Part shown: positions 1-64,000 of the stretch, piece after piece | How the letters are laid out: every line of letters begins with the position of its first letter | How positions within the stretch are numbered: position 1 is the first letter of the stretch | DNA from: Patescibacteria group bacterium | GTDB lineage: Bacteria; Patescibacteriota; Microgenomatia; 2-02-FULL-39-11 | Assembly: GCA_023379265.1 (NCBI GenBank) | Contig: JAMCUI010000019.1 | Span: 9,233 to 73,232, forward strand | Length of the DNA: 64,000 nt | Direction: 5' to 3' | Notes under the pieces: model-generated | What the model was told of the DNA's origin: nothing | Databases searched by the model: none | The model's input: the letters and a program-made list of their open reading frames with translations, nothing else | Translations under genes and position numbers: made by a program

Positions 1-892
<892 letters not shown>

Positions 893-1037
893 TTTTAAGG
901 CTAAAGATGGGACTTATTTCATTCTGTTCACTTTTTAAGGAGCAATAATTAGCGTTTAGCGTCTAGGGTATAGCGTAGAGCTTGAAAAAAAACTAAGCGC
1001 TAGAAGCTAATAACTAGATACTATTTTTTGTGTTTGA

Positions 1038-1152
1038 GCCTTTCGGTCTCTAGTGCGGAGCGGTACTACCTCTTCCCATTCCGAACAGAGTCGTCAAACA
1101 CTCCAGCGCCTACGATAGTGACTGCGCAAGCGGTTGCGAAAATAGGTCGAGG
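1038..1152 (+). rRNA. rrf: 5S rRNA (ends approximate, +/-15 nt)
   Basis: CCCATTCCGAACAGAG at 1074-1089 matches the conserved 5S loop motif CCCATGCCGAACTCAG. It sits about 150 nt downstream of the 23S end, and the total length fits about 115 nt. Confidence 0.6.
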
Positions 1153-1154
1153 CC

Positions 1155-1254
1155 GGGGGACTCAGACACAAAATAAATGATTCCAAATCAATCGATCTCA
1201 GAGTGTTATTTGGTATAAGTCCGAAAGTTCTGGGGGACTCAGACACAAAATAAG
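1155..1254. repeat. Two perfect 22-bp direct repeats GGGGGACTCAGACACAAAATAA (1155-1176 and 1233-1254), 56 bp apart, just after 5S
   Basis: Exact string match read directly from the sequence. Confidence 0.9.
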
Positions 1255-1343
1255 AACTGAAGTCAGATATATATAGATTGAATATTAAAACATCAAGATT
1301 TATAATCTGATTATTCTATAGAAGAAAGGCGGTAAAATGCGAA

Positions 1344-2498
1344 GTGGTCAAAAAACAAACAACAAAAAACTCTAAATCATCTATTGACGAAGACAAAGCA
1401 ATAAAAACCTCTCAAAGGAATTCTTCATCCAAGATTCAAAAAGAGCCACAGACCATGGAAGAACTTTTAGCCCAGACAGGGGGGATTCATATTGGGTTAA
1501 AAAAAGGCGAGACGGTGGAAGGTACCGTAGTTTCTGTTTCCTCAAAAGAGGTACTTATTGATATAGGTAAGAAAAGTTATGGCATTATTGCCAATTGGGA
1601 ATTGGAACAGGTGAAAGATTATGCGGCCACGCTTAAAGTTGGGGATAAAATAACAGCACAGGTAGTAAATTCTGAGAACGATATGGGTTATGCAGTTCTT
1701 TCCGTACGCAAGACTTCAACGGAAAGAAGATGGGTAATCCTGAATGAGAAGAAAGAGAGTGGAGAAGAGATTGAGGTGAATGGTCTCGAGATTGCAAAAG
1801 GTGGACTTCTTGTAGAATGGCAGAGCCTACGTGGTTTTATCCCTGCCACACAGTTGGATTCCTCATTTTCTTCAAATCCGGCAACATTAATAGGTAAAAC
1901 CATTAAAGTCAAGGTGTTGGAAGTAGATCAATCTCTTAATAGACTGGTCTTATCACAAAAAGCAGCCAGTTTGGGTGTTTCTCCGGTAATGCTCAAGGAA
2001 AAGCTGAACAAGATAAAACCAAATGATGTACTCAAGGGTATAATCTCAGGTATAGCTCCATTTGGACTTTTTGTTGATATAGAGGGATTGGAAGGTCTAG
2101 TACATATTTCAGAGATTGCTTGGGAAAAAGTGGAGAATCCGGGAAATCTATATAAGGTTGGAGACAAGGTTGAAATAATGGTGATAGATGTAAACCAGAA
2201 TGAAGGCAAGTTGAATCTTTCCATAAAGAGATTGACACCTGATCCCTGGAAAAATATACTTGACCGTTATCCGCCTGAATCAACAGTGTCAGGAAAAGTA
2301 GTCAGGATTGCGCCGTATGGTGTTTTTGTCCATGTCGAGACTGGAATAGAAGGTCTTATTCATATAAGTAAAATTCCTGCTGGAGGAGAACCTAAAATAG
2401 GAGAAGAGATTAAGTGTATCGTAGAAAATATCGACCCAGTTAAGCGTAAAATTTCCCTTACCCTTGTTCCCCACGAAAAACCAGTTGGTTACAGGTAA
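1344..2498 (+). CDS. S1 RNA-binding domain protein (ribosomal protein S1-like, about 4 S1 repeats) with a Lys/Ser-rich N-terminus
   Basis: Repeated S1-fold segments (GxxVxGxVxxI..GLFVDI, HISEIAW, GLIHISKI). GTG start in the ORF track; an in-frame ATG at 1455 is an alternative start. Confidence 0.7.
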   Translation: MVKKQTTKNSKSSIDEDKAIKTSQRNSSSKIQKEPQTMEELLAQTGGIHIGLKKGETVEGTVVSVSSKEVLIDIGKKSYGIIANWELEQVKDYAATLKVGDKITAQVVNSENDMGYAVLSVRKTSTERRWVILNEKKESGEEIEVNGLEIAKGGLLVEWQSLRGFIPATQLDSSFSSNPATLIGKTIKVKVLEVDQSLNRLVLSQKAASLGVSPVMLKEKLNKIKPNDVLKGIISGIAPFGLFVDIEGLEGLVHISEIAWEKVENPGNLYKVGDKVEIMVIDVNQNEGKLNLSIKRLTPDPWKNILDRYPPESTVSGKVVRIAPYGVFVHVETGIEGLIHISKIPAGGEPKIGEEIKCIVENIDPVKRKISLTLVPHEKPVGYR

Positions 2499-2543
2499 AT
2501 TCGCTGTTGCATTGCTTCCTCATAAAATTGTAACATTCAGCTG

Positions 2544-3857
2544 ATGAGTCCACGTTCTCAATTTATATGCCAGCAGTGTGGTTATAAAAGCCCCTCTTTT
2601 TTAGGCAGATGCCCCAATTGCGGCAGCTGGAATAGCCTGGTGGAATCAGTTGAAACTTACCAAAACGGTCCTGCATGGGTGAAGAAAAATAAACGAGATA
2701 GAGTTTTTGGTAATAAAGCGATTCAACTATCTAGCGTTAAAGTGTCAAAGGTTAATCGAATCACTACGGGAATAAAAGAAGTGGATCAGGTCCTGGGTGG
2801 CGGACTTGTTCCAGGATCTCTGGTTCTTCTTGCTGGAGACCCGGGAATTGGCAAATCCACACTGACGCTGCAGATTATTTCCAATATAGGCGGTTTATAT
2901 GTGTCGGGTGAGGAATCACCAGCTCAGGTGAAATTGAGGGCAGAGCGGCTAAAAGTAAGGAGTGAAAAGATTCGGGTACTTGCCGAGACAAATGTAGAAG
3001 CGATTATTGAAGGATCGCTTGCAAGCTTAAAAGATACAAGTCTTCTTATTGTTGATTCCATCCAGACTCTCTGGTCAGAGGAACTATCTGGAGCCCCAGG
3101 CGCCATAGGTCAGGTGCGGGAAAGTACACTAAAGCTTCTGGAATTTGCAAAAAGAGAGCATATTCCCGTAATTCTTATCGGTCATGTGACTAAAGAGGGT
3201 ACTATTGCCGGGCCTAAAACACTTGAACACATTGTGGATACAGTTTTGTATCTTGAGGGTGAAAGGTTTCAATCTCTAAGACTATTAAGGACCAGTAAAA
3301 ACCGTTTTGGACCTGTAGATGAGGTAGGTGTGTTTTCCATGGAAGATTCCGGGATGAAAGAGGTGACAAACCCGTCGGAACTTTTTTTAGGAAAAGATAA
3401 GTGTGCGGCCGGATCGGTTGTTATCGCCACTCTTGAAGGAACAAGACCTTTACTTGTTGAAGTACAGGCACTTACTGTTGCGTCACAATTGCCGCTTCCA
3501 CGGCGAGTGGGTACAGGAATAAATAACACTAGATTGCAGATGCTGGTTGCAATATTACAAAAACACTTGAGATTGCCTTTAGGAAAGTTTGATATTTTTG
3601 TAAATGTGGCATCGGGAATAAAAGTCTTTGAGCCGGCAGCTGATTTGGGTATTTGTCTCTCAATTATATCTTCATTTAAGAACAAACCGTTTTCAGCACA
3701 AACTGTAGCAATAGGGGAGGTAGGGCTTTTGGGAGAAATAAGAAACGTGATAGGTCTTGAAAGAAGGATAAAAGAAGCAAAAAAACTGGGATTTGAGAAT
3801 ATAATTTCTCCTCGAATATATAATCACATCAAGGATACTTCAAAATTATTAAACTGA
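2544..3857 (+). CDS. radA: DNA repair protein RadA/Sms
   Basis: N-terminal C4 zinc finger (CQQCGYKSPSFLGRCPNCGSWNS), Walker A GDPGIGKST, the RadA-specific KNRFG motif, and a C-terminal Lon-protease-like domain. Confidence 0.9.
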   Translation: MSPRSQFICQQCGYKSPSFLGRCPNCGSWNSLVESVETYQNGPAWVKKNKRDRVFGNKAIQLSSVKVSKVNRITTGIKEVDQVLGGGLVPGSLVLLAGDPGIGKSTLTLQIISNIGGLYVSGEESPAQVKLRAERLKVRSEKIRVLAETNVEAIIEGSLASLKDTSLLIVDSIQTLWSEELSGAPGAIGQVRESTLKLLEFAKREHIPVILIGHVTKEGTIAGPKTLEHIVDTVLYLEGERFQSLRLLRTSKNRFGPVDEVGVFSMEDSGMKEVTNPSELFLGKDKCAAGSVVIATLEGTRPLLVEVQALTVASQLPLPRRVGTGINNTRLQMLVAILQKHLRLPLGKFDIFVNVASGIKVFEPAADLGICLSIISSFKNKPFSAQTVAIGEVGLLGEIRNVIGLERRIKEAKKLGFENIISPRIYNHIKDTSKLLN

Positions 3858-4265
3858 TTTGTTATTCTTTTTCAGGAGTCCTGTATAACTGTACATCACG
3901 TCTTCGATACCGAATTTTTTAGACACTTCTTCTCCTTCTGTATTCCTTTATACTTGTCACGTAATATTTTCTCTTATGGAAAATTGAAACCTGGTTGCAT
4001 TTAGTATGGTCTTCAAAATTGGTCTCTTCAGTTGCTGATTGTCTTTTTCGTTTCAACCGCATAGTAGAAGATATCCCTTTTTTGACACTTTTTCTATCAA
4101 CATAGTTATCAACATGGAAGTATCTATTATATATATGCTTGTTACAGAGCTCTATAACCTCTTGTAAATACTATAGGTATATAGGAAATTCCTTCTTTTA
4201 CCACTATAGGGTCTTGACAAGCAGTTTTAGACATGCTAGCATAAATTTATTGAGGCTATTTGAAT

Positions 4266-4418
4266 ATGATTAAGAAGTTTATAAGTAGACTATTTTCGGG
4301 TAAAAGGAGAGAGACAAAACCAAGAGATTTTGAGTGGGAAAAATTCAGAAGTACTGCTAAAGAGCAATTTACTAGATTAAAGGAGAAGGGATTGAGCATT
4401 CCAGTAGTAACCTTATAG
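4266..4418 (+). CDS. Candidate small basic protein (51 aa), hypothetical
   Basis: ATG ORF below the ORF-track size cutoff. It is preceded by TTGACA (4214-4219), 17 bp, TAGCAT, and a GAGG 9 nt upstream. A 14-bp-stem hairpin at 4452-4502 follows. Weak overall. Confidence 0.2.
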   Translation: MIKKFISRLFSGKRRETKPRDFEWEKFRSTAKEQFTRLKEKGLSIPVVTL

Positions 4419-5030
4419 AGCAGGAAGGCATTACAGAAAAAAAGAGCATCACTAACGCTAGCGGACGAAGGGCTACGATTAGTAATGCTCTTTTATATTG
4501 GGATTGACCACCTATTGAGCAGGAATGGCCAAAACCCTTGTGCAGATATTTACCATAATATAATTTTTTCTGTCAAATTTATTTTCACGCCTGAAAATTA
4601 AGTTTTTGATTGTTGCAGTAAGATATATTTAGTTTTATTTTTTAGTGTTAATCGCCACATATAGACACTACTAGTAGAGTTCTTGTATTATTTCTTCATA
4701 CATCATTTTCAAAGGTTCGTTGGATGAGCTGATTGCTTGACATTGATAGATTGCGGTGATAGAATAGCGCGCTAGTAGTTCATCTTTTGGAGTTTTGGTG
4801 AATTTTGGGTTTAACATTTTTCTGTCCTTTGGATAAAAATAAGGACATTCAGTAAAATTCATGAAAAAAATATTGCCCATTAAACTGATTGTCGAAAAAA
4901 GTCTTAATTTCGCTCTGGCTGTGGCTCGGTAATTTCGGGCCGCCCGGAGTTTTTGGTTTTCTAAGGGGAAAATAGGCTATAACACAGAAAATTTGTTGAG
5001 GAAATTTCCAGTGTAAGGGTGATTAATATT

Positions 5031-5097
5031 CTGGTTTTTAGTGGGGGATCAGATGTAGGGCAGGCGTCTGATCTCCCACTAAGAACCAGATTTTTTA
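5031..5097 (+). terminator. Rho-independent terminator, + orientation
   Basis: 23-bp stem (CTGGTTTTTAGTGGGGGATCAGA / TCTGATCTCCCACTAAGAACCAG, 2 mismatches), 13-nt loop, then ATTTTTTAAAG. Confidence 0.55.
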
Positions 5098-5110
5098 AAG
5101 TAAGAAATCC

Positions 5111-7567
5111 TCAAAGCGGATTTATGGTAGGTGAGACTTTTATAATTTTAGTGTTTCCGCTTTGAAAAACTACTGTTCCCAGCTGCAAAAGTTTTGTTTC
5201 ATCCAGATTTTTGTATTTTTCCCGTTCCAATGTCCCGTCAAAAATATATTCCACATCATATTTCTGCAATATGCCTTTGGTTAAGTTTATGTCTGGAGAT
5301 TCATAAAGTGCCGCAACCTCAGGAATTCTTCGTCCTGCCTCATCATAGCTGCCTCTCCAGAGCCATTCATGGACTGGCCAGCCTATGATAGTGGGAAGTC
5401 CCGTGTTGGCCGATACACGGGCGTAGTCGGTATATGAGTCACCGTTTGCTTCAGCAATTACCGGATGGTTATTGCATTGACTTTGATTGTTACGACACTT
5501 TATGTTCTGTCGAAGCCAAATAATAGCTTTGTAATCATCGGGATATTGAGAGGAGAACCAATTCAACCCAAATAATCCGTGATAAGTCTGTAGCCCTCCG
5601 TAATACGAATTGATGGCAAAGTACGGGTAAACTCCAACCAGAACAAAGAGGAATATAAAAAGAGAATTATAGAGTATAAAACGTAAGGTTTTCTTTGCTT
5701 GGGGTATGATATCTTTTGCCCGAAAAGCGATAAAAGAGCTGCAAAGACCCAACATAATAAATGCTTGATATCCGAGCTTAAACATAGTATTGGCTCTGTA
5801 ATGCATAGGATAGATATCTTTCATGTAGAAAAATTCAGGAAAGATAAGAAGGAGAGTAGAGACAAATATCATAATAAGAATAAGCATATCCACTGGGGTT
5901 AATCCTTTTATAAGAGTAAGTCTGGCAAAAAAGCTGTCGAAAAGACCAATAGATTCATTTTTATTTCTATTCTCGGCAAATTTTTCATCAGTACGGTGTT
6001 GAAATATTCCAGTAAAAAATGATTTTATAGCCGGCAGTATGATGATAAAGAGGTATCCTATGACATTGAAATAGAAAAATCCCCACAATATTGCCAGCAT
6101 CCAAAGAGGGGATTTTTGGCATTTGCCTACTTCAAAAAGTAATGGACCTATCTTTTTACCCAAAAGGGAAGAAGGTGCGCATAGGACGCCTATACCTGAG
6201 ACGAAGGGTTTAAAGTTTAGGGAAAAAGGAAGGTTGGCAACAAGGAAAAAGAACAGAAGAAAAAGACATGCAGAGAAAGTTTTATATATAATTCCGGCCA
6301 GTGTCAGTGATGAATCCTGAAACTTTTTGCGTAAATTCTTATATAAAATTACCAAGCCAGTAAGTATCATATAAATTAATCCATCCCAGGCATTGGTCAT
6401 ATACATGACTGATAGAAGTATTCCCAACAGAAATATGTTTGCTAGAGGGATAGATGTATGTTCTTCAAATTCACGCAGGAAATTATTAAAGAAGGAAAAT
6501 CCCATAATCTTCTCTTTTTTAAGTTCAGACTGTTTCCCTTCGACCTTCCTATCCTCCTTGGTGATAATGGCCAGAAGTATTGCTAGCGTAAAGAGGACAA
6601 AAGGGATATCCGAAACATGACCGTGAAGGTCAGCTACCACAAAAGAATAGATCGGGAATTCGTGAATGGTAAAGGGTATAAAGCGCGTAGCATTGGGATA
6701 CCAATAGCGTTCAGGGTAATATCCTAATGGTAATTGCCAAGGAGGAACCGGATGGTCTACTAGGTAATTGGTGGTAAATACGTAAATTGTATGTAGGTTA
6801 CCACCGAGTGTAACAAGAAACGCAGCCAGAATTCCGGCTAGAAAGATACGAAAACCCAAACGGCTTGGTTTCTTGTCATTTTTCATATCAGGTTTTTGGG
6901 AATTATCGGAATGAGATTTTTTGTGAAGTGAATATAAATTCAGACCCAGTGAAAAAGAAAGGACAAGCGTCAGGGCAAAAAGAGTGGCTATCGAGAGGTT
7001 GTACGTAATTGTTGAGTCGATGTTGGAAAGTTTTGTCAGGAAAGCGGTAATATAATGCCCGAAGTAATAATAGTTTATGAAATATCCACCTGAATAATCA
7101 GGAGATTTAGCCAACCACATATCAAGCGGGGGGAAATAGCGTGACCGCAAAATGGAGTTGACAAAGCCGAAATCCATGAATTTTTCCAGCCCGTGTATAG
7201 AAGGCTCGGTGGCTCTGACAAATGACCAGAAGGAAAGAGCTGTCAGAAAAAGGCTCTCTTCAAAAAGGAAAAGCCCAAATGGTAATTTTGTTAGTAAATC
7301 TTTCTGGTGCATCCATCTAATTAGGAATATTGAGGATAAGAAGCCTCCTAGAAGAATAAGGATAATTGTAGTCTGAGTAAAAGGTAGAATTCTGGTGCTT
7401 GCCAGAAACCATACTGAGTACGAAGCAATCAAAATTCCTAATACTTTGGTGAATATATACCCCTTATCAGCAAATCTGTTTAGAAGAAGAAGCGTAAATG
7501 GCAGAAAAGCCGTACCAACGACAAAAATTGTCAGCCACCAGACTATTACATAAGAGGCATCAGACAT
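5111..7567 (-). CDS. Large polytopic membrane protein of the Chlor_Arch_YYY / DUF2298 type; putative GT-C-like glycosyltransferase
   Basis: 818 aa with about 14 or more hydrophobic helices. The FINYYYFGHY tyrosine-triplet motif is recalled from that family; not verified by search. Confidence 0.55.
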   Translation of the reverse strand: MSDASYVIVWWLTIFVVGTAFLPFTLLLLNRFADKGYIFTKVLGILIASYSVWFLASTRILPFTQTTIILILLGGFLSSIFLIRWMHQKDLLTKLPFGLFLFEESLFLTALSFWSFVRATEPSIHGLEKFMDFGFVNSILRSRYFPPLDMWLAKSPDYSGGYFINYYYFGHYITAFLTKLSNIDSTITYNLSIATLFALTLVLSFSLGLNLYSLHKKSHSDNSQKPDMKNDKKPSRLGFRIFLAGILAAFLVTLGGNLHTIYVFTTNYLVDHPVPPWQLPLGYYPERYWYPNATRFIPFTIHEFPIYSFVVADLHGHVSDIPFVLFTLAILLAIITKEDRKVEGKQSELKKEKIMGFSFFNNFLREFEEHTSIPLANIFLLGILLSVMYMTNAWDGLIYMILTGLVILYKNLRKKFQDSSLTLAGIIYKTFSACLFLLFFFLVANLPFSLNFKPFVSGIGVLCAPSSLLGKKIGPLLFEVGKCQKSPLWMLAILWGFFYFNVIGYLFIIILPAIKSFFTGIFQHRTDEKFAENRNKNESIGLFDSFFARLTLIKGLTPVDMLILIMIFVSTLLLIFPEFFYMKDIYPMHYRANTMFKLGYQAFIMLGLCSSFIAFRAKDIIPQAKKTLRFILYNSLFIFLFVLVGVYPYFAINSYYGGLQTYHGLFGLNWFSSQYPDDYKAIIWLRQNIKCRNNQSQCNNHPVIAEANGDSYTDYARVSANTGLPTIIGWPVHEWLWRGSYDEAGRRIPEVAALYESPDINLTKGILQKYDVEYIFDGTLEREKYKNLDETKLLQLGTVVFQSGNTKIIKVSPTINPL

Positions 7568-7660
7568 AATTTTTATGGGGATAAAAGATACAAGATTATT
7601 CCTTCAAATCCGTCTTTTTATTATAATCCATTTTGGGAAAGCTTTTAAGAATTAAAACAT

Positions 7661-7695
7661 CCATACGCCAGAGAAATATTATCTTTGGCGTATGG
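7661..7695 (-). terminator. Hairpin terminator downstream of the htrA-RR-HK operon
   Basis: CCATACGCCA ... TGGCGTATGG, a 10-bp perfect stem with a 15-nt loop. T-rich runs flank it on both sides, so it could act bidirectionally. Confidence 0.4.
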
Positions 7696-7874
7696 TATGG
7701 ATTGTGGGAATGTTTTTAATTTTTCAAGTAGGTGGTCCAATCATATTTGATCATCTCCTTTCCTATATAATATAAACTTTTTAGATGGGAAGAACATGAA
7801 CTGTGTTTGGGAAATGTTGGAGCTTTTAGGTTTATTCTTCGAAGAAATCACTGGATTTAGCCCGGAGGACTCCC

Positions 7875-8888
7875 CTATAGAAGTGGAAAAGAGGCGGTAA
7901 ATGTGCTACCTTTTCCTATGGCGGAGTGCAACGTAAGGTTGCCATTGTGAATTTCGGCAATAGTCTTGGCGATGGAAAGTCCCAATCCGTAACCTCTGGT
8001 TTGCCACCGTGAGGAATTAGAACGGTAAAAACGGTCAAAAATCCTTTCCTGATCCTCCTTGGGGATACCTTTACCCATATCCTTAACTGATACAGATGCC
8101 TGCTTATTTTTATTTTTTATCGTAATAGTGATAGCGGTATTGGAAGGAGAGTATTTTATTGCGTTGTCAATAAGGTTGGTAAAAAGTTGTTCAAGAAGTG
8201 AAGAATTGCCTTTCATGGTTATGCTTTCTGGGGGATATTTTACTTTGCAGCTGATATTGTTTTTTTTGAAAAAAAAACGTCTTGAAGCAACGGCCCGGCC
8301 CACAGGATCGGCTATATCCAACTCTTGCATTGTAGTTCTAAATGCAGTGTCATCATGTTGTGCGAGTATTAGGAGATTTCTGACTAGCGTTGCCAGTCTG
8401 GCGATTTCTCCGTTTATAGTACGCAGAGTCTTTTCATGATAGGGTATGGACCTTTTTTGTTGGAGAGCTACTTCTATTTCGCTTGCGGCGATAGTTAAGG
8501 GAGTGCGCAGTTCGTGTGAAGCGTCTGAGACAAACTGATTCTGCTTCTCAAGCATGGTAAGGATGGGGGATAGGGTTTGTTTTGCCAAAATAAATGAGGC
8601 AACAGGGATAAAAAACAATAGAATGGAATTTATAATAAGGAGAGCTTCCCTGATATTTTCCAGGGTGACTTCGGTTGCTTTAAGAATTAGAGTTTCGTCT
8701 TCTTCTATAAAAGGACGTAAGGGCTTCCCCAAGTTTCCGTTTTGTGCACGTTCCTTTACATTTGCAATATAATTTTTTCCAAAAGACCGATCAAGATAGA
8801 AATAAAGCCCCAGGCTGAAAGTCCAAAAAAGAAGAAAGAAAAGAAAAGAATAAAGAATAGTGAGTTTGATAACTGAGCGTTTGAACAT
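7875..8888 (-). CDS. Sensor histidine kinase
   Basis: Two N-terminal TM helices, H-box SHELRTPLT, and an ATPase G-box GLGLSIAKTIAEIHNG. Confidence 0.85.
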   Translation of the reverse strand: MFKRSVIKLTILYSFLFFLLFWTFSLGLYFYLDRSFGKNYIANVKERAQNGNLGKPLRPFIEEDETLILKATEVTLENIREALLIINSILLFFIPVASFILAKQTLSPILTMLEKQNQFVSDASHELRTPLTIAASEIEVALQQKRSIPYHEKTLRTINGEIARLATLVRNLLILAQHDDTAFRTTMQELDIADPVGRAVASRRFFFKKNNISCKVKYPPESITMKGNSSLLEQLFTNLIDNAIKYSPSNTAITITIKNKNKQASVSVKDMGKGIPKEDQERIFDRFYRSNSSRWQTRGYGLGLSIAKTIAEIHNGNLTLHSAIGKGSTFTASFPLL

Positions 8889-8907
8889 GGGAAGAATAAA
8901 CTATGGC

Positions 8908-9579
8908 TTATACTTTTAGTATATATCCAGTTCCGCGCAGGGTGTGAATGAGTTCTTTGGATTGTGGGGAAACATGTAGTTTTTTCCTCAGGTATTTGAC
9001 ATAAGTTTCAACAATATTTGAAAATCCTTCATAATTATAATCCCAGACGTGTTCTAGAATCTGGGTTTTGGTCAGTACCCGGTTTTGGTTTCTCATAAAA
9101 TAATCAAAAAGAGCATATTCCCTACTGGTAAAAACAATAGTCTTTCCTTCGCGCTGCACCAATCTTGTAGCAGGATTCAGTGTTACGTCGTCAATTTTCA
9201 GAACTGGGGGGTCAGCTTTGTTTCCCCGCCTCAACAGAGCTCTTATTCGAGCAGTAAGCTCTATATATGAAAATGGTTTGGTAAGATAATCATCAGCTCC
9301 TTCATCCAGCCCTTTTATCTTGTCCTCAATGCCACCTTTTGCGGTCAAGATGATAATCGGTATATTGGTATTATTTCTTCTTATGGTTTTGAGGACTGAG
9401 AGGCCGTCTATTTTGGGTAACATGAGATCCAGTATAATAATGTCGTATTCGTTTATATCAAATTTTTCCAGGCCTTCCTCCCCATCTAGAGCAATATCTA
9501 CAGCATAACCTTCCTCAAGTAGCCCGCGTCTCAGGACATGTACCAGTTTCTTTTCGTCTTCAATAATCAATATTTGCAT
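8908..9579 (-). CDS. OmpR/PhoB-family response regulator
   Basis: Receiver domain (DLMLPKIDG with the conserved Asp/Lys) and a C-terminal winged-helix domain (TxxEYALFDYFMRNQNRVLTKTQILEHVWD). Confidence 0.9.
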   Translation of the reverse strand: MQILIIEDEKKLVHVLRRGLLEEGYAVDIALDGEEGLEKFDINEYDIIILDLMLPKIDGLSVLKTIRRNNTNIPIIILTAKGGIEDKIKGLDEGADDYLTKPFSYIELTARIRALLRRGNKADPPVLKIDDVTLNPATRLVQREGKTIVFTSREYALFDYFMRNQNRVLTKTQILEHVWDYNYEGFSNIVETYVKYLRKKLHVSPQSKELIHTLRGTGYILKV

Positions 9580-9626
9580 AAGTTTGCTAAATGTGAGTCG
9601 TTATAAAGCTTATAATTCATACTTTG

Positions 9627-10763
9627 CTAATTTGCAGATCCGATAGTAACATTTAATGATAAAGTTTTTCCGTTTCTCCATACAGCCACTTTTATTTTTT
9701 CTCCTACCCTTTGTTTGAGTACTATTTGTGACAATTCCTGGTTGTTGCCTTGGATGCTGGATCCGGCAAATTCAGTGATAATATCTCCTTGCTGAATTCC
9801 TCCTTTATCGGCGGGAGATCCAGTCACGATGCTGATTACATAGGCTCCTTGAGGCACATCGTTCATAAGAGCCAATTGCTGATCTATCATTTTGTAGCGT
9901 ACTCCCAAAAAGGGTTGTTGGAAATTATCGCCTGTTTTCTGGAAGTTGGAAAGAAGTGTTTTTACTGAATTTATGGGGATGGCGAAACCAATATTTTGTC
10001 CACTTTGGGCAATGGCGGTATTTATCCCTATTGCTTGTCCGTTGGAATTGAGAAGCGGTCCTCCTGAGTTGCCAGGGTTTATAGCAGCATCGGTTTGAAT
10101 GACGTTATTTAGTTTTTCTACAGATCCTTCAAGCGGAGAACCAGCCGTAATGCCTCTTCCTAAACCGGAGATGATGCCTGAGGTGACTGTATTGTTGAAT
10201 TCACCAAGAGGAGTACCGATAGCAACTACCAATTGTCCTAGCTCCAGGTTTGAAGAGTCTCCAAGAGGAAGCGGTTTGAGACCTGAAGCATTTATTTTCA
10301 GAATTGCCAGATCGTTGAGGGGATCGCGGTAAATTTTTGCCACATCATATTTCTTATTGTCATTGGTGACTATCTGGTAAGCGGCGTTAGTGTCAGAAAC
10401 GACATGCTTATTTGTAATAATCATTCCATCAGATGTTACTATAAATCCAGATCCAATATTCTGCTGGATTTTTTGAGTCTCTCCCGGCAGTTGCTGAAAA
10501 GGGGAAAAAGGATTGAAGGGATTAAATTCGATACTGCCTGGGTTGGTTTGCGTAGTACTTATTCCTACAGTGACCACCGAAGGAAGCGAATCTTTAACCA
10601 CTTTTGTTATTACGGATTGTTCATAGACTACTGTTTGTTTTGTAGAGTGGGGGAGGAGACTTGATTGGTTCTGGAATTGCGAGGAAAGATTGGATGTGTT
10701 TATGCCTAATCCAACTAAAATTCCCAAAAGAACCAAAATTGAGGCAATAATAATTTTTTTCAT
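9627..10763 (-). CDS. htrA: HtrA/DegP-family serine protease with a C-terminal PDZ domain
   Basis: Signal/TM anchor, trypsin-fold catalytic motif GNSGGPLLN, and a PDZ-like C-terminus. Confidence 0.85.
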   Translation of the reverse strand: MKKIIIASILVLLGILVGLGINTSNLSSQFQNQSSLLPHSTKQTVVYEQSVITKVVKDSLPSVVTVGISTTQTNPGSIEFNPFNPFSPFQQLPGETQKIQQNIGSGFIVTSDGMIITNKHVVSDTNAAYQIVTNDNKKYDVAKIYRDPLNDLAILKINASGLKPLPLGDSSNLELGQLVVAIGTPLGEFNNTVTSGIISGLGRGITAGSPLEGSVEKLNNVIQTDAAINPGNSGGPLLNSNGQAIGINTAIAQSGQNIGFAIPINSVKTLLSNFQKTGDNFQQPFLGVRYKMIDQQLALMNDVPQGAYVISIVTGSPADKGGIQQGDIITEFAGSSIQGNNQELSQIVLKQRVGEKIKVAVWRNGKTLSLNVTIGSAN

Positions 10764-10881
10764 ACGTCTATATTAGGTTTAGAAGATGAGAATAACATGA
10801 GAGATATGTGGTTTCTGTAAGTAATGTTTGCATAGAAGCTATACGGACGATTGGAGTGTTACATGCTATAATGCAAAGCTA

Positions 10882-11511
10882 ATGGGAAAGAAGATAAAAA
10901 AGATAAAAATCGGTTTGGATTTTGACGGAGTGGTTGCCTATAACCCTTTTAGAGTGGTACGCGCTCCGTGGGCTTTTTTCAAAAACAGATTTTTGGGGTA
11001 TAAGAAATTAGTCTTTTTTTATCCGCGGAATACCTGGCAGCAGGTTTTTTGGCGGATCTTGCACGATTCGAGCATTTTTCCTTCAAAAGGGGTGAATTTA
11101 TTGCGTCAGTTGGTAAAAGAAGGAAAATTTGAGGCTCATCTTATTTCAGGAAGATACAGTTTTCTTGACGACCAATTAAACAGCTGGCTAAAAAAAAATA
11201 AGCTGGAAGGGATTTTTACCACAATAAATATAAACAGAAAAGATGAGCAGCCTCATCTTTTCAAAAAAAGTATGATTGCCAAGCGCAAACTGGATTTCTT
11301 TATTGAGGACAATTGGGATATTGTAGAGTTTTTGCACAACGTACATGGGGAAAAGACAAAAATTTACTGGATATACAATCTTTTGGATAGGCACAGGGTC
11401 CATAAGAATAAGTTTCCGTATCTTGAAATGGCACTTGTGGATATAGTTGAAGTCACAATGAGTCAAAGTAACATACATTCAAGGAGACAAAGGGGTATAA
11501 AAGAGAAATGA
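10882..11511 (+). CDS. HAD-superfamily-like hydrolase (5'-nucleotidase-like), hypothetical
   Basis: Motif I DFDGV near the N-terminus. Start moved to the in-frame ATG at 10882; the ORF track uses TTG at 10828. Confidence 0.35.
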   Translation: MGKKIKKIKIGLDFDGVVAYNPFRVVRAPWAFFKNRFLGYKKLVFFYPRNTWQQVFWRILHDSSIFPSKGVNLLRQLVKEGKFEAHLISGRYSFLDDQLNSWLKKNKLEGIFTTININRKDEQPHLFKKSMIAKRKLDFFIEDNWDIVEFLHNVHGEKTKIYWIYNLLDRHRVHKNKFPYLEMALVDIVEVTMSQSNIHSRRQRGIKEK

Positions 11512-11562
11512 TTTCAATTGAGATCTTTTGACCATCTGACTCTTTGAAAACTTTTATCTGTT

Positions 11563-12729
11563 ATGAAAATCCTTTTTTCCCTCACTTATTACTCCCCATA
11601 TGTTTCTGGTTTGACTTTATATGTCAAACGGTTGGCTGAAAAACTGGCACACAAGGACATAAATGTGAACGTCTTGTGTATGAAGCATGATAAAAAACTT
11701 CCATCCTTCGAGATAATTAACGAAGTTGAGATATACAGGGCCCAACCTCTTTTCAAAGTCAGCAAAGGGTTTTTCTCTATTGATTGGATATGGAGAAGCT
11801 TTTCCTTTGTAAGAAAGAGTGAGGTGGTGATTGTGAATTTGCCCCAATTTGAAGGAATAGTCCCGGCATTTATCGCAAGACTACTGGGTAAAAAACTCAT
11901 AAGCGTCTATCATTGTGAGGTAGTTTTGCCCGATGGAATTATCAATAGTATAATCCAGAAATTCCTGGAGTGGTCAAACAAATTGACGCTTTTTCTTTCT
12001 GAAACAGTAATTACTTATACTGAGGATTTTGCGGATAACTCAAAACAATTAGCAGGTCTTAAGGATAAATTAATATATATTTATCCGCCTATTTCTGAGC
12101 CGAAAGTCAATAAAAGAGTACAGAATATGATCAAGAATAAAATTGGCATAGGACAACCGTTTGTCATTGGTGTAGCCGCAAGACTAGCGGCTGAGAAGGG
12201 GATACAATATTTATTTGAGGCGATACCGGATATAATCAAAAATCAAAAATCAAAAATCAAAAAGAATGGTATAAAGATAGTAATCGCCGGTTCAATGGAT
12301 CCTGTAGGAGAAGAAAATCATAGAAATAAAATCTTAAGCCTGGCAAAGAAATATAAAGACTTAATTATCTTTTTGGGAGAGATAGAGCCTGAAAATATGG
12401 GTTCTTTTTATTCTCTTCTGGACGTTTTGGTTTTACCGTCTGTCAATTCTACTGAGGCTTTTGGCATGGTGCAGATAGAGGCAATGATGATGGGGGTACC
12501 TGTAGTAGTGAGCGATCTTCCGGGAGTGAGGGTTCCTGTTCGGAAAACTAAAATGGGAAAGACGGTACCTGTTGGTCAAAGCCAAAAGTTAGCCAGTGCC
12601 ATAGTAGAAGTGTTACAGAGTAGATATACATTTATTAGAGATAGACAGTTGATAGAGAAAGAATTTTCCTTCAAAAGGACATTAGATCTTTATGCGGGTA
12701 TATTAGGTTATAAAAATAAGAAAATCTGA
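11563..12729 (+). CDS. GT-B glycosyltransferase, family GT4-like
   Basis: [21 protein letters not shown] (E-x7-E donor-binding motif) and overall GT4 architecture. Confidence 0.75.
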
Positions 12730-12747
12730 ATTTTTGTAAGTGGGGAG

Positions 12748-14277
12748 ATGAAAGATAAAAGGGTACGTTATTTATTGATTTTAATACTTGTTTTGGGTAG
12801 TGTGGTGAGATTATTCCATCTTGACCGGTTACCCGGAGAGATTTATGGAGATATATCAATTAATATCGAATACCTAGAAAGGATAAGCCAATTGGGATGG
12901 CCGCATAATTTTGTCTTATCTGCAGGCCCTTTTTATTATTATGCTGTTTTTCCAATAATTTTCTTTTTGGGTAATAATTATCTCGCTTTGAAGATTGGAT
13001 CCAGTATATTTGGTATATTAACCATTTTTTTCACATTTTTACTAAGCAGGAAATTAGCCAATCTACAAATAGCCCTTATTGCATCGTTGTTCACTGCTAT
13101 TTCTTTTTGGGTTTTGATTTTTAGCAGATTAGGGAATATTCAAATAATTATCCCTTTAATTATAATCCTGTCTTATTATTTTCTTATTCTTTGGCTAGAG
13201 AGAATTTCCGATAAAAAAGACGGATCATCTTATTTATTTTTGTCGCTAATTTTTGCATGCTTCGGTTTATATACCATGCCTCAGTCATTTATTCTCCTGC
13301 CTCTTATAATATTGACTATATTATTTTATTTATTCTTTTGGCGAAAAAAGATAGAGAATGCACAGGAAATAATTCTTAAGACGTTATTATTATCTTTTAT
13401 ACTTTCCATACCCTTTATTTTCCTTGTTTATTCCGATCTAGCCAATTTTACTCATGGTTATATCGGTGGGAAACTTGGTCTACACCAAGATGTTACGGCT
13501 ACATTGAGCCAATCTCTCATAAATCTTAAACGTGCACTTATGATGTTTAACATAAAGGGAGATATGGTTTTTAGGAGTAATATCTCAAAAGCTCCACATT
13601 TGGATTTCGTGTCTGGGCTGTTACTTATTCTTGGTATAATTATTTGGTTTTGGAAGAATAGACAGATGGCGATAATGTTTGGATTGTTACCGGTTTTTGT
13701 ACTTTTACTTCCTTCCGTACTGGTTTTGGGTCGCCCTCAAGAAGTGCCGAGTGCTTCCCGTGCCATCGGTGTGACTCCGTTTATTTATCTGTTAATAGCG
13801 TATGGCTTTTCAGGTTTGTATGGGTTCCTGAAGCCGAAAATTTCCAAACACATTGCTGTCTTTATTTTGACTGTTATTTTTTGCCAGATTACTTTAGCAA
13901 ATATGCAAAATTATTTTATAAAGTATGCTTACGGGTTACCAAATCACAATCTTGCTTTTGACAGGATTATTGCTAACTGGATAGTGAAGCTACCCTCGCA
14001 GACAAAAGTGTATCTTACTTCATGTTGTTGGGGAGATTGGGGACAACCTGAGCCTAAAGGAGTTTATTATTCACTTGATATACAGGATAGAGGAAGGTAT
14101 TATTTTACACCGCAGTTAAATTGCATGAATTTCCAAAGTACTTCTCCTTACGTCATAATTCTTGATCCAAAAGATAGGATACGGATAAATTCTCTTTATG
14201 AGTGTTTGCATAAATACGTTCATACTTATAAAGCTGGAAACACTGATGTGTTTTCTTATATTTCTTCCTCTTATTAA
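12748..14277 (+). CDS. Polytopic membrane protein, putative GT-C-like glycosyltransferase
   Basis: 509 aa with about 11 or more TM helices. The short N-terminal loop has acidic residues (GEIYGDISINIEYLE). Confidence 0.45.
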   Translation: MKDKRVRYLLILILVLGSVVRLFHLDRLPGEIYGDISINIEYLERISQLGWPHNFVLSAGPFYYYAVFPIIFFLGNNYLALKIGSSIFGILTIFFTFLLSRKLANLQIALIASLFTAISFWVLIFSRLGNIQIIIPLIIILSYYFLILWLERISDKKDGSSYLFLSLIFACFGLYTMPQSFILLPLIILTILFYLFFWRKKIENAQEIILKTLLLSFILSIPFIFLVYSDLANFTHGYIGGKLGLHQDVTATLSQSLINLKRALMMFNIKGDMVFRSNISKAPHLDFVSGLLLILGIIIWFWKNRQMAIMFGLLPVFVLLLPSVLVLGRPQEVPSASRAIGVTPFIYLLIAYGFSGLYGFLKPKISKHIAVFILTVIFCQITLANMQNYFIKYAYGLPNHNLAFDRIIANWIVKLPSQTKVYLTSCCWGDWGQPEPKGVYYSLDIQDRGRYYFTPQLNCMNFQSTSPYVIILDPKDRIRINSLYECLHKYVHTYKAGNTDVFSYISSSY

Positions 14278-14304
14278 TAAAAATATTTATTATCTTACCC
14301 CAAA

Positions 14305-15093
14305 ATGAGAAAAATTGAATTGTTTCTGAAGAGATATATTAAAGAAAGACCATTATTTTTATCCCTGATTCGTGCCAGAGAAGCGGTGCTTTTTCAGAGT
14401 TATTTACCATTAGAAAGTCCAATACTTGATGTGGGTTGCGGGGATGGATACTTCGCTAGGGTAACCTTATCGAATAATTTTCAGGTCGAGAAGTCGATGA
14501 TTGATGTCGGATTGGATGTAAAAGGCAGTCGGATAGAAGAAGCAAAAAAAATTAATGTATACAAGAAACTGGTTACTTATGAGGGTAAAAATATGCCTTT
14601 CAAAACTAATTATTTCTCAACTGTTGTATCAAACTGTGTCTTGGAACATATAAACGATTTGGACCTGATTCTTGAGGAGATAAACCGTGTTCTGAAACCG
14701 GGAGGTTTATTTCTAACGACAGTGATGGCAGCTCCATGGGAAAGAAATCTCTTCATGACTAAAATTGTGGGTAATTGGTATAAAGACTGGATGAGAAAAA
14801 AACAGGTGCATATCAATTTATTAACGAAAGAACTTTGGGATAAGAGATTTAGAGACGCAGGTTTTCAGATAAAAAGGGTTGAAGGATATTTATCGCCAAA
14901 AGCATGTAGACTGATCGATTTTTGCCATTATATATCCATTCCGAATCTTATTAGTTATAAACTCTTTGGGAAATGGGTTTTATTTCCAAGAATAGCTAGC
15001 GCTGTTTACCCAGAGGGGTGGTTGGCTGAAGTCTTGGAGGAAAAAGTGGAAACGGATACGTCTGGCGCAATATTTTACGTATTGGAGAAATAA
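14305..15093 (+). CDS. Class I SAM-dependent methyltransferase
   Basis: Motif I LDVGCGDGYF and post-I LKPGGLFL. Confidence 0.7.
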   Translation: MRKIELFLKRYIKERPLFLSLIRAREAVLFQSYLPLESPILDVGCGDGYFARVTLSNNFQVEKSMIDVGLDVKGSRIEEAKKINVYKKLVTYEGKNMPFKTNYFSTVVSNCVLEHINDLDLILEEINRVLKPGGLFLTTVMAAPWERNLFMTKIVGNWYKDWMRKKQVHINLLTKELWDKRFRDAGFQIKRVEGYLSPKACRLIDFCHYISIPNLISYKLFGKWVLFPRIASAVYPEGWLAEVLEEKVETDTSGAIFYVLEK

Positions 15094-15102
15094 CTGTTTA
15101 AC

Positions 15103-16830
15103 TCAAAAAGAATTGATCTGCAAATTGGGTACGAACCAGATATCTGAGCGGTAAACGGCTTCTTTTATCCTTTCTTCTCGATTGTTCCACTTATAGCGAA
15201 AATCAGAGATATTGATTTTCTTTATATTGTGTTCCAGGAATCCCAAACATTCTTTTTTGTCAGTAAAAATTATGGTATTTATCCGGTCATTCAGGTTAGA
15301 AAAGCAGGGAGCTTGATAGCTAATTATTTTGAAGTTGGGAAAGAAGTATTTCAGATGGTCCGGAAAGAGGTCAAAATCCGGATTGTTACTGTATATGGCA
15401 AATTGAATTGTGTCTTCATGGTTGATATTTTCCTTTTGCGCGCTGGCAATTGTTTCCCGTAGAACCAATGATCGAAGTCCAAAATATTTTTGCGACCTGT
15501 CATAAATATCAAACTCATAATAGACTGCAATGCCGCATATGGTCAGAAAAAGTATGGAACACCAGAAGAACCTGATGTTTACTTTATAGGTAGAGATGAT
15601 ATCTATCATTGCTGCAATGATTATAGGGATAATAATTATGCTGCGATGAATACCAAAAGAGGGTGGAGGAGTAGCATAGCCGATTGATTGGCCTGAGATA
15701 ATAATGATCCCCAATACCCATAAGGCAATAAAAAAATGCACCTTTTTCCATCTTAGGGTGAGAGCTCCAGCAAGATATAGTATGATTGGAATTGACATTA
15801 TTGCTCCGGCAAAAGGCAGTTGGTTATTATACATGTCGGTATTTTTTATGAAAAAATATTGTAATGACTCTTGTGAATTGAAGAGTAGGGTTGAATAATT
15901 CATTTTTTCCCTAAATAAATTTATCCGTATGTCTTTTCGATTTAAAATTGAGTTTATACCAGATACAGTAGTGGCAAAAAGGCATACGAACAGAAGAAGT
16001 ACAGCAAGCTTTTTCCCATAGAAATAGTTTTTTACCAGTATAATTCCCGTTAGTAAGATAAAAAGAACCGCGCTAGCGAGCGCCGGAGTATATGTTGATG
16101 TCAAAAGTGACAAAATAAAGTAAAGAGCCGTGATTCTGGTTAAGTTTGGTTTTTTTGCTGTGATGAGAAATACACCAGTTGCCGCAAGGGTGAAGGAGAG
16201 AGGTAAAATTACCTGTTCAAATGTCCGGATGATAACTAAAACCACAGGAAAAGCAATAATAGCAAGGACTCCCAATGCTGCAATAAAGTGAATATTCTTC
16301 CGTTTGTCAAAATATATATTCAGACCGCTGTAAAAAAGGAATATTCCCAGAATAAACGGTAAAATAAATCCCAGGCGGTAATTTATTATAGATCTTTGGT
16401 TTGTGAGTTCCGTTGGCAAAGCGGCAATTAAATATTGACGGCTGGGATATCCGAGAAAAGCATTTTGGGCATAACCCAAATCTTTTTTGGCAAAGTTAGT
16501 TAGTCCTGCAGCTACTTCCTGTGTCGCCTCTCCTGAAATATCAATTGGGAAACTGTTGAGTTTAGATGAGACAAGCAAAGTGACAAAAAGAAGCGCAAGT
16601 ATGCCCCACATTTTTTTTTGCCTTAAATCAACGTTGATAATTTTTACAATCCAATATAATGAAAAAAAGAAAAAATAAATAAGAAATATCAACCAGATTT
16701 GACCTGAAATTGTTGCCGCTGTTGTCGAATAATTACCGGATTTTCCGTAAGAGAGCGTGTCTAGAATTGAGATGCTTGCCCCAGCGATAATTACTGTGGC
16801 AGGAAGAATGGATTTTCTGATTTGAGTCAT
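15103..16830 (-). CDS. Polytopic membrane protein, putative GT-C-like glycosyltransferase
   Basis: 575 aa, many TM helices. Its start overlaps the stop of the upstream gene by ATGA. Confidence 0.45.
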   Translation of the reverse strand: MTQIRKSILPATVIIAGASISILDTLSYGKSGNYSTTAATISGQIWLIFLIYFFFFSLYWIVKIINVDLRQKKMWGILALLFVTLLVSSKLNSFPIDISGEATQEVAAGLTNFAKKDLGYAQNAFLGYPSRQYLIAALPTELTNQRSIINYRLGFILPFILGIFLFYSGLNIYFDKRKNIHFIAALGVLAIIAFPVVLVIIRTFEQVILPLSFTLAATGVFLITAKKPNLTRITALYFILSLLTSTYTPALASAVLFILLTGIILVKNYFYGKKLAVLLLFVCLFATTVSGINSILNRKDIRINLFREKMNYSTLLFNSQESLQYFFIKNTDMYNNQLPFAGAIMSIPIILYLAGALTLRWKKVHFFIALWVLGIIIISGQSIGYATPPPSFGIHRSIIIIPIIIAAMIDIISTYKVNIRFFWCSILFLTICGIAVYYEFDIYDRSQKYFGLRSLVLRETIASAQKENINHEDTIQFAIYSNNPDFDLFPDHLKYFFPNFKIISYQAPCFSNLNDRINTIIFTDKKECLGFLEHNIKKINISDFRYKWNNREERIKEAVYRSDIWFVPNLQINSF

Positions 16831-18803
16831 GGAGAGGATCGGTCTAAATAAATCAGACTGAAATAGTCAACCGGTTTTATTTTTTTGAAAATGATCACTT
16901 TTGGATGATCATAGACTGTAAATGATTCATCAGCATAGTCGTCAACAAAGCTTATACCCGATAGGGGACAATTCTGGCTTTTATATGCCACAATTCCGTA
17001 GCGGGAAAAGGGTGGGGTAAGGCACAAACGGATGAATGGTAACGGCAGATTGGGTCGGGAAGTGAACTCAGCTATTTTTTCAAAACCCAGCGTGCCGTTG
17101 AAAAGATCTGTGTAATATCTGTTTGTGATGGGGTATCGGCTGGGTACTGTCATAATTGAGCCGTAGAGTCTGTTGCTTGAGAGAAATATATAGTTGACCT
17201 CTTGAAGTCTTTGAGTCATATCTTTCCATTTTTCAAGGCTGTCTGGGTTATAGAGAGGGAATTCCACAGTTTTATAAAATAATCCTGACGATTTATTATC
17301 CAGGCTTAAAGGTAAACCGTCGTCCCAATGTTCACTTGAGACAACCGAACCGGGTGGAATATTTTGGTATATCCAGTTGGATGCATCAATTCTGGAATTA
17401 TTACGGGCGTAGATTGATACAAAAGAAAAGGGGTAAATAAGGATAAGTATGATAAATGCAAAAGTCAGTAATGATAGGATTCTTGCAGACAATTTATATT
17501 TATCATGCAAGGCAGAGAAAATTTTTGTGGTAAAAAGGGCGGTTACGACGGTAATAAACGGATAGATCAGTATAAAATATCTCATGGCTTTGACAAATTG
17601 GGCTCCCTGGTAGAGAAAAACATAATCGACAAAAAAAAGTGCAGCGAAAAAGAGAAAATCACAATCGCATTGCAGTGATTTTGATACTTCGATCTTTTTC
17701 AATATCAATCCTGAGCTTGCCGAACGGATTGATTTTCTCCAATTTTTCAGTTTGTTAAAAAAAATCAGGTTGTACCAGAGAAATGCAGTAAGAGTTAGAA
17801 GCCCAATAGGCAAACCCATTCCCCAGAAAACGAAGTTCTTAATCGGAAAGATGTAAGGTCTTGTAGTGATCCATTGTACTCCTGGTGGAAACCAAGCATT
17901 CGGGTCATCAAAAGAACGCAGTTGTTTCCAGTTCTCGATCAGTTTGGGATTAGGAAGAGGATTTAGAACGTTTCCAGAGATAAAGGCATACGGTTGGGTT
18001 ATGCGGAAGGAAATATAAAGTGATAACGAGAAAATAAACCCGCAGGTAAAAATATGCAGTAGTTTCCTTTCTTTTAGTAACAGGAAAATGTAACAGAGTC
18101 CAATTATTGGAAGGATGATTAAAGCTGTTATTTTACTTGCTGCTGCAAGACCAAGCGATATCCCTAGAAGTGAACTGAAAATAAAGACTTTATAATCGTA
18201 TATTGAGATATGGAGAACAATCTTAATAAGAAGAAAAAATGTTAGGGCAGTAAAGAATGTAAGGTATGTGTCTACTGCAAAATAATGCGATAGTTGGATG
18301 GGTAGAGCAGATACGGCATAAAACAACATTGATAAAAGCGGAAAAAGGTCAAGCGATTTTATAGAGTATTCTTTCCCAAGAAGGCTAAATTTGAAGGAGG
18401 TAGGTTTCAGAAGTTTTGATCTTGAGATTAACCCACGGGCAATAAGAAATACTAGAAGGACGGTACCAAGGTCAAATCCGGCAGATAACTGTCGCCCAAC
18501 GATGGTAAGGTTGTTGTAATCTGATTTACTGAGAATATCTGCAACAAATTTAGTTAGGAATAGGGGAAACGTGCCATATACAAAAAAGCCAAAGCCTCGA
18601 TTGTGGGGATTTAGAGGAGATTGGGAAGTATTGAAATATTCAAATAAATCTTGAGGCCATAAAATAGCGTTTCCTACCATGGTAAGGAATCTTTCGTCAG
18701 GATGGAGGTGTTGGTTGTTATCCCAGTTAATTCCATAAAATCTGAAAAAAGCGGCAAGAAAGAGAATTACTATTATCAATAATTTATACGACTTTATCCT
18801 CAT
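16827..18803 (-). CDS. ArnT/PMT-like GT-C glycosyltransferase (DE motif)
   Basis: First extracytoplasmic loop carries HPDERF, matching the canonical GT-C/GT39/GT83 DE-x-x-(F/Y) motif. About 13 TM helices; C-terminal soluble domain ends ...DESFTVYDHPKVIIFKK. Start moved to the ATG at 18803. Confidence 0.55.
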   Translation of the reverse strand: MRIKSYKLLIIVILFLAAFFRFYGINWDNNQHLHPDERFLTMVGNAILWPQDLFEYFNTSQSPLNPHNRGFGFFVYGTFPLFLTKFVADILSKSDYNNLTIVGRQLSAGFDLGTVLLVFLIARGLISRSKLLKPTSFKFSLLGKEYSIKSLDLFPLLSMLFYAVSALPIQLSHYFAVDTYLTFFTALTFFLLIKIVLHISIYDYKVFIFSSLLGISLGLAAASKITALIILPIIGLCYIFLLLKERKLLHIFTCGFIFSLSLYISFRITQPYAFISGNVLNPLPNPKLIENWKQLRSFDDPNAWFPPGVQWITTRPYIFPIKNFVFWGMGLPIGLLTLTAFLWYNLIFFNKLKNWRKSIRSASSGLILKKIEVSKSLQCDCDFLFFAALFFVDYVFLYQGAQFVKAMRYFILIYPFITVVTALFTTKIFSALHDKYKLSARILSLLTFAFIILILIYPFSFVSIYARNNSRIDASNWIYQNIPPGSVVSSEHWDDGLPLSLDNKSSGLFYKTVEFPLYNPDSLEKWKDMTQRLQEVNYIFLSSNRLYGSIMTVPSRYPITNRYYTDLFNGTLGFEKIAEFTSRPNLPLPFIRLCLTPPFSRYGIVAYKSQNCPLSGISFVDDYADESFTVYDHPKVIIFKKIKPVDYFSLIYLDRSSP

Positions 18804-18811
18804 ATTAATAG

Positions 18812-20812
18812 TCAATATTTTATCAGTTTCTGAAAAAGAGAAAGATATTGATTTTCTGATAATACCTTGGTTTTCTTGAATATTCTTATTACCGGATGGT
18901 CAAAAACTGTCCATGTTTCCTCCGCATTTTCATCAGGGAAATGTATAGAACCAAGCGATGGATATGAAGAAATTTCAAAAACTTTTTCAAATCCCAACGT
19001 TCCAGAAAATAATAATTGATAATATTTTGTGATCAAAGGATATTCTGCCGGAAGGCGCATATAATTGGCAAAAATGCGTCGGGAAGGAACAAGGATATAA
19101 TCAGCTTTAGTAAGATCAAAAATCAGTTGGGAAAATAATTGAGGGTTTTCGTCAGTGTGATAGAAGTCAAAGGAAATAATAGTATAGTTGTGGGTTGTAA
19201 GTTGTGGGTTGTAAGTTGTGGGAAGAAAAAGTGGTATATCCACGACGTTGGCTGTCTCGGAAAGAATGAATGAGTGGTCTGGAATATTTTTATAGATCCA
19301 TTCTGAGGCTATGATGCGGGAGTCTGGACGGATGTAAATGGACATGAAAGCAAGGCCGGGGAGAAGAGATATAAATACAAATATGCAAATAAGCAAATAA
19401 GCGAATCGTGGAATATGAAGCGTAAAGTGTAATGCGGAAAGATTATTTCTTAAGGTTTTAAGTATAAAGTATAAAGAGCATACGGCAAAGATGTTGAAAA
19501 AGGGCAGGAGTGGAGTCATAAATCTGGTCCATTTGGAAAAAAGGAAGGCGTTGGGGAGGAGATAGGCAAGAAAAGAAGAATCAAGAAGCAAGAAGTATGA
19601 ATCAAGGTTATTATTTTTGCCAATTTTATTCTTAATTCTTAATTCATCATTCATAATTCTTTGCAGAATTTTTGATGAAAGAGAAATTATAAGATTTCCG
19701 CTTGTTAATAAAAATCCCAGTATGCCAAATATGAAAACTGGCCAACCCAGAGTGTAGGGAAATATTCTTTCCGTCTGAAAGACTATTGGAGTAGTATTTA
19801 CAAACTGGCGGGTATAAAAAGCTGGATATTTGCCAGTGGCAACATCTTTCTCATAACCAAATACGGCACTTTGGAAATCCGGTATGTCCACCATGTTGTA
19901 TGGTGAGGAAAGAAGAGAAATTAGGACGGTTCCTGTTAAGACAATAAGACCTACAACAACATATACTGATTTTGTTTTTAATCTCATTTTTCCTTTTGCT
20001 TTGGTCATAAGAAGTAGTAATGTCATAAGTGGAGGGAAAAGAAATAAGACACCGGTAAGTTTGCTGCCAATGGCAAGGCCTATTGTAAGGGAAAGAAGCA
20101 AAATATCCCTGAAATGTACTTTAATGTAGCTACCAAGAGTGATCTGTTTAAGAGGTTTGTCTATTAATCTTATGGAAAAGTAAACTGAAAGGAGGAAAAA
20201 TAATGTAAGGAATGATTCTGTGGTGCCAAAATGCGCTGATTGGATAAGTCCTGGAGAAAAAGCCGCCAGAAGAGAAGCAATAATTGGTAAATGAAGAACG
20301 GTAATTGGGGAGGGAGGGAGAATCATTCCGAATAATTTTTGGGTAAAAAGGAAGATAAATAAGACCGTTAGAGAAGAAGCGATAGCTGACCAGAAACGCA
20401 ACCAATAGATAGCAGAGGTGAAGTCAGTTGTGAGTTGTGGATTGTGAGTTGTGGATTGGTGTGGGTTGATATGATTAATTAGATTGATTGGGATTTTGGA
20501 AATTTGGTCGCTGACAAAGGCAAGATATAGGGGGAATTGTCCATAAGCGAAGAAATGTGGATTGAGATTGCAATTAGTTGTGAGTTGTGGATTGTGAGTT
20601 GTGGATTGAGAAGTGTTAGAGAAGAATTGAGTATTGATACATGAGATTATTCCTGCTGGATTGGATGGTAGAGTATATTGAGTGATAGCGCCTGCCATAT
20701 TTCTTTCATCAGGATCAAAGAAATATGGTGCATCATGCATCATGCCGTAAAAACGTAGCAGAGTGGCGGCTATAAGAATTATGGATAGAAATGGTTTTTT
20801 TCGATCAATCAT
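18812..20812 (-). CDS. ArnT/PMT-like GT-C glycosyltransferase, paralog of the preceding gene, carrying in-frame NPQLTT tandem repeats
   Basis: DPDERN motif in the first loop. C-terminus EETWTVFDHPVIRIFKK matches the neighbour. Internal nucleotide repeats are listed separately. Start placed at the in-frame ATG at 20812 (ORF track: TTG at 20833). Confidence 0.55.
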   Translation of the reverse strand: MIDRKKPFLSIILIAATLLRFYGMMHDAPYFFDPDERNMAGAITQYTLPSNPAGIISCINTQFFSNTSQSTTHNPQLTTNCNLNPHFFAYGQFPLYLAFVSDQISKIPINLINHINPHQSTTHNPQLTTDFTSAIYWLRFWSAIASSLTVLFIFLFTQKLFGMILPPSPITVLHLPIIASLLAAFSPGLIQSAHFGTTESFLTLFFLLSVYFSIRLIDKPLKQITLGSYIKVHFRDILLLSLTIGLAIGSKLTGVLFLFPPLMTLLLLMTKAKGKMRLKTKSVYVVVGLIVLTGTVLISLLSSPYNMVDIPDFQSAVFGYEKDVATGKYPAFYTRQFVNTTPIVFQTERIFPYTLGWPVFIFGILGFLLTSGNLIISLSSKILQRIMNDELRIKNKIGKNNNLDSYFLLLDSSFLAYLLPNAFLFSKWTRFMTPLLPFFNIFAVCSLYFILKTLRNNLSALHFTLHIPRFAYLLICIFVFISLLPGLAFMSIYIRPDSRIIASEWIYKNIPDHSFILSETANVVDIPLFLPTTYNPQLTTHNYTIISFDFYHTDENPQLFSQLIFDLTKADYILVPSRRIFANYMRLPAEYPLITKYYQLLFSGTLGFEKVFEISSYPSLGSIHFPDENAEETWTVFDHPVIRIFKKTKVLSENQYLSLFQKLIKY
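19186..19223. repeat. 14-nt tandem repeat (AGTTGTGGGTTGTA, about 2.7 copies) inside a CDS
   Basis: Direct read; encodes TTYNPQLTTHN on the - strand. Confidence 0.85.
20426..20607. repeat. Two identical 32-bp segments (20426-20457 and 20576-20607), each an internal tandem of a 14-mer, inside the same CDS
   Basis: AGTTGTGAGTTGTGGATTGTGAGTTGTGGATT appears twice, exactly; each copy encodes HNPQLTTHNPQLTT-like peptide. Confidence 0.9.
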
Positions 20813-20984
20813 GGAGGAAAGTTCAAAGCTCAAAACTCAAATGTCAACCCACTCGACAAGCTCAGGGTTGATGCTAAGCATAGTCGAAGCATCAAAACCA
20901 AATACAAAATCTTTTGTTCTTTTTATAAGGTTTTCAGTTTTAAGATACGGTTTTGAATTTTCTCATTTGATATTTAAATTTTAT

Positions 20985-21905
20985 TTAGAGGATATACAGC
21001 ATAAGTATGACGGCGACTCCCCAAAGAATAATTGAGACTATAAGTGGTATATCGGTAGTAATGATTTTTTCTGGTCTTTCACCCTCAGTGCTTTCATATG
21101 CCAGTTGTGCAAAGCGCATAAGGCCATAAATGACAAAAGGAATAGTGATAATCATCCATTTGCGGTCCAATGCCTGAGGTATAAAACTTGTCAAAAAAGT
21201 CCTAAATGGAGCGTTAAATTGTGGCGGTTCCTCAAGGAATGTAAAGAGCGCATACGCCAAAATAGCTGCAGATCCAAACATTGATGTATAAAAATCCAGA
21301 AGGTGTTCTCTATACTGGAAAAGTGTCGGACGTGTGGTAGCTCCCTTAAAAAGGAGCTCCGCGTGTCTTTTGGTGGAGGCTACAAAGAGAGCGACAAAAA
21401 GGATGGTTAGAAAGAGCCAGAAGGGTAAATGATAATTTGTTAGCGCTTCGCCTGCATATGCACGAAGTATAAATGAAAAAGCGATGCCAAGGACATCCAT
21501 GACAGCATGTTTTTTCAAAACCGTCGAGTAAAGAAGATGAAGGGCTGTAAAAGCTGCTGCCGTAATAAAGAACATCGGAGAGATAAGGATGGCTGCAATA
21601 AGACCAAAAAATGCCAGGAAAAAGGCCAATTCCATGGCTGAGTTGATATCAATAAGACCCGCAGCCAGCGGCCTGTTTTTCTTTTCCGCATGAAGCCTGT
21701 CTTGTTTAAGGTCAATAATATCATTGAAAAGATACGAGGCTGAGGAAATTGCACAAAAGATAATAAATCCGTAGATGGAAAGAGTGAAGAAGCGCGGGTT
21801 GAAAAGTTTTCCATTAAATATGATGGCGGCAAAAAGGATAAAATTCTTTACCCATTGGTTTGGACGCAAGGCTATGATGATTGGCGGGATTTTTTTAATC
21901 CTCAT
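20985..21905 (-). CDS. UbiA-family prenyltransferase (decaprenyl-phosphate phosphoribosyltransferase-like)
   Basis: First Asp-rich motif NDIIDLKQDRLH (NDxxDxxxD), about 8 TM helices, and about 300 aa as in DPPR-type UbiA enzymes. Confidence 0.7.
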   Translation of the reverse strand: MRIKKIPPIIIALRPNQWVKNFILFAAIIFNGKLFNPRFFTLSIYGFIIFCAISSASYLFNDIIDLKQDRLHAEKKNRPLAAGLIDINSAMELAFFLAFFGLIAAILISPMFFITAAAFTALHLLYSTVLKKHAVMDVLGIAFSFILRAYAGEALTNYHLPFWLFLTILFVALFVASTKRHAELLFKGATTRPTLFQYREHLLDFYTSMFGSAAILAYALFTFLEEPPQFNAPFRTFLTSFIPQALDRKWMIITIPFVIYGLMRFAQLAYESTEGERPEKIITTDIPLIVSIILWGVAVILMLYIL

Positions 21906-21987
21906 ATTTCGGGTTTGGTATCTAAGGGAAACGCTAATGGTATTTTAGGGTAGAGAGTAAAGAATATCAATAATAGTTATTACATTA

Positions 21988-23241
21988 TTATATAACCTGC
22001 TGATGAATCAGTTTTGCGACTTTTTCACCCATCTCTATGGCATAGTTTGTACCCCTGTCCCATGGGTAGACCATATCCATGTTAGCAATATAGATATTTG
22101 GTAACGGAGTGGTAAACTTAGGCTTAATTTTGGAGTAGTTTAACGGGAATATTGGTTGGGCAAAGGGACCGAAGAATAATTGAGAATTGAGAATTGAGAA
22201 TTGAGAATTGAGCCGGGGATTAATCTTCTTGAGGTATGGCAGGTAAAGATCGAATATTTCCTCTTTAGTCATCTTGAGATACTTATGGTTAGAGGGAAGA
22301 TAGTTTGCTATCCAGGTCAGGTGGTTGCCGCCGTAGTGATTTTCACCAATCATATTGGTTTGGGCGACAACAGCCAGGAAGGGGAAGCCTTTTTCATTTA
22401 TATTTAGCCAATATACTTCGTCTAAAATTCTCTCTTTTGTTATGAGAAGAAGATTGAGGGCGTGTAAGTGTTTTACTGACAATAGTCTATTTTTATATTT
22501 TTCAGGCAATTGGGGAAACATCCTTATGAAGGTAAAAGAAGGAATTGTAACTATCACCCGGTCAAAATCCTTTCTATATTTATTCTCGAATGATTTTCCT
22601 GTAAACACAGTGCACCCCGCTTTTTCCAGTTTATGAGCCAAAGCATCAACAAGCGTCTGATATCCACCTTCCAGGTAACCCAATCTGAGCGTCCTCTTTT
22701 TTATTCTGGCCCAAAACCAGGCCATATTTATTTCTTCTTTGTAACGGCTGAACTTTCCTTCAAGAAGCGGTTCCCAAATGTTGTTGTAGGATTCTTCACC
22801 GAAATATCTTCTTATCCAATCGGTTGCCTTTTGTGATTCCAGTGTTTGTCCTATTGAGGAGGGAATAAGTTTGAGCGCCAGAGTGACAAGACCAGTTCTT
22901 ACTCTATTTCCAAAAGAAAGTGGAGAGAAAGCCAAAAGCTGTAAAGGGGAATTAAATGGGTAAATTTGGCCATTATAATAGTTTGCTGTAAGGGTCTTGG
23001 GGAATATGATTTTTTCACTCAGGCCCAATTTATTTATTAGTGATAGGGCGGCATTGTCATTTGTAAACCAATGGTGATAGTGTCTTTCTACTGACCATTC
23101 CCACCCCGTGGCTTTATAAGTGGCTGCTAACCCCCCTAAATATTTTTCTTTTTCATAAATTGTGACCTGGTGTTTTTTATCTGAGAGGTAGAAAGCTGCT
23201 GAGAGACCCGTAAACCCTCCTCCCACAATTGCTATTTTCAT
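21988..23241 (-). CDS. FAD/NAD(P)-binding Rossmann oxidoreductase (amine-oxidase / UDP-galactopyranose-mutase-like fold)
   Basis: N-terminal KIAIVGGGFTGLSAAFYL dinucleotide fingerprint, then YEKEKYLGGLAAT. A 7-mer microsatellite lies in-frame near the C-terminus. Confidence 0.6.
   Translation of the reverse strand: MKIAIVGGGFTGLSAAFYLSDKKHQVTIYEKEKYLGGLAATYKATGWEWSVERHYHHWFTNDNAALSLINKLGLSEKIIFPKTLTANYYNGQIYPFNSPLQLLAFSPLSFGNRVRTGLVTLALKLIPSSIGQTLESQKATDWIRRYFGEESYNNIWEPLLEGKFSRYKEEINMAWFWARIKKRTLRLGYLEGGYQTLVDALAHKLEKAGCTVFTGKSFENKYRKDFDRVIVTIPSFTFIRMFPQLPEKYKNRLLSVKHLHALNLLLITKERILDEVYWLNINEKGFPFLAVVAQTNMIGENHYGGNHLTWIANYLPSNHKYLKMTKEEIFDLYLPYLKKINPRLNSQFSILNSQLFFGPFAQPIFPLNYSKIKPKFTTPLPNIYIANMDMVYPWDRGTNYAIEMGEKVAKLIHQQVI
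22188..22214. repeat. 7-nt microsatellite (ATTGAGA x about 5) inside a CDS
   Basis: Direct read; encodes SILNSQLF on the - strand. Confidence 0.85.
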
Positions 23242-23270
23242 TTTGGAAAAGTAATGAAGGCTTTTGACAA

Positions 23271-23717
23271 CTATTGAGTAAATTCGACTGTGGGTACATT
23301 GACAATCTTAGTGTTACTTACTACATCTATAGCTGTTAGTTCGGCTTTGCCGGTACTAGTTGATGTGAGGTAGAATTGTGCCTGGCCAATATTGTCGGTT
23401 ACCTGTTGGTCGGCAGGAGAAATAGTGACTCCTTCAAGTGATGACGAAAGTTTGACCGTACGATCCGGTAGCACGTTTCCGTTGACATCCCGCATATATA
23501 CTGAAATTTTTATTTTTGTTCCGGTATTGTCACCGTTTTGGCTTCCAGCAACCCCAACTTGAGGAAAAACGATGACAAATGATTTTAAGGGTGAGGGTAC
23601 AGAATTTTTTGCTCTTAGAATTTGCGATGTGGGTTTTTCCAGCATGACTGTTGACATGGCAGCTATAAAGAGTAGGAAGAAAAGAGTGGAAAGAGTAAGG
23701 AATTTTTTATCTTTCAT
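23271..23717 (-). CDS. Small secreted/membrane-anchored protein, hypothetical
   Basis: N-terminal signal/TM segment and a Thr/Ser/Val-rich beta-like body. Confidence 0.4.
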   Translation of the reverse strand: MKDKKFLTLSTLFFLLFIAAMSTVMLEKPTSQILRAKNSVPSPLKSFVIVFPQVGVAGSQNGDNTGTKIKISVYMRDVNGNVLPDRTVKLSSSLEGVTISPADQQVTDNIGQAQFYLTSTSTGKAELTAIDVVSNTKIVNVPTVEFTQ

Positions 23718-24227
23718 ATATAAATCCGCGCTCCCACAACGACCCGTATGATAATGTTTTCAATATTGTGTCATTTTCCTTTGTCAAAGTCAAATTTGCT
23801 GTTTTAGATATTTTGATATACTAAGTAGTCTTAAAGTCAGAAATAGTGTACATCTTGACAACAGTTTTTGAATTTGCCATACTACGTATGCCCTTCGGAT
23901 AAGGAAATAATTTTGAGATGTTTTTCCACAACAACCTCCGAAGCGGGTATCTTGACAGATTTGTCAGGAGATGGGGTTCAAAGTGTGAGTAATCTGTGGA
24001 TTACTGACCTACCCTCCCTTTAACGTTTCGGGGAAAAATCTCAAAATAGAGCCTATCTCGAAGGGTAGCCATTTCTTCATTTAGGAATTTTTCATTTTAT
24101 ATAAAGCGAAAGAAACAATAGATTTGTCACAAGTTGACAAAAAATCAAAGATTTGATTAAATAATAGAGGCGTTTATAAAATTCCTCAGGAAGTTTTTCA
24201 AGTTTTTATTTTCCCATTTAGAATTTC

Positions 24228-25745
24228 ATGCCAGTAAAGCCCAAAATTATAAAAGATAAAACTATAACCGTAGAGGATGTAATTGGAATCCCCAAAAAAA
24301 TAGAAACGGCGGTAAATAGCGGTAAGAATTCCAAAATATCAACTGGGGTAGACAATGGAAAGGTTTCGGTTACAAATCAGTCTAATGATTTGTTGCAGCC
24401 CGAACCAACTGGTGTGGCACAGTCGGTAACAAGTGGTGTAGCCAAACCAATGGGTTCAATTCCAGAACAACCAGTTTTTTCACCCGCACCTTTATCAACC
24501 ACAGTGGGAGTAGGGAGCGCTCCACAAAATAATGGTATACCAGCTTCCCAGGTGAGAAATTTTGTACCCTCCATAATCTCTTCCTCTTCTACCAATCAAA
24601 ATGGTTATGTAAATAATTATGATAGGATGGTGAATACGCCAACAAAATCAGTTACAGGATTTTTAGATGTTATGTCTGAAGGGCACGGATTTTTACGTCC
24701 GAAGTTTGTTCCAGGGGAAGGGGATATATATATATCACAATCACAGATACGTAAATTTCAGCTTAGGGAGGGAGATGAAGTATCCGGTCAGGCTAGATTG
24801 CCGAAGGAGAATGAACGCTACCTGGGACTTTTGAAAGTAGAAAAGGTAAATGGAAAAGCTGCTGAAGATTCTCTGAAAAGGCCGCATTTTGATAATTTGA
24901 CACCAATTTATCCCAATAAGCAAGTAATGCTTGAGACGGGTAAAACTCCACTTTCAGCAAGAATGATCGATTTATTGTCTCCGATAGGTTTTGGTCAAAG
25001 AGGTCTGATAGTTTCTCCGCCCAAAGCCGGTAAGACTACTATATTGAAAGATCTAGCTCATGGCATAGCGGAGAATTATCCAAAAGTTCATCTTATGGCG
25101 GTACTTATTGGAGAAAGGCCTGAGGAGGTAACAGATTTGAGTCGGGGGGTAAAAGGTGAGGTAATAGCCAGTAATTTTGATGAGGCTCCTGAAGCTCAGA
25201 CTAAGGCGGCTGAGGTTGCTCTGGCCCGAGCAAAGAGATTGGTAGAAATGGGGGTAGATGTAATAATTCTCCTTGATTCCATCACTCGTCTGGCAAGAGC
25301 GTATAATCTTTGTGTAAATCCATCCGGAAGAACCCTCTCAGGAGGGTTTGATCCTGCAGCTCTTTATCCGGCGAAGAGATTTTTGGGGGCAGCCAGGAGT
25401 TGTGAGGAAGGTGGAAGTTTGACTATACTTGGTACTGCTCTTATTGAGACTGGAAGTCGCATGGATGACCTAATTTATGAAGAATTCAAAGGCACTGGTA
25501 ATATGGAGCTTCATCTCTCAAGATACCTTCAGGAACAAAGGGTATTTCCAGCAATTGATGTTGACAAGTCCGGGACCAGGCATGAAGAACTTTTACTCTC
25601 AGCAGATGTTTTAAAGAAGGTTGTCACTTTGCGTCATATGTTTTCACTTCTTGGTGATGGTCAGGAGCGTACTCTTACTCTAATTGAACGGCTTCTCAAA
25701 ACCAAATCAAATAAGGAATTTTTAGAAGGACTTAACAAGGGATAA
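24228..25745 (+). CDS. rho: Transcription termination factor Rho with an N-terminal extension of about 130 aa (low complexity)
   Basis: Walker [10 protein letters not shown] and the Rho signature [24 protein letters not shown] ... [17 protein letters not shown]. The N-terminal about 130 aa are S/T/P/V/Q-rich. Confidence 0.92.
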
Positions 25746-25911
25746 ATTATCCTTTTCCCAGCAGCTTTTGCGGCAGTTTTGACTTCTAAAGCTCTATTTC
25801 CTGTTTCAAAAAAGCAAAACCGTGCTGGTAGTTCTTTTTATAAACTTTGATATCCTGTTCTGATTTGAAAAACGGTAGGAAAATATCAAAGTTCTAGTTT
25901 TCAAAAACATA

Positions 25912-27048
25912 ATGAAAATACCGGCAATAACTTTTTTCAGGAGCTACCGTCTACGGACAAAACCTCTTCAGACAAAATTGGGTGGATTTTTCCAGGAAGT
26001 ACAAGATTGGTTACGTTTTCTTTACTATTATTTCCAAAAAAGAATTGTAAAAGGGGCAGTACACTTTGAGAATATAAAAGATGTTTTAGTTGATCTTCTC
26101 TTAGTAAAGCGTGGTCGCTATAGCAAGCATTTCCTTAATATATCTTTTTTGTTTTTGGTTGCAGGCGCAATAGTTGGAGGTCCGGTCATTGCTGATTATT
26201 ATCCTACAGTCCATCCTAATACTTTTGCAGCTGAAGATTATGCAGCCAACACGTCATCATCACTCTCACAGCAGGATTTAACGACAACGACAGTAGTATC
26301 TGATAAACCGAGGTTTGACATTATTGATTATGAGGTAGTGAAAGGTGATACTTTAGCCTCCATTGCAGATAAATTTGGTATATCTGTCGATACCATAAAA
26401 TGGGCCAATAGTCTCAAAACAGAAATGCTTATTCCAGGTCAGTCGCTGAGAATTCCACCCGTTACCGGAATTGTTGCTAAAGTTGCTCCAGGAGACACTA
26501 TCTATTCTTTAGCTAAAAAATACAAATCCGATGCACAGAAAATAGTTAACTTTCCCGCAAACGATTTTGCAGATTTGGATACGTTTGCCCTGAATGTCGG
26601 GCAGACTCTTTTTATTCCGGATGGTGTAATGCCCGATGCGGCGCCTATATACCAGCCGGCCCCTGTACCTCAGTTTATAGCCGGAGGCGGAGGCAAATTT
26701 ATGTGGCCGACACAAGGAGTTATTACCCAATACCCGGTTTCTTATCACATGGCTGTTGATATAGCTAATCCTAGTGCGCCTCCAGTGGCTGCTGCAGGGG
26801 ATGGCGTCATTTCTTATGCAGGGTGTATAACAACAGGCTACGGTTGCCATATAATCATAAACCACGACGGAGGCTACCAGACCCTTTACGCACATTTGCA
26901 GGCAATATATGTGAAGGTAGGACAAAGCGTTAGTAGAGGTCAGGTGATTGGTAAAATGGGCTCGACAGGTAGATCAACTGGTACTCATACCCACTTTGAG
27001 GTCAGACTAAATGGAGTTCTGCTAAATCCTCTTAATTTTCTGAAGTGA
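25912..27048 (+). CDS. LysM-domain M23 metallopeptidase
   Basis: TM anchor, two LysM-like repeats (DTLASIADKFGISVDTIKWAN; DTIYSLAKKYK), M23 motifs HMAVDI and HTHFEV. Confidence 0.8.
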   Translation: MKIPAITFFRSYRLRTKPLQTKLGGFFQEVQDWLRFLYYYFQKRIVKGAVHFENIKDVLVDLLLVKRGRYSKHFLNISFLFLVAGAIVGGPVIADYYPTVHPNTFAAEDYAANTSSSLSQQDLTTTTVVSDKPRFDIIDYEVVKGDTLASIADKFGISVDTIKWANSLKTEMLIPGQSLRIPPVTGIVAKVAPGDTIYSLAKKYKSDAQKIVNFPANDFADLDTFALNVGQTLFIPDGVMPDAAPIYQPAPVPQFIAGGGGKFMWPTQGVITQYPVSYHMAVDIANPSAPPVAAAGDGVISYAGCITTGYGCHIIINHDGGYQTLYAHLQAIYVKVGQSVSRGQVIGKMGSTGRSTGTHTHFEVRLNGVLLNPLNFLK

Positions 27049-27181
27049 CAGTCTTTGTGATAAAATTCCAATAGTGTTTGGTTGATGGTTGGTGATTGTG
27101 TCGGGCTGTCAGCACAGTTGGTAATGCGGGATTTTAAGTATTCCTGTTGTGTTTGCCGCGAAGTCGCATTCGGCCCTAAAA

Positions 27182-27253
27182 CGGGCTCGTAGCTTAATGG
27201 TAGAGCGTACCCTTCGCATGGGTAAGGTTAGGGGTTCAAGTCCCCTCGAGTCC
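27182..27253 (+). tRNA. tRNA-Ala (anticodon CGC)
   Basis: Cloverleaf drawn by hand: acceptor GGGCTCG/CGAGTCC with the G3:U70 alanine identity pair, anticodon loop TTCGCAT, T-loop TTCAAGT. No encoded CCA. Confidence 0.85.
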
Positions 27254-27435
27254 ACAAGAGCTTATTTGCGAGTTAAACATTGCAAATGTGGTCGGGTGCA
27301 AGTCCGATTGGGTCCGCATAGTCACTTTGTTCCTCAGTATAAACATTTCATTCCGTCAAGCGCTAAACTCAGTACGAGTTTCTCCGTTGCACTATTTTTG
27401 CGAAATGCTCTCTTGGAGCAATTAATAGCATCTAA

Positions 27436-27545
27436 TCGGCCAGAATGGTGGAAATCGGCCGATTGTCTTTCGAACATCGTCCGTACTGCCGATAAATCAG
27501 CCTGCAGCCACGAATCGGCCAGAATGGTGGAAATCGGCCGATTGG
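27436..27545 (+). repeat. Two copies of a hairpin-bearing direct repeat of about 31 bp, AATCGGCCAGAATGGTGGAAATCGGCCGATTG (27436-27466 and 27513-27545)
   Basis: Exact match. Each copy holds the inverted repeat AATCGGCC ... GGCCGATT. It lies in a 320-bp noncoding stretch between the tRNA and the next CDS. Confidence 0.8.
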
Positions 27546-27576
27546 AAGAGAACAGGAGTTATTTTATACTACTGTT

Positions 27577-27993
27577 ATGAAATACCAATACTTTATTTCC
27601 TCCCGCTTCCGGAACAGGGATAAAGTCCTTGAATTGGCCTGGAAACTCAGGGAGAAAGGAAAGACGGTTTACTGCTTTCTGGAGTCGCCGACTGTTGCCG
27701 GAAGGGTAGGGAGGGATCCAGAAGAGGATATGAACGAATTTGAAAAAAGAGACTGGAGGAGTGATCTGTATATTCGTAAGGTGTTTGAATATGATCTTGC
27801 GGCGGAAAAGGAATCGGAATGCCTAATTTTGCTTTTGCCTGGGGGAAAGTCAGCACATATTGAGGCTGGAATTGCTTATGGTCTGGGGAAGAAATGTATT
27901 CTTATAGGAGAAGTCAAAGACGCAGAAAGTCTTTATTGTATTTTCAACGAATCTTATCCAACAATTGACGACTTTATAAAAAGTCTTGACTAG
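27577..27993 (+). CDS. Nucleoside 2-deoxyribosyltransferase-like protein
   Basis: Family pattern including the C-terminal block LLPGGKSAHIEAGIAYGLGKKCILIGE, compared with ...DSGTAFELGYAYALGKPVI and its catalytic Glu. Confidence 0.45.
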   Translation: MKYQYFISSRFRNRDKVLELAWKLREKGKTVYCFLESPTVAGRVGRDPEEDMNEFEKRDWRSDLYIRKVFEYDLAAEKESECLILLLPGGKSAHIEAGIAYGLGKKCILIGEVKDAESLYCIFNESYPTIDDFIKSLD

Positions 27994-28052
27994 TTACTTA
28001 TTGTAATATATCTTACAATAAATTATATAATATTTAGAGTGAAGGAGAAAAT

Positions 28053-28457
28053 ATGAAAATGTGTCCAGTGATTCATTTTGAAATGCCAGCAGAAAATAAA
28101 AAGAGAATGTCGGATTTTTACGGGAAAGTTTTTGGGTGGAAGACAAATATGCTAGGTCCTGAGATGAGCGAGTATGTCACGGTTGAGACGACTGAAGCGG
28201 ATAAAAAAACGAGAAGGCCCAAATCCCCTGGGGCAATAAACGGAGGATTTTACCAGAAACCGGACGATCCCTTTGGTCAGTATCCTTCAGTAGTAATTGC
28301 AGTAGATGATATCAAAAAATACATGGAAGAAGTAAAGGCAGCAGGAGGAAGAATACACGGGAAACCAGAGATGATACCAGGAATAGGTTGGTATGTCTCA
28401 ATGATTGATACAGAAGGTAATAGAGTTAGTCTTCTTCAGCCTATCGGTCAAATGTAA
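28053..28457 (+). CDS. VOC/glyoxalase-family protein
   Basis: Good RBS GAAGGAG, a PhnB/glyoxalase-like beta-alpha-beta-beta-beta pattern (VIHFEMPAE..FYGKVFGW), and a size of about 134 aa. Confidence 0.5.
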   Translation: MKMCPVIHFEMPAENKKRMSDFYGKVFGWKTNMLGPEMSEYVTVETTEADKKTRRPKSPGAINGGFYQKPDDPFGQYPSVVIAVDDIKKYMEEVKAAGGRIHGKPEMIPGIGWYVSMIDTEGNRVSLLQPIGQM

Positions 28458-28587
28458 AGTCATTACTCTTCCAGAAAATACAAATTGTACTTATATTCCT
28501 CCATTATTGGAAAAACTTTCTTATTCTGGTAAAATCCTATTCACGATCAGTTTTAGGTTTACCAAGTAAAATTGTGGGTAATTTTCT

Positions 28588-28662
28588 GGGCCCGTAGCTT
28601 AGCGGTAGAGCGCCTGCATGGCATGCAGGAGGTCACCGGTCCAAATCCGGTCGGGTCCACCA
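28588..28662 (+). tRNA. tRNA-Ala (anticodon GGC) with encoded CCA
   Basis: Acceptor GGGCCCG/CGGGTCC with G3:U70, anticodon loop ATGGCAT, T-arm ACCGG-TCCAAAT-CCGGT, and a 3' ACCA. Confidence 0.85.
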
Positions 28663-28886
28663 GTAGAAAGTCTGCTGTCCAAATCCGGTCGGGTCCACCA
28701 GTAGAAAGTCTGCTGTCCAAATCCGGTCGGGTCCACCAGTAGAAAGTCTGCTGTCCAAATCCGGTCGGGTCCACCAGTAGAAAGTCTGCTGTCCAAATCC
28801 GGTCGGGTCCACCAGTAGAAAGTCTGCTGTCCAAATCCGGTCGGGTCCACCAGTAGAAAGTCTGCTGTCCAAATCCGGTCGGGTCC
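28640..28886 (+). repeat. Tandem array of the tRNA 3' end: the last 23 nt of tRNA-Ala(GGC), TCCAAATCCGGTCGGGTCCACCA, are reiterated 5 full and 1 partial times with an identical 15-nt spacer GTAGAAAGTCTGCTG (period 38 bp)
   Basis: Exact repeats read directly. The first copy is the tRNA's own 3' end. Confidence 0.95.
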
Positions 28887-29048
28887 ATTTTGTTCCGACT
28901 TAAAGTCGAGACTCAGTGCAAGCGCTCCGCTCATTTAGTTTGTTCAGTGTAAATACTTCTTGTTGAATGTTATAGGGAATCAGAAGGTATTTTTTGGATA
29001 CAAAACTTCAAACCTATTTATTTCTTGTGTTATACTTGACCAGGAAAT

Positions 29049-29657
29049 ATGGCGCCGCAACTTTCTATCAAACTCGTAGTTTTTAGTATCATTGATGATA
29101 AATTGAGAGTGTTTTTCAAGGATAAAAATTTACCTGTTGGGTTTCCTCAGAAAGATAAATCTTTAGACAACTCTGCGCTCAGTATTCTTCAAAAATATAT
29201 AAAAACAAGTATTTTGGATGATTATGTTGAGCAGCTTTATACAATCTCTTCAGCAGGTGGAGGGAAAGCAGGGATTGCTGTGGTTTATTATATCCTCATG
29301 CCTGGTTATTCAATAAATAGGGAGAATAAGAGCAACTGGATTGACTGTGATAATATAGGTAAAAATATGTCAGAATATGATGTAATATCTTATGCGGTGC
29401 AACGTTTGCGCTGGAAGGTGGAGTATACCAATGTTGTTTATAGTCTATTACTGGATGAATTTACTCTCAGTCAGTTACAGAAAGTGTATGAGGCGATTCT
29501 CGGAAGGGAGCTGGATAAGCGCAATTTCAGAAAAAAAATACTATCTCTGGGGTTACTTAAAAGCACCGGAAAGAAAAAAAAGGGAGAGGTGGCCCGGCCA
29601 GCCACAGTTTTTTCCTTCAAAAGCCGCAAACCTGAATTTGTAAAAGTGTTTTCATAA
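29049..29657 (+). CDS. NrtR-like regulator (degenerate Nudix N-domain with a winged-helix C-domain), tentative
   Basis: C-terminal FTLSQLQKVYEAILGRELDKRNFRKKIL resembles the NrtR DNA-binding domain as recalled. No intact Nudix box is present. It sits next to NAD-salvage-type genes. Confidence 0.4.
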   Translation: MAPQLSIKLVVFSIIDDKLRVFFKDKNLPVGFPQKDKSLDNSALSILQKYIKTSILDDYVEQLYTISSAGGGKAGIAVVYYILMPGYSINRENKSNWIDCDNIGKNMSEYDVISYAVQRLRWKVEYTNVVYSLLLDEFTLSQLQKVYEAILGRELDKRNFRKKILSLGLLKSTGKKKKGEVARPATVFSFKSRKPEFVKVFS

Positions 29658-29715
29658 ATCTCTTTTTTCCTTCTTGATTGTTTTTCCATTCTTCTGTATC
29701 ATGGATGTTTATTAT

Positions 29716-29736
29716 ATAGTGTAATTATTACACTAT
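29716..29736. promoter_or_regulatory. Perfect 21-bp palindrome ATAGTGTAAT-T-ATTACACTAT, 5 nt upstream of the phosphoribosyltransferase start codon
   Basis: Direct read. The GT-N-AC core pattern is typical of NrtR-type operators as recalled. Confidence 0.45.
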
Positions 29737-29741
29737 TCTAT

Positions 29742-30818
29742 ATGAAGTACTGGGACTTTCAGATTACTGAAAAGATTCGCCGGGGATATTTTTCAGCGAC
29801 ATATTTTAATAGGACAAAAAAAATACTAGAAGGTGAGAATAACCGTAACGTGGCTGTCATGCAACTATTTCAGAAGAATGAGGGCAGTGTTATGTGTGGA
29901 GTAGAAGAAGTGATTGAACTATTCAGGATTGGCGCAGGATATTGGGAAGGGGAGGAGTGGGTTAGTAAGTTTGACGAGATAAAGATAGAATCGTTAACCG
30001 ACGGTGATGAATTGCATTCTGGAGAAAGTGTAATGCATATTACCGGTCCCTATGTCTATTTTGCCCATCTGGAATCACTTTATCTAGGGATTTTAGCTAG
30101 GAGGACGCTGGTTGCCTCAAATACAAAAAGGGCTGTGAATGCGGCAGGCGGCAAGCCGGTCATTTTTTTTGCCGACAGGTTTGATCATTTTTTCAATCAG
30201 GAAGGAGATGGCTATGCCGCGCATATCGGAGGCGCGGCGGGTGTCTGTACACAGGCACACACCGCTTGGTGGAATGGGATAGCTTCAGGTACAATACCAC
30301 ATTCACTTATTGCAATGAATGGTGGGAATACGATAAAAGCGGCAGAATTATTTATAAAATACAACAAAGGTGTCAACCTGATTGTCTTAGTTGATTTTGA
30401 AAATGACTGTGTGAAAACCTCGGTTGAGGCAGCAAAAGCTTTGGGTGAAGATTTGTGGGGGGTAAGGCTGGATACCGCACAGAATATGATAGATAAGAGT
30501 TTGGAAAATCAGGGATCAGGAATTAGGAATCAGGAATTATATGGTGTGAATCCGATATTGGTTAAGAATGTGCGTGAAGCATTGGATAAGGAGGGTTTCA
30601 ATAACGTAAAGATAGTGGTTTCAGGAGGATTTAATGCGGAAAGAATAAAAAGATTTGAAGAGGAGAAGGTTTCTGTTGATGTCTATGGTGTAGGTTCTTC
30701 CCTTGTTCACGGACAAAACGATTTTACGGCTGATATTGTGACTATGGATTGGAAAAGAATAGCAAAAACGGGTAGGGAATTCCGGGACAATCCGAGGTTT
30801 AAGTTGGTAAAACCTTAA
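29742..30818 (+). CDS. Type II phosphoribosyltransferase family protein (nicotinate/nicotinamide PRTase-like)
   Basis: C-terminal KIVVSGGFNAERIKRF ... VDVYGVGSSLV fits the NAPRT/NAMPT/QPRT pattern (xxSGGLDxxxI ... FGVGTxL). Confidence 0.5.
   Translation: MKYWDFQITEKIRRGYFSATYFNRTKKILEGENNRNVAVMQLFQKNEGSVMCGVEEVIELFRIGAGYWEGEEWVSKFDEIKIESLTDGDELHSGESVMHITGPYVYFAHLESLYLGILARRTLVASNTKRAVNAAGGKPVIFFADRFDHFFNQEGDGYAAHIGGAAGVCTQAHTAWWNGIASGTIPHSLIAMNGGNTIKAAELFIKYNKGVNLIVLVDFENDCVKTSVEAAKALGEDLWGVRLDTAQNMIDKSLENQGSGIRNQELYGVNPILVKNVREALDKEGFNNVKIVVSGGFNAERIKRFEEEKVSVDVYGVGSSLVHGQNDFTADIVTMDWKRIAKTGREFRDNPRFKLVKP
30516..30541. repeat. 14-nt tandem repeat (ATCAGGAATTAGGA, about 1.8 copies) inside a CDS
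   Basis: Direct read; encodes GSGIRNQEL. Confidence 0.8.
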
Positions 30819-30971
30819 GAAGTCGGTGGTTAATTGTTGGTTGTCTCGCCGCTTGCGGGATCCCGCTGAGGCGGGATGAGTTATCGGTTGTTAGTTATAA
30901 ATATTAAAATTGGCTATTGGTAATTAGGAAATTTCCCTAATTGCTGTTTACCAGTTACAAATTACCAAAAT

Positions 30972-32351
30972 ATGGAATATTCTGCATTTGAGAAGGTACC
31001 GCAAAAGGACAGAACATTTTCTTTCTGGGACCAGACGGCGTTCTGGTTTTCGGCTGCCAGCATTCCTGCTGCCTGGTATTATGGAGCGCTTATGGCCGGT
31101 TGGCATGGGATAATAGGGGCGGCAGTTCTTATATTCTTGGTTAACACATTGTCGCTTTTACCCTGGGCGTATCTGGGAGAAATTGCCGCTGTGACAGGCG
31201 GGTCTTCCATGGCGATAGTTCGTCCAGCTTTCGGCATTCGCGGATCGGTTGTACCCTCGGTATTTTATCTTATTCTGGGACTGGGTTGGGGGATGGTAAA
31301 CGTCTTTTTGGGAGCTATAGCTTTGTCTTTTATATTCAAGCTCTGGTTGGGATTTCCGTCATACCTGGATCCCAATAATTTTCTTTATATGGGAGCTTAT
31401 ATATTAGCAGTATGTGTTGTCCAGGGTATTTTTGCCGTTGCCGGACATGACTGGATGAAGAAGTTGCAATGGGTAGCAACTATATTTTTCCTACTTTTGG
31501 GGTTTTACCAGACAGGAATTGTCTTGACACACTGGAATTATTTATCACTTCTGAATTGGAAACCGGCCAATATACTTGCTACATCAGTTGGACCATTTTC
31601 TTATCCCATCACTTTTGCACTTCTGGTTGATCTTCTTATTGCGTACAACTGGACATGGGAGTTTATAGGCGATTTTTCCCGGTTTGCCAAAACCAGAAAA
31701 GCAGGTACATGGGGGCCTTTTTTGGGAGCAAATATCGCCCAATACTGGTGGTTTATGGTGGGGGCAATTGCCGTAGTTTATCTTGCTCAAACAACAGGTG
31801 CATATACGCCATTGACGGCTGATCCTTCCTCAACTACAGTCAGTCTGGGACTCGGATGGCTGGCGGCACTCATTATCCTTTTTGCTACAGTGACGACAAA
31901 TGCAGGCAATATTTATGCTTCAGGATTAGGAGTTTCCAATATGCTTCTGGGGCGCAAAATTTCCATGAAAAAGATACTGAGTACTCTGGCTGTACTCATC
32001 TTCTTCCTTTCGCTTATTCCGCTTCTGTCACAGAACTTCGTAGGCTTCTTTATGTTTTTCCTGGATTTTTTGGGAGCAATAGTCGTGCCATTGTGGACAC
32101 TGACTCTAGTTGACTATTTTGTCATTAAGAGGAGAAGATATATAGATGACCTTTTCAAGACGGAAAAGGGTATTTACTGGTACCAGAAAGGCTGTAATTG
32201 GCCGGCAATTATTATTTTGCTAAGTGGTACTGTCGTTTATTGGATTATTGCTTATGCTCTTCCCGGTATAAGGAAAGAGATTACGGCGGCCATCCCGACG
32301 ATGGTTTATGTGGGAGTGGCGTATTTATTAGTGATGAAAAATAAGAAATAA
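30972..32351 (+). CDS. NCS1-family (purine-cytosine permease / CodB-like) transporter
   Basis: 12 TM helices; FIGDFSRFAK and VDYFVIKRRRY match the CodB motifs ADFVRFGR and ADYLMNRRRY. Confidence 0.6.
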   Translation: MEYSAFEKVPQKDRTFSFWDQTAFWFSAASIPAAWYYGALMAGWHGIIGAAVLIFLVNTLSLLPWAYLGEIAAVTGGSSMAIVRPAFGIRGSVVPSVFYLILGLGWGMVNVFLGAIALSFIFKLWLGFPSYLDPNNFLYMGAYILAVCVVQGIFAVAGHDWMKKLQWVATIFFLLLGFYQTGIVLTHWNYLSLLNWKPANILATSVGPFSYPITFALLVDLLIAYNWTWEFIGDFSRFAKTRKAGTWGPFLGANIAQYWWFMVGAIAVVYLAQTTGAYTPLTADPSSTTVSLGLGWLAALIILFATVTTNAGNIYASGLGVSNMLLGRKISMKKILSTLAVLIFFLSLIPLLSQNFVGFFMFFLDFLGAIVVPLWTLTLVDYFVIKRRRYIDDLFKTEKGIYWYQKGCNWPAIIILLSGTVVYWIIAYALPGIRKEITAAIPTMVYVGVAYLLVMKNKK

Positions 32352-32429
32352 CCTTTCTCTCACCCCTTTTTTGTTCGGGCAAAGAAATAGGAGAAAGAAA
32401 CGCCGGCCCGGCGGCAAAAAATAAAAACT

Positions 32430-33119
32430 ATGAATTCATCTGAATTTATAATATGGTTGGATGATTGGTGTGATAAATTGAAGTTGGTAGACTTGAGTAA
32501 AGTGGTTTCCGATCCGGAAAAGTCGGCTATTGTTTCGGTGGATGTGATAAATGGTTTTTGTCATGATGGGCCGCTTGCTAGTCCGCGGATAAAAAAAATT
32601 ATTACTCCTATCCTAAGCCTCTTTAAGAAAGCATACAAAGCCGGAGTGAGGAATTTCGTTCTTCTACAGGATAATCATGATGCCAATGCAACAGAATTTT
32701 CCACCTACCCACCTCATTGCCGGTTAGGCACAAAAGAATCCGAAACAGTTCCGGAACTGAAGAAACTTCCTTTTGCCGATAAATTTGTCATAGTCCCCAA
32801 AAATTCCATTTCTCCTTCATTTGGCACGCATTTCAACCGATGGCTTGAAACGCATAAAAGTGTCGATACTTTTATAGTAGTAGGGGATTGTACCGATATA
32901 TGCGTTTATCTCTTATCCTTGCATCTTAAAGTTTACGCTGATGCATATAATCTCAAAAGGAAAGTTATTGTTCCTGCAGATTGCGTAGATACGTTTGATA
33001 CACCTGTTAGGATGGCTAAAAAGTTAAACATCATGCCCCACGATGCTGAATTTCTTCATAAAGTTTTTCTCTACCATATGAAGCTGAACGGATTGGAAGT
33101 GGTTAAAAGTCTGACCTGA
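32430..33119 (+). CDS. Isochorismatase-family cysteine hydrolase (nicotinamidase PncA-like)
   Basis: Catalytic-Cys motif VVGDCTDICV, an early Asp (SAIVSVDVINGF), and a size of about 229 aa. Confidence 0.55.
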   Translation: MNSSEFIIWLDDWCDKLKLVDLSKVVSDPEKSAIVSVDVINGFCHDGPLASPRIKKIITPILSLFKKAYKAGVRNFVLLQDNHDANATEFSTYPPHCRLGTKESETVPELKKLPFADKFVIVPKNSISPSFGTHFNRWLETHKSVDTFIVVGDCTDICVYLLSLHLKVYADAYNLKRKVIVPADCVDTFDTPVRMAKKLNIMPHDAEFLHKVFLYHMKLNGLEVVKSLT

Positions 33120-33349
33120 TTTGCTTTTTTGTTTCCAGTAAGGTATACTTCCCGTTTAGTAAGGTCTTGTACTTTTATCTGACATTAAATTTTCTCCAAA
33201 ATTAAAAATATTTCTTGGGGGAAAGTTGGATCAAGAAAGTACTTCTCTGTTTTTCCACGGTACCCTTCAAGGTTATTCCTTTCAGGATTAAATCCTTAGG
33301 CATCCTGGAATCAGTAGGACCAGTAGAATGAAAGGAGGTGAATTCCAGG

Positions 33350-33655
33350 ATGCAATCATCTCAATATCAAGATCAAACATTAGTATGTCGTGACTGCGGT
33401 AAGCAGTTTGTTTGGACTGCAGGAGAGCAGGAGTTCTATGCTCAAAAAGGCTTTAGCAACCCTCCTTTCCGTTGCGCTGACTGTCGTGCTAAAAGAAAAG
33501 CAGACAGAATGGCAAACCGAACCATGACAAAAATCACATGCAGCAAATGCGGTAAAGAAGACGAAGTACCGTTTGTACCCAGAAAAGGTACAGGCGTGCT
33601 TTGCCGAACCTGTTTTGCTGAAGAGCGCCAGAATAAAGGCGGCGCCATGGCGTAA
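33350..33655 (+). CDS. Zinc-ribbon protein (4 x CxxC)
   Basis: CRDCGKQ, CADC, CSKCGKE, CRTC. RBS AAAGGAGG sits 11 nt upstream of the ATG at 33350; the ORF-track GTG at 33338 abuts the RBS and was rejected. Confidence 0.45.
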   Translation: MQSSQYQDQTLVCRDCGKQFVWTAGEQEFYAQKGFSNPPFRCADCRAKRKADRMANRTMTKITCSKCGKEDEVPFVPRKGTGVLCRTCFAEERQNKGGAMA

Positions 33656-33676
33656 TGTCTTTTAAAATTAAAAATA

Positions 33677-33716
33677 AAGAAACCCCGCTTAATATGGCGG
33701 GGTTTCTTGTTTTTTG
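33677..33716. terminator. Bidirectional rho-independent terminator between convergent genes
   Basis: AAGAAACCCCGC-TTAATATG-GCGGGGTTTCTT followed by GTTTTTTGTT, with an A-run on the other side. Confidence 0.75.
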
Positions 33717-36248
33717 TTATTTGAGCAATGGGGAAAGGTATTTACCGATTCTTTTCCTGAAAAGGAAAAGGATAAACAGGATGATTTCCATTACAAGAAG
33801 CGTAATTTTCAGTTTGTTTGGTTCATAAGTAAATTCCACAATATGTGTACCTGGAGTAGTAGGTGTAGCAAGGTAAAAGGGGAAAACAGCAAACTTTTGG
33901 GCGGGGTTTCCATCAACTTTGACTGTCCAGTCTGGGTGATAACTCATTTTGAACATGATAAAACATGACTGACAGTTTTGTGGTACATCAATTGTTGCCG
34001 CGTAGGTCTGTTTATTTATGTTTTCCTGCACGATCTTACCTGATATTGTGGCTTCAGGGAAAATAAAGGGAAAATCGGCAAAAATATTGTGAGTTTTCCC
34101 GTCATTGTTTTCCTTGTATGATACCTCATCGGTCATGGTGATAATCCTTTTGGTACCGGGAGGGATTACAGGGTTGTTTTCGACGCTAATGAGTGGATAC
34201 ATATTCCATGTTTTTGGATAAGAGCGGTGCCACATATGGACTATATTTATAAAGTTTGTTTTGCTAGTTTTGACCATCATGGGAGAGGAGACTATGTCAA
34301 ACCATCCGGTGGTAGGCACGTCGTACAGTTCAAATGGCCCAAATTGTTTGACCTTTTTGGCCTGATCTGTAAACCCTTCATTTTTTGGGGCCACAATATA
34401 TCGGATATTTAATAGATCGTAATCTACAGTCACTCTTTCATCAAAATCCTGCTCATTTTCCGATAGTGGAGACCAGGTCTCAGGCAGGAATTGACTCATA
34501 TCAAATCCGTGTACTCCAAAAAGCATATACATTTGGGTTGATCCGAGCTTGAAATCGTGTCCCCAGTTTCCGGGACGGCCGGCATAGACGCGGCCAGACG
34601 GTTGGTTTTTCAGATAATCGGAAAGATTATTAAAGTTATTTACGTCGAAGAGATATGCACTGTTTGCCTCTCCGATCCAGCGGTTATTAAGATTTGCGTA
34701 TTTTACTGTTTCCAGTGAAGTGTAATAGGTAACACCAAGTATAAAAAGCATTGCTAATATATAGAAAATTACATTTTGATATACGATAAACTTAGGATAA
34801 AGGTTGGATGTAAAAGTATTTTTGATTTTCGGCTTCAATATAAATTGACCGGAAGTTGATTTTTGAGGTTTTAGGCTCTGTAGGGATTTGGTTATGCCGA
34901 TAATATAGACAGTTTTATTTCCAGCTCGGTCAATAATTTTTTTCATGAGGACGAATGTGAAATAGAGTCCGGCAGGAATAAGAAAAAGTGAAGCTATATG
35001 TATTCCGACAATGAATCGGTGTTGGTGGAAGTCGCTCATTCCAGGCATGATATCCAGAAATCCCCATGTAGTTTTACCAAAATAGAGAATCATCCAGAAA
35101 GCAAATAGTATGGCAAAAGGTAAATATTCCATGTTGGCAAGAAGGACAAAAAATCCTACTGCAACAATAGTTGTAATGATGGGGAAAGCTCGTTGCCAGT
35201 CAAATATCTGTCCGGTGAGGAATTGGTTGATAGCTTCATACCAGCCGTAAGAATTGAATTTCCATATGGGATCCCAGAAAGAAATCATATGGTATTTATC
35301 GCCAATAAGAACCGGGATTATCCAGTAGGAAAGAGCGATAAATATGACCACGTACATCCAAAAAAGTTTTTTTGCCCGGACCCAAACATGTTTTATGTCA
35401 AAATCAAAAAACATAAATGGAATGGTAGACATGAGGCTTATTATTCCTATCCCCAAATGTCCAGCTACAGTCAGTATCTGGAAAATTATGGCCCAGAGGG
35501 TGTAATTTAAGAGAGAAAGGCGGTCTATAAATTTGCCTAGTGTGGGGAGTAATAATAATCTACTTGAGTTTACTGATTGTGTTTGAGCTGAATTTCTCTT
35601 GTCGATTGTGTCTTTCTCCGTTGTTTCTTTTTTGTCTTTCCTGCCGTTGATATTTTTGAGTGCCTTATACGTATAGGCAATTGCCAAAGGCATAAAAAAG
35701 ATGCCATAAAGCTGGGAAGTCAGTCCGTATCCCCGCCAGAGATACGAAGGGGGGTCGATGCCATAGAGTCCGTCTGTGGAGAAATTGGAGGAAAAGAAAG
35801 CGCCAAGTGCGGACACTATTGGGGAGAATCCGGCAAGTCTCAAAGCAAGAAATACAGGGATTGGGAAAAGGGTAAGAAGGAGATATTTTGTCAGGTTGTA
35901 ATATTGGTAGAGTGTATAATCTGAAGTAAAAAATGTGCTTAAAGGATGAACTATAAGATGGTAGGAAGAAACAATCAGAATTTGGGGTATATGGCTGTAA
36001 TAATAGGGTAGAGGGTAGCCTTCGGCCCATGTAGGGACGACATGGTCAATCAGGTTGGGTATACAGGAAAGCGATAGTGGACATCCGTAATTTTGCCAGA
36101 TCCAGTTGGTCCGGTAAACAAGAGAGTATTGGAATATATTGTCGTTGGGATCGGCCAAAATATTCAACTCAGGATAATTTAGCCACATGTTGAACCCAAC
36201 AATGATAATAAGTAGGATTATGCTGATTATATTTGTCAGTTTTTTCAT
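33717..36248 (-). CDS. Large polytopic membrane protein with extracytoplasmic C-terminal domains; putative GT-C-like glycosyltransferase
   Basis: 843 aa with an N-terminal TM bundle and an Asp-containing first loop (ADPNDNIFQY). The large C-terminal part is non-hydrophobic and beta-rich. Confidence 0.45.
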   Translation of the reverse strand: MKKLTNIISIILLIIIVGFNMWLNYPELNILADPNDNIFQYSLVYRTNWIWQNYGCPLSLSCIPNLIDHVVPTWAEGYPLPYYYSHIPQILIVSSYHLIVHPLSTFFTSDYTLYQYYNLTKYLLLTLFPIPVFLALRLAGFSPIVSALGAFFSSNFSTDGLYGIDPPSYLWRGYGLTSQLYGIFFMPLAIAYTYKALKNINGRKDKKETTEKDTIDKRNSAQTQSVNSSRLLLLPTLGKFIDRLSLLNYTLWAIIFQILTVAGHLGIGIISLMSTIPFMFFDFDIKHVWVRAKKLFWMYVVIFIALSYWIIPVLIGDKYHMISFWDPIWKFNSYGWYEAINQFLTGQIFDWQRAFPIITTIVAVGFFVLLANMEYLPFAILFAFWMILYFGKTTWGFLDIMPGMSDFHQHRFIVGIHIASLFLIPAGLYFTFVLMKKIIDRAGNKTVYIIGITKSLQSLKPQKSTSGQFILKPKIKNTFTSNLYPKFIVYQNVIFYILAMLFILGVTYYTSLETVKYANLNNRWIGEANSAYLFDVNNFNNLSDYLKNQPSGRVYAGRPGNWGHDFKLGSTQMYMLFGVHGFDMSQFLPETWSPLSENEQDFDERVTVDYDLLNIRYIVAPKNEGFTDQAKKVKQFGPFELYDVPTTGWFDIVSSPMMVKTSKTNFINIVHMWHRSYPKTWNMYPLISVENNPVIPPGTKRIITMTDEVSYKENNDGKTHNIFADFPFIFPEATISGKIVQENINKQTYAATIDVPQNCQSCFIMFKMSYHPDWTVKVDGNPAQKFAVFPFYLATPTTPGTHIVEFTYEPNKLKITLLVMEIILFILFLFRKRIGKYLSPLLK

Positions 36249-36499
36249 ATCTTTTTTCTTAAATCCTCAATAATAAATTTTCAGACATTCACGGGTTTTT
36301 ACAGCTCCATAACTCCTGCCACATAGTAACAAATCTTGAGCATATCAATCTCTTTTGTATTTAGTTCATTTTCAAATTTGTTATCTTCTGATTTTTCTAT
36401 GGGTTCAGCCCGCTTCGCTAGAGCTTCAACGAGGCGAGTCAGTCACTTGTTGTCTCCATCACCGGTATTTCATAGGGAATTATTCCAAAGTTCCATAAA

Positions 36500-38491
36500 T
36501 TACCTATACAGTATCGGATTTAACCAATCGGCATGGTCGTCGTTTATCCCGTCACCGGCATCGGTAACTATAAGCTGCAGGTTTTTGACACCGGTAACGT
36601 TTACTTCTGCATGTAACGGCCAGTCAAACCGGCCCATTTTCGGACTGGAGTACAATTCCTTATTGTCTCCCCATATTTGGAATGTGACGCTTGCTCCGGT
36701 GCCGGCTTCCGTATCTATACCAAAGTCTGTTGAAAAAGTCTTAAATTCACGATTGATGTCAAACACCAGTTTGGAACTTGCGTGTGTGCCAAAGCCTTTC
36801 CTGTACCAGAAATAATCATCTGAGAGCCTATTCCATGATTTCCAGCCTGAATACGAATTGACAGTCATATTTACCTGAAGGATTCCCCACCCCTGGCTGG
36901 CGATGATAGGTTTAAAACTTGTAAGATAGACTTTGCCCCCAAAAATATAGGAGGAGTTGAGAAATATCAGTACCGCAAAAAGTACAAGACCGCAGGCAAA
37001 GAAAAATAAAAGCGAAAATTGCGACAGGGCAAACGGTAGAAGTAAAAAGAAGAGAATAATCATAAAGTACGAATTGAGTATTGTGAGGTTTGGGGTAGTT
37101 AGTTTAGTCAAAAGATCTATTCCGTTTTGAGGGTAGTTAAGTATGAGTCCCGTATGGATATTAAAAAAGATAGCGGCTGACAGAAGTATATAAATCACCC
37201 AAAAATATTTTTCATTGGCCGTCAGGCCGGAGAGGAGACCTGAGGATGGACCTGTTTTGTGTATTATTTTCGGTCTAATTTTATTTAAAACTTTTGGTTG
37301 GACTTTGTCTTGCGACTGTCCTGTCTCGTCAAAAGTAAAATGTAGAATGTCATAAAGTATGGATTGCACATTTCCTTTTTTTTGCGTCTGTTTGATTTGT
37401 GGAAAAGCAAGGTTGCTTCCAGATTCCATAAACGGGTAGAAGAAAAGGAGAAGGACAATCACTGGATAACTGTATCTTTCATGGCTTTCGGTGGTAAAAA
37501 GGAAAAAGGCAAAGATTCCAAGCACAAAGGATAGAAAAAGATTACGAGGTGTAGGTTTTTTGTAAAGGAGGATGGTAGAAAAAAGATAAAAGGAAGAAAA
37601 GATTACCAGTCCAACCGTTTTAGCATTCAATATTCCTAGGAGAGTTATCTTGTCAGTAATTGCCATACCGCGGGCTGCTGCTATAATCCACCATAGGTTG
37701 TTGGCGTTTAGCGATAACCAGGGAAAATAGTCGCTGTTGACAGTCATAAGGTAGAGTACCTTGTCCATATTATTTTGCAGGACAAAAGGCAAATTTACTG
37801 CGAAAAAGGTTGCAGCGGCAACGCTTATACTCTTCAGAAAAGTCTTCAGGTCAAAGTACCGGAGTATAAAAAGAAGGTAAAGAGGGATAAAAATTATATT
37901 TTGCAGCTTCATAAGCGTGCCGACAGTAAAGATTACTGTAGCCAAATAAGGACGTCTGTGATAAAGGAGAAGAATAATGGCAAAAAGTGTAAACATGAGG
38001 CCAAAAGATTCTACCTGACCCCACTGTGCCGAATCCATAATAACAATAGGATTGAGATAAAATGCAGCCGAAAGGATAAGGGGTAGGTCAAATTTTGTAT
38101 AGCTTTCATCCAAAACCGCCCCAAGCTTTTGCAATTTTTCCTTATGTGAAGCAAACCAGTAAATAAGCCAGGCGATGACCATATCAGAAATTATGGCGAT
38201 GGATTTGGAAGCAAGAAGAAAGCCAAAATTATTTTCCTTCCAGTATGAGTTATAGTCATGTGCATTGCCAAAGAAAGAGTAGATTTTACCCATCAGCCAA
38301 AGAACATATATAAAACCCGGGGGATAATTGATATTGGTATTATGGGTTGTCCAGACTATTCCGTGGTCAACGGCCGCCAGGCTCCATGATTTCCAGAATG
38401 AGATATCGGCGATAAAACCGGTATTGCCTATAAGAAGGATGCGTATGACAAGTCCCGCAAAAAGCAGTAAAAGAAAATAATATTTTCTCAC
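36500..38491 (-). CDS. Polytopic membrane protein (GT-C-like) fused to a C-terminal NPCBM-type carbohydrate-binding domain
   Basis: About 14 TM helices, then a C-terminal about 130 aa ending ...LQLIVTDAGDGINDDHADWLNPILYR. That matches the NPCBM signature (GDGxxxDHAxWxxPxL) as recalled. GTG start. Confidence 0.5.
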   Translation of the reverse strand: MRKYYFLLLLFAGLVIRILLIGNTGFIADISFWKSWSLAAVDHGIVWTTHNTNINYPPGFIYVLWLMGKIYSFFGNAHDYNSYWKENNFGFLLASKSIAIISDMVIAWLIYWFASHKEKLQKLGAVLDESYTKFDLPLILSAAFYLNPIVIMDSAQWGQVESFGLMFTLFAIILLLYHRRPYLATVIFTVGTLMKLQNIIFIPLYLLFILRYFDLKTFLKSISVAAATFFAVNLPFVLQNNMDKVLYLMTVNSDYFPWLSLNANNLWWIIAAARGMAITDKITLLGILNAKTVGLVIFSSFYLFSTILLYKKPTPRNLFLSFVLGIFAFFLFTTESHERYSYPVIVLLLFFYPFMESGSNLAFPQIKQTQKKGNVQSILYDILHFTFDETGQSQDKVQPKVLNKIRPKIIHKTGPSSGLLSGLTANEKYFWVIYILLSAAIFFNIHTGLILNYPQNGIDLLTKLTTPNLTILNSYFMIILFFLLLPFALSQFSLLFFFACGLVLFAVLIFLNSSYIFGGKVYLTSFKPIIASQGWGILQVNMTVNSYSGWKSWNRLSDDYFWYRKGFGTHASSKLVFDINREFKTFSTDFGIDTEAGTGASVTFQIWGDNKELYSSPKMGRFDWPLHAEVNVTGVKNLQLIVTDAGDGINDDHADWLNPILYR

Positions 38492-38821
38492 GGAAAAAGA
38501 AGAATTTTCCCTTTTTTATCTATAGCTGAAAAACACTTGTGATTTTAGCAGAAAAAAATTATCAAGAAAATGTATCTTTCTATAACAGTTATTTACGGGT
38601 ACTGCCGTTTGAGCATCCCAATCCTCGTTTCAGAGCGCCCGCGAAATGTAGTTAAGCTCTCCATATAATCATAGCCGCTCGCTAATTGAAACTCAGCTTG
38701 TAAATCCTTCTCAAACGTCACCCGTTTTTAATTAATGTGTTTACATTCGAACTGCGAAAATTTTCACCTGTTTCGTATCTTTCCATGATTCCAAATTTAT
38801 AATTCCTGATTCCGATTATTT

Positions 38822-39517
38822 TTATTTCTTATTCCAGCTGACGCTGTCGACAATCCGGTCAAAGAGGGCGGGATCAAGTATGCCGTTGGCAAGGTGTATC
38901 ATGATGTCTGGTTTATCGGACACCTCAAAAAAGACGTCCAGGTTGGGTGAGTCTCCGGCCAGATTGATATACGTTGCTTTGTATCCTTTCAAACCGTTTT
39001 TATTGGTAAAGGGTTCCACATTTTTGACACCTTTAAGGCCTGAGAAGAATTTGTACCAATTTTGCACATAATCTGATTTGGAAAGGTTAAGATATTTGGG
39101 ATCGCGTTTATTAATAAGTTCTATATTCAAAAGGACGTTCTGCTGGGGAGGTATATTTCCCCAGGAGATGGCTATACTGTCCGTCTGGTCTCCCGGAAAA
39201 ATAACAAGCGGTAAAGAGGAAGGAACTGAGAATTCATAAGGATAGATTTTACCCTTAGCAGTATACCATTTTGCATCAGCAGGGATAGTAAAGCGCAAGG
39301 GTGCAGTAGGGGGGTTTGGAGAAAATGAAGGGGAAACGGGTAGGGGGGACCCATTTATATTTTCCTCTATATTTGATTGCGTGAGTGTTGAGCGGTAGGC
39401 AAAATAAATTCCTCCTCCTAGGATAAATATTCCGATAAAAGTGGCAATGGCCAGTTTTCTGAAATCAGGTTCCTGATCCATTTCGGATTCCTGATTCTCT
39501 TCGTGTATATCCGGCAT
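38822..39517 (-). CDS. Single-pass membrane protein with an acidic N-terminus, hypothetical
   Basis: One TM helix (IATFIGIFILGGGIYFAY), then a P-rich linker and a globular domain. Confidence 0.4.
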   Translation of the reverse strand: MPDIHEENQESEMDQEPDFRKLAIATFIGIFILGGGIYFAYRSTLTQSNIEENINGSPLPVSPSFSPNPPTAPLRFTIPADAKWYTAKGKIYPYEFSVPSSLPLVIFPGDQTDSIAISWGNIPPQQNVLLNIELINKRDPKYLNLSKSDYVQNWYKFFSGLKGVKNVEPFTNKNGLKGYKATYINLAGDSPNLDVFFEVSDKPDIMIHLANGILDPALFDRIVDSVSWNKK

Positions 39518-39578
39518 ATTTTTATGCTAAAATTTTATCATTTGATAGCAAGAGAGTGTCAAGTAATAGCGATATTTT

Positions 39579-41279
39579 ATGCGTAAAACCCTTTTTTTGT
39601 TAGCAGCACTTTTTGTCATTTTTTCCTTTTCTCCTTCTATTTATGAAATTAATCGTAAAGATGCAATACCAAAGGAGAGGTATTTTGTTTTGGAACATAA
39701 TTATCTTTTTGACTACAATTTTTACCTTTCCCGGATAAAGGAAGGACTCTCGGGGCGGTGGACGGTTGTTGAGAAATACTACAACCAGCCGCACCAGGGT
39801 TCACTTTTCCAGATATTCTATCTTATGTTGGGTGAGGCAGGGAGGGTGTTTAATCTTACTCCGCCCGTTATTTATCACGGAGCAAGACTCATTTTTGGAT
39901 TCCTGTTTCTAGCAGCAGTAGGGTATTATATCAGTACTCTTTTTTCAGGCTTCTCTCAAATAGTGACATTTCTTTTGGTTGTCAATTCAGGAAGTTGGCC
40001 GGTTTTGGTAAAAGCAGGCAATTTCTGGCGCTTTGCCACATATATGGGTTGGTGGTCGGTGGTTGACAGCCTTCAGAGGATTACTTTCCTGCCGCATGTT
40101 CTTTTCGGACAGCTTTTTATTCTCTTATTTATATTTTGGTTAAGCGAAAAAGTTGCCGGGAAGAAAAGATTTGCCAAGATGGTGGCATTGGGGCTAATAG
40201 GATTTGTCGCAGGTATTATATTCCCGCCGACAGTTATTGTTTTATACGGCATTTTTGGGGTTCTGTCTCTTTTGGAAATAATTGACGTCTGGACTTTCAC
40301 TTTTGACAAAAAAGGACAGCGGATACTTTTTGACTGGTTTTTTGAGAAAGGTTTAACTAGGCTTATATTTCTTGTTTTATCTTCACTGTCTCTTCTTTAT
40401 GTGACTGTTATGTTTAATGTATTGCCTTGGAGTGCTCTCTCGCTTTTTGACATACAACACAGGACGGGATTGTCTTACAATGAGTATTTTATGGCTTTGG
40501 GACCTGTGTTGCCTTTGGGAATATTGGGAGGAATAGCTGTCGTTTTACGAAGGGATAAGAAATTATTCCCGGCTGTATCCTGGGTGGCTGCGGTTTTTAT
40601 ACTTTTCAAGATATTTGAAAATGTGCCCACCCAATCTCCACTGCGTTTTACCGAGGCGGCAATACATGTACCTTTGGGGATACTTACCGGCTATCTGGCG
40701 TATCTTATTTGGAAAGCGGCAGGAAAACTGTATAAACCATTGCGAAAAGTAGTAAGAGCTGGAGAAGGTATAGTTCTGTTCCTTATGATTCTTATGGGTA
40801 TTGGGGTAATGCTTTCCATGGTGATGTGGTTGACTGACCAGGTAAAGGCAAAAGCGGCCGGCACGTGGCCGGTGCCGATAGGAGCTGAATTAGTTTACCC
40901 TCTTAAGGATTTTATGAATGCAATTTTTTATATAAGGGACAATACAAACCAAAACAGTGTGGTTTTGGGCTATGTGACAGCTGGAAATTACATTCCTGCC
41001 TATGCGGGCAATTTTGTCTATATAGGACACGCCAATACGCCCGATGAAGACGGAAAGGAAAAGATTGCAGCCAGGTTTTTTTCGGGGAAAATGACACCTG
41101 AAGAGGCGAAAACATTTCTTACAAGAGAGAGAATATCTTACATATTATTCGGTCCTCAGGAGAAAGAGCTTGGAGGAATTCAAGATTTATCGACTATTTA
41201 TTCTAATCTATCTTTATTTTATAAAAATAGCCAGGTGGTGATATATAAAGTGGGAAATCAAATTGAAAAACAAAGTTAA
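39579..41279 (+). CDS. Polytopic membrane protein, five-member paralog family A; putative GT-C-like
   Basis: N-terminal loop HNYLFDYNFYLSRIKEG and a C-terminal soluble domain ...YIGHANTPDEDGKEKIAARFFSGKMTPEEAKTFL..ISYILFG are shared with four other genes here. Confidence 0.5.
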   Translation: MRKTLFLLAALFVIFSFSPSIYEINRKDAIPKERYFVLEHNYLFDYNFYLSRIKEGLSGRWTVVEKYYNQPHQGSLFQIFYLMLGEAGRVFNLTPPVIYHGARLIFGFLFLAAVGYYISTLFSGFSQIVTFLLVVNSGSWPVLVKAGNFWRFATYMGWWSVVDSLQRITFLPHVLFGQLFILLFIFWLSEKVAGKKRFAKMVALGLIGFVAGIIFPPTVIVLYGIFGVLSLLEIIDVWTFTFDKKGQRILFDWFFEKGLTRLIFLVLSSLSLLYVTVMFNVLPWSALSLFDIQHRTGLSYNEYFMALGPVLPLGILGGIAVVLRRDKKLFPAVSWVAAVFILFKIFENVPTQSPLRFTEAAIHVPLGILTGYLAYLIWKAAGKLYKPLRKVVRAGEGIVLFLMILMGIGVMLSMVMWLTDQVKAKAAGTWPVPIGAELVYPLKDFMNAIFYIRDNTNQNSVVLGYVTAGNYIPAYAGNFVYIGHANTPDEDGKEKIAARFFSGKMTPEEAKTFLTRERISYILFGPQEKELGGIQDLSTIYSNLSLFYKNSQVVIYKVGNQIEKQS

Positions 41280-42935
41280 TTATTTCAAAGTATATATTGT
41301 TGCTTCCGGCTCGTCAAAAACAGTTTTGAGGATTTTTGGATACAAATAGTGATTATATAGAGGCTTTTCTTCAGGACCTTGGAAAACTAGATCAATTTTA
41401 TTGCTCAAAAGAAACTGCTTGGCTTCATCTTCCGTCATTTCCCCTTTGAAAAATTTAAACGCTTCATCCTGTTTCTGGTTGACATTATAGGTATAACCAA
41501 AGTGGCCTAGAAAGCTGACTGTATGGGTGAAAGCAGGCAGATAATTGCCGCTGTAAAAAGTGGAGAGGACAACTGTTTTATTGGGGTAATTTTTATTTAT
41601 GTAGGAAAAAGCGTTGTTTAGCCTATTATCCAGGTAGACGTTGCCGAAAATCGGCCAATACTCCTTTATTTGATTTTGCATGCTCCAGACAAGAGTGGGA
41701 TAGGTGAATATGGCAAATAAAATGGTAAACAATATTATTATCCAGTGGTTTACCATTTTTTTAAGCATTCCGGATTTAATTTTTGGTAATGGTTTGAATT
41801 TTCTATTTATAAAGTCTTCAATTGATTTGATTCCTATTGAGGAAAGCATGGATAAAGGCAAATAAGGCGTTCCTTGAATTAGCCTGATATTTGACAGGTT
41901 GAGTTTTTGGGCAAACGGTATAAGTAGAAACGGAGCGATAAGCCAGGCGGAAAGAAGAAGGCCGTTGAATTTTTTGGAAATTATCGAAATCATTATGCCA
42001 AGTAGAGCAAATGGGAATAGAAATCCCATTGCGCCTACGATTTCTCCTGCAAGCGGGAACTGAAGCGTCTTTTCCCAGTCCAAATATTGGCTCCAGGGGA
42101 AACCGTGACCTGTCTGAGAGATCATAAAGAGAAGAATAAATGCTCCAATTGACCAATAGATAAGATACCAAAAAGTTACATTTAGGTCTTTTTGAAATTT
42201 ATTACTGTGGAAAAAATGATAGGTGATTACAGAAACGGGTAATATAAGAAGAATAATAAAAAGACTGGGCGGGTGGATAAATCCCAGAAATAAAGTGAAT
42301 AGTGCAGCGCATCCCAATAGTTTAATATTTTTCTCTTTGGCATATTTAACGATAAGAAAAATTGATAAGACAAGGATGAGGCTGCCGAATACATGGTGGG
42401 GTAGGTAGGCCGCGCGCCGTATCGGATCCATGCCCGTCCACCAGTTCATATATGGCACAGAAGTCACGTTTCCTGCGTCAATAGTATTGTGCATGAGCGG
42501 TGCGGCAAATGTAAAAAGGATAAAAGTGAGTCGGGGATATGGGATTTTTAAATAATTTATAAGCATGAAGGCCGTTGTCAAAAGTGCTATCCCTAATACA
42601 ATTCTTGTTGCATGGTAAGTGATGGGAAAAGGCAGTTTCAGTATACTGCTGATTTTCCCAAGCCAGGCAAAATAAGCGAATATTATTGAGGATTGATGCG
42701 GTTCGGAGGTATAGGGGTCATAAATTGCTGTCGCTCCACCAGCACCTTCATTCATAAGTGATTGGTAAAAGAAAAAATCCTGGACGTTATTGTGGATCAT
42801 GGCAAAAGTTCGGCCGGGAGGGGAATGGCGAATATCCAAAATCATCGGTGTTAGATTTAGACCCAAAATAATTACGGTACAGACCGTAATAAAAAGGATA
42901 TTGGAAGAGAAAATTATTACGAATTTATTTTTCAT
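41280..42935 (-). CDS. Polytopic membrane protein, paralog family A
   Basis: HNNVQDFFFYQSLMNEG and ...FLGHFGYTYNVNQKQDEAFKFFKGEMTEDEAKQFL. Confidence 0.5.
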   Translation of the reverse strand: MKNKFVIIFSSNILFITVCTVIILGLNLTPMILDIRHSPPGRTFAMIHNNVQDFFFYQSLMNEGAGGATAIYDPYTSEPHQSSIIFAYFAWLGKISSILKLPFPITYHATRIVLGIALLTTAFMLINYLKIPYPRLTFILFTFAAPLMHNTIDAGNVTSVPYMNWWTGMDPIRRAAYLPHHVFGSLILVLSIFLIVKYAKEKNIKLLGCAALFTLFLGFIHPPSLFIILLILPVSVITYHFFHSNKFQKDLNVTFWYLIYWSIGAFILLFMISQTGHGFPWSQYLDWEKTLQFPLAGEIVGAMGFLFPFALLGIMISIISKKFNGLLLSAWLIAPFLLIPFAQKLNLSNIRLIQGTPYLPLSMLSSIGIKSIEDFINRKFKPLPKIKSGMLKKMVNHWIIILFTILFAIFTYPTLVWSMQNQIKEYWPIFGNVYLDNRLNNAFSYINKNYPNKTVVLSTFYSGNYLPAFTHTVSFLGHFGYTYNVNQKQDEAFKFFKGEMTEDEAKQFLLSNKIDLVFQGPEEKPLYNHYLYPKILKTVFDEPEATIYTLK

Positions 42936-43272
42936 TTTTTAATGAGAAGAGTTGCTAGTACTTCGTTTCATAAATTTTGACATACGGGTTAACTTTTAGA
43001 AACGGTTGAAAATCAATGAAATGAAGTACTAGTTGGACCAAGATATGTAACACCTCCGGGCAGGATGATGTCAGACGGCTGCAGTTGTGAGTAGCGGTAG
43101 GAGACATAAAGAGATCCCAAAAGTATTATTGCGCAGAGAACTAAGGCAAAAACCACTTTTACAAGATGAGTGTCGTCTTGAGGATTATTCATAGTTTGTT
43201 TATCAAGATTTTACCACAGTCATATTAACATTTTTCAAATTACTATAATTTATGGACATGTTTGTTACGTAA

Positions 43273-43316
43273 AAGCTGCTCGAAGTGAAAATTTTTTTGT
43301 TCGCAAAGATGGGAGG
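43273..43316 (+). promoter_or_regulatory. Conserved upstream motif copy 1 (AAGCTGCTCGAAGTGAAAATTTTTTTGTTCGCAAAGATGGGAGG)
   Basis: Near-identical copy at 56113-56153, with degenerate copies at 51873-51919 and 50334-50350. This copy lies upstream of the GT2 gene. Confidence 0.4.
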
Positions 43317-43394
43317 TAATAAAGCGTGGTGTTAGAAGAGGTAAAAACTATTGTGGAAGCGAGAAGTAGAATCTGCTATTATTTGGGTTAATTT

Positions 43395-44171
43395 ATGGCA
43401 GCAGTAAAACCATCCATTTCAGTGTTTTTTCCCTTCCTCAACGATTGGGGAACGGTGGGAAGCCTTGTGGGTTTGACTGTAGATACTGTGAGCCGGTTGG
43501 CAGATGATTGGGAAGTGATAATAGTAAATGATGGCAGCGACGAAAAAGATAAAGAAGCTTTGGAGAAGATTGTTGGAGTGATTGAAAAGCAGGATAAGAT
43601 TAAACAAAAAACAAAAAGAATAAGAATTATAAACCATACAAAGAACATGGGATACGGAGGAGCGCTGAGGACAGGCTTCATGGCGGCAAAAAAGGATCTA
43701 GTCTTTTATACCGACTGTGATGCGCAGTATGACCCACGGGAGCTGATAAAGCTTTATGCTGCCATGAAGCCTGGGGTTTCCATGGTCAACGGATACAAGA
43801 TAAAAAGGCAGGATCCTTGGGTTAGGATAGTGGCGGGAAGGCTTTATCATTATACTGTGAGAACTGCGTTTGGTTTACCTATACGTGATACGGATTGTGA
43901 TTTCAGGTTAATACGAACGGAAGTGTTTAATCCCTCTCCAGGGTCAGGACACTCTGCTGTTAGGCTTTTTGAAAATACAGGCACAATTTGTACGGAGCTA
44001 GTGAAGAAAATAGACCATCATGGCTATAAAATTGTAGAGGTACCAGTGCACCATTTCTGGAGGACAAGCGGCAAAAGCCAGTTTTTCAACTTCAGGAGAC
44101 TGGTACAGACTGGTAACAATCTTTTTAGGTTGTGGTGGAAGTTGATGGTAAAAAACGATTACAACTCATGA
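43395..44171 (+). CDS. GT2 polyprenyl-phosphate glycosyltransferase (DPM1/GtrB/ArnC-like)
   Basis: IIVNDGSDEKD and the DXD motif DCDAQYDP; a size of about 258 aa. Confidence 0.8.
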   Translation: MAAVKPSISVFFPFLNDWGTVGSLVGLTVDTVSRLADDWEVIIVNDGSDEKDKEALEKIVGVIEKQDKIKQKTKRIRIINHTKNMGYGGALRTGFMAAKKDLVFYTDCDAQYDPRELIKLYAAMKPGVSMVNGYKIKRQDPWVRIVAGRLYHYTVRTAFGLPIRDTDCDFRLIRTEVFNPSPGSGHSAVRLFENTGTICTELVKKIDHHGYKIVEVPVHHFWRTSGKSQFFNFRRLVQTGNNLFRLWWKLMVKNDYNS

Positions 44172-44842
44172 AACCTGATACAAATATTAAAACAATCCTC
44201 GGTAGAATTTACCGCGTAAGGTATCCTAAAGAGATAGAGTTCCCAAAAGAAGCAATATGGAAAGTGCTTTGTCATGATTGGCTCCAGAAATTCGTTGGTA
44301 GAAGTGATACGGTTTTGGATATTGCAGCGGGACATTGTGAGTTTATAAATAATATCGTTTGCGGGAAGAAGTTTGCAGTGGATCTGGATAATAGGATTAA
44401 AAAATATGCAAACCCAGATGTTCAAATATTTATAAGATCAGCAGAAGACTTGCCTAAGAGCTTGAAAAATAAGGTGGACGTGGTGTTTATGGGATGTTTC
44501 TTGGAACATCTACCCTCCAAACAAGCAATAATTAAGGTCTTACTTGAGATTAAAAGTGTACTAAGGGATGGTGGAAAACTCATAATATTGAACCCGAATA
44601 TCAGATTTTCCACTTCAGATTACTGGGATTATTTTGATCATATTACTCCTGTAAGTGACCGCAGTATGGTGGAAATATTACAGGCGTTAGGTTTTAAGAT
44701 AGAAATTTGTTTGCCAAGGTTTGTTCCCAACACATTAAAGGATAGATTACCAAAATCACCCTTTTTGGTAAGATTATATCTTTCAATGCCATTTCTTTTT
44801 CCAATATTTGGTAAACAGATGTTTCTTGTAGTAGTTAAATGA
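44168..44842 (+). CDS. Class I SAM-dependent methyltransferase
   Basis: Motif I LDIAAGHCEF and LRDGGKLIILNP. The start ATG overlaps the GT2 stop codon (ATGA). Confidence 0.6.
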   Translation: MKPDTNIKTILGRIYRVRYPKEIEFPKEAIWKVLCHDWLQKFVGRSDTVLDIAAGHCEFINNIVCGKKFAVDLDNRIKKYANPDVQIFIRSAEDLPKSLKNKVDVVFMGCFLEHLPSKQAIIKVLLEIKSVLRDGGKLIILNPNIRFSTSDYWDYFDHITPVSDRSMVEILQALGFKIEICLPRFVPNTLKDRLPKSPFLVRLYLSMPFLFPIFGKQMFLVVVK

Positions 44843-44846
44843 CGGT

Positions 44847-46592
44847 CTAAAGTAATGGATTAGTTAATTTTATTTGGTATATTTTTACGGGTCCATTGTC
44901 AAAAATCTTCTCCAGAAAAGAGTATTTATTTATATCTCCTCCCAGATCTTTTTCCTGCCAGCCGTAGTAGATATAATTTATGCCGTTATCCCTCAGGAAT
45001 TTATACGCCTCCTGCGAGGTCCATTTGCCCCCAAAAAAGTTGTCCACATTTTGCTCTTTCGCTTGGTAATCCATAGTCTGGGTCACATGGCCGAAATAGC
45101 TTATGGTAGGGTTAAAGGCGGGGATAATGATACCCATTTTTTCGTTACTCAGAAAAACAGAATTTTTAGGAACATTTTCCTTTATGAACTTCATCGCATC
45201 CACGGAAGTTTTGGGGATATAAATATGGTCATAGACCGGCTCGTTTTTGATATAATCCATCCTGGTTTTCCATAACTTGAAAGATGAGGGAAGGGTAGTG
45301 GCAAAGAATAAGACTATAAGTGAGTATTGGATAAGACGTTTTTTTATCGGTGGGATAATCTTAAAAATTGTATAACCTGAAAGTATGCCTAAGGGAATAT
45401 ATGGTGCTTCCTCTACCAGCCTTATTTTGGCTATTCCGAAAGGATTGACAAATGGCAACATGATAAAAGGGGTTGCCGCCCAGACGCTAATAAAAAGCAG
45501 TTCCCAGCTGTTTTTTTTCACTGCGTGGTAAACTGCCGGAATTGAGAGTAAGGGAAGTATTCCGAATACTTCCAAAAGGTTCCTATTGAAATCCGGTTCT
45601 CCCCAGTTCCATCTCTCCACTCCCCAGGAGACCCATGTACTCCAGGGGAATCCCGTTGTCACTTGGTATTTGATGATGGCATAACACGCCAGTATTGCAA
45701 AAATTATGACTGAAAAACCTTTAATAAGCTGTAAGTTAATAATCAGTTTAAGTTTTGCCATATTTCGTTTCGGGTCGTGCCACTCACTACCCAGTAAATT
45801 TGGTTGCAAATTTACTGGGTACCTGGCTCGTGTTACCCGTTTAATTTCAAAATAAATTCGGGCAATATAGATAAAGTAAGCAATAGGTATGCCAACTGCT
45901 ACAGGAATGAGGACGGACGGCAGTATCATGCCGCCAATAAATATTGATATGGCGGCCAAAAGGGCATATTTTAGTTTCGGCTTCCTGAAAAAAAGAAATA
46001 CAAGTAAAATGGCGGCAAGAAGAAAAGCTTCTGAAGCGATATAGTGGGGGAGGTCATAAATCCTGTTTAGCGCATCAAGCACAATCCACCAGGGCATGCT
46101 GATGGGAAAATAGATAGGTTGCGCAAACATCAGTGTTGGGGAAATTGTGCCCAGAAGTCCGAATATAGCCCCCCAAATGGCATTTTTTCTGCTCAATATT
46201 TTTCCTGAGAGAAAGTAAACAAGTATCAGAAAAATCTCTGTAAATATTATTATTGTCAGGTGGTATGCAGCAATAGGTGAAAGGTGAAACAAGCCCGCAA
46301 CCTGTCCTATGCCGGTAAAAAATGTGTAGAATACGCCTTTCGACATTTTTTCCGTAGAGTATGGGTCTTGGTAGAGAAACCGGCCGTTTTCCCCTTGGTT
46401 TATGACGGCAAGATAAAGGTAATAGTCATGTGGCCAGTCGGAATGCACATATGGGAAAATTCGATCATGCGGGGTCTTGGCGGCACGCAAAATTATCGGC
46501 ACATTGGCAAAAATGACTACCAGGTTCATCAAGATAAAAAAGATGACAAAGCGAATGGATATAGATGTGTTTTTTTGTGGTTGTACAGACAT
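44847..46592 (-). CDS. Polytopic membrane protein, paralog family A
   Basis: HSDWPHDYYLYLAVINQG and ...YFGHVTQTMDYQAKEQNVDNFFGGKWTSQEAYKFL..INYIYYG. Confidence 0.5.
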   Translation of the reverse strand: MSVQPQKNTSISIRFVIFFILMNLVVIFANVPIILRAAKTPHDRIFPYVHSDWPHDYYLYLAVINQGENGRFLYQDPYSTEKMSKGVFYTFFTGIGQVAGLFHLSPIAAYHLTIIIFTEIFLILVYFLSGKILSRKNAIWGAIFGLLGTISPTLMFAQPIYFPISMPWWIVLDALNRIYDLPHYIASEAFLLAAILLVFLFFRKPKLKYALLAAISIFIGGMILPSVLIPVAVGIPIAYFIYIARIYFEIKRVTRARYPVNLQPNLLGSEWHDPKRNMAKLKLIINLQLIKGFSVIIFAILACYAIIKYQVTTGFPWSTWVSWGVERWNWGEPDFNRNLLEVFGILPLLSIPAVYHAVKKNSWELLFISVWAATPFIMLPFVNPFGIAKIRLVEEAPYIPLGILSGYTIFKIIPPIKKRLIQYSLIVLFFATTLPSSFKLWKTRMDYIKNEPVYDHIYIPKTSVDAMKFIKENVPKNSVFLSNEKMGIIIPAFNPTISYFGHVTQTMDYQAKEQNVDNFFGGKWTSQEAYKFLRDNGINYIYYGWQEKDLGGDINKYSFLEKIFDNGPVKIYQIKLTNPLL

Positions 46593-46762
46593 GTCCAGTC
46601 CTATCTAAATAGTTGGATCAAGCGTTCCGTATGCGATCTGCAAGAATTTGCACATACTTTGCATCTTTTAGTATTTCTTAAATAACGAACGTGAGACCCG
46701 TCTAAGTATAATTTTTTGTTTGTGATATTTCAATCAACTCCGGACGTGATAGAATAAGGCGG

Positions 46763-47749
46763 ATGAAGAAGAGTTTTTATAATGGAAAAAAAATACTTAT
46801 TACCGGCGGGTTGGGGTTTATCGGCAGTAATCTGGCTGTAAGATTGGTTGAAGAGGGTGCCAACGTGCTTCTTGTTGATTCCATGATCCCAGCCTATGGC
46901 GGAAATCTCTTCAATATTGAACCCGTAAAGCAAAAGGTAAAAATAAACTTTTCCGATATCAGGGATACAACCAGCATGAATTATTTGGTGCATGAAAAGG
47001 ATGTCATTTTCAACCTCGCCGGTACTCTTTCCCATGTGGACAGTATGACTGATCCTATGACAGACCTTGAGATAAACTGCCGTGCACAATTATCTCTTCT
47101 TGAATCGGTCAGAAGATACAACCCGGGAACCAGCGTAATATTTGCCGGGACCAGAAACCAATATGGCAAGGCAAAGTATCTTCCGGTTGACGAGAATCAT
47201 CCGCAGGAACCCGCAGATATAAACGGTATAAATAATATCGCCGCCGAAAAATACCACCTTATGTATACAAAGGTGTATGGCATAAAGACAGTGTCATTGA
47301 GAATGACCAATGTTTTTGGTCCTAGGCACCAGATGAAGCATTCCAGGCAGGGTGTCCTTAATTGGTTCATAAGGAAAATTTTGGATGGTGAGACGGTAGA
47401 GTTGTATGGAACTGGGCGACAAATAAGGGATGTAAATTATATTGATGACGTTATCGATGCTTTGCTTATGGTTGCGGAAGGAGAAAGCGGCTGGGGAGAG
47501 GCATATAATTTGGGTGGGACACCTGTATCACTAACTGATTTTGTTAAAAAGTCTATTAAGATTGCCGGAGGAGGCAAATATAAAGAAGTGGACTTTCCAA
47601 AAGAGAGGAAAAAAATAGAAATAGGAGATTATATTGCCTCATATGAAAAAATAAAAAAAACATATTCCTGGAAACCAAAAATAACTCTTGATGAAGGTAT
47701 TAGAAAAACCATTTTATACTATAAAAAGTACAGGAAATTCTATTGGTAA
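46763..47749 (+). CDS. NAD-dependent sugar-nucleotide epimerase/dehydratase (SDR; UDP-glucose 4-epimerase / UDP-glucuronate decarboxylase-like)
   Basis: KKILITGGLGFIGSNL Rossmann motif and the catalytic YGKAK (YxxxK). Confidence 0.8.
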   Translation: MKKSFYNGKKILITGGLGFIGSNLAVRLVEEGANVLLVDSMIPAYGGNLFNIEPVKQKVKINFSDIRDTTSMNYLVHEKDVIFNLAGTLSHVDSMTDPMTDLEINCRAQLSLLESVRRYNPGTSVIFAGTRNQYGKAKYLPVDENHPQEPADINGINNIAAEKYHLMYTKVYGIKTVSLRMTNVFGPRHQMKHSRQGVLNWFIRKILDGETVELYGTGRQIRDVNYIDDVIDALLMVAEGESGWGEAYNLGGTPVSLTDFVKKSIKIAGGGKYKEVDFPKERKKIEIGDYIASYEKIKKTYSWKPKITLDEGIRKTILYYKKYRKFYW

Positions 47750-47776
47750 GTATTAGTTGAGATTTTGTTAAGAAAA

Positions 47777-49066
47777 ATGCGCAAGTGGCTATTCATAATT
47801 TTGCTTTTGGTGACGGGTGTAATTTTCAGAGTCTGGCTAATCAGTCTTGTGCCACAACCGGTTATATTTGATGCTTCAGAATATAGCATCCTGGCTGAGC
47901 GCATACTTTACTTCCCTTTCTATACCGACTCATTTCGGTCTTACGGTTATCCCATTATTGTTTCTTTCATCTATTCTTTTTTTGGTCCCAGCAATTATTG
48001 GGCCTGGAAAATAATGCAATCGGTAATGGACGTGAGTGTTGCGTTGATGGTTTTTCTTATGGCAGGAGTGCTTTTTAGAAAGAATAAACCGGCCGCATTA
48101 ATTACCCTTGTTATTTACATATTTAATCCGTATACGTCGGCTTATGCGGGTTTACTTTTAACTGAGAGCGCGACCATACTTTTTATAACGCTCTCTTTTT
48201 TTCTGTTGTTAAAATTTTTGGAGAAAAAAAATATTTATTATCTTTTGGCGCTGGGGTTTGTGCTAGGTTATTTGCCTCAAGTGCGTCCGGGTTACATATT
48301 TTTCTCCTTTCTGCTCCTTATTTTTATATCGGTATATGTGTTTCGACGTCTTTTTAAAACTATGGAAGGTAAAGCTGCCCTGGTATTGTCGCTATTTCTA
48401 TTTTGTCTGCCGTTTGCCTACAACGTTATAGGAAATTACAGGTACCGTCAGCAAATTACGCCATTTTTAGCCGACAATATGTTCGTACAGAATCTTTACG
48501 GCAGTCTTTATGTGGAAAGATATATGCCCTTATTTGGAGCAAAGGTACGAGGAGATCCGCCAGAGGTACGTCAGATGTATGCTGAGTATTCATCCAAAAC
48601 GATAGCTCCACAAAGGAAAGCCGTAGCGGATAAATATATGAAACTGTCTATTGCAAAAATTGAAAGCGACCCAAAAGAGTTTGTTTTATCCCGTTTTCGG
48701 AAAATGTGGTACATATGGGAGAAGCATGCGTTGTTTCTGTACGTAAATGAGCCGCAAAGATATGAAAATTATGTCTATTGGGGAAATATCACATTGCTGG
48801 CTTTATTTGTTATCGGGCTATATGCCTATTGGAGGAAGCTGGTAAAGAAAGGTTCTGTCGGAGGATGGTTTGTGAAATTCACAGTACTGTTTATTGTATA
48901 TGTTTCAGCGGTGCACGCTTTTACTCCCAACGAGGAGAGATACTCAATTCCTGCTTATCCCCTTATATTCCTTTTTGCCGGGTACGGAGTTTTTACGGCG
49001 TGGGAGAAAATAAAGTTTTTTATTTTTGCGTCCAGGCAAAAAAATAATGAAGTTTCAGAATCTTAA
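47777..49066 (+). CDS. ArnT/PMT-like GT-C membrane glycosyltransferase
   Basis: First-loop FDASEYSILAERIL (D/E-x-x-Y), about 11 TM helices. Start moved to the ATG at 47777 (ORF track: TTG at 47765). Confidence 0.5.
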   Translation: MRKWLFIILLLVTGVIFRVWLISLVPQPVIFDASEYSILAERILYFPFYTDSFRSYGYPIIVSFIYSFFGPSNYWAWKIMQSVMDVSVALMVFLMAGVLFRKNKPAALITLVIYIFNPYTSAYAGLLLTESATILFITLSFFLLLKFLEKKNIYYLLALGFVLGYLPQVRPGYIFFSFLLLIFISVYVFRRLFKTMEGKAALVLSLFLFCLPFAYNVIGNYRYRQQITPFLADNMFVQNLYGSLYVERYMPLFGAKVRGDPPEVRQMYAEYSSKTIAPQRKAVADKYMKLSIAKIESDPKEFVLSRFRKMWYIWEKHALFLYVNEPQRYENYVYWGNITLLALFVIGLYAYWRKLVKKGSVGGWFVKFTVLFIVYVSAVHAFTPNEERYSIPAYPLIFLFAGYGVFTAWEKIKFFIFASRQKNNEVSES

Positions 49067-50279
49067 AAAATACCTCTTTAAGAATAAATACCAGGTTATA
49101 GTCTTTTTTTTCCTGCTTTTGGTTTTTGCCACGGCATTCAGACTTGTGGAGAACTATTCCGAAATAATCGACGAATACTACCATTTTGGACAGATTACGC
49201 GCTTTCTCGGACATGATTTTTCTCTGGAGCCTGGCTTATCGACCCTGCCGGGATTTCATCTTCTTGTGGCATTTATATTGCAACTACTTGGGGAAAAAGG
49301 TCTTCCCTGGGCTCGGTTTGTGACTTTTATGTTTAATCTTCTGACTATCCCTGTTTTTTATGCTGCCGCAAGAAAAATAGAAGAGAAGGCAGCATTTGTT
49401 AGGACAATGCAGTTTGCTTTTCTTCCTATAATTTTCCCGTATTACCCGTTGGTCTATACGGACATATTTTCACTTCTTTTGGTTTTTTGCGCATTGTTTT
49501 TGGCATTGTCAAAGAAATATTATCTCTCAGGCATTGTGGCAACGTTGAGCATAGCTGTCAGACAAAACAACATCATTTGGCTTATGTTTATAAATTTGTT
49601 GACATTTATATCGGAATCGGGGTTAAAAATTAATGTTCAGACAGTCAGAAATCATATAAAAAGGAGCCTGACGTTTATATTGGGAGCATTATTATTTATT
49701 CTGTTTGTTTTGGTAAATCACGGTTTTGCCACAGGCGCCAAAAGTTTCCAGCATGTAACATTTTTGAATATGGGCAACTTGTATTTCTTTCTCTTTTCAT
49801 TTTCCATCATCATGCTGCCGCAAAGCCTGGCAAGTTTTCCCAAAATTGTTGCTTTTTTGAGAAAAGAAAAGAAAAGTATCCTTTTGATATTTATTTTTTT
49901 CCTCCTTCTCTTACTTTCATTTCAAAATAGCCATCCCTGGAACCAATATACTTATTTCCTGAGGAATAAAATTCTGGTTGCTGCTGCCTCCAGCCCTCCG
50001 TTAAAATTGCTATATTTTATACCAATAGTTTATGGTTTTATAATGTTTTTTATAGTAAGACTACAGAAGAAGGAATACTATCTTTTATACCCGTTTATCA
50101 TTCTTTATCTTTTGCCCTCATGGCTTGTGGAGGTCCGGTATCTTTTTATCCCTTTTGCAATGTACCTGCTTTTTAGGAAAAGACTATCAGATAGGGTTGA
50201 GAAGGTAACAGCCGCCTATTTCTTTACTTTGTCTATAGTATTCTTCTGGGGGTTGGTGAATTGGGTTTTCTTTTTGTGA
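49047..50279 (+). CDS. ArnT/PMT-like GT-C membrane glycosyltransferase
   Basis: IIDEYYHFGQ DE motif in the first loop. ATG at 49047 (ORF track: TTG at 49026). Confidence 0.5.
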   Translation: MKFQNLKKYLFKNKYQVIVFFFLLLVFATAFRLVENYSEIIDEYYHFGQITRFLGHDFSLEPGLSTLPGFHLLVAFILQLLGEKGLPWARFVTFMFNLLTIPVFYAAARKIEEKAAFVRTMQFAFLPIIFPYYPLVYTDIFSLLLVFCALFLALSKKYYLSGIVATLSIAVRQNNIIWLMFINLLTFISESGLKINVQTVRNHIKRSLTFILGALLFILFVLVNHGFATGAKSFQHVTFLNMGNLYFFLFSFSIIMLPQSLASFPKIVAFLRKEKKSILLIFIFFLLLLLSFQNSHPWNQYTYFLRNKILVAAASSPPLKLLYFIPIVYGFIMFFIVRLQKKEYYLLYPFIILYLLPSWLVEVRYLFIPFAMYLLFRKRLSDRVEKVTAAYFFTLSIVFFWGLVNWVFFL

Positions 50280-50358
50280 TTTTTAATCTACGGGTACTGT
50301 GAGTAAACGTCGCTCATGGTATAAATTTCCTAGTTCGCAAGGATGGGAGATTTTGCCA

Positions 50359-50490
50359 ATGAGTTGTTTGAAAGTGATATTTGAATATTTCTTTCAATTA
50401 AAAAGTTGGAGTAAACATTCCTTATGCGATCTTCGGAAGTTTACACATGTTTCGCGGCTTTTTAACGACTCGTTTTTCTCAATAGAGTGA
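50359..50490 (+). CDS. Candidate 43-aa small protein downstream of a conserved-motif RBS; hypothetical
   Basis: GGGAGA lies 8 nt upstream of the ATG, inside the conserved upstream motif. The ORF overlaps a repeated intergenic element and could be non-coding. Confidence 0.2.
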   Translation: MSCLKVIFEYFFQLKSWSKHSLCDLRKFTHVSRLFNDSFFSIE

Positions 50491-51820
50491 ATACTGCACC
50501 AATTGTCAATTTCCAAAGCCAATAAAAAGAAAAACAGTAAAGTATGGGTTGGGCGACACTTATCAGCCGGCCGAATTCTCCATATGAGAAAAAGACTGAC
50601 AGAATTATCTGGTAAGCACACAAAGTTCCTAAAAGCATAAGCGACGTATTTTTTTTGTTCGGTTTGCTAAGATAAAGGAAAAAAGTGAGAGGATAAGCCA
50701 GAAATATAATAAGGAAAACATATTGCGTATCTTTGTATGTCATAAAAAGATTTGAGAAAAAAACGCTCAGTTGATTTTCAGAAGTAACATCAGGTTTTAT
50801 AATATCGCTTGCATCGGTCAGGGCTTGCGGTATCTGTTTGAATGAATCGACAAAATATAAGGGGAGATTGTGCGTGATAACCGTCATATTGAACGAGGGG
50901 AGGGAGTTTAATTTCCATTTGCCGGAAATGTATATATTGGGGTCATAATGTTCTAGAAACCTGTAGGGCATAGATGTTCCATTGTGAGTATGCCAGTCTG
51001 TCACTGTTTTATAAAAGTAATCGCTTGATTTGCCACTTGTCACTGGTAGATCAAACTGAAGAATTTTCCCTAGGAGATTGATATCACTCACATGGGATAT
51101 GCCGCCATAATCATAAGTCTTTAAGTTGTAAGAAGTATAAGATACGGGAAGCGTTGTAAAAAGTATGAGAAAAATTAATGAGCTGAAATACACCATTTTA
51201 TTGCGGAAGTGAAATACCAGTATAGGTAAAGTGGCAAAAGGAAGGAATATAAATACCGGTTTGAGAAGAAATCCTGCACAAAAAGTCAGAAATAAAATAA
51301 AGAGAGTGGACAGCTGCCATTTATGGAGAAGGGACAGAAGAAGGTATAGGGAAAATACAAGAAACAGAAAAGCCCACGTTTCCGTCAGAAGCAGATTTTC
51401 CCAGGCAAAAAGCATAATATTTCCTGCACAGAAGGCGGTAAAAAGACCGGTTATGAATATATTAACTTTTAATAAGCGCCTGAGGATAACAAAAAGAATA
51501 ACTATAGAAAGAAGTCCCGCAAGATACTGGAAGAGTATGACAGGACGCATGCTGTGCAAAAATCCCAAGGACATGATTTGTGCTCCAGAGCCGCCTGTTT
51601 CCACTGCTGAAAGGCCAAGAATTAAAGGGTAAAGAGGAGTCCTGTCATCATTTATAATCTTTCCATATTTACCCTGAGCCATAATCTCATCACCCAATTT
51701 ATAATAGCCGTAAGTGTCTGCTGAGACACCTACCTCCGGTTTATAGAGGAAGTAGGTGTAGCGTATGGTAGCCGCAAAAATGATGACAAGTATAAGTATA
51801 ATAAAGTCTTTTTTGGGCAT
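50462..51820 (-). CDS. Polytopic membrane protein, putative GT-C-like
   Basis: 452 aa with about 11 TM helices. Confidence 0.45.
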   Translation of the reverse strand: MPKKDFIILILVIIFAATIRYTYFLYKPEVGVSADTYGYYKLGDEIMAQGKYGKIINDDRTPLYPLILGLSAVETGGSGAQIMSLGFLHSMRPVILFQYLAGLLSIVILFVILRRLLKVNIFITGLFTAFCAGNIMLFAWENLLLTETWAFLFLVFSLYLLLSLLHKWQLSTLFILFLTFCAGFLLKPVFIFLPFATLPILVFHFRNKMVYFSSLIFLILFTTLPVSYTSYNLKTYDYGGISHVSDINLLGKILQFDLPVTSGKSSDYFYKTVTDWHTHNGTSMPYRFLEHYDPNIYISGKWKLNSLPSFNMTVITHNLPLYFVDSFKQIPQALTDASDIIKPDVTSENQLSVFFSNLFMTYKDTQYVFLIIFLAYPLTFFLYLSKPNKKNTSLMLLGTLCAYQIILSVFFSYGEFGRLISVAQPILYCFSFYWLWKLTIGAVFTLLRKTSR

Positions 51821-51872
51821 ACTGGATGCAAATTTTTACTAATAATAATATATAAATTTTATATTTTCTCTA

Positions 51873-51919
51873 CAAGCAGTGAAGATAATTTTTGATTACG
51901 CAAATTCTAAAGATGATCT
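51873..51919 (+). promoter_or_regulatory. Conserved upstream motif, degenerate copy (AAGCAGTGAAGATAATTTTTGATTACGCAAATTCTAAAGATGATCTC)
   Basis: Aligns with the 43273 and 56113 copies. It lies about 85 nt upstream of the DegT aminotransferase gene. Confidence 0.3.
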
Positions 51920-52002
51920 CAATCCTTAAAGGTTTCTTCAGGTCGGTGTAGTGTTTACAGCTTATGTTTGGATGATGTAATTTATTTATATTTGTGGTAG
52001 AA

Positions 52003-53199
52003 ATGAAAACAATGATTCCGGTGTTTAATATCAAAAGACAAAATAAGGAAATAGGGGAGAAGCTGAAGAAAGAAATTGAAAAGGTAGTGGAAGGCGGACT
52101 TTATATATTGGGGCCGAACGTGGGTGAATTTGAGAAAGGATTTGCCAGATATTTGGGCGTGAAATATGCCGTGGGTGTAGCCTCTGGTACAGACGCTTTG
52201 TCTTTGGCGCTTTTGGCCTGTGGAGTGAATCCGGATGATGAGGTAATACTTCCGGCCAACTCTTATCCTTCCTCTTTTGCCATAACCGCAATTGGTGCAA
52301 TACCAAAACTGGTTGATATAGAAAAAGATACTTTTAATATTCGCCCATCCCAGATTTCCCGTGTAATTACTAAAAAGGCAAAAGCAATAATGCCTGTACA
52401 CCTTTATGGCCAGCCGGCAGATATGGATAAGATTATGGTGATAGCCAGAAAATATAACCTGAAAGTTGTGGAAGATTGCGCGCAGGCGCATGGAGCAATG
52501 GTGAAGGTAATGAATAAGGAATTAAGAATTGAGAATTATGGGAGGGGGAATGAAAAAAGTAATCAAAGCGCCTTGGAAAATTGGAAGAAGGTTGGAACTA
52601 TAGGCGATGTCGGTTGTTTCAGTTTTTACCCGACCAAAAATCTGGGGGCTTTTGGGGACGGGGGAATGGTGGTGACAAATAATCCCGATATTTATGAAAA
52701 ACTGAAGCTCTTGAGAATGTATGGAGAAAAAGGGCGTTATAACAGTATTTTGGTTGGAAGAAACAGTAGGCTGGATGAACTACAGGCAGCAATTTTACTT
52801 GTAAAGTTAAAGTATTTGGATAAATGGGATGAGAGAAGAAGAGAAATTGCGAGATTATATTTTTCTTTATTTGAAGAAGAAGCCGTAAAGGCAAAAGTGG
52901 TTTTACCTTACGGGGCCTCAAACGTTTGGCACGTCTATCATCTCTTTGTAATCAGGATCAAAAAGAGAAGCGAACTGAAGAAATATCTGGAAAAATATGG
53001 TATTCAAACTGCAATACATTATCCTGTGCCGATACATTTATCTCCATCTATGAGATTTTTGGGATACATGGAAGGTGATTTTCCTGAAAGTGAAAGCGCC
53101 GCGGAAGAAGTGTTGTCCTTGCCAATGTTTCCTGAATTGGCAGATGAAGAAGTCAAAAAAGTGGCCCAGGCTGTAATAAAGTTTTATGAAAAGTCATAA
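52003..53199 (+). CDS. DegT/DnrJ/EryC1/StrS-family PLP-dependent sugar aminotransferase (ArnB-like)
   Basis: PLP-lysine motif CFSFYPTKNLGAFGDGGMVVTN. ATG at 52003 (ORF track: GTG at 51994). An insertion of about 30 aa precedes the Lys motif. Confidence 0.85.
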   Translation: MKTMIPVFNIKRQNKEIGEKLKKEIEKVVEGGLYILGPNVGEFEKGFARYLGVKYAVGVASGTDALSLALLACGVNPDDEVILPANSYPSSFAITAIGAIPKLVDIEKDTFNIRPSQISRVITKKAKAIMPVHLYGQPADMDKIMVIARKYNLKVVEDCAQAHGAMVKVMNKELRIENYGRGNEKSNQSALENWKKVGTIGDVGCFSFYPTKNLGAFGDGGMVVTNNPDIYEKLKLLRMYGEKGRYNSILVGRNSRLDELQAAILLVKLKYLDKWDERRREIARLYFSLFEEEAVKAKVVLPYGASNVWHVYHLFVIRIKKRSELKKYLEKYGIQTAIHYPVPIHLSPSMRFLGYMEGDFPESESAAEEVLSLPMFPELADEEVKKVAQAVIKFYEKS

Positions 53200-53253
53200 A
53201 CGATTGGTAAAAATACGATATCAGCAAAGAGTTTCCTTCACTATCTGAAAAGT

Positions 53254-55533
53254 TTGCCTAATGGCTTTAAAAGTGGTAAAAAAAGCCAGTTACTTTTCCT
53301 GCCTTTTGACAGATTGTATTCCAATCAGAGTAGGATATTTCAATTTCTCTTCAGGTTGTGGCCGTTTATTTTTATCCTTGTCTTTGCAGGGTTAATGCTG
53401 GGTAAAGGAGTGTTTCCGCCTGCCGGGAAATATATATACGGGTATGACGTGGAAGCCGGAATTTTCTATAGCAAGTCATATTTTGCAAATTCTATAAAAC
53501 AAGGGAAAATACCGTTTTGGGATCCGTATACCTTTGGTGGCGTTCCCTTTTTAGCCAACCCGGGACTGGCAGCGTTTTACCCTCCAAACTGGCTGTTTCC
53601 TGTTCTGCCGTTTGGGATAGCTTTGTCTCTTTACTATTTTTTCCATTTATTTCTTGCTACGGTAGGTGCTTATTGGCTGATGAGGAAAAGGAAGTATGAC
53701 AAATTGTCATCTCTTGCTTCCGGATTAGTTTTTGGCATGTCGGGGATGATGTTTGCCAGGATATTTTTGGGACATGTCGAATATGTTGCCTCAATATCAT
53801 ATATACCCGTTATCTTTGGCGCCGTTATGGAAATTTCCGAAAATAATCGCAGAAGATATTTAGCTTTAGGTATCATCTCCTTGACGCTTCAAATGTTGTC
53901 GGGGAACCCGGTGGTGGTTTTTTTTACACTTGAACTGGCAGGTTTATACATCATTTTTGACATACTTACGTCAATTATTATCGACCGCAAACGGAAAAAG
54001 AGATGGAAGTATTATCTCCTGAAGGTCTTATTGCCGGTTTTGGTTATTCTTGTTGCCGCAGGACTCAGCTCAATTCAGATAATCCCTACAATACAGCTGT
54101 CGTGGGAGACTATACGCAGCGGGGGATTGGCGTATATGACTGCAGCAGGAGGATCGCTTTTAACCGGAATGCTCCAAATGCTTTTTGCGCCTTACAGTTG
54201 GGGGAACCCTTTTATACTAAACGGCAATTATTACGGACCCTGGCCCAATTTTTTTGAATTTACTTATTTTGTAGGGAAAATTGCTATTCTGTTGGGAATA
54301 TTTGCTTTTACCCAAAGCGTATTTTATGCAGTCAAGGAGAAAAGGGCCAACCGTCTGACGGTATTTAGCGTCGCTTCGCTTATCTTTTTCATTGCCATGT
54401 CACTTGGACAGAATTTCTGGCTGTTCAAAATTTTTTATGATATTGTGCCTTTTTTCAGTTCATTCCGTATTCCGGTTCGCCACATGATTATTGTAGTTTT
54501 CCTCCTGTCTATTCTTTCCGGAATTGGAATGGCAAAAATAAAATACCCTTTTTTACAGCTTTTGGTTTTTGTCATTCTTGTTGTCGAGCTTTACATTTTC
54601 CACTTGCCGTTTATTCGCATAGCCAGTTTGCCTACAGCCGGCAATGACCCCAAAATCTTTGACATAGTAAAAAAAGACAGTGATATTTCAAGGCTTTACC
54701 TGCATTACCAGACATGGAATGATACCAGAAAAACTTTGGATTTTGACAGCGGGCCTTTCTATAAGATACAGATGGTGGGAGGTTACGGACCGGTTATTCT
54801 GAATAATTATTATAGGTTTATAGATCTTGCAAGGGGAGAGACGAAAGATAGATCCACGATTGCCCAATTTCCGGTGGAGCTGCCGCCGATACCTTCCCAG
54901 TCAAGCATATTGGATTTCCTTAATGTGAAGTATTTATTTATACCTTCCTATATTCAGGATATAGGAGGTAACTATGATAATAAACTGTCTCTCGTTTATA
55001 AGGAAAAGTGGTCGCAGGATGCGTTGTATGTAAACAATAAATCCTTTCAGCGTTTTTTTCTTGTGCCGAAGATAGAGGTGTATCCGGCGGGCAGTATCGG
55101 CAAAATATTAGTAGAAGAAAAAAAGAATTTATCAAAAATGGTCTTATACGGTAATCAGGATGGTAGTTATCCTTCACAACAACCGGACTGTTCTGACAAT
55201 CAAAACCCGGGTACCGTATCAATAAAGGAATACAGCGCTGAAATAATAGTCCTTTCAGTTAATGCAAATTGCAATAGCATTCTCTCCTCAAGCGAAGTGT
55301 ATTTTCCCGGTTGGCAGGCTACAATTGATGGTAGACAGACAAGAATTTATGAAAGCAACTTGGCCTTTAGGTCAATTTTTATACCTCAGGGAAGACATGG
55401 GATAGTCATGTATTATAATCCGCAAGTGTTTTATGTCGGAGGAGTAATTTCTGTATTTTCACTGTTTATTTATATGGTATTATTGAGAATTATTCCGGAT
55501 AAAGGGGGTAGAGATGATAAGAAAGATGTATAA
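53254..55533 (+). CDS. YfhO-like GT-C membrane protein (tentative)
   Basis: N-terminal YGYDVEAGIFYSKSYFANSIKQGKIPFWDPYTFGGVPFL, compared with the YfhO N-terminal pattern D.G.QY..F....R..L..G.......G...Y..SP. About 13 TM helices plus a C-terminal beta-rich domain. TTG start. Confidence 0.45.
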   Translation: MPNGFKSGKKSQLLFLPFDRLYSNQSRIFQFLFRLWPFIFILVFAGLMLGKGVFPPAGKYIYGYDVEAGIFYSKSYFANSIKQGKIPFWDPYTFGGVPFLANPGLAAFYPPNWLFPVLPFGIALSLYYFFHLFLATVGAYWLMRKRKYDKLSSLASGLVFGMSGMMFARIFLGHVEYVASISYIPVIFGAVMEISENNRRRYLALGIISLTLQMLSGNPVVVFFTLELAGLYIIFDILTSIIIDRKRKKRWKYYLLKVLLPVLVILVAAGLSSIQIIPTIQLSWETIRSGGLAYMTAAGGSLLTGMLQMLFAPYSWGNPFILNGNYYGPWPNFFEFTYFVGKIAILLGIFAFTQSVFYAVKEKRANRLTVFSVASLIFFIAMSLGQNFWLFKIFYDIVPFFSSFRIPVRHMIIVVFLLSILSGIGMAKIKYPFLQLLVFVILVVELYIFHLPFIRIASLPTAGNDPKIFDIVKKDSDISRLYLHYQTWNDTRKTLDFDSGPFYKIQMVGGYGPVILNNYYRFIDLARGETKDRSTIAQFPVELPPIPSQSSILDFLNVKYLFIPSYIQDIGGNYDNKLSLVYKEKWSQDALYVNNKSFQRFFLVPKIEVYPAGSIGKILVEEKKNLSKMVLYGNQDGSYPSQQPDCSDNQNPGTVSIKEYSAEIIVLSVNANCNSILSSSEVYFPGWQATIDGRQTRIYESNLAFRSIFIPQGRHGIVMYYNPQVFYVGGVISVFSLFIYMVLLRIIPDKGGRDDKKDV

Positions 55534-56083
55534 GAAAGATGCTATAAGGGTGGCAGGGATTCATCAAAGAGAATTGTCCGGTTTCCTGCCGGAATTGGGA
55601 ATAGAGTTCCTACAGGCTTTTTATGAAACATCATTAAATATCCCAGAGATGTTTACATATATTCATCTTCAGAATGAACAAATTTCCGGATTCGTCAGCG
55701 GAATAAATACCGTCAACGGGTTGAATAAAAGATTGATATCACGTAATCCGAAAGCCTTTATTTTGCCACTTTTGAGGTTTTTTCTTACTCATCCCATGCG
55801 GACTGTCAAATTAGTCAAAACCTTCTCCTATCCGGGGTTCACAGGCGATATCCCAGAGTTATTATCTATCGCCGTAGATGGTAGGTGGCAACGGAGGGGT
55901 ATTGGTAAGAAGCTTTTTTTCACGACTGTTGATGAGTTTAAAAAAAGAGGGATTAAAAAATTCAGAATTAGTGTATATGACAGATTATCCGCAAATGAGT
56001 TTTACCGGAAAATCGGCTGCAGGTTTGAAACCTCATTTACTTTCCTGGGGGAGAAGATGAATTATTATTTATACAAGATTTGA
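55514..56083 (+). CDS. GNAT-family N-acetyltransferase
   Basis: Acetyl-CoA-binding motif IAVDGRWQRRGIGKKLF. Confidence 0.7.
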   Translation: MIRKMYKKDAIRVAGIHQRELSGFLPELGIEFLQAFYETSLNIPEMFTYIHLQNEQISGFVSGINTVNGLNKRLISRNPKAFILPLLRFFLTHPMRTVKLVKTFSYPGFTGDIPELLSIAVDGRWQRRGIGKKLFFTTVDEFKKRGIKKFRISVYDRLSANEFYRKIGCRFETSFTFLGEKMNYYLYKI

Positions 56084-56112
56084 TCGCTTAATTCTAATTT
56101 AAGGATCTGTAT

Positions 56113-56153
56113 AAGCTGCTCGGAGTGAATTTTTTTCTTCGTAAGGATAGGAG
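56113..56153 (+). promoter_or_regulatory. Conserved upstream motif copy 2 (AAGCTGCTCGGAGTGAATTTTTTTCTTCGTAAGGATAGGAGA), ending 8 nt before the ATG at 56162
   Basis: Near-identical to 43273-43316. It contains the RBS of the downstream gene. Confidence 0.4.
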
Positions 56154-56161
56154 ATTGAAAG

Positions 56162-57952
56162 ATGCTAAAAAAACTTTTTTTATTAATTCCTGAAAAATTA
56201 GTAATTGCGGTAGAATTGGGGCTTATTGGCCTTTTTCTGTATTGGCACTGGCGGCTTGGCATGATGCGCTTTTTTGACATAGATGAATTTGCCCATCTCC
56301 ACTGGACTCATGATCTTTTTACGGGTCTTCGACCCTATACTGATTTTTTCTATTTTATCCCTCCTCTTTATCTTTTTGCCTTACTCCCCTTATTTTTTAT
56401 TTCGGGAAGGAGTGCGGCAATTTTTTTCCTGGGGCGGGGACTAGCTTTTGGCATATTTTTCGTTGTTTGTTTACTCTTGTTTTTATTGGTAAGAAAAGTA
56501 AGGGATAGCAGGGTAGCGCTATTATCGGTTTTGGTCTTGTCGTTTTTGCCCATACCTGCAGATAAATGGATAGAAATAAGACCGGACGGTCTGGCAATCC
56601 TCTTTGGAATGGTAGGAATGCTATTTTTGGTGAAAGGACTGAAGGATAAAAATAATACCCACTTTTTTATATCGGGACTTTTTTACTCATTGGGAGTTTT
56701 GGTCTTGCCGAAGATAGTTTTCTGGGCTTTTTGCGCAGCTTTCATAATTGCGATTTATCTTTTCATAAACCAGAAAAAAATAAAGGCCGGAAATTTTATA
56801 AAGTACCTTTTCGATTTATTTACCAGGTTCAAATGGCTGAAACTGTTTATTTTAGGAGTTTCCATACCCATAGTTCTTGTAGTAGCTCTTTTTATATATT
56901 TTGGCGATCCGGGAAAGGCTTTTTACCTTTCGACAAAGGTGGCTACCGATGCCACAAAAGTTCTGGGGAACAAGTTTCCCATCCCCCCCAATTTCCTTTT
57001 TTATCCAAATGATGTCTATTATGGGGCTCCGGGGGAAAGCTGGCCGTGGAAGATGAACCTTTTCGTCTGGATTGCAGCGGCAGTTTTTGCGATTATAAAG
57101 TTGGTATCTTTTCTGGATCGGGAAACTATTGAAGAGGGTCTTTCCCAGCTTCTTCTTGCCTTATCTTTTCTTCTTTACCTGGTTGCCTATATTTATATTT
57201 TTCCGCTTCGGCACGAACAGTATCTATTGCCGGCTTCAGTATTTGTAGCCTTTTACTTTGCCGATTTTGTCATTTCTTTATTTAGAAATTTAATGAGGCG
57301 GTGGAGAAGGGTAGGGGCTGCGTTTGGTGTAGGAGTGTTTATAGCTGTTTTGGGGTTGGTGTTTTGGTCGGGAAAGGATATGTATGACTGGAAGTTGCGC
57401 TGGTCAAGCCTGGACGTTTCTTTTTATAACCATCTTTTTTCACTTATACCCAAAAATGAAAAAGTTTTTGACCTGACGGGGGAAGCCATTTTTTCGCCAG
57501 ACGGATATTATTTCTGTTGTATACCGTATGGTCAGTATGACGAGGCGCTGCAGTTTCAATACCCGGATCTTGAAGCCGATTTGAGAAAGCAGAATGTGCA
57601 TTTTGTCTATATGCAGAGGGAAAACAGGATTTTTGTCCTGCCTGCTGAGCAGCAAAAAGTCATAAGACAGTACTATACGATATATCCAGATGGCAACCCT
57701 CCATACTTGTTGGTTTCCGGGGCACTGGTGAGCTTCTCCTATGCGGGGCAGCCGCAGGATTTTAACCTGATCGCATCGGGGAATTATGACCTTTTCTGGA
57801 ATTACCAAAAACTGACAGGTGGGCAAACCTCACGGATGGTAAAGATTGATGGTAAAATAGTGACGCAAAACCCTGTTTATTTATCGGCCGGAGAACATAC
57901 AATTGTGGTAAATTCATCGGCGGGGTTGATGAAACTGATGTATTCTTTTTAA
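56162..57952 (+). CDS. ArnT/PMT-like GT-C membrane glycosyltransferase
   Basis: First-loop FDIDEFAHLHW DE motif and about 12 TM helices. Confidence 0.5.
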   Translation: MLKKLFLLIPEKLVIAVELGLIGLFLYWHWRLGMMRFFDIDEFAHLHWTHDLFTGLRPYTDFFYFIPPLYLFALLPLFFISGRSAAIFFLGRGLAFGIFFVVCLLLFLLVRKVRDSRVALLSVLVLSFLPIPADKWIEIRPDGLAILFGMVGMLFLVKGLKDKNNTHFFISGLFYSLGVLVLPKIVFWAFCAAFIIAIYLFINQKKIKAGNFIKYLFDLFTRFKWLKLFILGVSIPIVLVVALFIYFGDPGKAFYLSTKVATDATKVLGNKFPIPPNFLFYPNDVYYGAPGESWPWKMNLFVWIAAAVFAIIKLVSFLDRETIEEGLSQLLLALSFLLYLVAYIYIFPLRHEQYLLPASVFVAFYFADFVISLFRNLMRRWRRVGAAFGVGVFIAVLGLVFWSGKDMYDWKLRWSSLDVSFYNHLFSLIPKNEKVFDLTGEAIFSPDGYYFCCIPYGQYDEALQFQYPDLEADLRKQNVHFVYMQRENRIFVLPAEQQKVIRQYYTIYPDGNPPYLLVSGALVSFSYAGQPQDFNLIASGNYDLFWNYQKLTGGQTSRMVKIDGKIVTQNPVYLSAGEHTIVVNSSAGLMKLMYSF

Positions 57953-57971
57953 TTGTTCATTTTTTCTGTTT

Positions 57972-58346
57972 ATGCTGAAAAATTATATTATCATACTTTT
58001 GACAATCTGCATCTCTGTCATTGCCCAGACGCTTTTGAAAACCGGGATGAAGGAGATAGGAACGGTTGAAAGTCTGTCACTTGAAAAAATTATTCCTCTT
58101 GCGATAAAGATGGGTACAAATGTTTTTGTCCTGGCGGGTCTTTCGCTTTACGGAATAGGTACTTTTTTTTGGCTTATTCTTCTTTCCCGACTTGATTTGT
58201 CATTTCTTTATCCTTTTGGTACGTTGCAATACTTTTTTATCTTTATTGTTTCATATCTGGTTTTTGGTGAGGATATAAAACTGGCCAGAATTGTGGGTGT
58301 GTCAATCATACTCGTGGGGATTTTTATAATAAGCAAGTTTGGGTGA
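57972..58346 (+). CDS. Small 4-TM DMT/EamA-like protein (ArnE/ArnF- or GtrA-like candidate lipid-linked sugar flippase)
   Basis: 124 aa with 4 predicted TM helices. The N-terminal ISVIAQTLLKTG pattern resembles ArnF. Confidence 0.45.
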   Translation: MLKNYIIILLTICISVIAQTLLKTGMKEIGTVESLSLEKIIPLAIKMGTNVFVLAGLSLYGIGTFFWLILLSRLDLSFLYPFGTLQYFFIFIVSYLVFGEDIKLARIVGVSIILVGIFIISKFG

Positions 58347-58355
58347 AACTTTAAT

Positions 58356-59960
58356 GTGAAGCGCAGATTTGAATACATTTCTGTCTTTTTCCTTTCTTTC
58401 CTGACTGTCCTTTTTATAGAGTTGCAGTTTATAGTAGACGCCGTAAGAACTCCCAAAAACACCTTTTATCTGGGTACGGTGCACTGGCCGCCGGACTATT
58501 TTTACTACCTGTCTCAATTTATTCAGGGAAAGTCCCATGTTTTGTCTTCGACAATACTTTATACCGGAGAGAGATTACCTCTTACGGTAATAGGCTGGCA
58601 AAACGTCTTGGCAGGCAGGATACTGACCGGAATACTTGGGCTTCAGGTTATATTGACTTACCAGATTACGGTTGTTCTTTTCCTTTCATTTTTCCTTATT
58701 TTGGCGTACCGTTTGCTTTTGGAGATATTTCCAAAAGAAGCCGGTAAAAGGATGCTTTCCTTTTTCTTTTTCGTCACAAGTACATCAATGCCTCTTTTTT
58801 CCGGATCTCTAAAAACAGGATTAAAACTGTCTTTCTATAACTATTGGTACAATACCGGCAATATATTTGACCGCCTGGGGCCGGCCCCGAACCATCTTCT
58901 TGCCAGTGCTTTTATGGCAGCAGGGTTTCTCCTATCGGCTTTGTTAGTAAAGTCCAACAATAGTGGAGGGAAAAGGAAAAAAATTCTTGCCGGTCTAAGT
59001 GTCTGCGGACTATTACTTGCAAGCATATCGCCGGTGGAGTGGGGACTTTTGGTAGCAGCAGTTTTTGGAGCAGCTTTTATATACCAGAGGAAAAGATTCC
59101 AACCTTACTATTTTGCGCCTTTTATAGCGCTTTTCCTATCCGGATTGCCTTTGGCAGTCTATGTCAAATATATTTTTTACCAGGAGCCATACGTAAAATC
59201 GTCCCTTTGGGAGGCGACACAACAGCTTGCTATGACTCCGTATGCTCTTTTTATGGGTAGCGGGCTTGTGATCATTTTTGCGCTTATTGGGGGATGGGCT
59301 TTTTTCAGAAAAACAACTTTTGAGAGGTTGGCTGGATTATTTCTTATTGCTATATCCGCCTTTTTTTACTTTTCTCCAACTCCAGACAAGCTGGGATTGA
59401 CTAATGCCAGGTTTTGGCCCCCAGCAATTTATATATTTATAGCAGCTGGAGCTGCTCAAGGAGTATTCCAGATTTATCAAAGATTTTCTAAACATCAGAA
59501 GATAATACTTATTTTTCTTATTATTATATATTTATTTACTATTATCCCTTCTGATTTAGCCCAACAGAGGGAGGAGGTTTTGGTGTCCCGCGCGGGAAAC
59601 GCTTTTTATTATATTCCTTCAGATGCTTACGGTGCCTATATAAAGACGATGGAGATGACCGTCCCAAATGATATAATTCTTGCCCAGTGGCCTTTTAATG
59701 AATCTTTTCCGGCTTTGACTGGCAGGAAGTCGTTTTTTGGCTATAATCTCTATACGATAAATTCAGCCCAAAAAGAAAAAGACATTTTTGCTTTTTTTGA
59801 CGGAAAAATGAGCCCGGAGGAAGTGAAAAATATGCTTGCGGGATATAAAATAGATTATATACTGGGATATCCGTGGATTGCTAAAATAGATTCTTATCCG
59901 TTTCTGAAGAAAGTATTCCAGAATAATATATTAGCACTGTATAAAGTGTTAGCCAATTAA
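58356..59960 (+). CDS. Polytopic membrane protein, paralog family A
   Basis: LGTVHWPPDYFYYLSQFIQGK and ...FFGYNLYTINSAQKEKDIFAFFDGKMSPEEVKNML..IDYILGY. GTG start. Confidence 0.5.
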   Translation: MKRRFEYISVFFLSFLTVLFIELQFIVDAVRTPKNTFYLGTVHWPPDYFYYLSQFIQGKSHVLSSTILYTGERLPLTVIGWQNVLAGRILTGILGLQVILTYQITVVLFLSFFLILAYRLLLEIFPKEAGKRMLSFFFFVTSTSMPLFSGSLKTGLKLSFYNYWYNTGNIFDRLGPAPNHLLASAFMAAGFLLSALLVKSNNSGGKRKKILAGLSVCGLLLASISPVEWGLLVAAVFGAAFIYQRKRFQPYYFAPFIALFLSGLPLAVYVKYIFYQEPYVKSSLWEATQQLAMTPYALFMGSGLVIIFALIGGWAFFRKTTFERLAGLFLIAISAFFYFSPTPDKLGLTNARFWPPAIYIFIAAGAAQGVFQIYQRFSKHQKIILIFLIIIYLFTIIPSDLAQQREEVLVSRAGNAFYYIPSDAYGAYIKTMEMTVPNDIILAQWPFNESFPALTGRKSFFGYNLYTINSAQKEKDIFAFFDGKMSPEEVKNMLAGYKIDYILGYPWIAKIDSYPFLKKVFQNNILALYKVLAN

Positions 59961-60025
59961 AAAGTCTATATTTTTCCGAAATAATAACTAAGGAAAGATA
60001 GAGTGGCACTGTATATCGGTAGTAT

Positions 60026-61828
60026 ATGAAAAGTAAGAAAAGAATAATTCTCTTAATACTCACAGTTTTGATACTTGTACCCCTTGTTATTCCGGTTTTT
60101 ACCCCTTATGTATTGGGTACGGCAGACGGTTTGGCGCATAAGTTCAGGCTTGTTTCTTTTGAACACTCGTTAAGAGAAGGGTACTTGCGTCCCCGCTGGT
60201 TAGCCGATCAGGCGTTGGGGTACGGTTCTCCGATTTTCATCTTCAATTATTTGATGCCTTACTATAGTATCGCGGTAGTTAATCTTTTTGGACTGACAGT
60301 AAACCTGTCAACACAGGTTTTTATTGCAGCAACAATTCTTCTATCCTTTTTCTTTATGTTCCTTTTGGGTAGAAAGCTGTGGGGGACAAATGCTGGGTTG
60401 GTCGCAGGAGGTGTATATGCCTGGGCCCCTTACCACCTTCTGACAATTTTCCTTTATGAAGGATGGGGAGAATTTACCGCTTTTGTTTTCCCGCCACTAC
60501 TTTTATTTCTGATACTAAAAATCAGAGATTTATGGGAGAAATGTGGTGTAAAAGCCGGAAAAACCAGATATATACCGGAAGAGATGGGGAAACCACTTAT
60601 GTTTTATCTGGTCATGACTGTTTTTTCCTGGTTTCTTTTTATTCTGACTCATAACGTATCTGCGCTCCTGTTCTCGCCCCTATTGCTTTTCCTTTCATTT
60701 GTAGCTGCAGATTTTCGGCTTTTCAAACCATTTCTTCTGACAGTTTATGCTTTTCTCACTACTGTTTTTCTGGGCGCATTTTTCTGGTTGCCGGCAATTT
60801 CCATGGATAACCTGACTGCATATCCGCAGCTTATGGCAAAAGAGATGGAGATCCGGGGATCGTACTTTAAGTCTTTCTATACGCTTTTATCCGTGGCTTT
60901 TTCTACTATAAGGAGCGGATCTGCAGGATATTACGATTTTACCATTGGCCTGCCAATAATAGTTGTTTTTGTTGTCGGATTGGCATTTATTATCAGATAT
61001 TTGGTGAAATTATTCAAAACATCAAAAATTCAAATGCCAAAAATAGCCAATGAATTAGTCAAAGTAGTGACGGGGAGAGAAAAGTTAGTGATTTGGCTGT
61101 TTGTAATTTTATTTGGTTCTCTTTATTTATCCAACCATGCGTCAAATCTGCTTTGGGACATTCCACTTTTTAGGTTTATAGTCTATCCGTTCCGCTTCCT
61201 TTTCCCGGCCACTTTTGCCGGAAGTCTGCTCGCCGGATGGATTGGCCGCAAAAATAACCTTATTGCTATTACGTTTATACTTTTGGCTATAGTTGCCGGA
61301 AGACCCTATACTAATCCCGCAATAGACAAATTTCCCTTTTCCGACGGCTATTTCCAAAAGGTGCAGACCGTTTTCCATCCTCCTGGAACCCTGAAGAATA
61401 TGGCAACCAGGGAATTCCTGCCTCAAGGAGCTGATCTTTCGTTCCTGCAAAATGTGCAGGATGAGTATCTCACTTCAGGCAAATTGCCGCAAAAATTTGT
61501 CTTTACACAAGGTTCGGGGGAAGTGTTATCGGAGGATATTAAAGCTGAAAGAATGCAAGTTGTTGTTGCTTCCAAAAGTCAAAGTCAGTTGACGGTCAAT
61601 GCTTTTTATTTTCCCGACTGGTATGTCTTTGTCGATGGAAAACAATCGGTGCTTGATCGGGACCAATATGGGCGGATGAGAGTGTGGTTATCAGGTGGAA
61701 GGCATGATATCTTATTTGTGTTTGGGGTAAGCAATATTGAGAAAGTGGGTGACGCAATTTCGATATTGGGAGTCATATTTTTAGCCGGATCGGTTTATTA
61801 TTTGTGGAGAAAAAGTAAGTTGAATTAA
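60026..61828 (+). CDS. YfhO-like GT-C membrane protein (tentative)
   Basis: N-terminal GTADGLAHKFRLVSFEHSLREGYLRPRWLADQALGYGSPIFIFNYLMPYY fits the YfhO N-terminal pattern. Confidence 0.45.
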   Translation: MKSKKRIILLILTVLILVPLVIPVFTPYVLGTADGLAHKFRLVSFEHSLREGYLRPRWLADQALGYGSPIFIFNYLMPYYSIAVVNLFGLTVNLSTQVFIAATILLSFFFMFLLGRKLWGTNAGLVAGGVYAWAPYHLLTIFLYEGWGEFTAFVFPPLLLFLILKIRDLWEKCGVKAGKTRYIPEEMGKPLMFYLVMTVFSWFLFILTHNVSALLFSPLLLFLSFVAADFRLFKPFLLTVYAFLTTVFLGAFFWLPAISMDNLTAYPQLMAKEMEIRGSYFKSFYTLLSVAFSTIRSGSAGYYDFTIGLPIIVVFVVGLAFIIRYLVKLFKTSKIQMPKIANELVKVVTGREKLVIWLFVILFGSLYLSNHASNLLWDIPLFRFIVYPFRFLFPATFAGSLLAGWIGRKNNLIAITFILLAIVAGRPYTNPAIDKFPFSDGYFQKVQTVFHPPGTLKNMATREFLPQGADLSFLQNVQDEYLTSGKLPQKFVFTQGSGEVLSEDIKAERMQVVVASKSQSQLTVNAFYFPDWYVFVDGKQSVLDRDQYGRMRVWLSGGRHDILFVFGVSNIEKVGDAISILGVIFLAGSVYYLWRKSKLN

Positions 61829-61908
61829 TTGGAAGCTATTCTCAGAGAAGATTTTCACCTGCTTCGTATCTTCCTGATGAAGTAAAGGTTTCAAAGAGAA
61901 TTAAATTA

Positions 61909-63609
61909 ATGGAGATCCTACTAATAGGTTTTATCATAGTTTTATTTCTTTTTCTCAACGGCTTGCCGCTTATAGTTGGTATGATAAATACTCCCAAAGG
62001 AAGCCAGTTTTTGGGAACTGTCCATTGGCCGCCTGATTATTTTTATTATCTATCTCAGTTTTTTCAGGGCAAAGGCAACTGGTTTGCCAGTTATGACCTT
62101 TTTACCGGTGACTTCATATCAAAGACATTTGTGGGATGGGTAAACGTCTTTTTGGGACATGTATTTAGTCTATTGGGTATAGGCAGTGTAGCAGCTTACC
62201 AGATTTCAATTGTCATTTTTGCAGTTATCCTTCTTATAGCGTCTTATCTTCTCATAAGAGAAATCTTTCCTGGTTCGGCTTCAAAAAGAGTCGCGGCTTT
62301 TTTATTTTTTGTCACAAGCAACGCTTTTCCCAAGATTGTTGAATCAGGAGGCAAACTAACTTTTTCCTATTTTGACTACTGGTACAACACAGGGTTGCCT
62401 TTTAACCGCTTGGGCGGTGTGCCACACCATTTTATTGCCCGGGCAGGCATAACATTAGCGATATTGTTGGCAGTCTGGTGGTGGAAAAGGTTGGGGAAAT
62501 ATAGATTCGACAAAAAAAGTATCTCTAAGTATATCATTGCGTTTCTTCTTTCGGGATTTATCCTTGCCAGTGTGGAGCCGGTACAGTGGGGGATAACTGT
62601 AGGTGTTTTGGGGATAGTAGCATTTTTAATCTTTGTCATGCCGAATTTATTTCTGCATCCCGATAAGACAATGAAAGAGACCCTGAAAGAGATTCCGAAA
62701 CGAGTTCAGGATGACACTTCGGTATCATTAACTGACACCTTAGCGTCAGTTTGGGGAGGCAAGAGTTTTTTTCTTCCTTCTGTTTTACTCTTAATTGGCG
62801 GGTTGCCAATGGCAGTTTATCTGAAGAGAACATTTTCAACACTGCCTTTTATACAGCTGGCTCTTTGGGAGAATAGCCAGCAATTGCATATCAGTTTTAT
62901 GACATATATTTTAGCAAATGGTTCCGTTGTCGCTGTTGCAATTCTCGGAGTGGTTTTCTTTGTCAGGAAAATGGATTTGGCAAGGCTTACCGCCTTTGTT
63001 TTTACATTTGTGACAATATTTTTATTTTTCTCTCCTATTCCGGCACTGGTCTCAGTAGTAAACGTGAGGTTTTTACCTGCCACAACAACGCTTTTCCTAT
63101 CATGCATGGCAACAGCCGGAATTTTTACTGTCGCAAGCCGGTTTAGCGAAGCAAAAAATATCGTTTTCCTGTTACTTACTCTATCAATCATCATCATAAT
63201 GTTGCCGACTTATTATATCCAACTCCAGGACAGGGTAAAGGTGGATCCTGCTTTCGGACTTATTTATCTACCGCAAAAGGTACTTGTTTCATATCAAAAG
63301 GCACAGGTAATTTCCACCCCTTCAGATACTTTTATGGCTGTTTATCCTTTTAATTTGTCGCTTCCGGCCATCGCCGGACGTCGCGTCTTTGAAGGACATG
63401 AGCTTCTGACAATAAATGACGGTAAAAAAATGGGGGAGGCCAACGATTTTTTTGCCGGAAAGATAACTTCTGAGAAAATGGATAGTTTCCTCCATAAAAA
63501 CAATATCCATTATCTATTTATCTACTCGACTGAAAAAGAATTTGCATCAATGCCTTTTCTGAAAAAAGTATATGATAACGAGATGGTGGCAATTTATAAA
63601 GTAAATTGA
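61909..63609 (+). CDS. Polytopic membrane protein, paralog family A
   Basis: LGTVHWPPDYFYYLSQFFQGK and ...FEGHELLTINDGKKMGEANDFFAGKITSEKMDSFL..IHYLFIY. Confidence 0.5.
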   Translation: MEILLIGFIIVLFLFLNGLPLIVGMINTPKGSQFLGTVHWPPDYFYYLSQFFQGKGNWFASYDLFTGDFISKTFVGWVNVFLGHVFSLLGIGSVAAYQISIVIFAVILLIASYLLIREIFPGSASKRVAAFLFFVTSNAFPKIVESGGKLTFSYFDYWYNTGLPFNRLGGVPHHFIARAGITLAILLAVWWWKRLGKYRFDKKSISKYIIAFLLSGFILASVEPVQWGITVGVLGIVAFLIFVMPNLFLHPDKTMKETLKEIPKRVQDDTSVSLTDTLASVWGGKSFFLPSVLLLIGGLPMAVYLKRTFSTLPFIQLALWENSQQLHISFMTYILANGSVVAVAILGVVFFVRKMDLARLTAFVFTFVTIFLFFSPIPALVSVVNVRFLPATTTLFLSCMATAGIFTVASRFSEAKNIVFLLLTLSIIIIMLPTYYIQLQDRVKVDPAFGLIYLPQKVLVSYQKAQVISTPSDTFMAVYPFNLSLPAIAGRRVFEGHELLTINDGKKMGEANDFFAGKITSEKMDSFLHKNNIHYLFIYSTEKEFASMPFLKKVYDNEMVAIYKVN

Positions 63610-63666
63610 ATTATTAGATAAATAATTTACGGGTCGTGCCGTTTGAGTATTCCAAACTCGTGTTTT

Positions 63667-64000
63667 ATGAAACAACAGTTGTATAAATTCCTAGGTGAAT
63701 TTGAGGAATGTTGTGAAAATTGTGGACGAAAGAGTGAAGATATCGAAATTCTTTTTGCCACCAAGTACATAAATCCTTTCGATTTGGCGCAGTTTATCGG
63801 GATTGCACATGAGCGGTTGGATAGAATTGTGACGATAGGAGAAAACAGGGTACAGGCGGCTGAAGAGAAATTGAACTATATAAATATGAGCCATCCGGAT
63901 TTGAAAGAATTGTTCAAGATGGTTATGATAGGCAATCTCCAGACAAACAAGATAAATAAAGCAATTGAAGTATTTGAGGAGATTCACGCAATAGACAGCA
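63667..64000 (+). CDS. YggS/PLPHP-family PLP-binding protein (partial, runs off the window end)
   Basis: LFATKYINP...GENRVQAAEEK and MIGNLQTNKINKA match the YggS motifs AVSKTxP...GENYVQE and IGHLQSNK. It is absent from the ORF track because no stop codon falls inside the window. Confidence 0.65.
   Translation, partial: MKQQLYKFLGEFEECCENCGRKSEDIEILFATKYINPFDLAQFIGIAHERLDRIVTIGENRVQAAEEKLNYINMSHPDLKELFKMVMIGNLQTNKINKAIEVFEEIHAIDS

Follow-up and report, generated by a model that had tools for sequence, protein, structure and literature searches.

Across the window, a 64 kb stretch of DNA analysed over its whole length, 18 GT-C membrane proteins take up 32.4 kb, or 51%, a share far beyond chance. 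The host, Candidatus Gottesmanbacteria, is an uncultured bacterium with a tiny genome of roughly 1 Mb. We consider that this island is probably the form taken in Gottesmanbacteria by an extracytoplasmic system that assembles glycans from lipid-phosphate sugars. That half of the stretch is given to transferases of lipid-carried sugars indicates a surface glycan that is elaborate and has not been described before. An earlier, sequence-only reading had held that no such array is described; literature searches agree, no description of one having been found.

Extent and composition of the island

All 18 membrane proteins listed by the sequence-only reading (417-843 aa) were confirmed as open reading frames, with 6-12 TM segments each by hydropathy prediction, and they fall into at least seven mutually unrelated sequence families. 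GT-C identity or fold was established for 17 of them, the DUF2298 protein being placed by its Pfam family alone. Pfam HMM searches gave matches at or above cut-off to DUF2298, PMT_2 (four proteins), TMEM260-like, DIE2_ALG10 and YfhO; the proteins starting at 33717, 36500 and 60026 were assigned by Pfam matches of orthologues and hhalign. The GT-C nature proposed earlier is thus supported, and the membrane proteins of the island are glycosyltransferases of this type, not transporters.

The locus is not contiguous, as it is interrupted by 10 kb of housekeeping genes (23.7-33.7 kb: Rho, M23 peptidase, two tRNA-Ala, NrtR, a NAPRT-like gene, a permease and isochorismatase), and alanine-racemase-family genes lie downstream of its last gene (61909..63609). 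It should also be noted that gene adjacency is a weaker sign of shared function in a small, gene-dense genome than in a large one. Pfam profile searches revealed no Wzx, Wzy, ABC-transporter or phosphoglycosyltransferase (initiating-transferase) genes in the window; it is therefore not a standard O-antigen cluster.

Families of membrane transferases

Four proteins are of PMT_2 type: 12748..14277 (plus strand; 509 aa, Pfam PMT_2 29.8 bits, cut-off 26.1), 47765..49066 (plus; 433 aa, 30.7 bits), 50462..51820 (minus; 452 aa, 37.8 bits) and 56162..57952 (plus; 596 aa, 31.9 bits), the last with 44 homologues across related loci. None of the four is orthologous to ArnT. The 417-aa product of 49026..50279 (plus) belongs to the DIE2/ALG10 family (Pfam DIE2_ALG10 115 bits, E 5e-33). 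Outside the main blocks, 5111..7567 (minus) encodes the 818-aa polytopic DUF2298 ('YYY') protein (Pfam 334 bits), for which no PDB sequence relative was found; in other lineages DUF2298 genes stand beside PMT_2 or flavoenzyme genes.

YfhO-type proteins, counted earlier as two, number three, each with a C-terminal TM helix. One is a core gene described below. The second, 53254..55533 (plus; 759 aa), matches Pfam YfhO (38.5 bits) in its C-terminal part only and NCBIfam PgfM1 and PgfM2 weakly, and has 43 homologues across related loci. The third, 60026..61828 (plus; 600 aa), is of PTPS_related/YfhO type: hhalign against the YfhO-like family gave 96.6% probability (E 6e-10, residues 28-405), and Pfam PTPS_related was matched by 8 of 10 sampled homologues, some of these also matching YfhO or PMT_2.

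Three further genes at 15103-20833 are translationally coupled, as had been proposed, by an ATGA overlap at 16827/16830 and a TTGA overlap at 18812/18815, the latter with an alternative ATG start 12 nt further downstream. They encode a 575-aa rare-family GT-C (15103..16830, minus; the last gene of the trio), a 662-aa PMT-like GT-C (16827..18815, minus; Pfam PMT 22.3 bits, just under the cut-off of 22.7) and a 673-aa PMT/TMEM260-like GT-C (18812..20833, minus; Pfam TMEM260-like 31.1 bits, cut-off 24.2), the last two being paralogues (E 1e-39). All four first-loop motifs were found where they had been claimed: HPDERF at residue 38 of 16827..18815, DPDERN at residue 40 of 18812..20833, IDEYYHF at residue 48 of 49026..50279 and DIDEFAH at residue 39 of 56162..57952.

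Near the trio, 21988..23241 (minus) encodes an FAD-dependent oxidoreductase of amine-oxidase fold (PRK07233 family; NCBIfam NF005560 408 bits, cut-off 252). In all six contexts examined, the gene immediately beside it was a PMT_2, a PMT or an unannotated membrane gene; although it lies here next to a UbiA-superfamily gene, it is GT-Cs in general, rather than UbiA, that it accompanies. The flavoenzyme has its own conserved neighbour, a small protein with a Big_1 Ig-like domain (23271..23717, minus; Pfam), and in several lineages a Big_1 or Big_13 protein stands ahead of it.

Conserved core, family A and the question of the acceptor

Synteny in about 50 related genomes revealed a conserved core of YfhO-like protein, GT87-like protein with NPCBM, 231-aa protein and family A, after which comes a set of GT-Cs that varies between genomes. 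The array is not peculiar to this genome but characterises the Gottesmanbacteria lineage as a whole. Both of the first two core genes occur in 50 of 78 related loci. In loci about 21.6 kb long, the number of GT-C homologues ranges from 1 to 10 with a median of 7, and their composition differs; GNAT-DegT-GT2-PMT_2 sub-modules recur.

The first core gene, 33717..36248 (minus; 843 aa), was found in 52 related loci; Pfam YfhO was matched by 6 of 21 orthologues, and hhalign against the YfhO-like family gave 98% probability (E 2e-13). The second, 36500..38491 (minus; 663 aa), encodes a GT87/ALG6-like GT-C with a C-terminal NPCBM (CBM51-like) carbohydrate-binding module (Pfam 118 bits). GT87 was matched by 10 and Alg6_Alg8 by 5 of 24 orthologues, PDB profile matches were to CBM modules only, and D29, within GFxADISFWKSW, is invariant. 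The third, 38822..39517 (minus; 231 aa), is a single-pass membrane protein with no Pfam match, whose 49 orthologues occupy the same position in related loci.

Family A consists of five paralogues and is almost confined to Gottesmanbacteria; no Pfam or NCBIfam model covers it. The core member, 39579..41279 (plus; 566 aa), combines an AftA/STT3-like TM domain with an oligosaccharyltransferase-like C-terminal domain. The others are 41280..42935 (minus; 551 aa, BLAST E 9e-47 to the core member, included in alignment A1 of the family), 44847..46592 (minus; 581 aa, E 5e-42 to the same), 58356..59960 (plus; 534 aa, 34% identity and E 2e-104 to 61909) and 61909..63609 (plus; 566 aa, BLAST matches to other members), with which the island ends.

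These features bear on protein glycosylation, a reading that we consider unlikely yet worth serious attention, in which the PMT-like, TMEM260-like, PMT_2 and oligosaccharyltransferase-like (family A) enzymes would modify S-layer proteins, pilins or adhesins from lipid-phosphate monosaccharides, each with its own target or sequon. The DE-motif proteins of the coupled trio do match PMT and TMEM260, both of them families of protein O-mannosyltransferases, and family A resembles STT3, PglB and AglB, C-terminal domain included. Its match to AftA is, however, equally good, and the alignment showed no WWDxG motif at the boundary of the TM and periplasmic domains. Ig-like (Big_1, Big_13) proteins and PilO genes adjoin the flavoenzyme-PMT_2 unit in several lineages, and a sortase gene lies nearby in one related locus (L082); against this, the CBM-fused GT-C of the conserved core suggests a glycan acceptor, and 18 protein glycosyltransferases in a genome of roughly 1 Mb are without precedent.

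Donor synthesis

Every soluble gene named by the sequence-only reading is present by Pfam or NCBIfam. The UbiA-family enzyme among them (20985..21905, minus), directly upstream of the coupled trio, proved to be specifically a polyprenyl-phosphate 5-phosphoribosyltransferase (DPPRS/PPPRS-like), which adds a second, pentofuranose donor route that had been missed. It matches NCBIfam decaprenyl-phosphate phosphoribosyltransferase over its full length (192 bits, E 2e-56; below the equivalog cut-off of 234), and in the PDB it matches DPPRS of M. tuberculosis best (8J8J, E 6e-30), the NDxxDxxxD motif coinciding in the alignment. No 5-phosphatase, flippase or DprE1/E2-type epimerase was identified for this route.

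The other route starts from a 258-aa GT2 of the polyprenyl-phosphate glycosyltransferase class (ArnC/GtrB/DPMS-like; 43395..44171, plus), whose sole PDB relatives are ArnC (E 2e-15), GtrB and DPMS. In alignment with E. coli ArnC the DxD motif is shared; against the NCBIfam ArnC model the protein reaches 65 bits, far under the equivalog cut-off of 529. No TM helix, hence no TM anchor, is predicted, and 65 homologues occur across related loci. Its gene end is overlapped by a SAM-dependent methyltransferase (44132..44842, plus), a pair recurring in related loci; a second methyltransferase lies at 14305..15093 (plus), both matching Pfam Methyltransf_23 and Methyltransf_11. A cytoplasmic GT4 (GT-B; 11563..12729, plus; Pfam Glycos_transf_1 and Glyco_transf_4), with no NCBIfam equivalog at cut-off, possibly makes a primer or glycolipid.

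The DegT/PseC/WecE/ArnB-class NDP-keto-sugar aminotransferase (51994..53199, plus; Pfam DegT 377 bits; NCBIfam PseC, WecE and ArnB all under equivalog cut-offs) keeps the PLP lysine, aligned with that of E. coli ArnB. The extended-SDR-fold protein (46763..47749, plus; Pfam Epimerase 154 bits) lacks catalytic residues: an alignment with E. coli GalE and RfbB shows N...N in place of YxxxK, without the Tyr and Lys, and TRN in place of the dehydratase TDE, without the Asp-Glu. As a consequence, no source within the window was assigned for the keto-sugar substrate of DegT. A GNAT (55514..56083, plus; Pfam Acetyltransf_1 and Acetyltransf_10, non-specific) is a candidate amino-sugar N-acetyltransferase; in three related loci (L023, L069 and L071) its neighbour is DegT, GT2 or PMT_2. 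The 124-aa, 4-TM ArnE/ArnF-like (EamA/SMR-type) protein (57972..58346, plus; NCBIfam ArnF 52 bits, cut-off 99; ArnE 29 bits; Pfam EamA weak) is a candidate lipid-phosphate-sugar flippase, with no homologue found in related loci. The lipid-phosphate donor side claimed earlier thus exists (GT2, DegT, ArnF/ArnE-like), but a 'complete' amino-sugar toolkit was an overstatement, given the altered SDR, the non-specific GNAT and the lack of nucleotidyltransferase, ArnA-like and ArnD-like genes; no phosphatase gene was found either.

In Firmicutes, three-component systems combine a GT2 of CsbB/GtrB type with a small flippase and a GT-C of YfhO type. Several such systems, independent of each other and each adding one side-chain sugar to a wall polymer made beforehand, teichoic-acid-like or other, would account for the three YfhO/PTPS-type GT-Cs, the GtrB/ArnC-class GT2 and the small 4-TM protein, which match this list of components. 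We regard this as improbable: a single GT2 and a single small flippase face 18 GT-Cs, the window holds no GtrA/GtcA-family flippase or teichoic-acid synthesis genes, and the conserved core is made of GT-Cs themselves, not of a cytoplasmic polymer synthase. An Arn-type system placing a 4-amino sugar on a membrane lipid against cationic peptides, with the remaining GT-Cs as functionally unrelated neighbours, is very hard to credit, although the best NCBIfam/PDB names are ArnC for the GT2, ArnF for the 4-TM protein and, among others, ArnB for DegT, for every score is far under the equivalog cut-offs, ArnA, ArnD and an ArnT orthologue are missing, Patescibacteria are generally considered single-membrane and without lipid A, and synteny of the GT-C genes extends across the lineage, so that they are not chance neighbours.

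Proposed glycan assembly

Under the favoured extracytoplasmic assembly system, polyprenyl phosphate would be loaded with sugars at the cytoplasmic face by at least two routes. The DPPRS-like enzyme would move ribose-5-phosphate from PRPP, giving a polyprenyl-P-pentofuranose donor, and the GT2 would draw on a nucleotide sugar to transfer a hexose or an amino sugar, perhaps pre-tailored by DegT, GNAT and the methyltransferases. The lipid-linked monosaccharides would then be flipped, with the ArnE/F-like protein as candidate flippase, and used at the outer face by the 18 GT-Cs, most of which may extend and branch, step by step, a glycopolymer or lipoglycan of the cell surface. A common backbone would come from the conserved core, and strain-specific decoration from the genome-specific GT-C set.

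For the donor enzymes, the assignment to families is established; the identity of the sugars, the flipping step and polysaccharide rather than protein as acceptor we infer. The 'combinatorial' system envisaged earlier goes beyond the results. One GT2 and one PPPRS supply 18 GT-Cs, as would fit a small number of donors and numerous transferases, each specific for a linkage or an acceptor. This imbalance, together with the CBM on one core GT-C and AftA, an arabinan primer, as the best structural match of the core family, argues for the stepwise reading. The concept of PPPRS, flippase and GT-C acting together is established, as are CBMs on GT-Cs (PMC11127046). The assembly proposed for Gottesmanbacteria would be analogous to that of mycobacterial arabinan and LAM by the Emb, Aft and Mpt enzymes.

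GT-C membrane proteins of the window

All 18 polytopic membrane proteins described in the sequence-only reading were present, and its motifs HPDERF, DPDERN, IDEYYHF and DIDEFAH were located at residues 38-48, right behind the first hydrophobic segment. Genes are named hereafter by their start positions in the window. As members of the GT-C superfamily we regarded polytopic membrane proteins with 7-13 transmembrane (TM) helices and the GT-C fold, in which the first extracytoplasmic loop, following TM1, bears a conserved acidic residue. This residue corresponds to the DE within the four motifs, and to invariant acidic positions in family A (D45), the 36500 family (D29), the 33717 family (D33 and D36) and the 53254 family (D65); in the 15103 family E101 is invariant and D68 near-invariant. 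These residues were placed relative to the membrane by hydropathy and the secondary structure of the model only.

Pfam searches assigned 12748, 47765, 50462 and 56162 to PMT_2, 18812 to TMEM260-like/PMT, 16827 to PMT (0.4 bits below the cut-off), 49026 to DIE2_ALG10 and 53254 to YfhO (38.5 bits, C-terminal part only). The membrane part of nine of the 18 proteins matched no Pfam or NCBIfam model; the NCBIfam search of nine unassigned membrane proteins returned nothing, save weak PgfM matches of 53254. Sequence or profile searches of the PDB with family A, 33717, the 15103 family, the DUF2298 protein and the ALG10-like protein gave nothing. The HMM searches that had been proposed as a check, taken with BLAST links among family A members, matches of orthologues and hhalign comparisons, provided direct GT-C evidence for 17 of the 18 proteins, and 5111 is placed by its Pfam family (DUF2298) only.

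At least seven mutually unrelated sequence families were distinguished among the 18 by profile-profile tests, and no links between families were seen except 33717/53254/60026 and 12748/15103. Since these comparisons link few of the families, the proteins do not represent one expanded family. The three genes at 15103-20833 are translationally coupled, as had been claimed, through 4-nt overlaps (ATGA at one junction; TTGA at the other, with an alternative ATG 12 nt downstream).

The YfhO architecture (N-terminal TM bundle, large external domain and C-terminal TM helix), together with a match to the YfhO model, was found for 33717, 53254 and 60026, whose C-terminal helices are predicted at residues 812, 725 and 574, respectively. 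The first of these is homologous to the YfhO-like 53254 family (hhalign probability 98%, E 2e-13), and 6 of its 21 orthologues match Pfam YfhO. The TM region of 60026 also aligns with the 53254 family (hhalign probability 96.6%); its homologues fit PTPS_related better than YfhO, with eight of the ten sampled matching the former and some also matching YfhO or PMT_2.

Family A comprises 39579 and four paralogues tied to it by BLAST (41280, 44847, 58356 and 61909), and combines an STT3-like TM fold with a C-terminal mixed alpha/beta domain. Its best structural match is AftA, at an identity to structural matches of just ~8-12%. The WWDxG motif is absent after the last TM helix in both family A alignments (A1 and A2), where the sole conserved WW occupies residues 158-159, in an earlier external loop. 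Family A was therefore rejected as an oligosaccharyltransferase.

The protein 36500 ends in an NPCBM/CBM51-like module, and its orthologues match GT87 (10 of 24) or Alg6_Alg8 (5 of 24). Modules of this kind are otherwise typical of glycoside hydrolases; the fusion with a GT-C was kept in all 24 aligned orthologues. Between 36500 and family A lies 38822-39517, which encodes a 231-aa single-pass membrane protein with no known domain and with invariant P99, D110 and W228; its orthologues in related genomes (49) always hold this position.

The 49026-50279 product is a bacterial protein that scores 115 bits (E 5e-33) on Pfam DIE2_ALG10, a family for which the eukaryotic ER glucosyltransferase ALG10 is the main known representative; the bacterial protein had no sequence relative in the PDB, and no homologue was found in 78 related loci. 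The rare 15103 family is also a member of other GT-C arrays, in one of which a UbiA gene lies at a distance of 6 kb. In a locus of another lineage (L090, 9968-14803), a 1611-aa protein with PMT, PMT_2 and DUF2298 matches and NHL repeats adjoins a 15103-family GT-C near a UbiA gene, and looks like a fused double GT-C.

Donor-side enzymes

The product of 20985-21905 is not a generic UbiA enzyme and, by sequence, is DPPRS-like. It matches NF008977 (decaprenyl-phosphate phosphoribosyltransferase) over its full length with 192 bits (E 2e-56; curated cut-off 234), as compared with at most 61 bits for other UbiA families, the HAD-fused PRK08238 excepted. Its best PDB relative is the M. tuberculosis DPPRS (8J8J, E 6e-30), with the NDxxDxxxD motif aligned. 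The gene stands immediately upstream of the three coupled GT-Cs; this block contains neither flippase nor phosphatase, and the only small four-TM candidate flippase, 57972, is 35 kb away.

The GT2 enzyme 43395 finds only ArnC, GtrB and DPMS as PDB relatives, keeps the DxD motif and has no TM helices. The DegT protein 51994 keeps its PLP lysine, the GNAT (55514) is non-specific, and 57972 is ArnF/ArnE-like with four hydrophobic segments; no ArnF-like homologues were detected in the 78 related loci. In comparison with E. coli GalE/RfbB, the SDR protein (46763-47749) has an intact Rossmann GxxGxxG, with both catalytic Tyr and Lys replaced by Asn and TDE by TRN. A 90%-identical orthologue shares these changes, and the nearest other orthologues keep the Tyr, not the Lys. 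Being devoid of both catalytic residues, the protein was rejected as a canonical 4,6-dehydratase/epimerase, and may bind NDP-sugars in a non-catalytic or non-canonical way.

What had been called a complete amino-sugar donor toolkit includes GT2, DegT, GNAT and ArnE/F-like components, but the SDR has lost its catalytic residues, and searches of the window for a nucleotidyltransferase, a phosphatase and homologues of ArnA, ArnD and DprE were negative. For these reasons the amino-sugar route in the window is plausible but incomplete. From the co-encoded putative PPPRS and the GT2 of the ArnC/GtrB class we infer that the 18 GT-Cs use lipid-phosphate sugar donors.

Flavoenzyme

The flavoenzyme 21988 belongs to Amino_oxidase and to NCBIfam PRK07233 (408 bits), the latter being a family of very large size. 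Six contexts of this enzyme (L081-L086) were compared; one of them is annotated as Chloroflexota (Limnocylindrales), another as Saccharimonadales, and three are metagenome contigs. In five of the six it stands directly beside a PMT_2/PMT-type GT-C gene, often overlapping it; in L082 the neighbour is a 632-aa gene with no Pfam match, followed by DUF2298. Genes for a Big_1 or Big_13 Ig-like protein and PilO-like genes usually precede it. Besides this window, a UbiA gene accompanied the enzyme in a single one of the six, from a Gottesmanbacteria genome, which argues that the flavoenzyme is a conserved GT-C partner and not a DprE1 substitute. Its equivalence to a DprE1 tied to PPPRS was rejected, its conserved partner being the GT-C and not UbiA; no FAD_binding_4 or DprE2-type match was found in the window. 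A putative role in oxidation of a lipid-linked sugar, or in modification of the polyprenol carrier, is possible.

Genomic context and synteny in relatives

The window is bacterial; it starts with the 3' end of a 23S rRNA and a 5S rRNA, and its other genes include S1, RadA, Rho, HtrA, an OmpR-type two-component pair and an M23/LysM peptidase. G+C content is ~39% along the whole window with no compositional break. One protein of the window shares 100% identity with an entry from a Patescibacteria group bacterium, and the relatives of this protein are almost all from Candidatus Gottesmanbacteria (Microgenomates, CPR); those relatives represented by long contigs or complete chromosomes measure ~1.0-1.2 Mb. 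A single contiguous locus was rejected, as 23.7-33.7 kb is occupied by housekeeping genes; the island ends at 63609, where alanine-racemase-family genes come next.

Several other features of the window were recorded. A perfect 38-bp tandem repeat (28639-28887; 6.6 copies, 100% identity) is the product of a very recent amplification or, alternatively, of faulty assembly. Its unit starts within the 3' end of tRNA-Ala(GGC) (28588-28662), covering the T-arm, acceptor stem and CCA plus 14 further bases, and the repeat yields spurious minus-strand ORFs. The 1.25 kb between radA and the DUF2298 gene (3858-5110) match nothing in Rfam and contain no ORF longer than 69 aa. A small double treble-clef zinc-finger protein (zf_Tbcl + zf_Tbcl_2) is encoded at 33338-33655, just upstream of the core of the island.

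A scan with one genome per species, performed as the synteny check that had been proposed, returned 78 loci encoding family A, nearly all from Gottesmanbacteria. Genes of the 33717 and 36500 types were both present in 50 of the 78, most of which have the order 33717-type, 36500-type, 231-aa protein, family A; this core is often flanked by the same housekeeping genes as in the window (isochorismatase, M23 and Rho). Downstream of the conserved core the content differs by genome, with family A paralogues, PMT_2, YfhO-like and other polytopic proteins mixed with GT2, DegT, SDR, methyltransferases and GNAT. Loci of ~21.6 kb hold a median of seven GT-C homologues, which make up 66% of the sequence. 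Some sub-modules recur in the related loci, GNAT-DegT-GT2-PMT_2 being an example. In a 90%-identical relative (L003) the gene order is the same as in the window. It should be added that the title 'uncultured Gammaproteobacteria bacterium' is borne by the species-representative MAGs of this locus, of L006, L011 and L012, and of many more, despite a Gottesmanbacteria-type island; the label conflicts with gene content and synteny and looks like a placeholder.

Proposed function and significance

These data support the island as an extracytoplasmic glycosylation system fed by lipid-phosphate sugars. In the reading that we favour, a surface glycopolymer or lipoglycan is assembled and branched step by step, because donor enzymes are few and GT-Cs many, the conserved core bears a CBM, an AftA-like transferase is among the best structural matches, the island has a GT87-like enzyme, the cytoplasmic GT4 could make a primer, and the core-plus-variable pattern is typical of surface-antigen loci.

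Protein glycosylation, with proteins as the acceptors, is a serious rival; family A, for all its STT3-like fold, differs from STT3/PglB/AglB in having no WWDxG after the last TM helix and no lipid-PP-oligosaccharide assembly genes nearby. An Arn-type lipid modification is not supported. Like the L-Ara4N pathway (PmrHFIJKLM), the window encodes ArnB-, ArnC- and ArnE/F-like proteins together with PMT_2 (GT83-like) enzymes, but these are family-level relatives only: NCBIfam equivalogs of ArnT, of the decarboxylase/formyltransferase ArnA and of the deformylase ArnD were not found in the window, the ArnB, ArnC and ArnF models scored far under their cut-offs, and a GNAT stands where the formyltransferase would be. 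The four PMT_2 proteins, compared with E. coli ArnT, gave BLAST E-values of 0.015 or worse and were rejected as its orthologues. A standard O-antigen pathway, which the sequence-only reading had named as a competing explanation, is not supported and was rejected, as no Pfam family of an initiating phosphoglycosyltransferase, Wzx, Wzy or ABC exporter was found in any ORF of at least 150 aa.

The favoured glycopolymer or lipoglycan can be extended to a joint reading, which we offer tentatively and hold to be rather unlikely in its entirety. Gottesmanbacteria, and perhaps other Microgenomates, would build a complex surface lipoglycan or wall polymer containing pentofuranose and amino sugars wholly outside the membrane, with a GT-C battery whose evolution was independent of that in mycobacteria. 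To it would belong family A, a hitherto unrecognised and lineage-restricted GT-C family with an OST-like external domain, and a PRK07233 flavoenzyme whose target is the lipid-linked donor or the carrier. The variable half of the island would correspond, in CPR, to an O-antigen locus and would determine specificity for host attachment or for phages.

CPR/Patescibacteria have genomes of roughly 1 Mb and minimal biosynthesis. The ~32 kb of GT-C genes in one region correspond to roughly 3% of a genome of the relatives' size, and their retention in a minimal genome suggests that the surface glycan is central to the lifestyle, most likely through a part in host attachment or phage evasion. The mechanism class is already known. 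What is new is how dense and how diverse the GT-Cs of a CPR genome are, the lineage-restricted GT-C family with no Pfam or NCBIfam model, the conserved island architecture and the flavoenzyme-GT-C pairing, which reaches Chloroflexota. In agreement with the earlier statement that no such array is described, GT-C arrays in CPR, Microgenomates or Gottesmanbacteria were not found in the searchable literature, which is not proof of absence; the literature on DUF2298 itself gave no help either. The island offers at least one GT-C family with no Pfam/NCBIfam model and a second, very rare one, and its core-plus-variable architecture might be used to type these uncultured organisms.

Comparison with known systems

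The Firmicutes systems (CsbB/GtrB GT2, GtcA/GtrA flippase and YfhO/GtlB GT-C) share with the window a GT2 polyprenyl-phosphate sugar synthase (predicted here), a small four-TM protein and YfhO-type GT-Cs that have both a large external domain and a C-terminal TM helix. In contrast to them, the window has an ArnE/F-like and not a GtrA-family flippase candidate, a GT2 with no TM helices, one GT2 per 18 GT-Cs and no teichoic-acid genes.

More features are shared with mycobacterial/corynebacterial arabinogalactan-LAM assembly (DPPRS Rv3806c, DprE1/E2, AftA-D, EmbA-C, Mpt/PimE): a DPPRS-like gene beside several GT-C genes, many GT-Cs on few lipid-phosphate donors, carbohydrate-binding domains on GT-Cs, a GT87-like enzyme, a cytoplasmic GT4, and AftA as the best structural match of the core family. 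The window differs in having no DprE1/E2 homologues (the fold of its flavoenzyme is amine-oxidase, not VAO), no Rv3807c-type phosphatase and no Emb- or AftD-sized proteins; it adds YfhO-, ALG10- and DUF2298-type members, and its host is a Patescibacterium with a ~1 Mb genome. The island may be a second case, in a phylogenetically remote lineage, in which serial GT-Cs carry out arabinan-style assembly with lipid-phosphate donors.

Kelly et al. 2024 (PMC11127046) described extracytoplasmic pentofuranose glycosylation by three co-encoded components, namely a PPPRS, a dedicated flippase of the MATE or SMR type and a GT136 GT-C. Both that system and the window have a PRPP-dependent polyprenyl-phosphate ribose synthase (predicted in the window) beside GT-Cs, and CBM-bearing GT-Cs; in both, auxiliary redox enzymes may diversify the pentose. 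The window has no fused or adjacent PRP phosphatase, MATE flippase, or ORF13- or DprE-type epimerase, and encodes three coupled GT-Cs where that system has one. By analogy, the putative PPPRS and coupled GT-Cs of the window would parallel the PPPRS-plus-GT-C logic of both mycobacterial arabinan synthesis and the three-component systems.

What the first reader, a model, noticed from the sequence alone, without database searches (positions are those of the whole stretch)
20985..23241. UbiA-family (DPPR-like) enzyme paired with a Rossmann flavoenzyme next to GT-C transferases
In mycobacteria a UbiA-family enzyme makes decaprenyl-phosphoribose, which is converted to the lipid-linked donor for GT-C arabinosyltransferases. 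Here a 306-aa UbiA protein (NDIIDLKQDRLH) sits beside an FAD/NAD(P) Rossmann enzyme with UGM/amine-oxidase-like N-terminal motifs. Both are immediately downstream of the tandem GT-C trio. A polyprenyl-phospho-pentose or -furanose donor would be an unexpected parallel to actinobacterial arabinan or galactan chemistry.
Basis: inference. Interest (0 to 1): 0.6.

Follow-up and report, generated by a model that had tools for sequence, protein, structure and literature searches.

The report
Lipid-linked pentose glycosylation operon

Summary
Both ORFs exist as described. They head a minus-strand operon: Ig-like protein, flavoenzyme, UbiA, two paralogous GT-C transferases and one unassigned 12-TM protein.

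- **UbiA protein.** It is a DPPR/PPPRS-type phosphoribosyltransferase, not a quinone, heme or chlorophyll prenyltransferase. A profile of its family scores 151 bits against M. tuberculosis Rv3806c and 40 bits against the next UbiA structure. Nine of 11 PRPP-contact residues are identical, and the two changes are conservative.
- **Flavoenzyme.** It is neither UGM nor DprE1. It has a protoporphyrinogen-oxidase/phytoene-desaturase fold and belongs to the uncharacterised NCBIfam family NF005560.
- **Flavoenzyme context.** It sits beside UbiA only in Gottesmanbacteria. In other Microgenomates it sits beside GT-C genes, often just downstream of pilus-assembly genes. In Chloroflexota it sits beside a flippase-like gene. 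Elsewhere it is fused to GtrA or LPG_synthase_TM domains next to ArnC/GtrB-type synthases.

The locus is therefore a candidate-phyla variant of the known "three-component" pentofuranose glycosylation systems, with an unstudied flavoenzyme as a fourth part. That enzyme probably modifies the lipid-linked sugar. No phosphatase, flippase or DprE2-type reductase was recognised in the operon. All functions are inferred.

The parts
23271..23717 (-). First gene of the operon. A 148-aa protein with an N-terminal membrane anchor or signal and a Big_1 Ig-like domain. It is a candidate acceptor or accessory protein.
   Evidence: Pfam Big_1 at E=1e-11. One predicted TM segment. The same gene precedes the flavoenzyme in Gottesmanbacteria loci L001 and L003-L010. 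In other Microgenomates the same position holds a 460-aa Ig-like (Big_13) anchored protein rich in Ser, Thr and Pro.
21988..23241 (-). Cytoplasmic FAD enzyme with a PPO/PDS/MAO fold, in the uncharacterised family NF005560 (PRK07233). Proposed to modify the polyprenyl-phosphate-linked sugar donor.
   Evidence: NF005560 scores 408.5 bits against a cut-off of 252. The AF2 model has pLDDT 94.5. Foldseek gives PPO structures 2ivd and 3i6d, and rice PDS 5mog at TMq 0.83. No TM segment is predicted. Family members are fused to GtrA or LPG_synthase_TM domains.
20985..21905 (-). UbiA-superfamily polyprenyl-phosphate 5-phosphoribosyltransferase (DPPR/PPPRS-like). It would convert PRPP plus polyprenyl-P into polyprenyl-P-ribofuranose-5-P.
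   Evidence: NCBIfam DPPR models score 192 and 183 bits, below their cut-offs of 234 and 207. PDB 8j8j matches at E=6e-30 with the single sequence and 6e-43 with the family profile. Residues R14, K20, Y58, N61, D65, K75, R78, Y126 and K131 equal Rv3806c R22, K28, Y70, N73, D77, K87, R90, Y138 and K143. H123 replaces Q135 and F145 replaces Y157. All are invariant in 22 homologues.
18812..20833 (-). GT-C-fold glycosyltransferase (GTC_A), the presumed user of the lipid-linked donor. It carries a first-loop PDER motif.
   Evidence: Pfam TMEM260-like scores 31 bits against a cut-off of 24, with weaker PMT and PMT_2 hits. The AF2 model has pLDDT 86.8. All significant Foldseek hits are GT-C enzymes: AglB, ArnT, ALG9/12, PglB, Pmt4 and AftA. 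It follows UbiA in all Gottesmanbacteria loci.
16827..18815 (-). Second GT-C glycosyltransferase (GTC_B), a paralogue of GTC_A. Its start overlaps the end of GTC_A by 4 nt.
   Evidence: hhalign against the GTC_A family gives probability 100% and E=2e-53. The Pfam PMT score of 22.3 bits is just below the cut-off. It is conserved after GTC_A in CPR loci.
15103..16830 (-). Last gene of the operon. A ~12-TM protein of unknown family that overlaps the end of GTC_B by 4 nt. It could be a divergent GT-C or the missing flippase.
   Evidence: No Pfam hit below E=0.09 and no NCBIfam or PDB hit. No relation to GTC_A or GTC_B. No homologue in 85 related loci. ~12 hydrophobic segments.
10882..11511 (+). 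HAD-like small soluble protein (motif I GLDFDGVV), a candidate 5'-phosphatase for the UbiA product. It is the first gene of the convergent operon.
   Evidence: D13, D15, K128 and D143 are invariant in 10 homologues. Two of 10 members hit PF03767 (HAD IIIB) at ~1e-3. Pfam, NCBIfam and PDB give no other hit. It is syntenic with this cluster and with DUF2298 in Microgenomates.
11563..15093 (+). Convergent companion genes: a GT4 glycosyltransferase (11563-12729), a PMT_2-type GT-C (12748-14277) and a SAM methyltransferase (14305-15093).
   Evidence: Pfam. The same genes accompany the cassette in L003, L005, L008, L027 and L043.
5111..7567 (-). DUF2298 / Chlor_Arch_YYY polytopic membrane protein, a frequent neighbour of the flavoenzyme cassette in Microgenomates.
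   Evidence: PF10060 at E=2e-99. TIGR03662 scores 482 bits. It lies within ±5 genes of the flavoenzyme in 20 of 50 CPR-like loci.

Best explanation
The operon makes and uses a lipid-linked pentofuranose donor for glycosylation outside the cytoplasm.

1. The UbiA enzyme transfers 5-phosphoribose from PRPP to a polyprenyl phosphate on the cytoplasmic face. This is inferred from homology and conserved PRPP contacts.
2. The 5'-phosphate is removed, possibly by the HAD-like protein in the convergent operon or by a housekeeping phosphatase. This step is weakly inferred.
3. The flavoenzyme is a soluble, membrane-peripheral FAD protein with a PPO/PDS fold. It acts on the lipid-linked sugar before export. 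The most likely reaction is oxidation of a sugar hydroxyl, which would make it a non-homologous counterpart of DprE1 and lead to an epimer (Araf or Xylf) or a keto-pentose. This is inferred from context and fusions only.
4. After flipping by an unidentified flippase, the two paralogous GT-C enzymes transfer the pentofuranose to a surface acceptor. Candidates are the co-encoded Ig-like protein, type IV pilins or a wall polymer.

The flavoenzyme family is not specific to the ribose route. Elsewhere it accompanies ArnC/GtrB-type synthases and GtrA-type flippases. It is best seen as a fourth component of 'three-component' lipid-linked monosaccharide glycosylation systems.
For: UbiA is DPPR-like:
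- NCBIfam DPPR models score 192 and 183 bits, against 61 bits or less for other prenyltransferase models.
- 8j8j matches at E=6e-30 and 6e-43, against 6e-5 and 3e-9 for other UbiA structures.
- Nine of 11 PRPP contacts listed in PMC10994848 are identical. The other two are conservative changes (Q to H, and Y to F, the latter also seen in some mycobacteria). All are invariant in the family.

Operon structure:
- The gaps after the Big_1 and flavoenzyme genes are 29 and 82 nt.
- Both junctions among the three membrane-protein genes are 4-nt overlaps.
- The order Big_1, flavoenzyme, UbiA, GT-C, GT-C is conserved at 45-79% identity in about 10 Gottesmanbacteria-type loci.

GT-C fold.

The flavoenzyme is tied to lipid-linked sugar machinery:
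- 39 of 50 CPR-like loci have a GT-C-like neighbour within ±5 genes.
- 16 of 27 Chloroflexota-like loci have an LPG_synthase_TM gene within ±5 genes, mostly immediately upstream on the same strand.
- Fusions exist: LPG_synthase_TM~flavo, GtrA~flavo, GtrA~flavo~GT2~GT2 and 8-TM~flavo. Their flavoenzyme domains are 34-35% identical to the window protein, and one scores 405 bits against NF005560.
- L086 reads ArnC/PgfS-like GT2, then GtrA~flavo, then a 10-TM protein. L088 reads GT-C_AftD, PMT_2, TM~flavo, GT2.

Precedent: PPPRS plus flippase plus GT-C, with or without epimerases, is an established pathway (PMC11127046). The M. tuberculosis order GtrA-like Rv3789, dprE1 (FAD), dprE2 (SDR), aftA (GT-C) is from my own knowledge. 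It is mirrored by SDR, GtrA, amine-oxidase-type flavoenzyme, 9-TM protein in L086.
Against: - No biochemical data exist for any member of either family in these phyla.
- The UbiA protein scores below the curated cut-offs of all three DPPR equivalog models.
- No recognisable flippase (MATE, GtrA or SMR), PAP2 or PRP phosphatase, DprE2 or SDR is in the operon.
- The flavoenzyme sits beside UbiA only in Gottesmanbacteria-type loci. No UbiA was found within ±8 kb in about 70 other loci. Its substrate therefore cannot be specifically polyprenyl-P-ribose.
- Known PF01593-type enzymes oxidise C-N or C-C bonds rather than sugar hydroxyls (my own knowledge).
- These organisms are thought to lack quinones (my own knowledge), so the electron acceptor for an oxidase is unclear.
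- The acceptor is unknown.
Confidence: 0.55

Rival explanations
1. The flavoenzyme modifies the lipid carrier rather than the sugar. It would saturate or isomerise a double bond of the polyprenyl phosphate, in a dolichol-like alpha-saturation. The PMT-, ALG10- and AglB-like GT-C enzymes of these organisms would then receive an archaeal/eukaryote-type carrier. The UbiA and GT-C roles stay as in the best explanation.
For: The best TM-score is to phytoene desaturase (5mog, TMq 0.83), and the PPOs rank at the top. All are membrane-peripheral enzymes with hydrophobic or isoprenoid substrates. The enzyme occurs with GT-C and flippase-like genes whether the donor synthase is UbiA, GT2 or not visible. 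Retinol saturase is a CRTISO/PDS-like flavoenzyme that saturates the double bond of the alcohol-proximal isoprene unit (my own knowledge). A reductase or isomerase would avoid the electron-acceptor problem in anaerobes.
Against: The gene is embedded in, or fused to, individual donor-specific modules (GT2, GtrA~flavo, membrane protein). It is not a stand-alone housekeeping gene. L086 has two different amine-oxidase-type enzymes, each with its own GtrA and polytopic partner, which fits donor-specific chemistry better. No dolichol-like lipids are reported for these phyla, and the literature search found nothing.
Confidence: 0.2
2. The flavoenzyme is a UGM-type mutase (galactofuranose chemistry) or a DprE1-type homologue, making the locus a direct homologue of the actinobacterial arabinan/galactan donor pathways.
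For: There is N-terminal similarity to UGM (3gf4 at E=6e-4 over residues 2-102). In M. tuberculosis, glf lies near ubiA (my own knowledge).
Against: There is no Pfam GLF hit. No UGM appears among the 50 best fold matches, all of which are PPO, PDS or MAO with full-length alignments. DprE1 belongs to the VAO fold class (my own knowledge), and no FAD_binding_4-type hit was found in the window. No DprE2 or Rv3807c homologue is present in the window.
Confidence: 0.03
3. The adjacency has no functional meaning. The UbiA protein is a prenyltransferase for a quinone, heme or membrane lipid, the flavoenzyme belongs to a tetrapyrrole or carotenoid-like pathway, and both merely sit in a glycosylation island.
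For: The flavoenzyme has a PPO/PDS fold. JGI annotators named homologues 'protoporphyrinogen oxidase' and '4-hydroxybenzoate polyprenyltransferase'. UbiA is absent from most flavoenzyme loci.
Against: The UbiA family profile scores about 110 bits higher against DPPR than against any other UbiA structure, and it keeps the 5'-phosphate contacts K28, Y70 and Y157 (the last as Phe). PMC10994848 says the phosphoribose-binding sites are not conserved in the rest of the superfamily. The flavoenzyme scores 59.5 bits against HemY (cut-off 97.85), covering only residues 2-164, and 28.6 bits against CrtI (cut-off 238). Synteny is conserved across about 10 diverged loci, and the flavoenzyme family is fused to GtrA or LPG_synthase_TM domains.
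Confidence: 0.07

Closest known systems
Three-component pentofuranose side-chain glycosylation systems (Citrobacter youngae O1/O2 ORF15-ORF14-ORF12, with or without ORF13; Kelly et al. 2024, PMC11127046)
   Same: A UbiA-type polyprenyl-phosphate phosphoribosyltransferase using PRPP is encoded next to GT-C transferases. Auxiliary enzymes can diversify the pentose while it is lipid-linked. Elaborate versions with several GT-Cs are described, and a commentary also notes FAD-dependent oxidoreductases in them.
   Different: Here the UbiA protein has no fused HAD phosphatase domain. There is no MATE flippase and no ORF13-type SDR or DprE1/E2 in the operon. The GT-Cs are PMT/TMEM260-like and only distantly related to any solved GT-C (TMq ≤0.46). 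Their relation to GT136 was not tested. The extra enzyme is a PPO/PDS-fold flavoprotein, and the host is a Patescibacteria (CPR) organism.
Mycobacterial decaprenyl-phospho-arabinose pathway (Rv3806c, Rv3807c, DprE1, DprE2, Rv3789, Aft/Emb)
   Same: The first enzyme is homologous, with PRPP contacts conserved. In both, an FAD enzyme sits next to the synthase and GT-C genes, and the logic is a lipid-linked furanose donor used by GT-C enzymes outside the membrane.
   Different: The FAD enzyme is not homologous to DprE1: PPO/PDS fold versus VAO fold (my own knowledge). No DprE2, PAP2 phosphatase or GtrA-like gene is in the window. There is no evidence for arabinose as opposed to ribose, xylose or a keto-pentose.
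Pseudomonas aeruginosa Pa5196/PA7 type IV pilin arabinofuranosylation (TfpW GT-C plus DPPR/DprE1/DprE2 homologues; Harvey et al. 2011, cited in PMC11194591 and PMC11127046)
   Same: This is a PRPP-derived lipid-linked pentofuranose used by a GT-C to O-glycosylate a surface protein. In CPR relatives the flavoenzyme and GT-C cassette lies directly downstream of PilN/PilO-like genes in about 22 of 50 loci. In L006 a whole pilus gene block is inserted between the flavoenzyme and UbiA genes.
   Different: No pilus genes lie next to the cassette in this window. No pilin glycan is known for any CPR organism, and such glycosylation is only predicted (PMC11623550). The accessory enzymes differ.
GtrABC / ArnC-ArnEF-ArnT / PgfS-type lipid-linked monosaccharide systems
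   Same: Members of the same flavoenzyme family (NF005560, 405 bits) are fused to GtrA and flanked by an ArnC/PgfS-like GT2 and a polytopic membrane protein (L086).
   Different: Those systems have no known flavoenzyme component. In the window the GT2 synthase is replaced by the UbiA phosphoribosyltransferase.
Protoporphyrinogen oxidase (HemY), phytoene desaturase and monoamine oxidase superfamily (PF01593)
   Same: Overall three-domain fold at TMq 0.77-0.83, plus the N-terminal FAD-binding motif.
   Different: Identity is only 14-19%. Sequence-level matches are limited to the first ~170 residues. Scores fall below the cut-offs of the HemY, HpnE and CrtI models. The genomic context is glycosylation, not tetrapyrrole or carotenoid synthesis.

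Membership tests
DPPR/PPPRS subfamily of UbiA (Rv3806c-like polyprenyl-phosphate 5-phosphoribosyltransferases) | UbiA-superfamily membrane fold with the first Asp-rich motif NDxxDxxxD | tested here: met
   PF01040 at E=2e-18. The motif is N61-D62-I-I-D65-L-K-Q-D69. About 6 strongly hydrophobic segments were found by a crude scan.
DPPR/PPPRS subfamily of UbiA (Rv3806c-like polyprenyl-phosphate 5-phosphoribosyltransferases) | Closer to DPPR than to any other UbiA subfamily | tested here: met
   NCBIfam DPPR models score 192, 183 and 127 bits, against 61 bits for the next family. PDB 8j8j scores 151 bits against 40 bits for 4tq3 with the family profile.
DPPR/PPPRS subfamily of UbiA (Rv3806c-like polyprenyl-phosphate 5-phosphoribosyltransferases) | Reaches the curated NCBIfam equivalog cut-off | tested here: not met
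   NF008977 scores 191.9 against a cut-off of 234. NF008978 scores 182.8 against 207. NF008976 scores 127.3 against 474. It is a divergent member, not an equivalog by NCBI's criterion.
DPPR/PPPRS subfamily of UbiA (Rv3806c-like polyprenyl-phosphate 5-phosphoribosyltransferases) | PRPP-binding residues of Rv3806c: R22, K28, Y70, N73, D77, K87, R90, Q135, Y138, K143, Y157 | tested here: met
   The aligned residues are R14, K20, Y58, N61, D65, K75, R78, H123, Y126, K131 and F145. Nine are identical. The changes are Q to H, and Y to F, the latter also found in some mycobacteria. All are invariant in 22 homologues.
DPPR/PPPRS subfamily of UbiA (Rv3806c-like polyprenyl-phosphate 5-phosphoribosyltransferases) | PRPP-dependent transfer of ribose-5-P to a polyprenyl phosphate | not testable with these tools
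   This needs a membrane assay with PRPP and farnesyl-P or undecaprenyl-P, as in PMC11127046.
Three-component pentofuranose glycosylation system (Kelly et al. 2024) | PPPRS gene linked to a GT-C transferase gene | tested here: met
   UbiA is followed at 151 nt by GTC_A, whose model has a GT-C fold. The linkage is conserved in about 10 loci.
Three-component pentofuranose glycosylation system (Kelly et al. 2024) | Phosphoribose 5'-phosphatase (HAD PRP domain or separate phosphatase) | tested here: inconclusive
   None is fused or in the operon. A HAD-like ORF (10882-11511) lies in the convergent operon with invariant DxD, K and D positions, but profile support is weak.
Three-component pentofuranose glycosylation system (Kelly et al. 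2024) | Dedicated flippase (MATE; GtrA or SMR in related systems) | tested here: not met
   No MatE, GtrA or SMR hit in the operon or nearby. The candidates are the unassigned 12-TM ORF at 15103-16830 and a distant 124-aa EamA-like ORF at 57972-58346, which scores 25.3 bits against a cut-off of 28.2.
Three-component pentofuranose glycosylation system (Kelly et al. 2024) | GT-C of family GT136 | not tested
   No GT136 sequence or structure was available to compare. The best solved relatives are AglB, ArnT, ALG9/12 and Pmt4 at TMq 0.35-0.46.
DprE1 (decaprenylphosphoribose 2'-oxidase) | VAO-type FAD-binding fold (FAD_binding_4) | tested here: not met
   Pfam gives Amino_oxidase and NAD_binding_8 only. 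All of the 50 best fold matches are PPO, PDS or MAO.
UDP-galactopyranose mutase (Glf/UGM) | GLF domain and UGM fold over the full length | tested here: not met
   No GLF hit. UGM chains match only residues 2-102 at E=6e-4 to 9e-4. UGM is absent from the top 50 Foldseek hits.
Protoporphyrinogen oxidase HemY / phytoene desaturase CrtI-PDS | Full-length profile match above the family cut-off | tested here: not met
   TIGR00562 scores 59.5 against 97.85, covering residues 2-164 only. crtI_fam scores 28.6 against 238. HpnE scores 55 against 283. The fold is shared, but family membership is not.
NCBIfam NF005560 (PRK07233, 'hypothetical protein'; NAD(P)/FAD-dependent oxidoreductase) | Full-length match above the curated cut-off | tested here: met
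   408.5 bits against a cut-off of 252, with residues 1-415 aligned to model positions 1-431 of 435.
GT-C glycosyltransferases | Polytopic GT-C fold with an acidic motif in the first extracytoplasmic loop | tested here: met
   For GTC_A, all 20 best Foldseek hits are GT-C-fold membrane proteins, mostly glycosyltransferases. P41-D42-E43 is nearly invariant. GTC_B is its paralogue and carries HPDERF. This is not met for the third ORF, 15103-16830.

The most novel reading that the evidence does not exclude
NF005560-type flavoenzymes are a new class of enzymes that act on polyprenyl-phosphate-linked monosaccharides. They would be a non-homologous replacement for DprE1, or a redox-neutral FAD epimerase. 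In Gottesmanbacteria they would convert polyprenyl-P-ribofuranose into an arabino-, xylo- or keto-pentofuranose donor that GT-C enzymes use to glycosylate type IV pili or Ig-like surface proteins of candidate-phyla bacteria.
Probability: 0.3. Interest if true: 0.75.

Novelty: new variant of a known kind. Interest (0 to 1): 0.52.

Why it matters
- **Surface chemistry of candidate-phyla bacteria.** These bacteria are obligate episymbionts whose surface and pili mediate host contact, yet their glycosylation chemistry is essentially unexplored (PMC11623550). This operon gives a concrete, testable prediction: PRPP-derived lipid-linked pentofuranose donors exist in Gottesmanbacteria.
- **A large uncharacterised enzyme family.** The NF005560 flavoenzyme family has at least 1,348 clusters at 50% identity with E≤1e-30. 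It is consistently wired into lipid-linked sugar, flippase and GT-C modules and is sometimes fused to the flippase. If it modifies the lipid-linked sugar, the only known precedent (DprE1/DprE2, a major tuberculosis drug target) would gain an unrelated second solution. The catalogue of 'three-component' glycosylation systems would gain a fourth part.

Tried and rejected
- **UGM and DprE1 identity of the flavoenzyme.** Rejected by sequence and fold.
- **HemY, CrtI or HpnE membership.** Rejected, because scores fall below the cut-offs and only the N-terminus aligns.
- **Apparent 753-aa fusion in L037.** It is a spurious ORF extension in GC-rich DNA, not a fusion.
- **UbiA elsewhere in flavoenzyme loci.** A search with a family HMM on six-frame translations found none outside the Gottesmanbacteria-type loci.
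- **HAD-like ORF.** Pfam and NCBIfam on the single sequence and a PDB profile search gave nothing. Only 2 of 10 homologues touch a HAD IIIB model.
- **Third 'GT-C' ORF.** No family could be assigned.
- **GT2 synthase in Levyibacteria-type loci.** A search for one replacing UbiA found none.
- **Literature.** Searches for PRK07233, DUF2298 function, a bacterial polyprenol reductase of PDS type, and DPPR in candidate phyla found nothing relevant.
- **Promoter and terminator scan.** It added nothing decisive.

Full report
**Observation.** The two ORFs are real and lie on the minus strand. The first is 20985-21905 (306 aa) and the second is 21988-23241 (417 aa). The second begins with a GxGxxG dinucleotide fold and matches Amino_oxidase over its whole length. 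Near-identical and related proteins carry the names Candidatus Gottesmanbacteria, Microgenomates or Patescibacteria. The window therefore comes from a candidate-phyla (CPR) genome.

**Operon layout.** Transcription runs from high to low coordinates:
- a 148-aa anchored Big_1 Ig-like protein (23271-23717);
- the flavoenzyme, after a 29-nt gap;
- UbiA, after an 82-nt gap;
- a 673-aa membrane protein (GTC_A), after a 151-nt gap;
- a 662-aa membrane protein (GTC_B) and a 575-aa membrane protein (GTC_C), each overlapping its predecessor by 4 nt.

Only two of the three membrane proteins can be shown to be GT-C, as set out below.

**The UbiA protein.**
- Against NCBIfam, the three best models are decaprenyl-phosphate phosphoribosyltransferase models (191.9, 182.8 and 127.3 bits) together with a HAD-UbiA fusion model (155.6 bits). 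The best conventional prenyltransferase model reaches 61 bits, heme O synthase 39 bits and UbiA proper 30 bits. None of the DPPR models reaches its curated cut-off, so this is a divergent member.
- Against solved structures, the single sequence hits M. tuberculosis Rv3806c (8j8j) at E=6e-30, with the next protein at 6e-5. A profile of 22 homologues hits it at 6e-43 (151 bits), against 3e-9 (40 bits) for AfUbiA.
- The Rv3806c structure paper lists the PRPP contacts (PMC10994848). In the HMMER alignment, R22, K28, Y70, N73, D77, K87, R90, Y138 and K143 are identical in the window protein. Q135 is His. Y157 is Phe, a variant the paper notes in some mycobacteria. All of these positions are invariant in the Gottesmanbacteria family.
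- The paper also states that the phosphoribose-binding sites are not conserved in the rest of the UbiA superfamily, so their conservation here is discriminating.

I conclude, by inference from homology, that this enzyme transfers 5-phosphoribose from PRPP to a polyprenyl phosphate.

**The flavoenzyme.**
- It matches NCBIfam NF005560 (PRK07233, 'hypothetical protein') at 408.5 bits against a cut-off of 252. The HemY, HpnE and CrtI models are matched only weakly; for HemY and HpnE the match is confined to the first ~165-180 residues.
- Against PDB sequences, the best hits are PPOs at E~1e-9 over residues 3-173. UGM appears only at E~6e-4 over residues 2-102.
- An AlphaFold model built on 39 homologues is confident (pLDDT 94.5). 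Foldseek places it with protoporphyrinogen oxidases, rice phytoene desaturase (TMq 0.83) and monoamine oxidases at 14-19% identity. No UGM is among the 50 best.
- It has no predicted TM segment, and its N-terminus is the Rossmann β-strand, so I infer it is cytoplasmic.

It is therefore neither UGM nor a DprE1 homologue. It is an uncharacterised member of the PPO/PDS/MAO superfamily. No paper mentions PRK07233.

**The membrane proteins.**
- GTC_A has a TMEM260-like/PMT Pfam signature.
- NCBI names its homologues 'glycosyltransferase family 39' or 'phospholipid carrier-dependent glycosyltransferase'.
- Its model (pLDDT 86.8) significantly matches only GT-C-fold membrane proteins. These are AglB, ArnT, ALG9/12, PglB, Pmt4 and AftA, plus the GPI-transamidase subunit PIGU. 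The TM-scores are low (0.35-0.46).
- GTC_B is a clear paralogue (hhalign E=2e-53).
- GTC_C is a ~12-TM protein with no detectable family and no counterpart in related loci. It might be a divergent GT-C or the missing flippase.

**Conservation and context.**
- The order Big_1, flavoenzyme, UbiA, GTC_A, GTC_B recurs in about ten Gottesmanbacteria-type loci at 45-79% protein identity.
- A scan of one genome per species with the flavoenzyme family found at least 600 hits. The best 80 are Microgenomates (Gottesman-, Levy-, Shapiro-, Davies-, Blackburn- and Roizmanbacteria) and Chloroflexota.
- UbiA is next to the flavoenzyme only in the Gottesmanbacteria-type loci. A family HMM finds no UbiA within ±8 kb elsewhere.
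- Within ±5 genes in 50 low-GC CPR-like loci, 39 have a GT-C-like neighbour, 25 have GTC_A/B orthologues and 20 have DUF2298. Twenty-four have an Ig-like anchored protein rich in Ser, Thr and Pro immediately upstream, and 22 have PilO-like genes just before that.
- In Gottesmanbacteria locus L006, a complete pilus-type gene block is inserted between the flavoenzyme and UbiA genes. It contains PilB, PilC, several prepilin-like ORFs and a major pilin.
- Of 27 high-GC Chloroflexota-like loci, 16 have a co-directional LPG_synthase_TM (flippase-like) gene within ±5 genes, mostly directly upstream. Seven have UDP-glucose 6-dehydrogenase nearby.

**Domain fusions.**
- An exhaustive HMM search of 1.84 billion representatives found 1,348 clusters at E≤1e-30. 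These included the fusions LPG_synthase_TM~flavoenzyme, GtrA~flavoenzyme, GtrA~flavoenzyme~GT2~GT2, an 8-TM domain~flavoenzyme and flavoenzyme~methyltransferase.
- In the three fusions checked by BLASTP (LPG_synthase_TM~, GtrA~ and 8-TM~flavoenzyme), the flavoenzyme domain is 34-35% identical to the window protein over its full length.
- The GtrA fusion scores 405 bits against NF005560.
- L086 reads ArnC/PgfS-like GT2, GtrA~flavoenzyme, 10-TM protein. Nearby it reads SDR, GtrA, a PRK07208-type amine-oxidase flavoenzyme, 9-TM protein.
- L087 reads GT2, LPG_synthase_TM~flavoenzyme.
- L088 reads GT-C_AftD, PMT_2, TM~flavoenzyme, GT2.
- These are the architectures of classical lipid-linked monosaccharide ('three-component') glycosylation systems with the flavoenzyme inserted at the flippase step.

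**Comparison with what is known.**
- Kelly et al. 2024 (PMC11127046) showed that a UbiA-type polyprenyl phosphoribose synthase, a 5'-phosphatase, a flippase and a GT-C add pentofuranose side chains outside the cytoplasm in many bacteria. SDR or DprE1/DprE2 epimerases diversify the lipid-linked ribose.
- The accompanying commentary notes elaborate Bacillus systems with several GT-Cs, FAD-dependent oxidoreductases and epimerases (PMC11194591).
- P. aeruginosa uses the same logic to arabinosylate type IV pilin.
- The window fits this kind through its synthase and GT-Cs.
- It lacks a recognisable flippase, an operon-encoded phosphatase and any DprE1/E2- or ORF13-type epimerase.
- A HAD-like ORF (10882-11511, motif GLDFDGVV) sits in the convergent, syntenic GT4/GT-C/methyltransferase operon. 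It has invariant DxD, K and D positions, but its HAD assignment has only weak profile support.
- No report links DPPR-type enzymes to candidate phyla, and CPR pilin glycosylation is only predicted (PMC11623550).

**Mechanism proposed.**
- Shown by computation: the family assignments, conserved contacts, folds, synteny and fusions.
- Inferred:
  1. UbiA makes polyprenyl-P-ribofuranose-5-P from PRPP.
  2. A phosphatase, possibly the HAD-like protein, removes the 5'-phosphate.
  3. The flavoenzyme acts on the lipid-linked sugar at the cytoplasmic face. I favour oxidation of a ring hydroxyl leading to an epimer or keto-sugar, in analogy to DprE1.
  4. An unidentified flippase exports the donor.
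  5. GTC_A and GTC_B transfer the sugar to a surface acceptor, such as the Ig-like protein, pilins or a wall polymer.

**Main rival.** The flavoenzyme might modify the polyprenyl chain, by saturation or isomerisation in the manner of RetSat or CRTISO (my own knowledge). This rival is favoured by the PDS-like fold and by the lack of an obvious electron acceptor in these organisms. It is disfavoured because the enzyme is embedded in donor-specific modules. L086 also has two distinct amine-oxidase-type enzymes, each with its own GtrA and polytopic partner.

**Verdict.** The UGM and DprE1 reading of the flavoenzyme is not. The system is a new variant, in a new phylum and with different accessories, of a known kind. 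The more interesting lead is the flavoenzyme family itself, as an unrecognised, widespread fourth component of lipid-linked sugar glycosylation systems. Everything functional remains inference.

Noticed in passing
window 19172-19225, 20419-20472, 20569-20622 (inside GTC_A, 18812-20833, minus strand): Three in-frame copies of a short DNA repeat with a 14-nt unit encode 'QSTTHNPQLTT' at residues ~76-86 and 126-136, and a variant ('TTYNPQLTTHN') at ~538-548. They coincide with the only AF2 segments below pLDDT 50 and with non-conserved alignment columns, as if a repeat had been inserted into loops of the enzyme.
   Followed up: partly
window 5111-63609: The window is an island of polytopic, GT-C-like membrane proteins, with at least 10 ORFs. 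They include PMT_2, ALG10/DIE2, YfhO-like and DUF2298 types. There is also a five-member paralogue family with no Pfam hit (39579-41279, 41280-42935, 44847-46592, 58356-59960, 61909-63609). A GT2 ArnC-like synthase, an epimerase/dehydratase, a DegT aminotransferase, a GNAT and a 124-aa EamA-like protein sit among them, which suggests several lipid-linked sugar donors.
   Followed up: partly
L006 9280-16793: In one Gottesmanbacteria genome a complete pilus-type gene block is inserted between the flavoenzyme and UbiA genes. It contains a PilB ATPase, a PilC platform protein, several prepilin-like ORFs, a PilM-like ORF and a major pilin. In about 22 other CPR loci the flavoenzyme follows PilN/PilO-like genes and an Ig-like protein rich in Ser, Thr and Pro.
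   Followed up: partly
L086 9082-19214; L087 1826-5415; L088 2654-11543; L089 674-5017: The flavoenzyme family occurs fused to GtrA, LPG_synthase_TM, an 8-TM domain, GT2 domains or a methyltransferase. It is flanked by ArnC/PgfS-like GT2 and polytopic proteins. L086 also has a second module (SDR, GtrA, PRK07208-type amine-oxidase flavoenzyme, 9-TM protein), so a sister flavoenzyme family shows the same association.
   Followed up: partly
window 10882-11511: A small soluble ORF with a HAD-like motif I (GLDFDGVV) and invariant DxD, K and D positions. It has no Pfam, NCBIfam or PDB match of its own. It is conserved next to DUF2298 and the glycosylation cluster across Microgenomates.
   Followed up: partly
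window 3858-5110: About 1.25 kb with no ORF of 70 aa or more and no Rfam family at gathering threshold. It lies between a RadA-like gene and the DUF2298 gene.
   Followed up: no
window 29049-33119: A possible NAD or nucleobase salvage cluster: an NrtR-like regulator, a QRPTase_N-containing protein, a cytosine/purine-type permease and an isochorismatase-family hydrolase.
   Followed up: no
window 1-1158: The window opens with the 3' part of a 23S rRNA gene (model positions 2012-2925) followed by a 5S rRNA. GC skew is positive in every 2-kb bin of the window, whichever strand the genes are on.
   Followed up: no
window 21988-23241 versus P0121; window 18812-20833 versus P0241 and P0242: The 24-kb public contig that encodes an identical UbiA protein encodes a flavoenzyme only 87% identical (441 aa) and a GTC_A only 76% identical. 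A different contig has a 100% identical partial GTC_A. Divergence is thus very uneven between neighbouring genes of close strains.
   Followed up: no

What the first reader, a model, noticed from the sequence alone, without database searches (positions are those of the whole stretch)
29049..33119. Compact NAD-salvage cluster with an NrtR-like regulator and a perfect 21-bp palindromic operator candidate
Four consecutive + strand genes are an NrtR-like protein (degenerate Nudix plus wHTH), a type II phosphoribosyltransferase (nicotinate/nicotinamide PRTase-like), an NCS1 permease (DF.RF and DY....RRRY motifs) and an isochorismatase-family hydrolase (nicotinamidase-like). The perfect palindrome ATAGTGTAATTATTACACTAT ends 5 nt before the PRTase ATG and overlaps its RBS region. 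That placement is ideal for repression by the upstream regulator. An NCS1 permease inside an NAD cluster suggests uptake of nicotinamide, nicotinate or a riboside.
Basis: partly seen in the sequence, partly recalled or inferred. Interest (0 to 1): 0.55.

Follow-up and report, generated by a model that had tools for sequence, protein, structure and literature searches.

The report
NrtR-controlled niacin uptake and salvage operon
A candidate-phyla-radiation bacterium carries an ordinary NrtR-repressed vitamin B3 salvage operon. Its embedded NCS1 permease is probably a niacin transporter of a family not previously linked to vitamin B3.

Summary
Four + strand genes sit at the stated coordinates. 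The perfect palindrome ATAGTGTAATTATTACACTAT lies at 29716-29736, 5 nt before the second gene's ATG.

- Gene 1 is an NrtR-family regulator. It has an NrtR winged-helix domain and a Nudix fold (AlphaFold pLDDT 90; TM 0.78 to SoNrtR and BtAraR). The catalytic Nudix box is lost.
- Gene 2 is a nicotinate phosphoribosyltransferase, above the NCBIfam equivalog cut-off. It is not a quinolinate PRTase.
- Gene 4 has the nicotinamidase catalytic triad and metal ligands.

The palindrome fits the published NrtR operator design: 21-bp symmetry with a GT-N7-AC core. TAGTGTA-N5-TACACTA is strongly enriched in 80 NrtR loci from many phyla (72 hits against 1-4 in shuffles). In seven other distinct Microgenomates-like loci the same box follows a conserved -35/-10 promoter just upstream of pncB. 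The gene order nrtR-box-pncB-NCS1-pncA is conserved there.

The new element is the NCS1 permease. Its clade is tied to NAD regulators in three ways:
- NrtR operons in CPR-like loci.
- An NrtR box directly upstream of it in L096.
- NiaR immediately upstream in six high-GC loci.

No paper in the held library names an NCS1 niacin transporter. The effector (ADP-ribose) and the transported substrate are inferred, not shown.

The parts
29049..29657 (+). nrtR: NrtR-family repressor, 202 aa. The N-terminal domain has a Nudix fold with a degenerate Nudix box. The C-terminal domain is an NrtR-type winged helix.
   Evidence: Pfam PF21906 scores 87.3 bits against a cut-off of 27. The AF2 model has pLDDT 90. 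Foldseek gives TM 0.78 to both 3gz6 SoNrtR and 5bs6 BtAraR. The protein is 100% identical to an NCBI Patescibacteria hypothetical protein. Nudix-box positions read G31..K37..S45-I46..Q48-K49 instead of G..E..RE..EE.
29674..29702 (+). Candidate sigma-70-type promoter of the pncB operon: -35 TTGATT (29674-29679), 17-nt spacer, -10 TATCAT (29697-29702).
   Evidence: Consensus scan. The same -35 TTGAnn / -10 TAtnAT arrangement precedes the box in L081, L084, L088, L090, L092 and L094. It is identical in L164 although the rest of that intergenic region differs.
29716..29736 (.). NrtR operator (NrtR box): ATAGTGTAATTATTACACTAT, a 21-bp palindrome with a GT-N7-AC core.
   Evidence: Searches give position and uniqueness. 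One search gives the published design of NrtR sites. The motif TAGTGTA-N5-TACACTA gives 72 hits in 80 NrtR loci against 1-4 in shuffles. It is conserved immediately upstream of pncB in relatives.
29742..30818 (+). pncB: nicotinate phosphoribosyltransferase, short archaeal-type, 358 aa.
   Evidence: NCBIfam NF005529 scores 395.1 bits against a cut-off of 378. nadC TIGR00078 scores only 34.8 against 198. PDB neighbours are 2i14, 2f7f and 1ytd.
30841..30880 (+). GC-rich hairpin inside the 153-nt pncB-NCS1 gap. It is probably not part of the mechanism.
   Evidence: The gap folds with z = -2.57. The hairpin lies in a roughly 50-nt insertion that is absent from the closest relative L161. It is unique in the window and has no T-run after it.
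30972..32351 (+). NCS1-family permease, 459 aa: predicted niacin (nicotinamide/nicotinate) importer.
   Evidence: Pfam PF02133 1.8e-30. It falls far below the CytX, CodB and NCS1 NCBIfam cut-offs. It is conserved between pncB and pncA in every close-homologue locus long enough to show it. In L096 an NrtR box lies directly upstream. In L101, L103, L107, L109, L112 and L152 NiaR lies directly upstream.
32430..33119 (+). pncA-like nicotinamidase, 229 aa, of the isochorismatase/cysteine-hydrolase fold, with N- and C-terminal extensions.
   Evidence: Pfam PF00857 1.8e-21. Invariant residues are D38/K124/C158 and D81/H83/H96. They align to M. tuberculosis PncA D8/K96/C138 and D49/H51/H71 (hhalign probability 98.6%). 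Homologues of 45-53% identity follow nrtR and NrtR boxes in Anaerolineae loci.

Best explanation
This is a vitamin B3 uptake-and-salvage operon of a Patescibacteria (Microgenomates/Gottesmanbacteria-like) bacterium, repressed by an NrtR-family regulator.

Mechanism proposed:
1. nrtR (29049-29657) is transcribed separately. No NrtR box lies upstream of it.
2. An NrtR dimer binds the 21-bp box at 29716-29736. The box lies 13 nt downstream of the -10 element of the pncB promoter (29674-29702) and 5 nt upstream of the pncB ATG. Bound NrtR blocks initiation or promoter clearance of pncB-NCS1-pncA.
3. When the effector binds the catalytically dead Nudix-fold domain, NrtR leaves the DNA. The effector is most likely ADP-ribose, the product of NAD cleavage.
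4. The operon is then expressed. The NCS1 permease imports nicotinamide and/or nicotinate. PncA deamidates nicotinamide to nicotinate. PncB converts nicotinate to NaMN, which enters NAD synthesis through NadD and NadE encoded elsewhere.

Shown here: gene identities, protein folds, catalytic residues, the motif match, and conservation of the promoter-box-gene arrangement.
Inferred: actual binding, repression, the ADP-ribose effector, co-transcription of all three genes, and the transported substrate.
For: Regulator:
- NrtR winged helix and full-length fold match to SoNrtR and BtAraR.

Operator:
- Published NrtR sites are 21-bp palindromes with a GT-N7-AC core (PMC2330246). The window site fits exactly.
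- TAGTGTA-N5-TACACTA at >=12/14 matches occurs 72 times in 80 NrtR loci (50 loci) against 1-4 in shuffles.
- In L081, L084, L088, L090, L092, L094 and L164 the box sits 2-20 nt before the pncB ATG, behind a conserved -35/-10.
- The arms are invariant while the 5-nt spacer varies. This is the pattern of a protein-binding site.
- A 52%-identical NrtR in Gottesmanbacteria locus L001 sits beside nadC and nadA, with a box in front of nadB.

Enzymes:
- The PncB equivalog is passed.
- PncA residues are conserved.

Operon:
- In relatives the genes are separated by 9-20 nt, for example in L084.

Transporter:
- Conserved pncB-NCS1-pncA order.
- L096 has nrtR plus an NMNAT-like gene divergent from box-NCS1.
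- NiaR lies immediately upstream in six high-GC loci. That protein matches B. halodurans NiaR (7cv0) at 3e-42.
- NrtR-linked and NiaR-linked members fall in different subclades of the family.
Against: - No binding, expression or transport data exist.
- The NrtR protein scores 77.5 bits against a 400-bit cut-off for NCBI's NtrR equivalog, and Pfam NUDIX does not detect its N-terminal domain.
- It is about 27 residues shorter at the N-terminus than SoNrtR. It therefore probably lacks the arm that supplies Tyr10 and Phe15 to the adenine of ADP-ribose in SoNrtR (described in PMC4666351). The effector could differ: NAD in NdnR, ATP in NadQ, arabinose in AraR.
- In the window the pncB-NCS1 gap is 153 nt with a hairpin. 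Read-through to NCS1 and pncA is therefore less certain than in relatives.
- Many NCS1 homologues outside the CPR have no NAD neighbours. Their neighbours are MoaA/aminotransferase/ALDH, BioY, luciferase-like genes, or nothing informative.
- No nadD or nadE was found in the window.
Confidence: 0.8

Rival explanations
1. The NCS1 permease has nothing to do with NAD. It imports a nucleobase, hydroxymethylpyrimidine (CytX-like) or another compound, and merely sits inside the cluster.
For: The best NCBIfam match is CytX (102.8 bits), followed by the generic NCS1 model. The nearest solved relatives are the hydantoin and cytosine permeases. In other lineages the homologues sit next to a class-III aminotransferase plus ALDH, BioY, or luciferase-like genes, and not next to NAD genes.
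Against: The CytX score is far below its cut-off of 309.85. The position between pncB and pncA is kept in more than 12 loci whose proteins are only 48-72% identical. An NrtR box lies directly in front of the NCS1 gene in L096. NiaR lies directly upstream in six loci of a different subclade. Three independent links to two unrelated NAD regulators are hard to explain by chance.
Confidence: 0.13
2. The permease imports nicotinamide riboside (or another ribosylated pyridine) rather than the free base, as yeast Nrt1 of the NCS1 family does.
For: That yeast Nrt1 is an NCS1-family nicotinamide riboside carrier is my own recollection and was not tested here. The NCS1 fold accommodates nucleosides.
Against: The operon partners PncA and PncB act on free nicotinamide and nicotinate. 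No riboside kinase, NadR or nucleosidase is in the cluster or in the conserved relatives. NiaR, which is linked to the family in other lineages, responds to niacin (PMC2330245).
Confidence: 0.12
3. The palindrome acts at the RNA level, as a terminator of nrtR or a hairpin masking the pncB start, and not as a protein-binding DNA site.
For: It can form a 9-bp stem with a 3-nt loop at -8.2 kcal/mol. It lies between two genes.
Against: The fold is no better than shuffles (z = -1.36; 19 of 200 shuffles fold as well). No T-run follows it. Across loci the arm sequence itself is invariant (TAGTGTA/TACACTA) and shows no compensatory changes. The same sequence motif accompanies NrtR genes in many phyla and in different gene contexts. 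A conserved promoter lies between nrtR and the box.
Confidence: 0.03
4. NrtR binds the box, but its effector is not ADP-ribose. It could be NAD, NaMN, ATP or a pyridine base, and it might act as a co-repressor rather than an inducer.
For: Family members use different ligands: ADP-ribose (SoNrtR, Synechocystis), NAD (NdnR), L-arabinose (BtAraR) (PMC4666351). NadQ structures hold ATP and NAD. The window protein lacks the N-terminal arm that contacts adenine in SoNrtR.
Against: Every NAD-linked NrtR tested in the papers read here responds to ADP-ribose. The EQLYT segment shared with SoNrtR and NadQ is invariant in this clade.
Confidence: 0.35

Closest known systems
NrtR regulons of the niacin salvage I pathway (pncA-pncB), Rodionov et al. 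2008, NAR 36:2047 (PMC2330246)
   Same: A Nudix-related repressor with a C-terminal winged helix. A 21-bp palindromic operator with a GT-N7-AC core lies between the promoter and the start codon. The target genes are pncB and pncA.
   Different: The host is a Patescibacteria/Microgenomates bacterium, a group not covered in 2008. The regulator is short (202 aa), is not detected by Pfam NUDIX and lacks the N-terminal arm. The operon contains an NCS1 permease, whereas the transporters named for these regulons are NiaP and PnuC.
Shewanella oneidensis NrtR (PDB 3GZ5, 3GZ6, 3GZ8)
   Same: The overall fold matches (TM 0.78, rmsd 3.0 A over 207 columns). Both are catalytically inactive Nudix sensors with a wHTH.
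   Different: Identity is 25-28%. The target in S. oneidensis is prs-nadV. SoNrtR has a longer N-terminus, whose Tyr10 and Phe15 contact adenine.
Predicted or characterised niacin transporters NiaP (MFS), NiaX, NiaY and the riboside carrier PnuC (PMC2330245; PMC6593275)
   Same: The assignment uses the same logic: co-regulation with, and clustering beside, niaR/nrtR and pncA/pncB.
   Different: This is a different protein family (NCS1, Pfam PF02133). No paper in the held library links NCS1 proteins to bacterial niacin uptake.
NCS1 transporters Mhp1 (hydantoin), CodB (cytosine) and CytX (HMP)
   Same: The superfamily is the same. The TM3 Trp/Asn and TM8 Asn positions that align with the Mhp1 ligand-site residues W117/Q121 and N314/N318 are invariant in this clade. 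The assignment of those Mhp1 residues to the ligand site is from my own knowledge.
   Different: The relationship is only remote (profile E 4e-12 and 1e-10). The protein is far below every NCBIfam equivalog cut-off. The genomic context is different.

Membership tests
NrtR family of transcription regulators | C-terminal NrtR-type winged-helix DNA-binding domain | tested here: met
   Pfam PF21906 scores 87.3 bits (cut-off 27) over residues 131-190.
NrtR family of transcription regulators | N-terminal Nudix-fold effector domain | tested here: met
   Sequence models miss it: there is no Pfam NUDIX hit. The AF2 model (pLDDT 90) superposes full-length on SoNrtR and BtAraR (TM 0.78). Its N-terminal half matches Nudix hydrolases at E ~1e-4.
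NrtR family of transcription regulators | 21-bp palindromic operator with a GT-N7-AC core upstream of NAD-metabolism genes | tested here: met
   The site at 29716-29736 fits the design described in PMC2330246. The motif is enriched in 80 NrtR loci and conserved before pncB in relatives.
NrtR family of transcription regulators | Score above NCBIfam equivalog NF050029 (ADPR-responsive repressor) | tested here: not met
   77.5 bits against a cut-off of 400. The protein is a divergent member and not that equivalog. The NrtR of L096 also fails (118 bits).
NrtR family of transcription regulators | DNA binding relieved by ADP-ribose | not testable with these tools
   This needs EMSA, SPR or ITC. The paper with SoNrtR ligand contacts (Huang 2009) is not held.
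Nudix hydrolases (active enzymes) | Nudix box GX5EX7REUXEEXGU with catalytic glutamates | tested here: not met
   Residues 31-53 read GFPQKDKSLDNSALSILQKYIKT. The E, RE and EE positions are K37, S45-I46 and Q48-K49.
Nicotinate phosphoribosyltransferase (PncB) | Score above a curated NAPRTase equivalog model, and not a quinolinate PRTase | tested here: met
   NF005529 scores 395.1 against 378. nadC TIGR00078 scores 34.8 against 198. PDB neighbours 2i14, 2f7f and 1ytd are NAPRTases or NAPRTase-like.
Nicotinamidase (PncA) | Cysteine-hydrolase catalytic triad Asp-Lys-Cys | tested here: met
   D38, K124 and C158 are invariant in 11 homologues.
Nicotinamidase (PncA) | Metal-binding Asp-x-His ... His (WPPHC-type) site | tested here: met
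   D81, H83 and H96 (YPPHC) are invariant and align with D49, H51 and H71 of Mtb PncA. Mtb H57 is replaced by the invariant E89.
Nicotinamidase (PncA) | Score above NCBIfam equivalog PRK11609 | tested here: not met
   22.5 bits against 174. This is a divergent subfamily with N- and C-terminal extensions. The best PDB profile hits are 3eef and 5zn8, followed by nicotinamidases 2wt9 and 3s2s.
NCS1 (nucleobase:cation symporter-1) superfamily | Pfam Transp_cyt_pur domain over the whole protein | tested here: met
   PF02133 scores 106.6 bits (cut-off 23.5) over residues 9-426.
CytX / CodB / generic NCS1 equivalogs | Score above the curated cut-off | tested here: not met
   CytX 102.8 against 309.85; TIGR00800 98.8 against 353.1; CodB 47.8 against 326.
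Known niacin transporter families (NiaP, NiaX, NiaY, PnuC) | Homology to one of these families | tested here: not met
   The only Pfam family hit is PF02133. NiaP is an MFS protein (PF00083). NiaX and NiaY were described as lacking similarity to known families (PMC2330245).

The most novel reading that the evidence does not exclude
The NCS1 clade represented by window 30972-32351 is a fourth, previously unrecognised family of prokaryotic vitamin B3 (nicotinamide/nicotinate) importers. It is recruited independently into NrtR regulons (Patescibacteria, L096) and NiaR regulons (a high-GC lineage). It would supply the uptake step for B3-auxotrophic CPR bacteria and fill part of the acknowledged gap in known B3 transporters.
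Probability: 0.6. Interest if true: 0.55.

Novelty: new variant of a known kind. Interest (0 to 1): 0.4.

Why it matters
The regulatory part is textbook NrtR biology. It matters mainly as a clean, well-supported annotation for an uncultivated lineage.

The useful lead is the transporter. A 2019 survey states that the three known B3 transporter families were confidently detected in only 25% of B3-auxotrophic gut genomes. It also states that no committed B3 transporter is known even in E. coli (PMC6593275). An NCS1-type niacin importer tied to two unrelated NAD regulators is directly testable and would improve vitamin-dependency predictions.

The cluster also shows that this reduced-genome Patescibacteria member depends on external niacin. 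A relative with a 52%-identical NrtR (L001) instead keeps nadA, nadB and nadC under the same box.

Tried and rejected
1. RNA hairpin or terminator reading of the palindrome. Rejected: the fold is not better than shuffles, and the arms are conserved in sequence without covariation.
2. The hairpin in the pncB-NCS1 gap as a regulatory element. It lies in an insertion absent from the closest relative L161 and is unique in the window. It is treated as incidental.
3. Second NrtR boxes in the window, including upstream of nrtR and of NCS1. None scores better than 11/14. There is therefore no evidence for autoregulation.
4. Mapping SoNrtR ADP-ribose contacts onto the window protein. The structural paper (Huang 2009; PMID 19604474, PMC2896262) is not held. 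Only the contacts quoted in PMC4666351 could be used.
It returned only two close relatives among 80 loci. Close relatives were recovered through the NCS1 scan and by exact-protein look-ups.
6. Search for nadD and nadE in the window. Pfam on 30 further ORFs found none. Extending the contig gave only about 2 kb more.
7. Literature searches for an NCS1 niacin transporter found nothing. The library is incomplete, so absence there is not proof of novelty.
8. Family-wide assignment of the substrate. Not claimed, because many homologues have uninformative or different neighbours.

Full report
**Observation.** The four + strand ORFs are at 29049-29657 (202 aa), 29742-30818 (358 aa), 30972-32351 (459 aa) and 32430-33119 (229 aa). 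The sequence ATAGTGTAATTATTACACTAT occupies 29716-29736. It is a perfect 10+1+10 palindrome and ends 5 nt before the ATG at 29742. It has no second copy in the window at up to three mismatches. Perfect palindromes of this geometry are expected 0.115 times per window in first-order Markov simulations. The window has two, the other being an unrelated one at 45553 inside a coding region. The window alone therefore gives only modest statistical support.

**Organism and surroundings.** The regulator is 100% identical to an NCBI protein from a 'Patescibacteria group bacterium'. Its nearest relatives are from Gottesmanbacteria and Microgenomates MAGs. The window starts in a 23S-5S rRNA operon and carries two tRNA-Ala genes. 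The cluster is bounded upstream by tRNA-Ala(GGC) plus a perfect 38-bp tandem array and downstream by a treble-clef zinc-finger gene. The flanking genes are unrelated to NAD: Rho, an M23/LysM peptidase, a glyoxalase-fold protein and large membrane proteins. No nadD or nadE was found among 30 further ORFs.

**The regulator.**
- Pfam finds the NrtR winged-helix domain (7.5e-25) but no NUDIX domain.
- NCBI's NtrR equivalog aligns over residues 2-196 but scores 77.5 bits against a cut-off of 400.
- An AlphaFold2 model built on 30 homologues is confident (pLDDT 90, pTM 0.85).
- The model superposes full-length on BtAraR (5bs6, TM 0.78) and on DNA-bound SoNrtR (3gz6, TM 0.78, rmsd 3.0 A). Its N-terminal half matches Nudix hydrolases.
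- The Nudix box is degenerate: K37, S45-I46 and Q48-K49 replace the E, RE and EE positions. The domain is therefore a sensor and not an enzyme, as in other NrtRs (PMC6800001).
- The protein is about 27 residues shorter at the N-terminus than SoNrtR. In SoNrtR that arm supplies Tyr10 and Phe15, which contact the adenine of ADP-ribose (PMC4666351). The identity of the effector here is therefore inferred only.

**The operator.**
- Rodionov et al. 2008 describe NrtR sites as 21-bp palindromes with a conserved GT-N7-AC core, lying over the promoter or between promoter and start codon (PMC2330246). The window site has G6T7-N7-A15C16 centred in a 21-bp palindrome.
- I collected 80 NrtR loci from GTDB genomes of many phyla. 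TAGTGTA-N5-TACACTA at >=12 of 14 positions occurs 72 times in 50 of those loci, against 1-4 times in block shuffles.
- The box recurs in seven other distinct low-GC Microgenomates-like loci: six found through the NCS1 gene (L081, L084 [= L085 and L095], L088, L090, L092, L094) and L164, found through the 70%-identical NrtR P0002.
- All seven share one layout: -35 TTGAnn, a 17-18 nt spacer, -10 TAtnAT, 9-17 nt, the box TTAGTGTA-N5-TACACTA[AT], 2-20 nt, then the ATG of pncB.
- The arms are invariant while the five central bases differ. This is the signature of a protein-binding site and not of an RNA stem. The RNA fold of the palindrome is unremarkable (z = -1.36).
- In L164 the promoter and box are identical to the window, although a GC-rich segment of about 150 nt has been inserted upstream.
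- In the window the promoter-like element is TTGATT-17-TATCAT at 29674-29702. This places the box at roughly +7 to +27.
- A 52%-identical NrtR in Gottesmanbacteria locus L001 sits beside nadC and nadA, with a box just before nadB. The same regulator clade thus controls de novo synthesis in a relative.

**The enzymes.**
- The PRTase passes NCBIfam's nicotinate-PRTase equivalog NF005529 (395.1 against 378 bits). It fails nadC (34.8 against 198 bits).
- Its solved relatives are 2i14, 2f7f and 1ytd, which are NAPRTases or NAPRTase-like.
- The fourth protein belongs to the isochorismatase/cysteine-hydrolase fold.
- In an alignment of 11 homologues, D38, K124, C158, D81, H83 and H96 are invariant.
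- A profile comparison with M. tuberculosis PncA aligns them with the triad D8/K96/C138 and the metal ligands D49/H51/H71 (probability 98.6%). The Mtb sequence was entered from memory.
- The subfamily is divergent (NCBIfam PncA model 22.5 against 174 bits) and has conserved N- and C-terminal extensions.
- Homologues of 45-53% identity follow nrtR and NrtR boxes in Anaerolineae loci L021, L025, L049 and L062. This is independent support for a role in NAD salvage.

**The permease.**
- It is an NCS1 protein (PF02133, 1.8e-30). It lies far below the cut-offs for CytX, CodB and the generic NCS1 model. It is only remotely related to Mhp1 and CodB.
- Close homologues (63-94% identity) always lie between pncB and pncA wherever the contig is long enough. 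Of the 80 loci, 14 show pncB, 12 show pncA and 9 show nrtR. The syntenic relative L161 shows the same order.
- Gaps in those loci are as small as 9-20 nt. This supports a single operon.
- In L096 (GC 0.50) the arrangement differs. An NrtR with a detectable NUDIX domain and an NMN/NaMN-adenylyltransferase-like gene are divergent from the NCS1 gene. A box, TTAGTGTAGTAATGACAATAT, lies 6 nt before the NCS1 ATG.
- In a high-GC lineage (homologues 54-58% identical) the gene immediately upstream on the same strand is NiaR (HTH_11 + 3H). That protein matches B. halodurans NiaR (7cv0) at 3e-42. Four loci are niaR-NCS1 and two are niaR-bioY-NCS1.
- A rough NJ tree places the NrtR-linked and NiaR-linked members in different subclades.
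- Other subclades give no NAD signal:
  - about 40 near-syntenic soil contigs with moaA / NCS1 - class-III aminotransferase - ALDH;
  - BioY neighbours;
  - luciferase-like neighbours;
  - nothing informative.
- I therefore assign niacin uptake to the clade in the window with moderate confidence. I do not extend it to the whole family.

**Comparison with what is known.** NrtR-controlled pncA/pncB salvage is established (PMC2330246). The niacin transporter families named in the papers I could read are NiaP, NiaX and NiaY, plus PnuC for the riboside (PMC2330245; PMC6593275). The 2019 survey states that these were detected in only 25% of B3 auxotrophs. Four full-text searches found no paper linking NCS1 proteins to bacterial niacin uptake. 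Source annotations of the homologues are generic, such as 'cytosine permease' or 'NCS1 family'. The held library is incomplete, so novelty is likely but not proven.

**Verdict.** The observation and the interpretation both stand.
- The regulator-operator-enzyme part is a new member of a well-known system in an uncultivated phylum.
- The conserved NCS1 permease makes it a new variant and gives a specific, testable transporter prediction.
- Unshown steps are NrtR binding and repression, the effector, co-transcription across the window's unusually long 153-nt and 78-nt gaps (the first holds a non-conserved hairpin), and the transported substrate.

Noticed in passing
window 28639-28887 (overlaps tRNA-Ala(GGC) 28588-28662): There is a perfect tandem array: a 38-bp unit, 6.6 copies, 100% identical. 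It starts inside the T-arm/acceptor/CCA end of the tRNA-Ala gene and reiterates that 3' part plus 14 nt. It could be an assembly artefact, a slipped duplication or a scar of tRNA-targeted integration.
   Followed up: partly
window 45553-45573, 45792-45821 and 11237-11263: Three other long perfect inverted repeats occur: GGAAGTATTCCGAATACTTCC; CCCAGTAAATTT-GGTTGC-AAATTTACTGGG; and AGAAAAGATGAG-CAGC-CTCATCTTTTC followed by an A-run. Two lie inside the 581-aa ORF 44847-46592 (- strand, no Pfam hit). None resembles the NrtR box.
   Followed up: no
L001 6554-10467 (Gottesmanbacteria MAG JACPZE010000044.1): A 52%-identical NrtR lies next to nadC and nadA (- strand) and nadB (+ strand). A box TAGTGTAAAAAATACAATA at 8918 sits in the divergent nadA/nadB region. 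Some CPR relatives thus keep de novo NAD synthesis under the same regulator.
   Followed up: partly
L108, L109, L152, L166, L167, L168: A BioY-family gene lies directly next to NCS1 homologues, in L167 and L168 with a 4-nt overlap. In L109 and L152 the order is niaR-bioY-NCS1. This BioY-like protein may not be biotin-specific, or the genes may form a multi-vitamin uptake unit.
   Followed up: no
L110-L150 and others (about 40 soil metagenome contigs, GC ~0.64): A near-identical syntenic block reads moaA-like radical SAM / NCS1 homologue (51-54% identical) / class-III aminotransferase / aldehyde dehydrogenase. It probably comes from one abundant soil lineage. It suggests a different substrate, or none related to NAD, for that subclade.
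   Followed up: partly
window 30841-30880 and L164 3660-3770: Short GC-rich, hairpin-forming insertions interrupt otherwise AT-rich intergenic regions. They are absent from the closest relatives at the same position. They may be small mobile or repeat elements.
   Followed up: partly
window 29737-29741, 30957-30971 and 32415-32429, and the equivalent places in L081-L094: No Shine-Dalgarno-like sequence precedes pncB, the NCS1 gene or pncA, and the box lies only 2-20 nt from the pncB ATG. Translation of these genes may start without an SD.
   Followed up: no
window 32430-33119; L021, L025, L049, L062, L081-L091: The PncA-like subfamily has conserved extensions absent from classical 180-190 aa nicotinamidases. 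The N-terminal one reads F-L-x-W-L-x-x-W and the C-terminal one P-H-D...L-H-x-x-F-L-Y-H-M-x-L-N-G. It is found next to NrtR in both CPR and Anaerolineae.
   Followed up: partly
window 29049-29657 and alignment A1: About 200-aa NrtR proteins without the N-terminal arm form a large clade in Microgenomates metagenomes: 7817 proteins with E <= 1e-5 among the 8000 candidates scored. Sources often annotate them as '8-oxo-dGTP diphosphatase' or 'NUDIX hydrolase', which is probably wrong.
   Followed up: no
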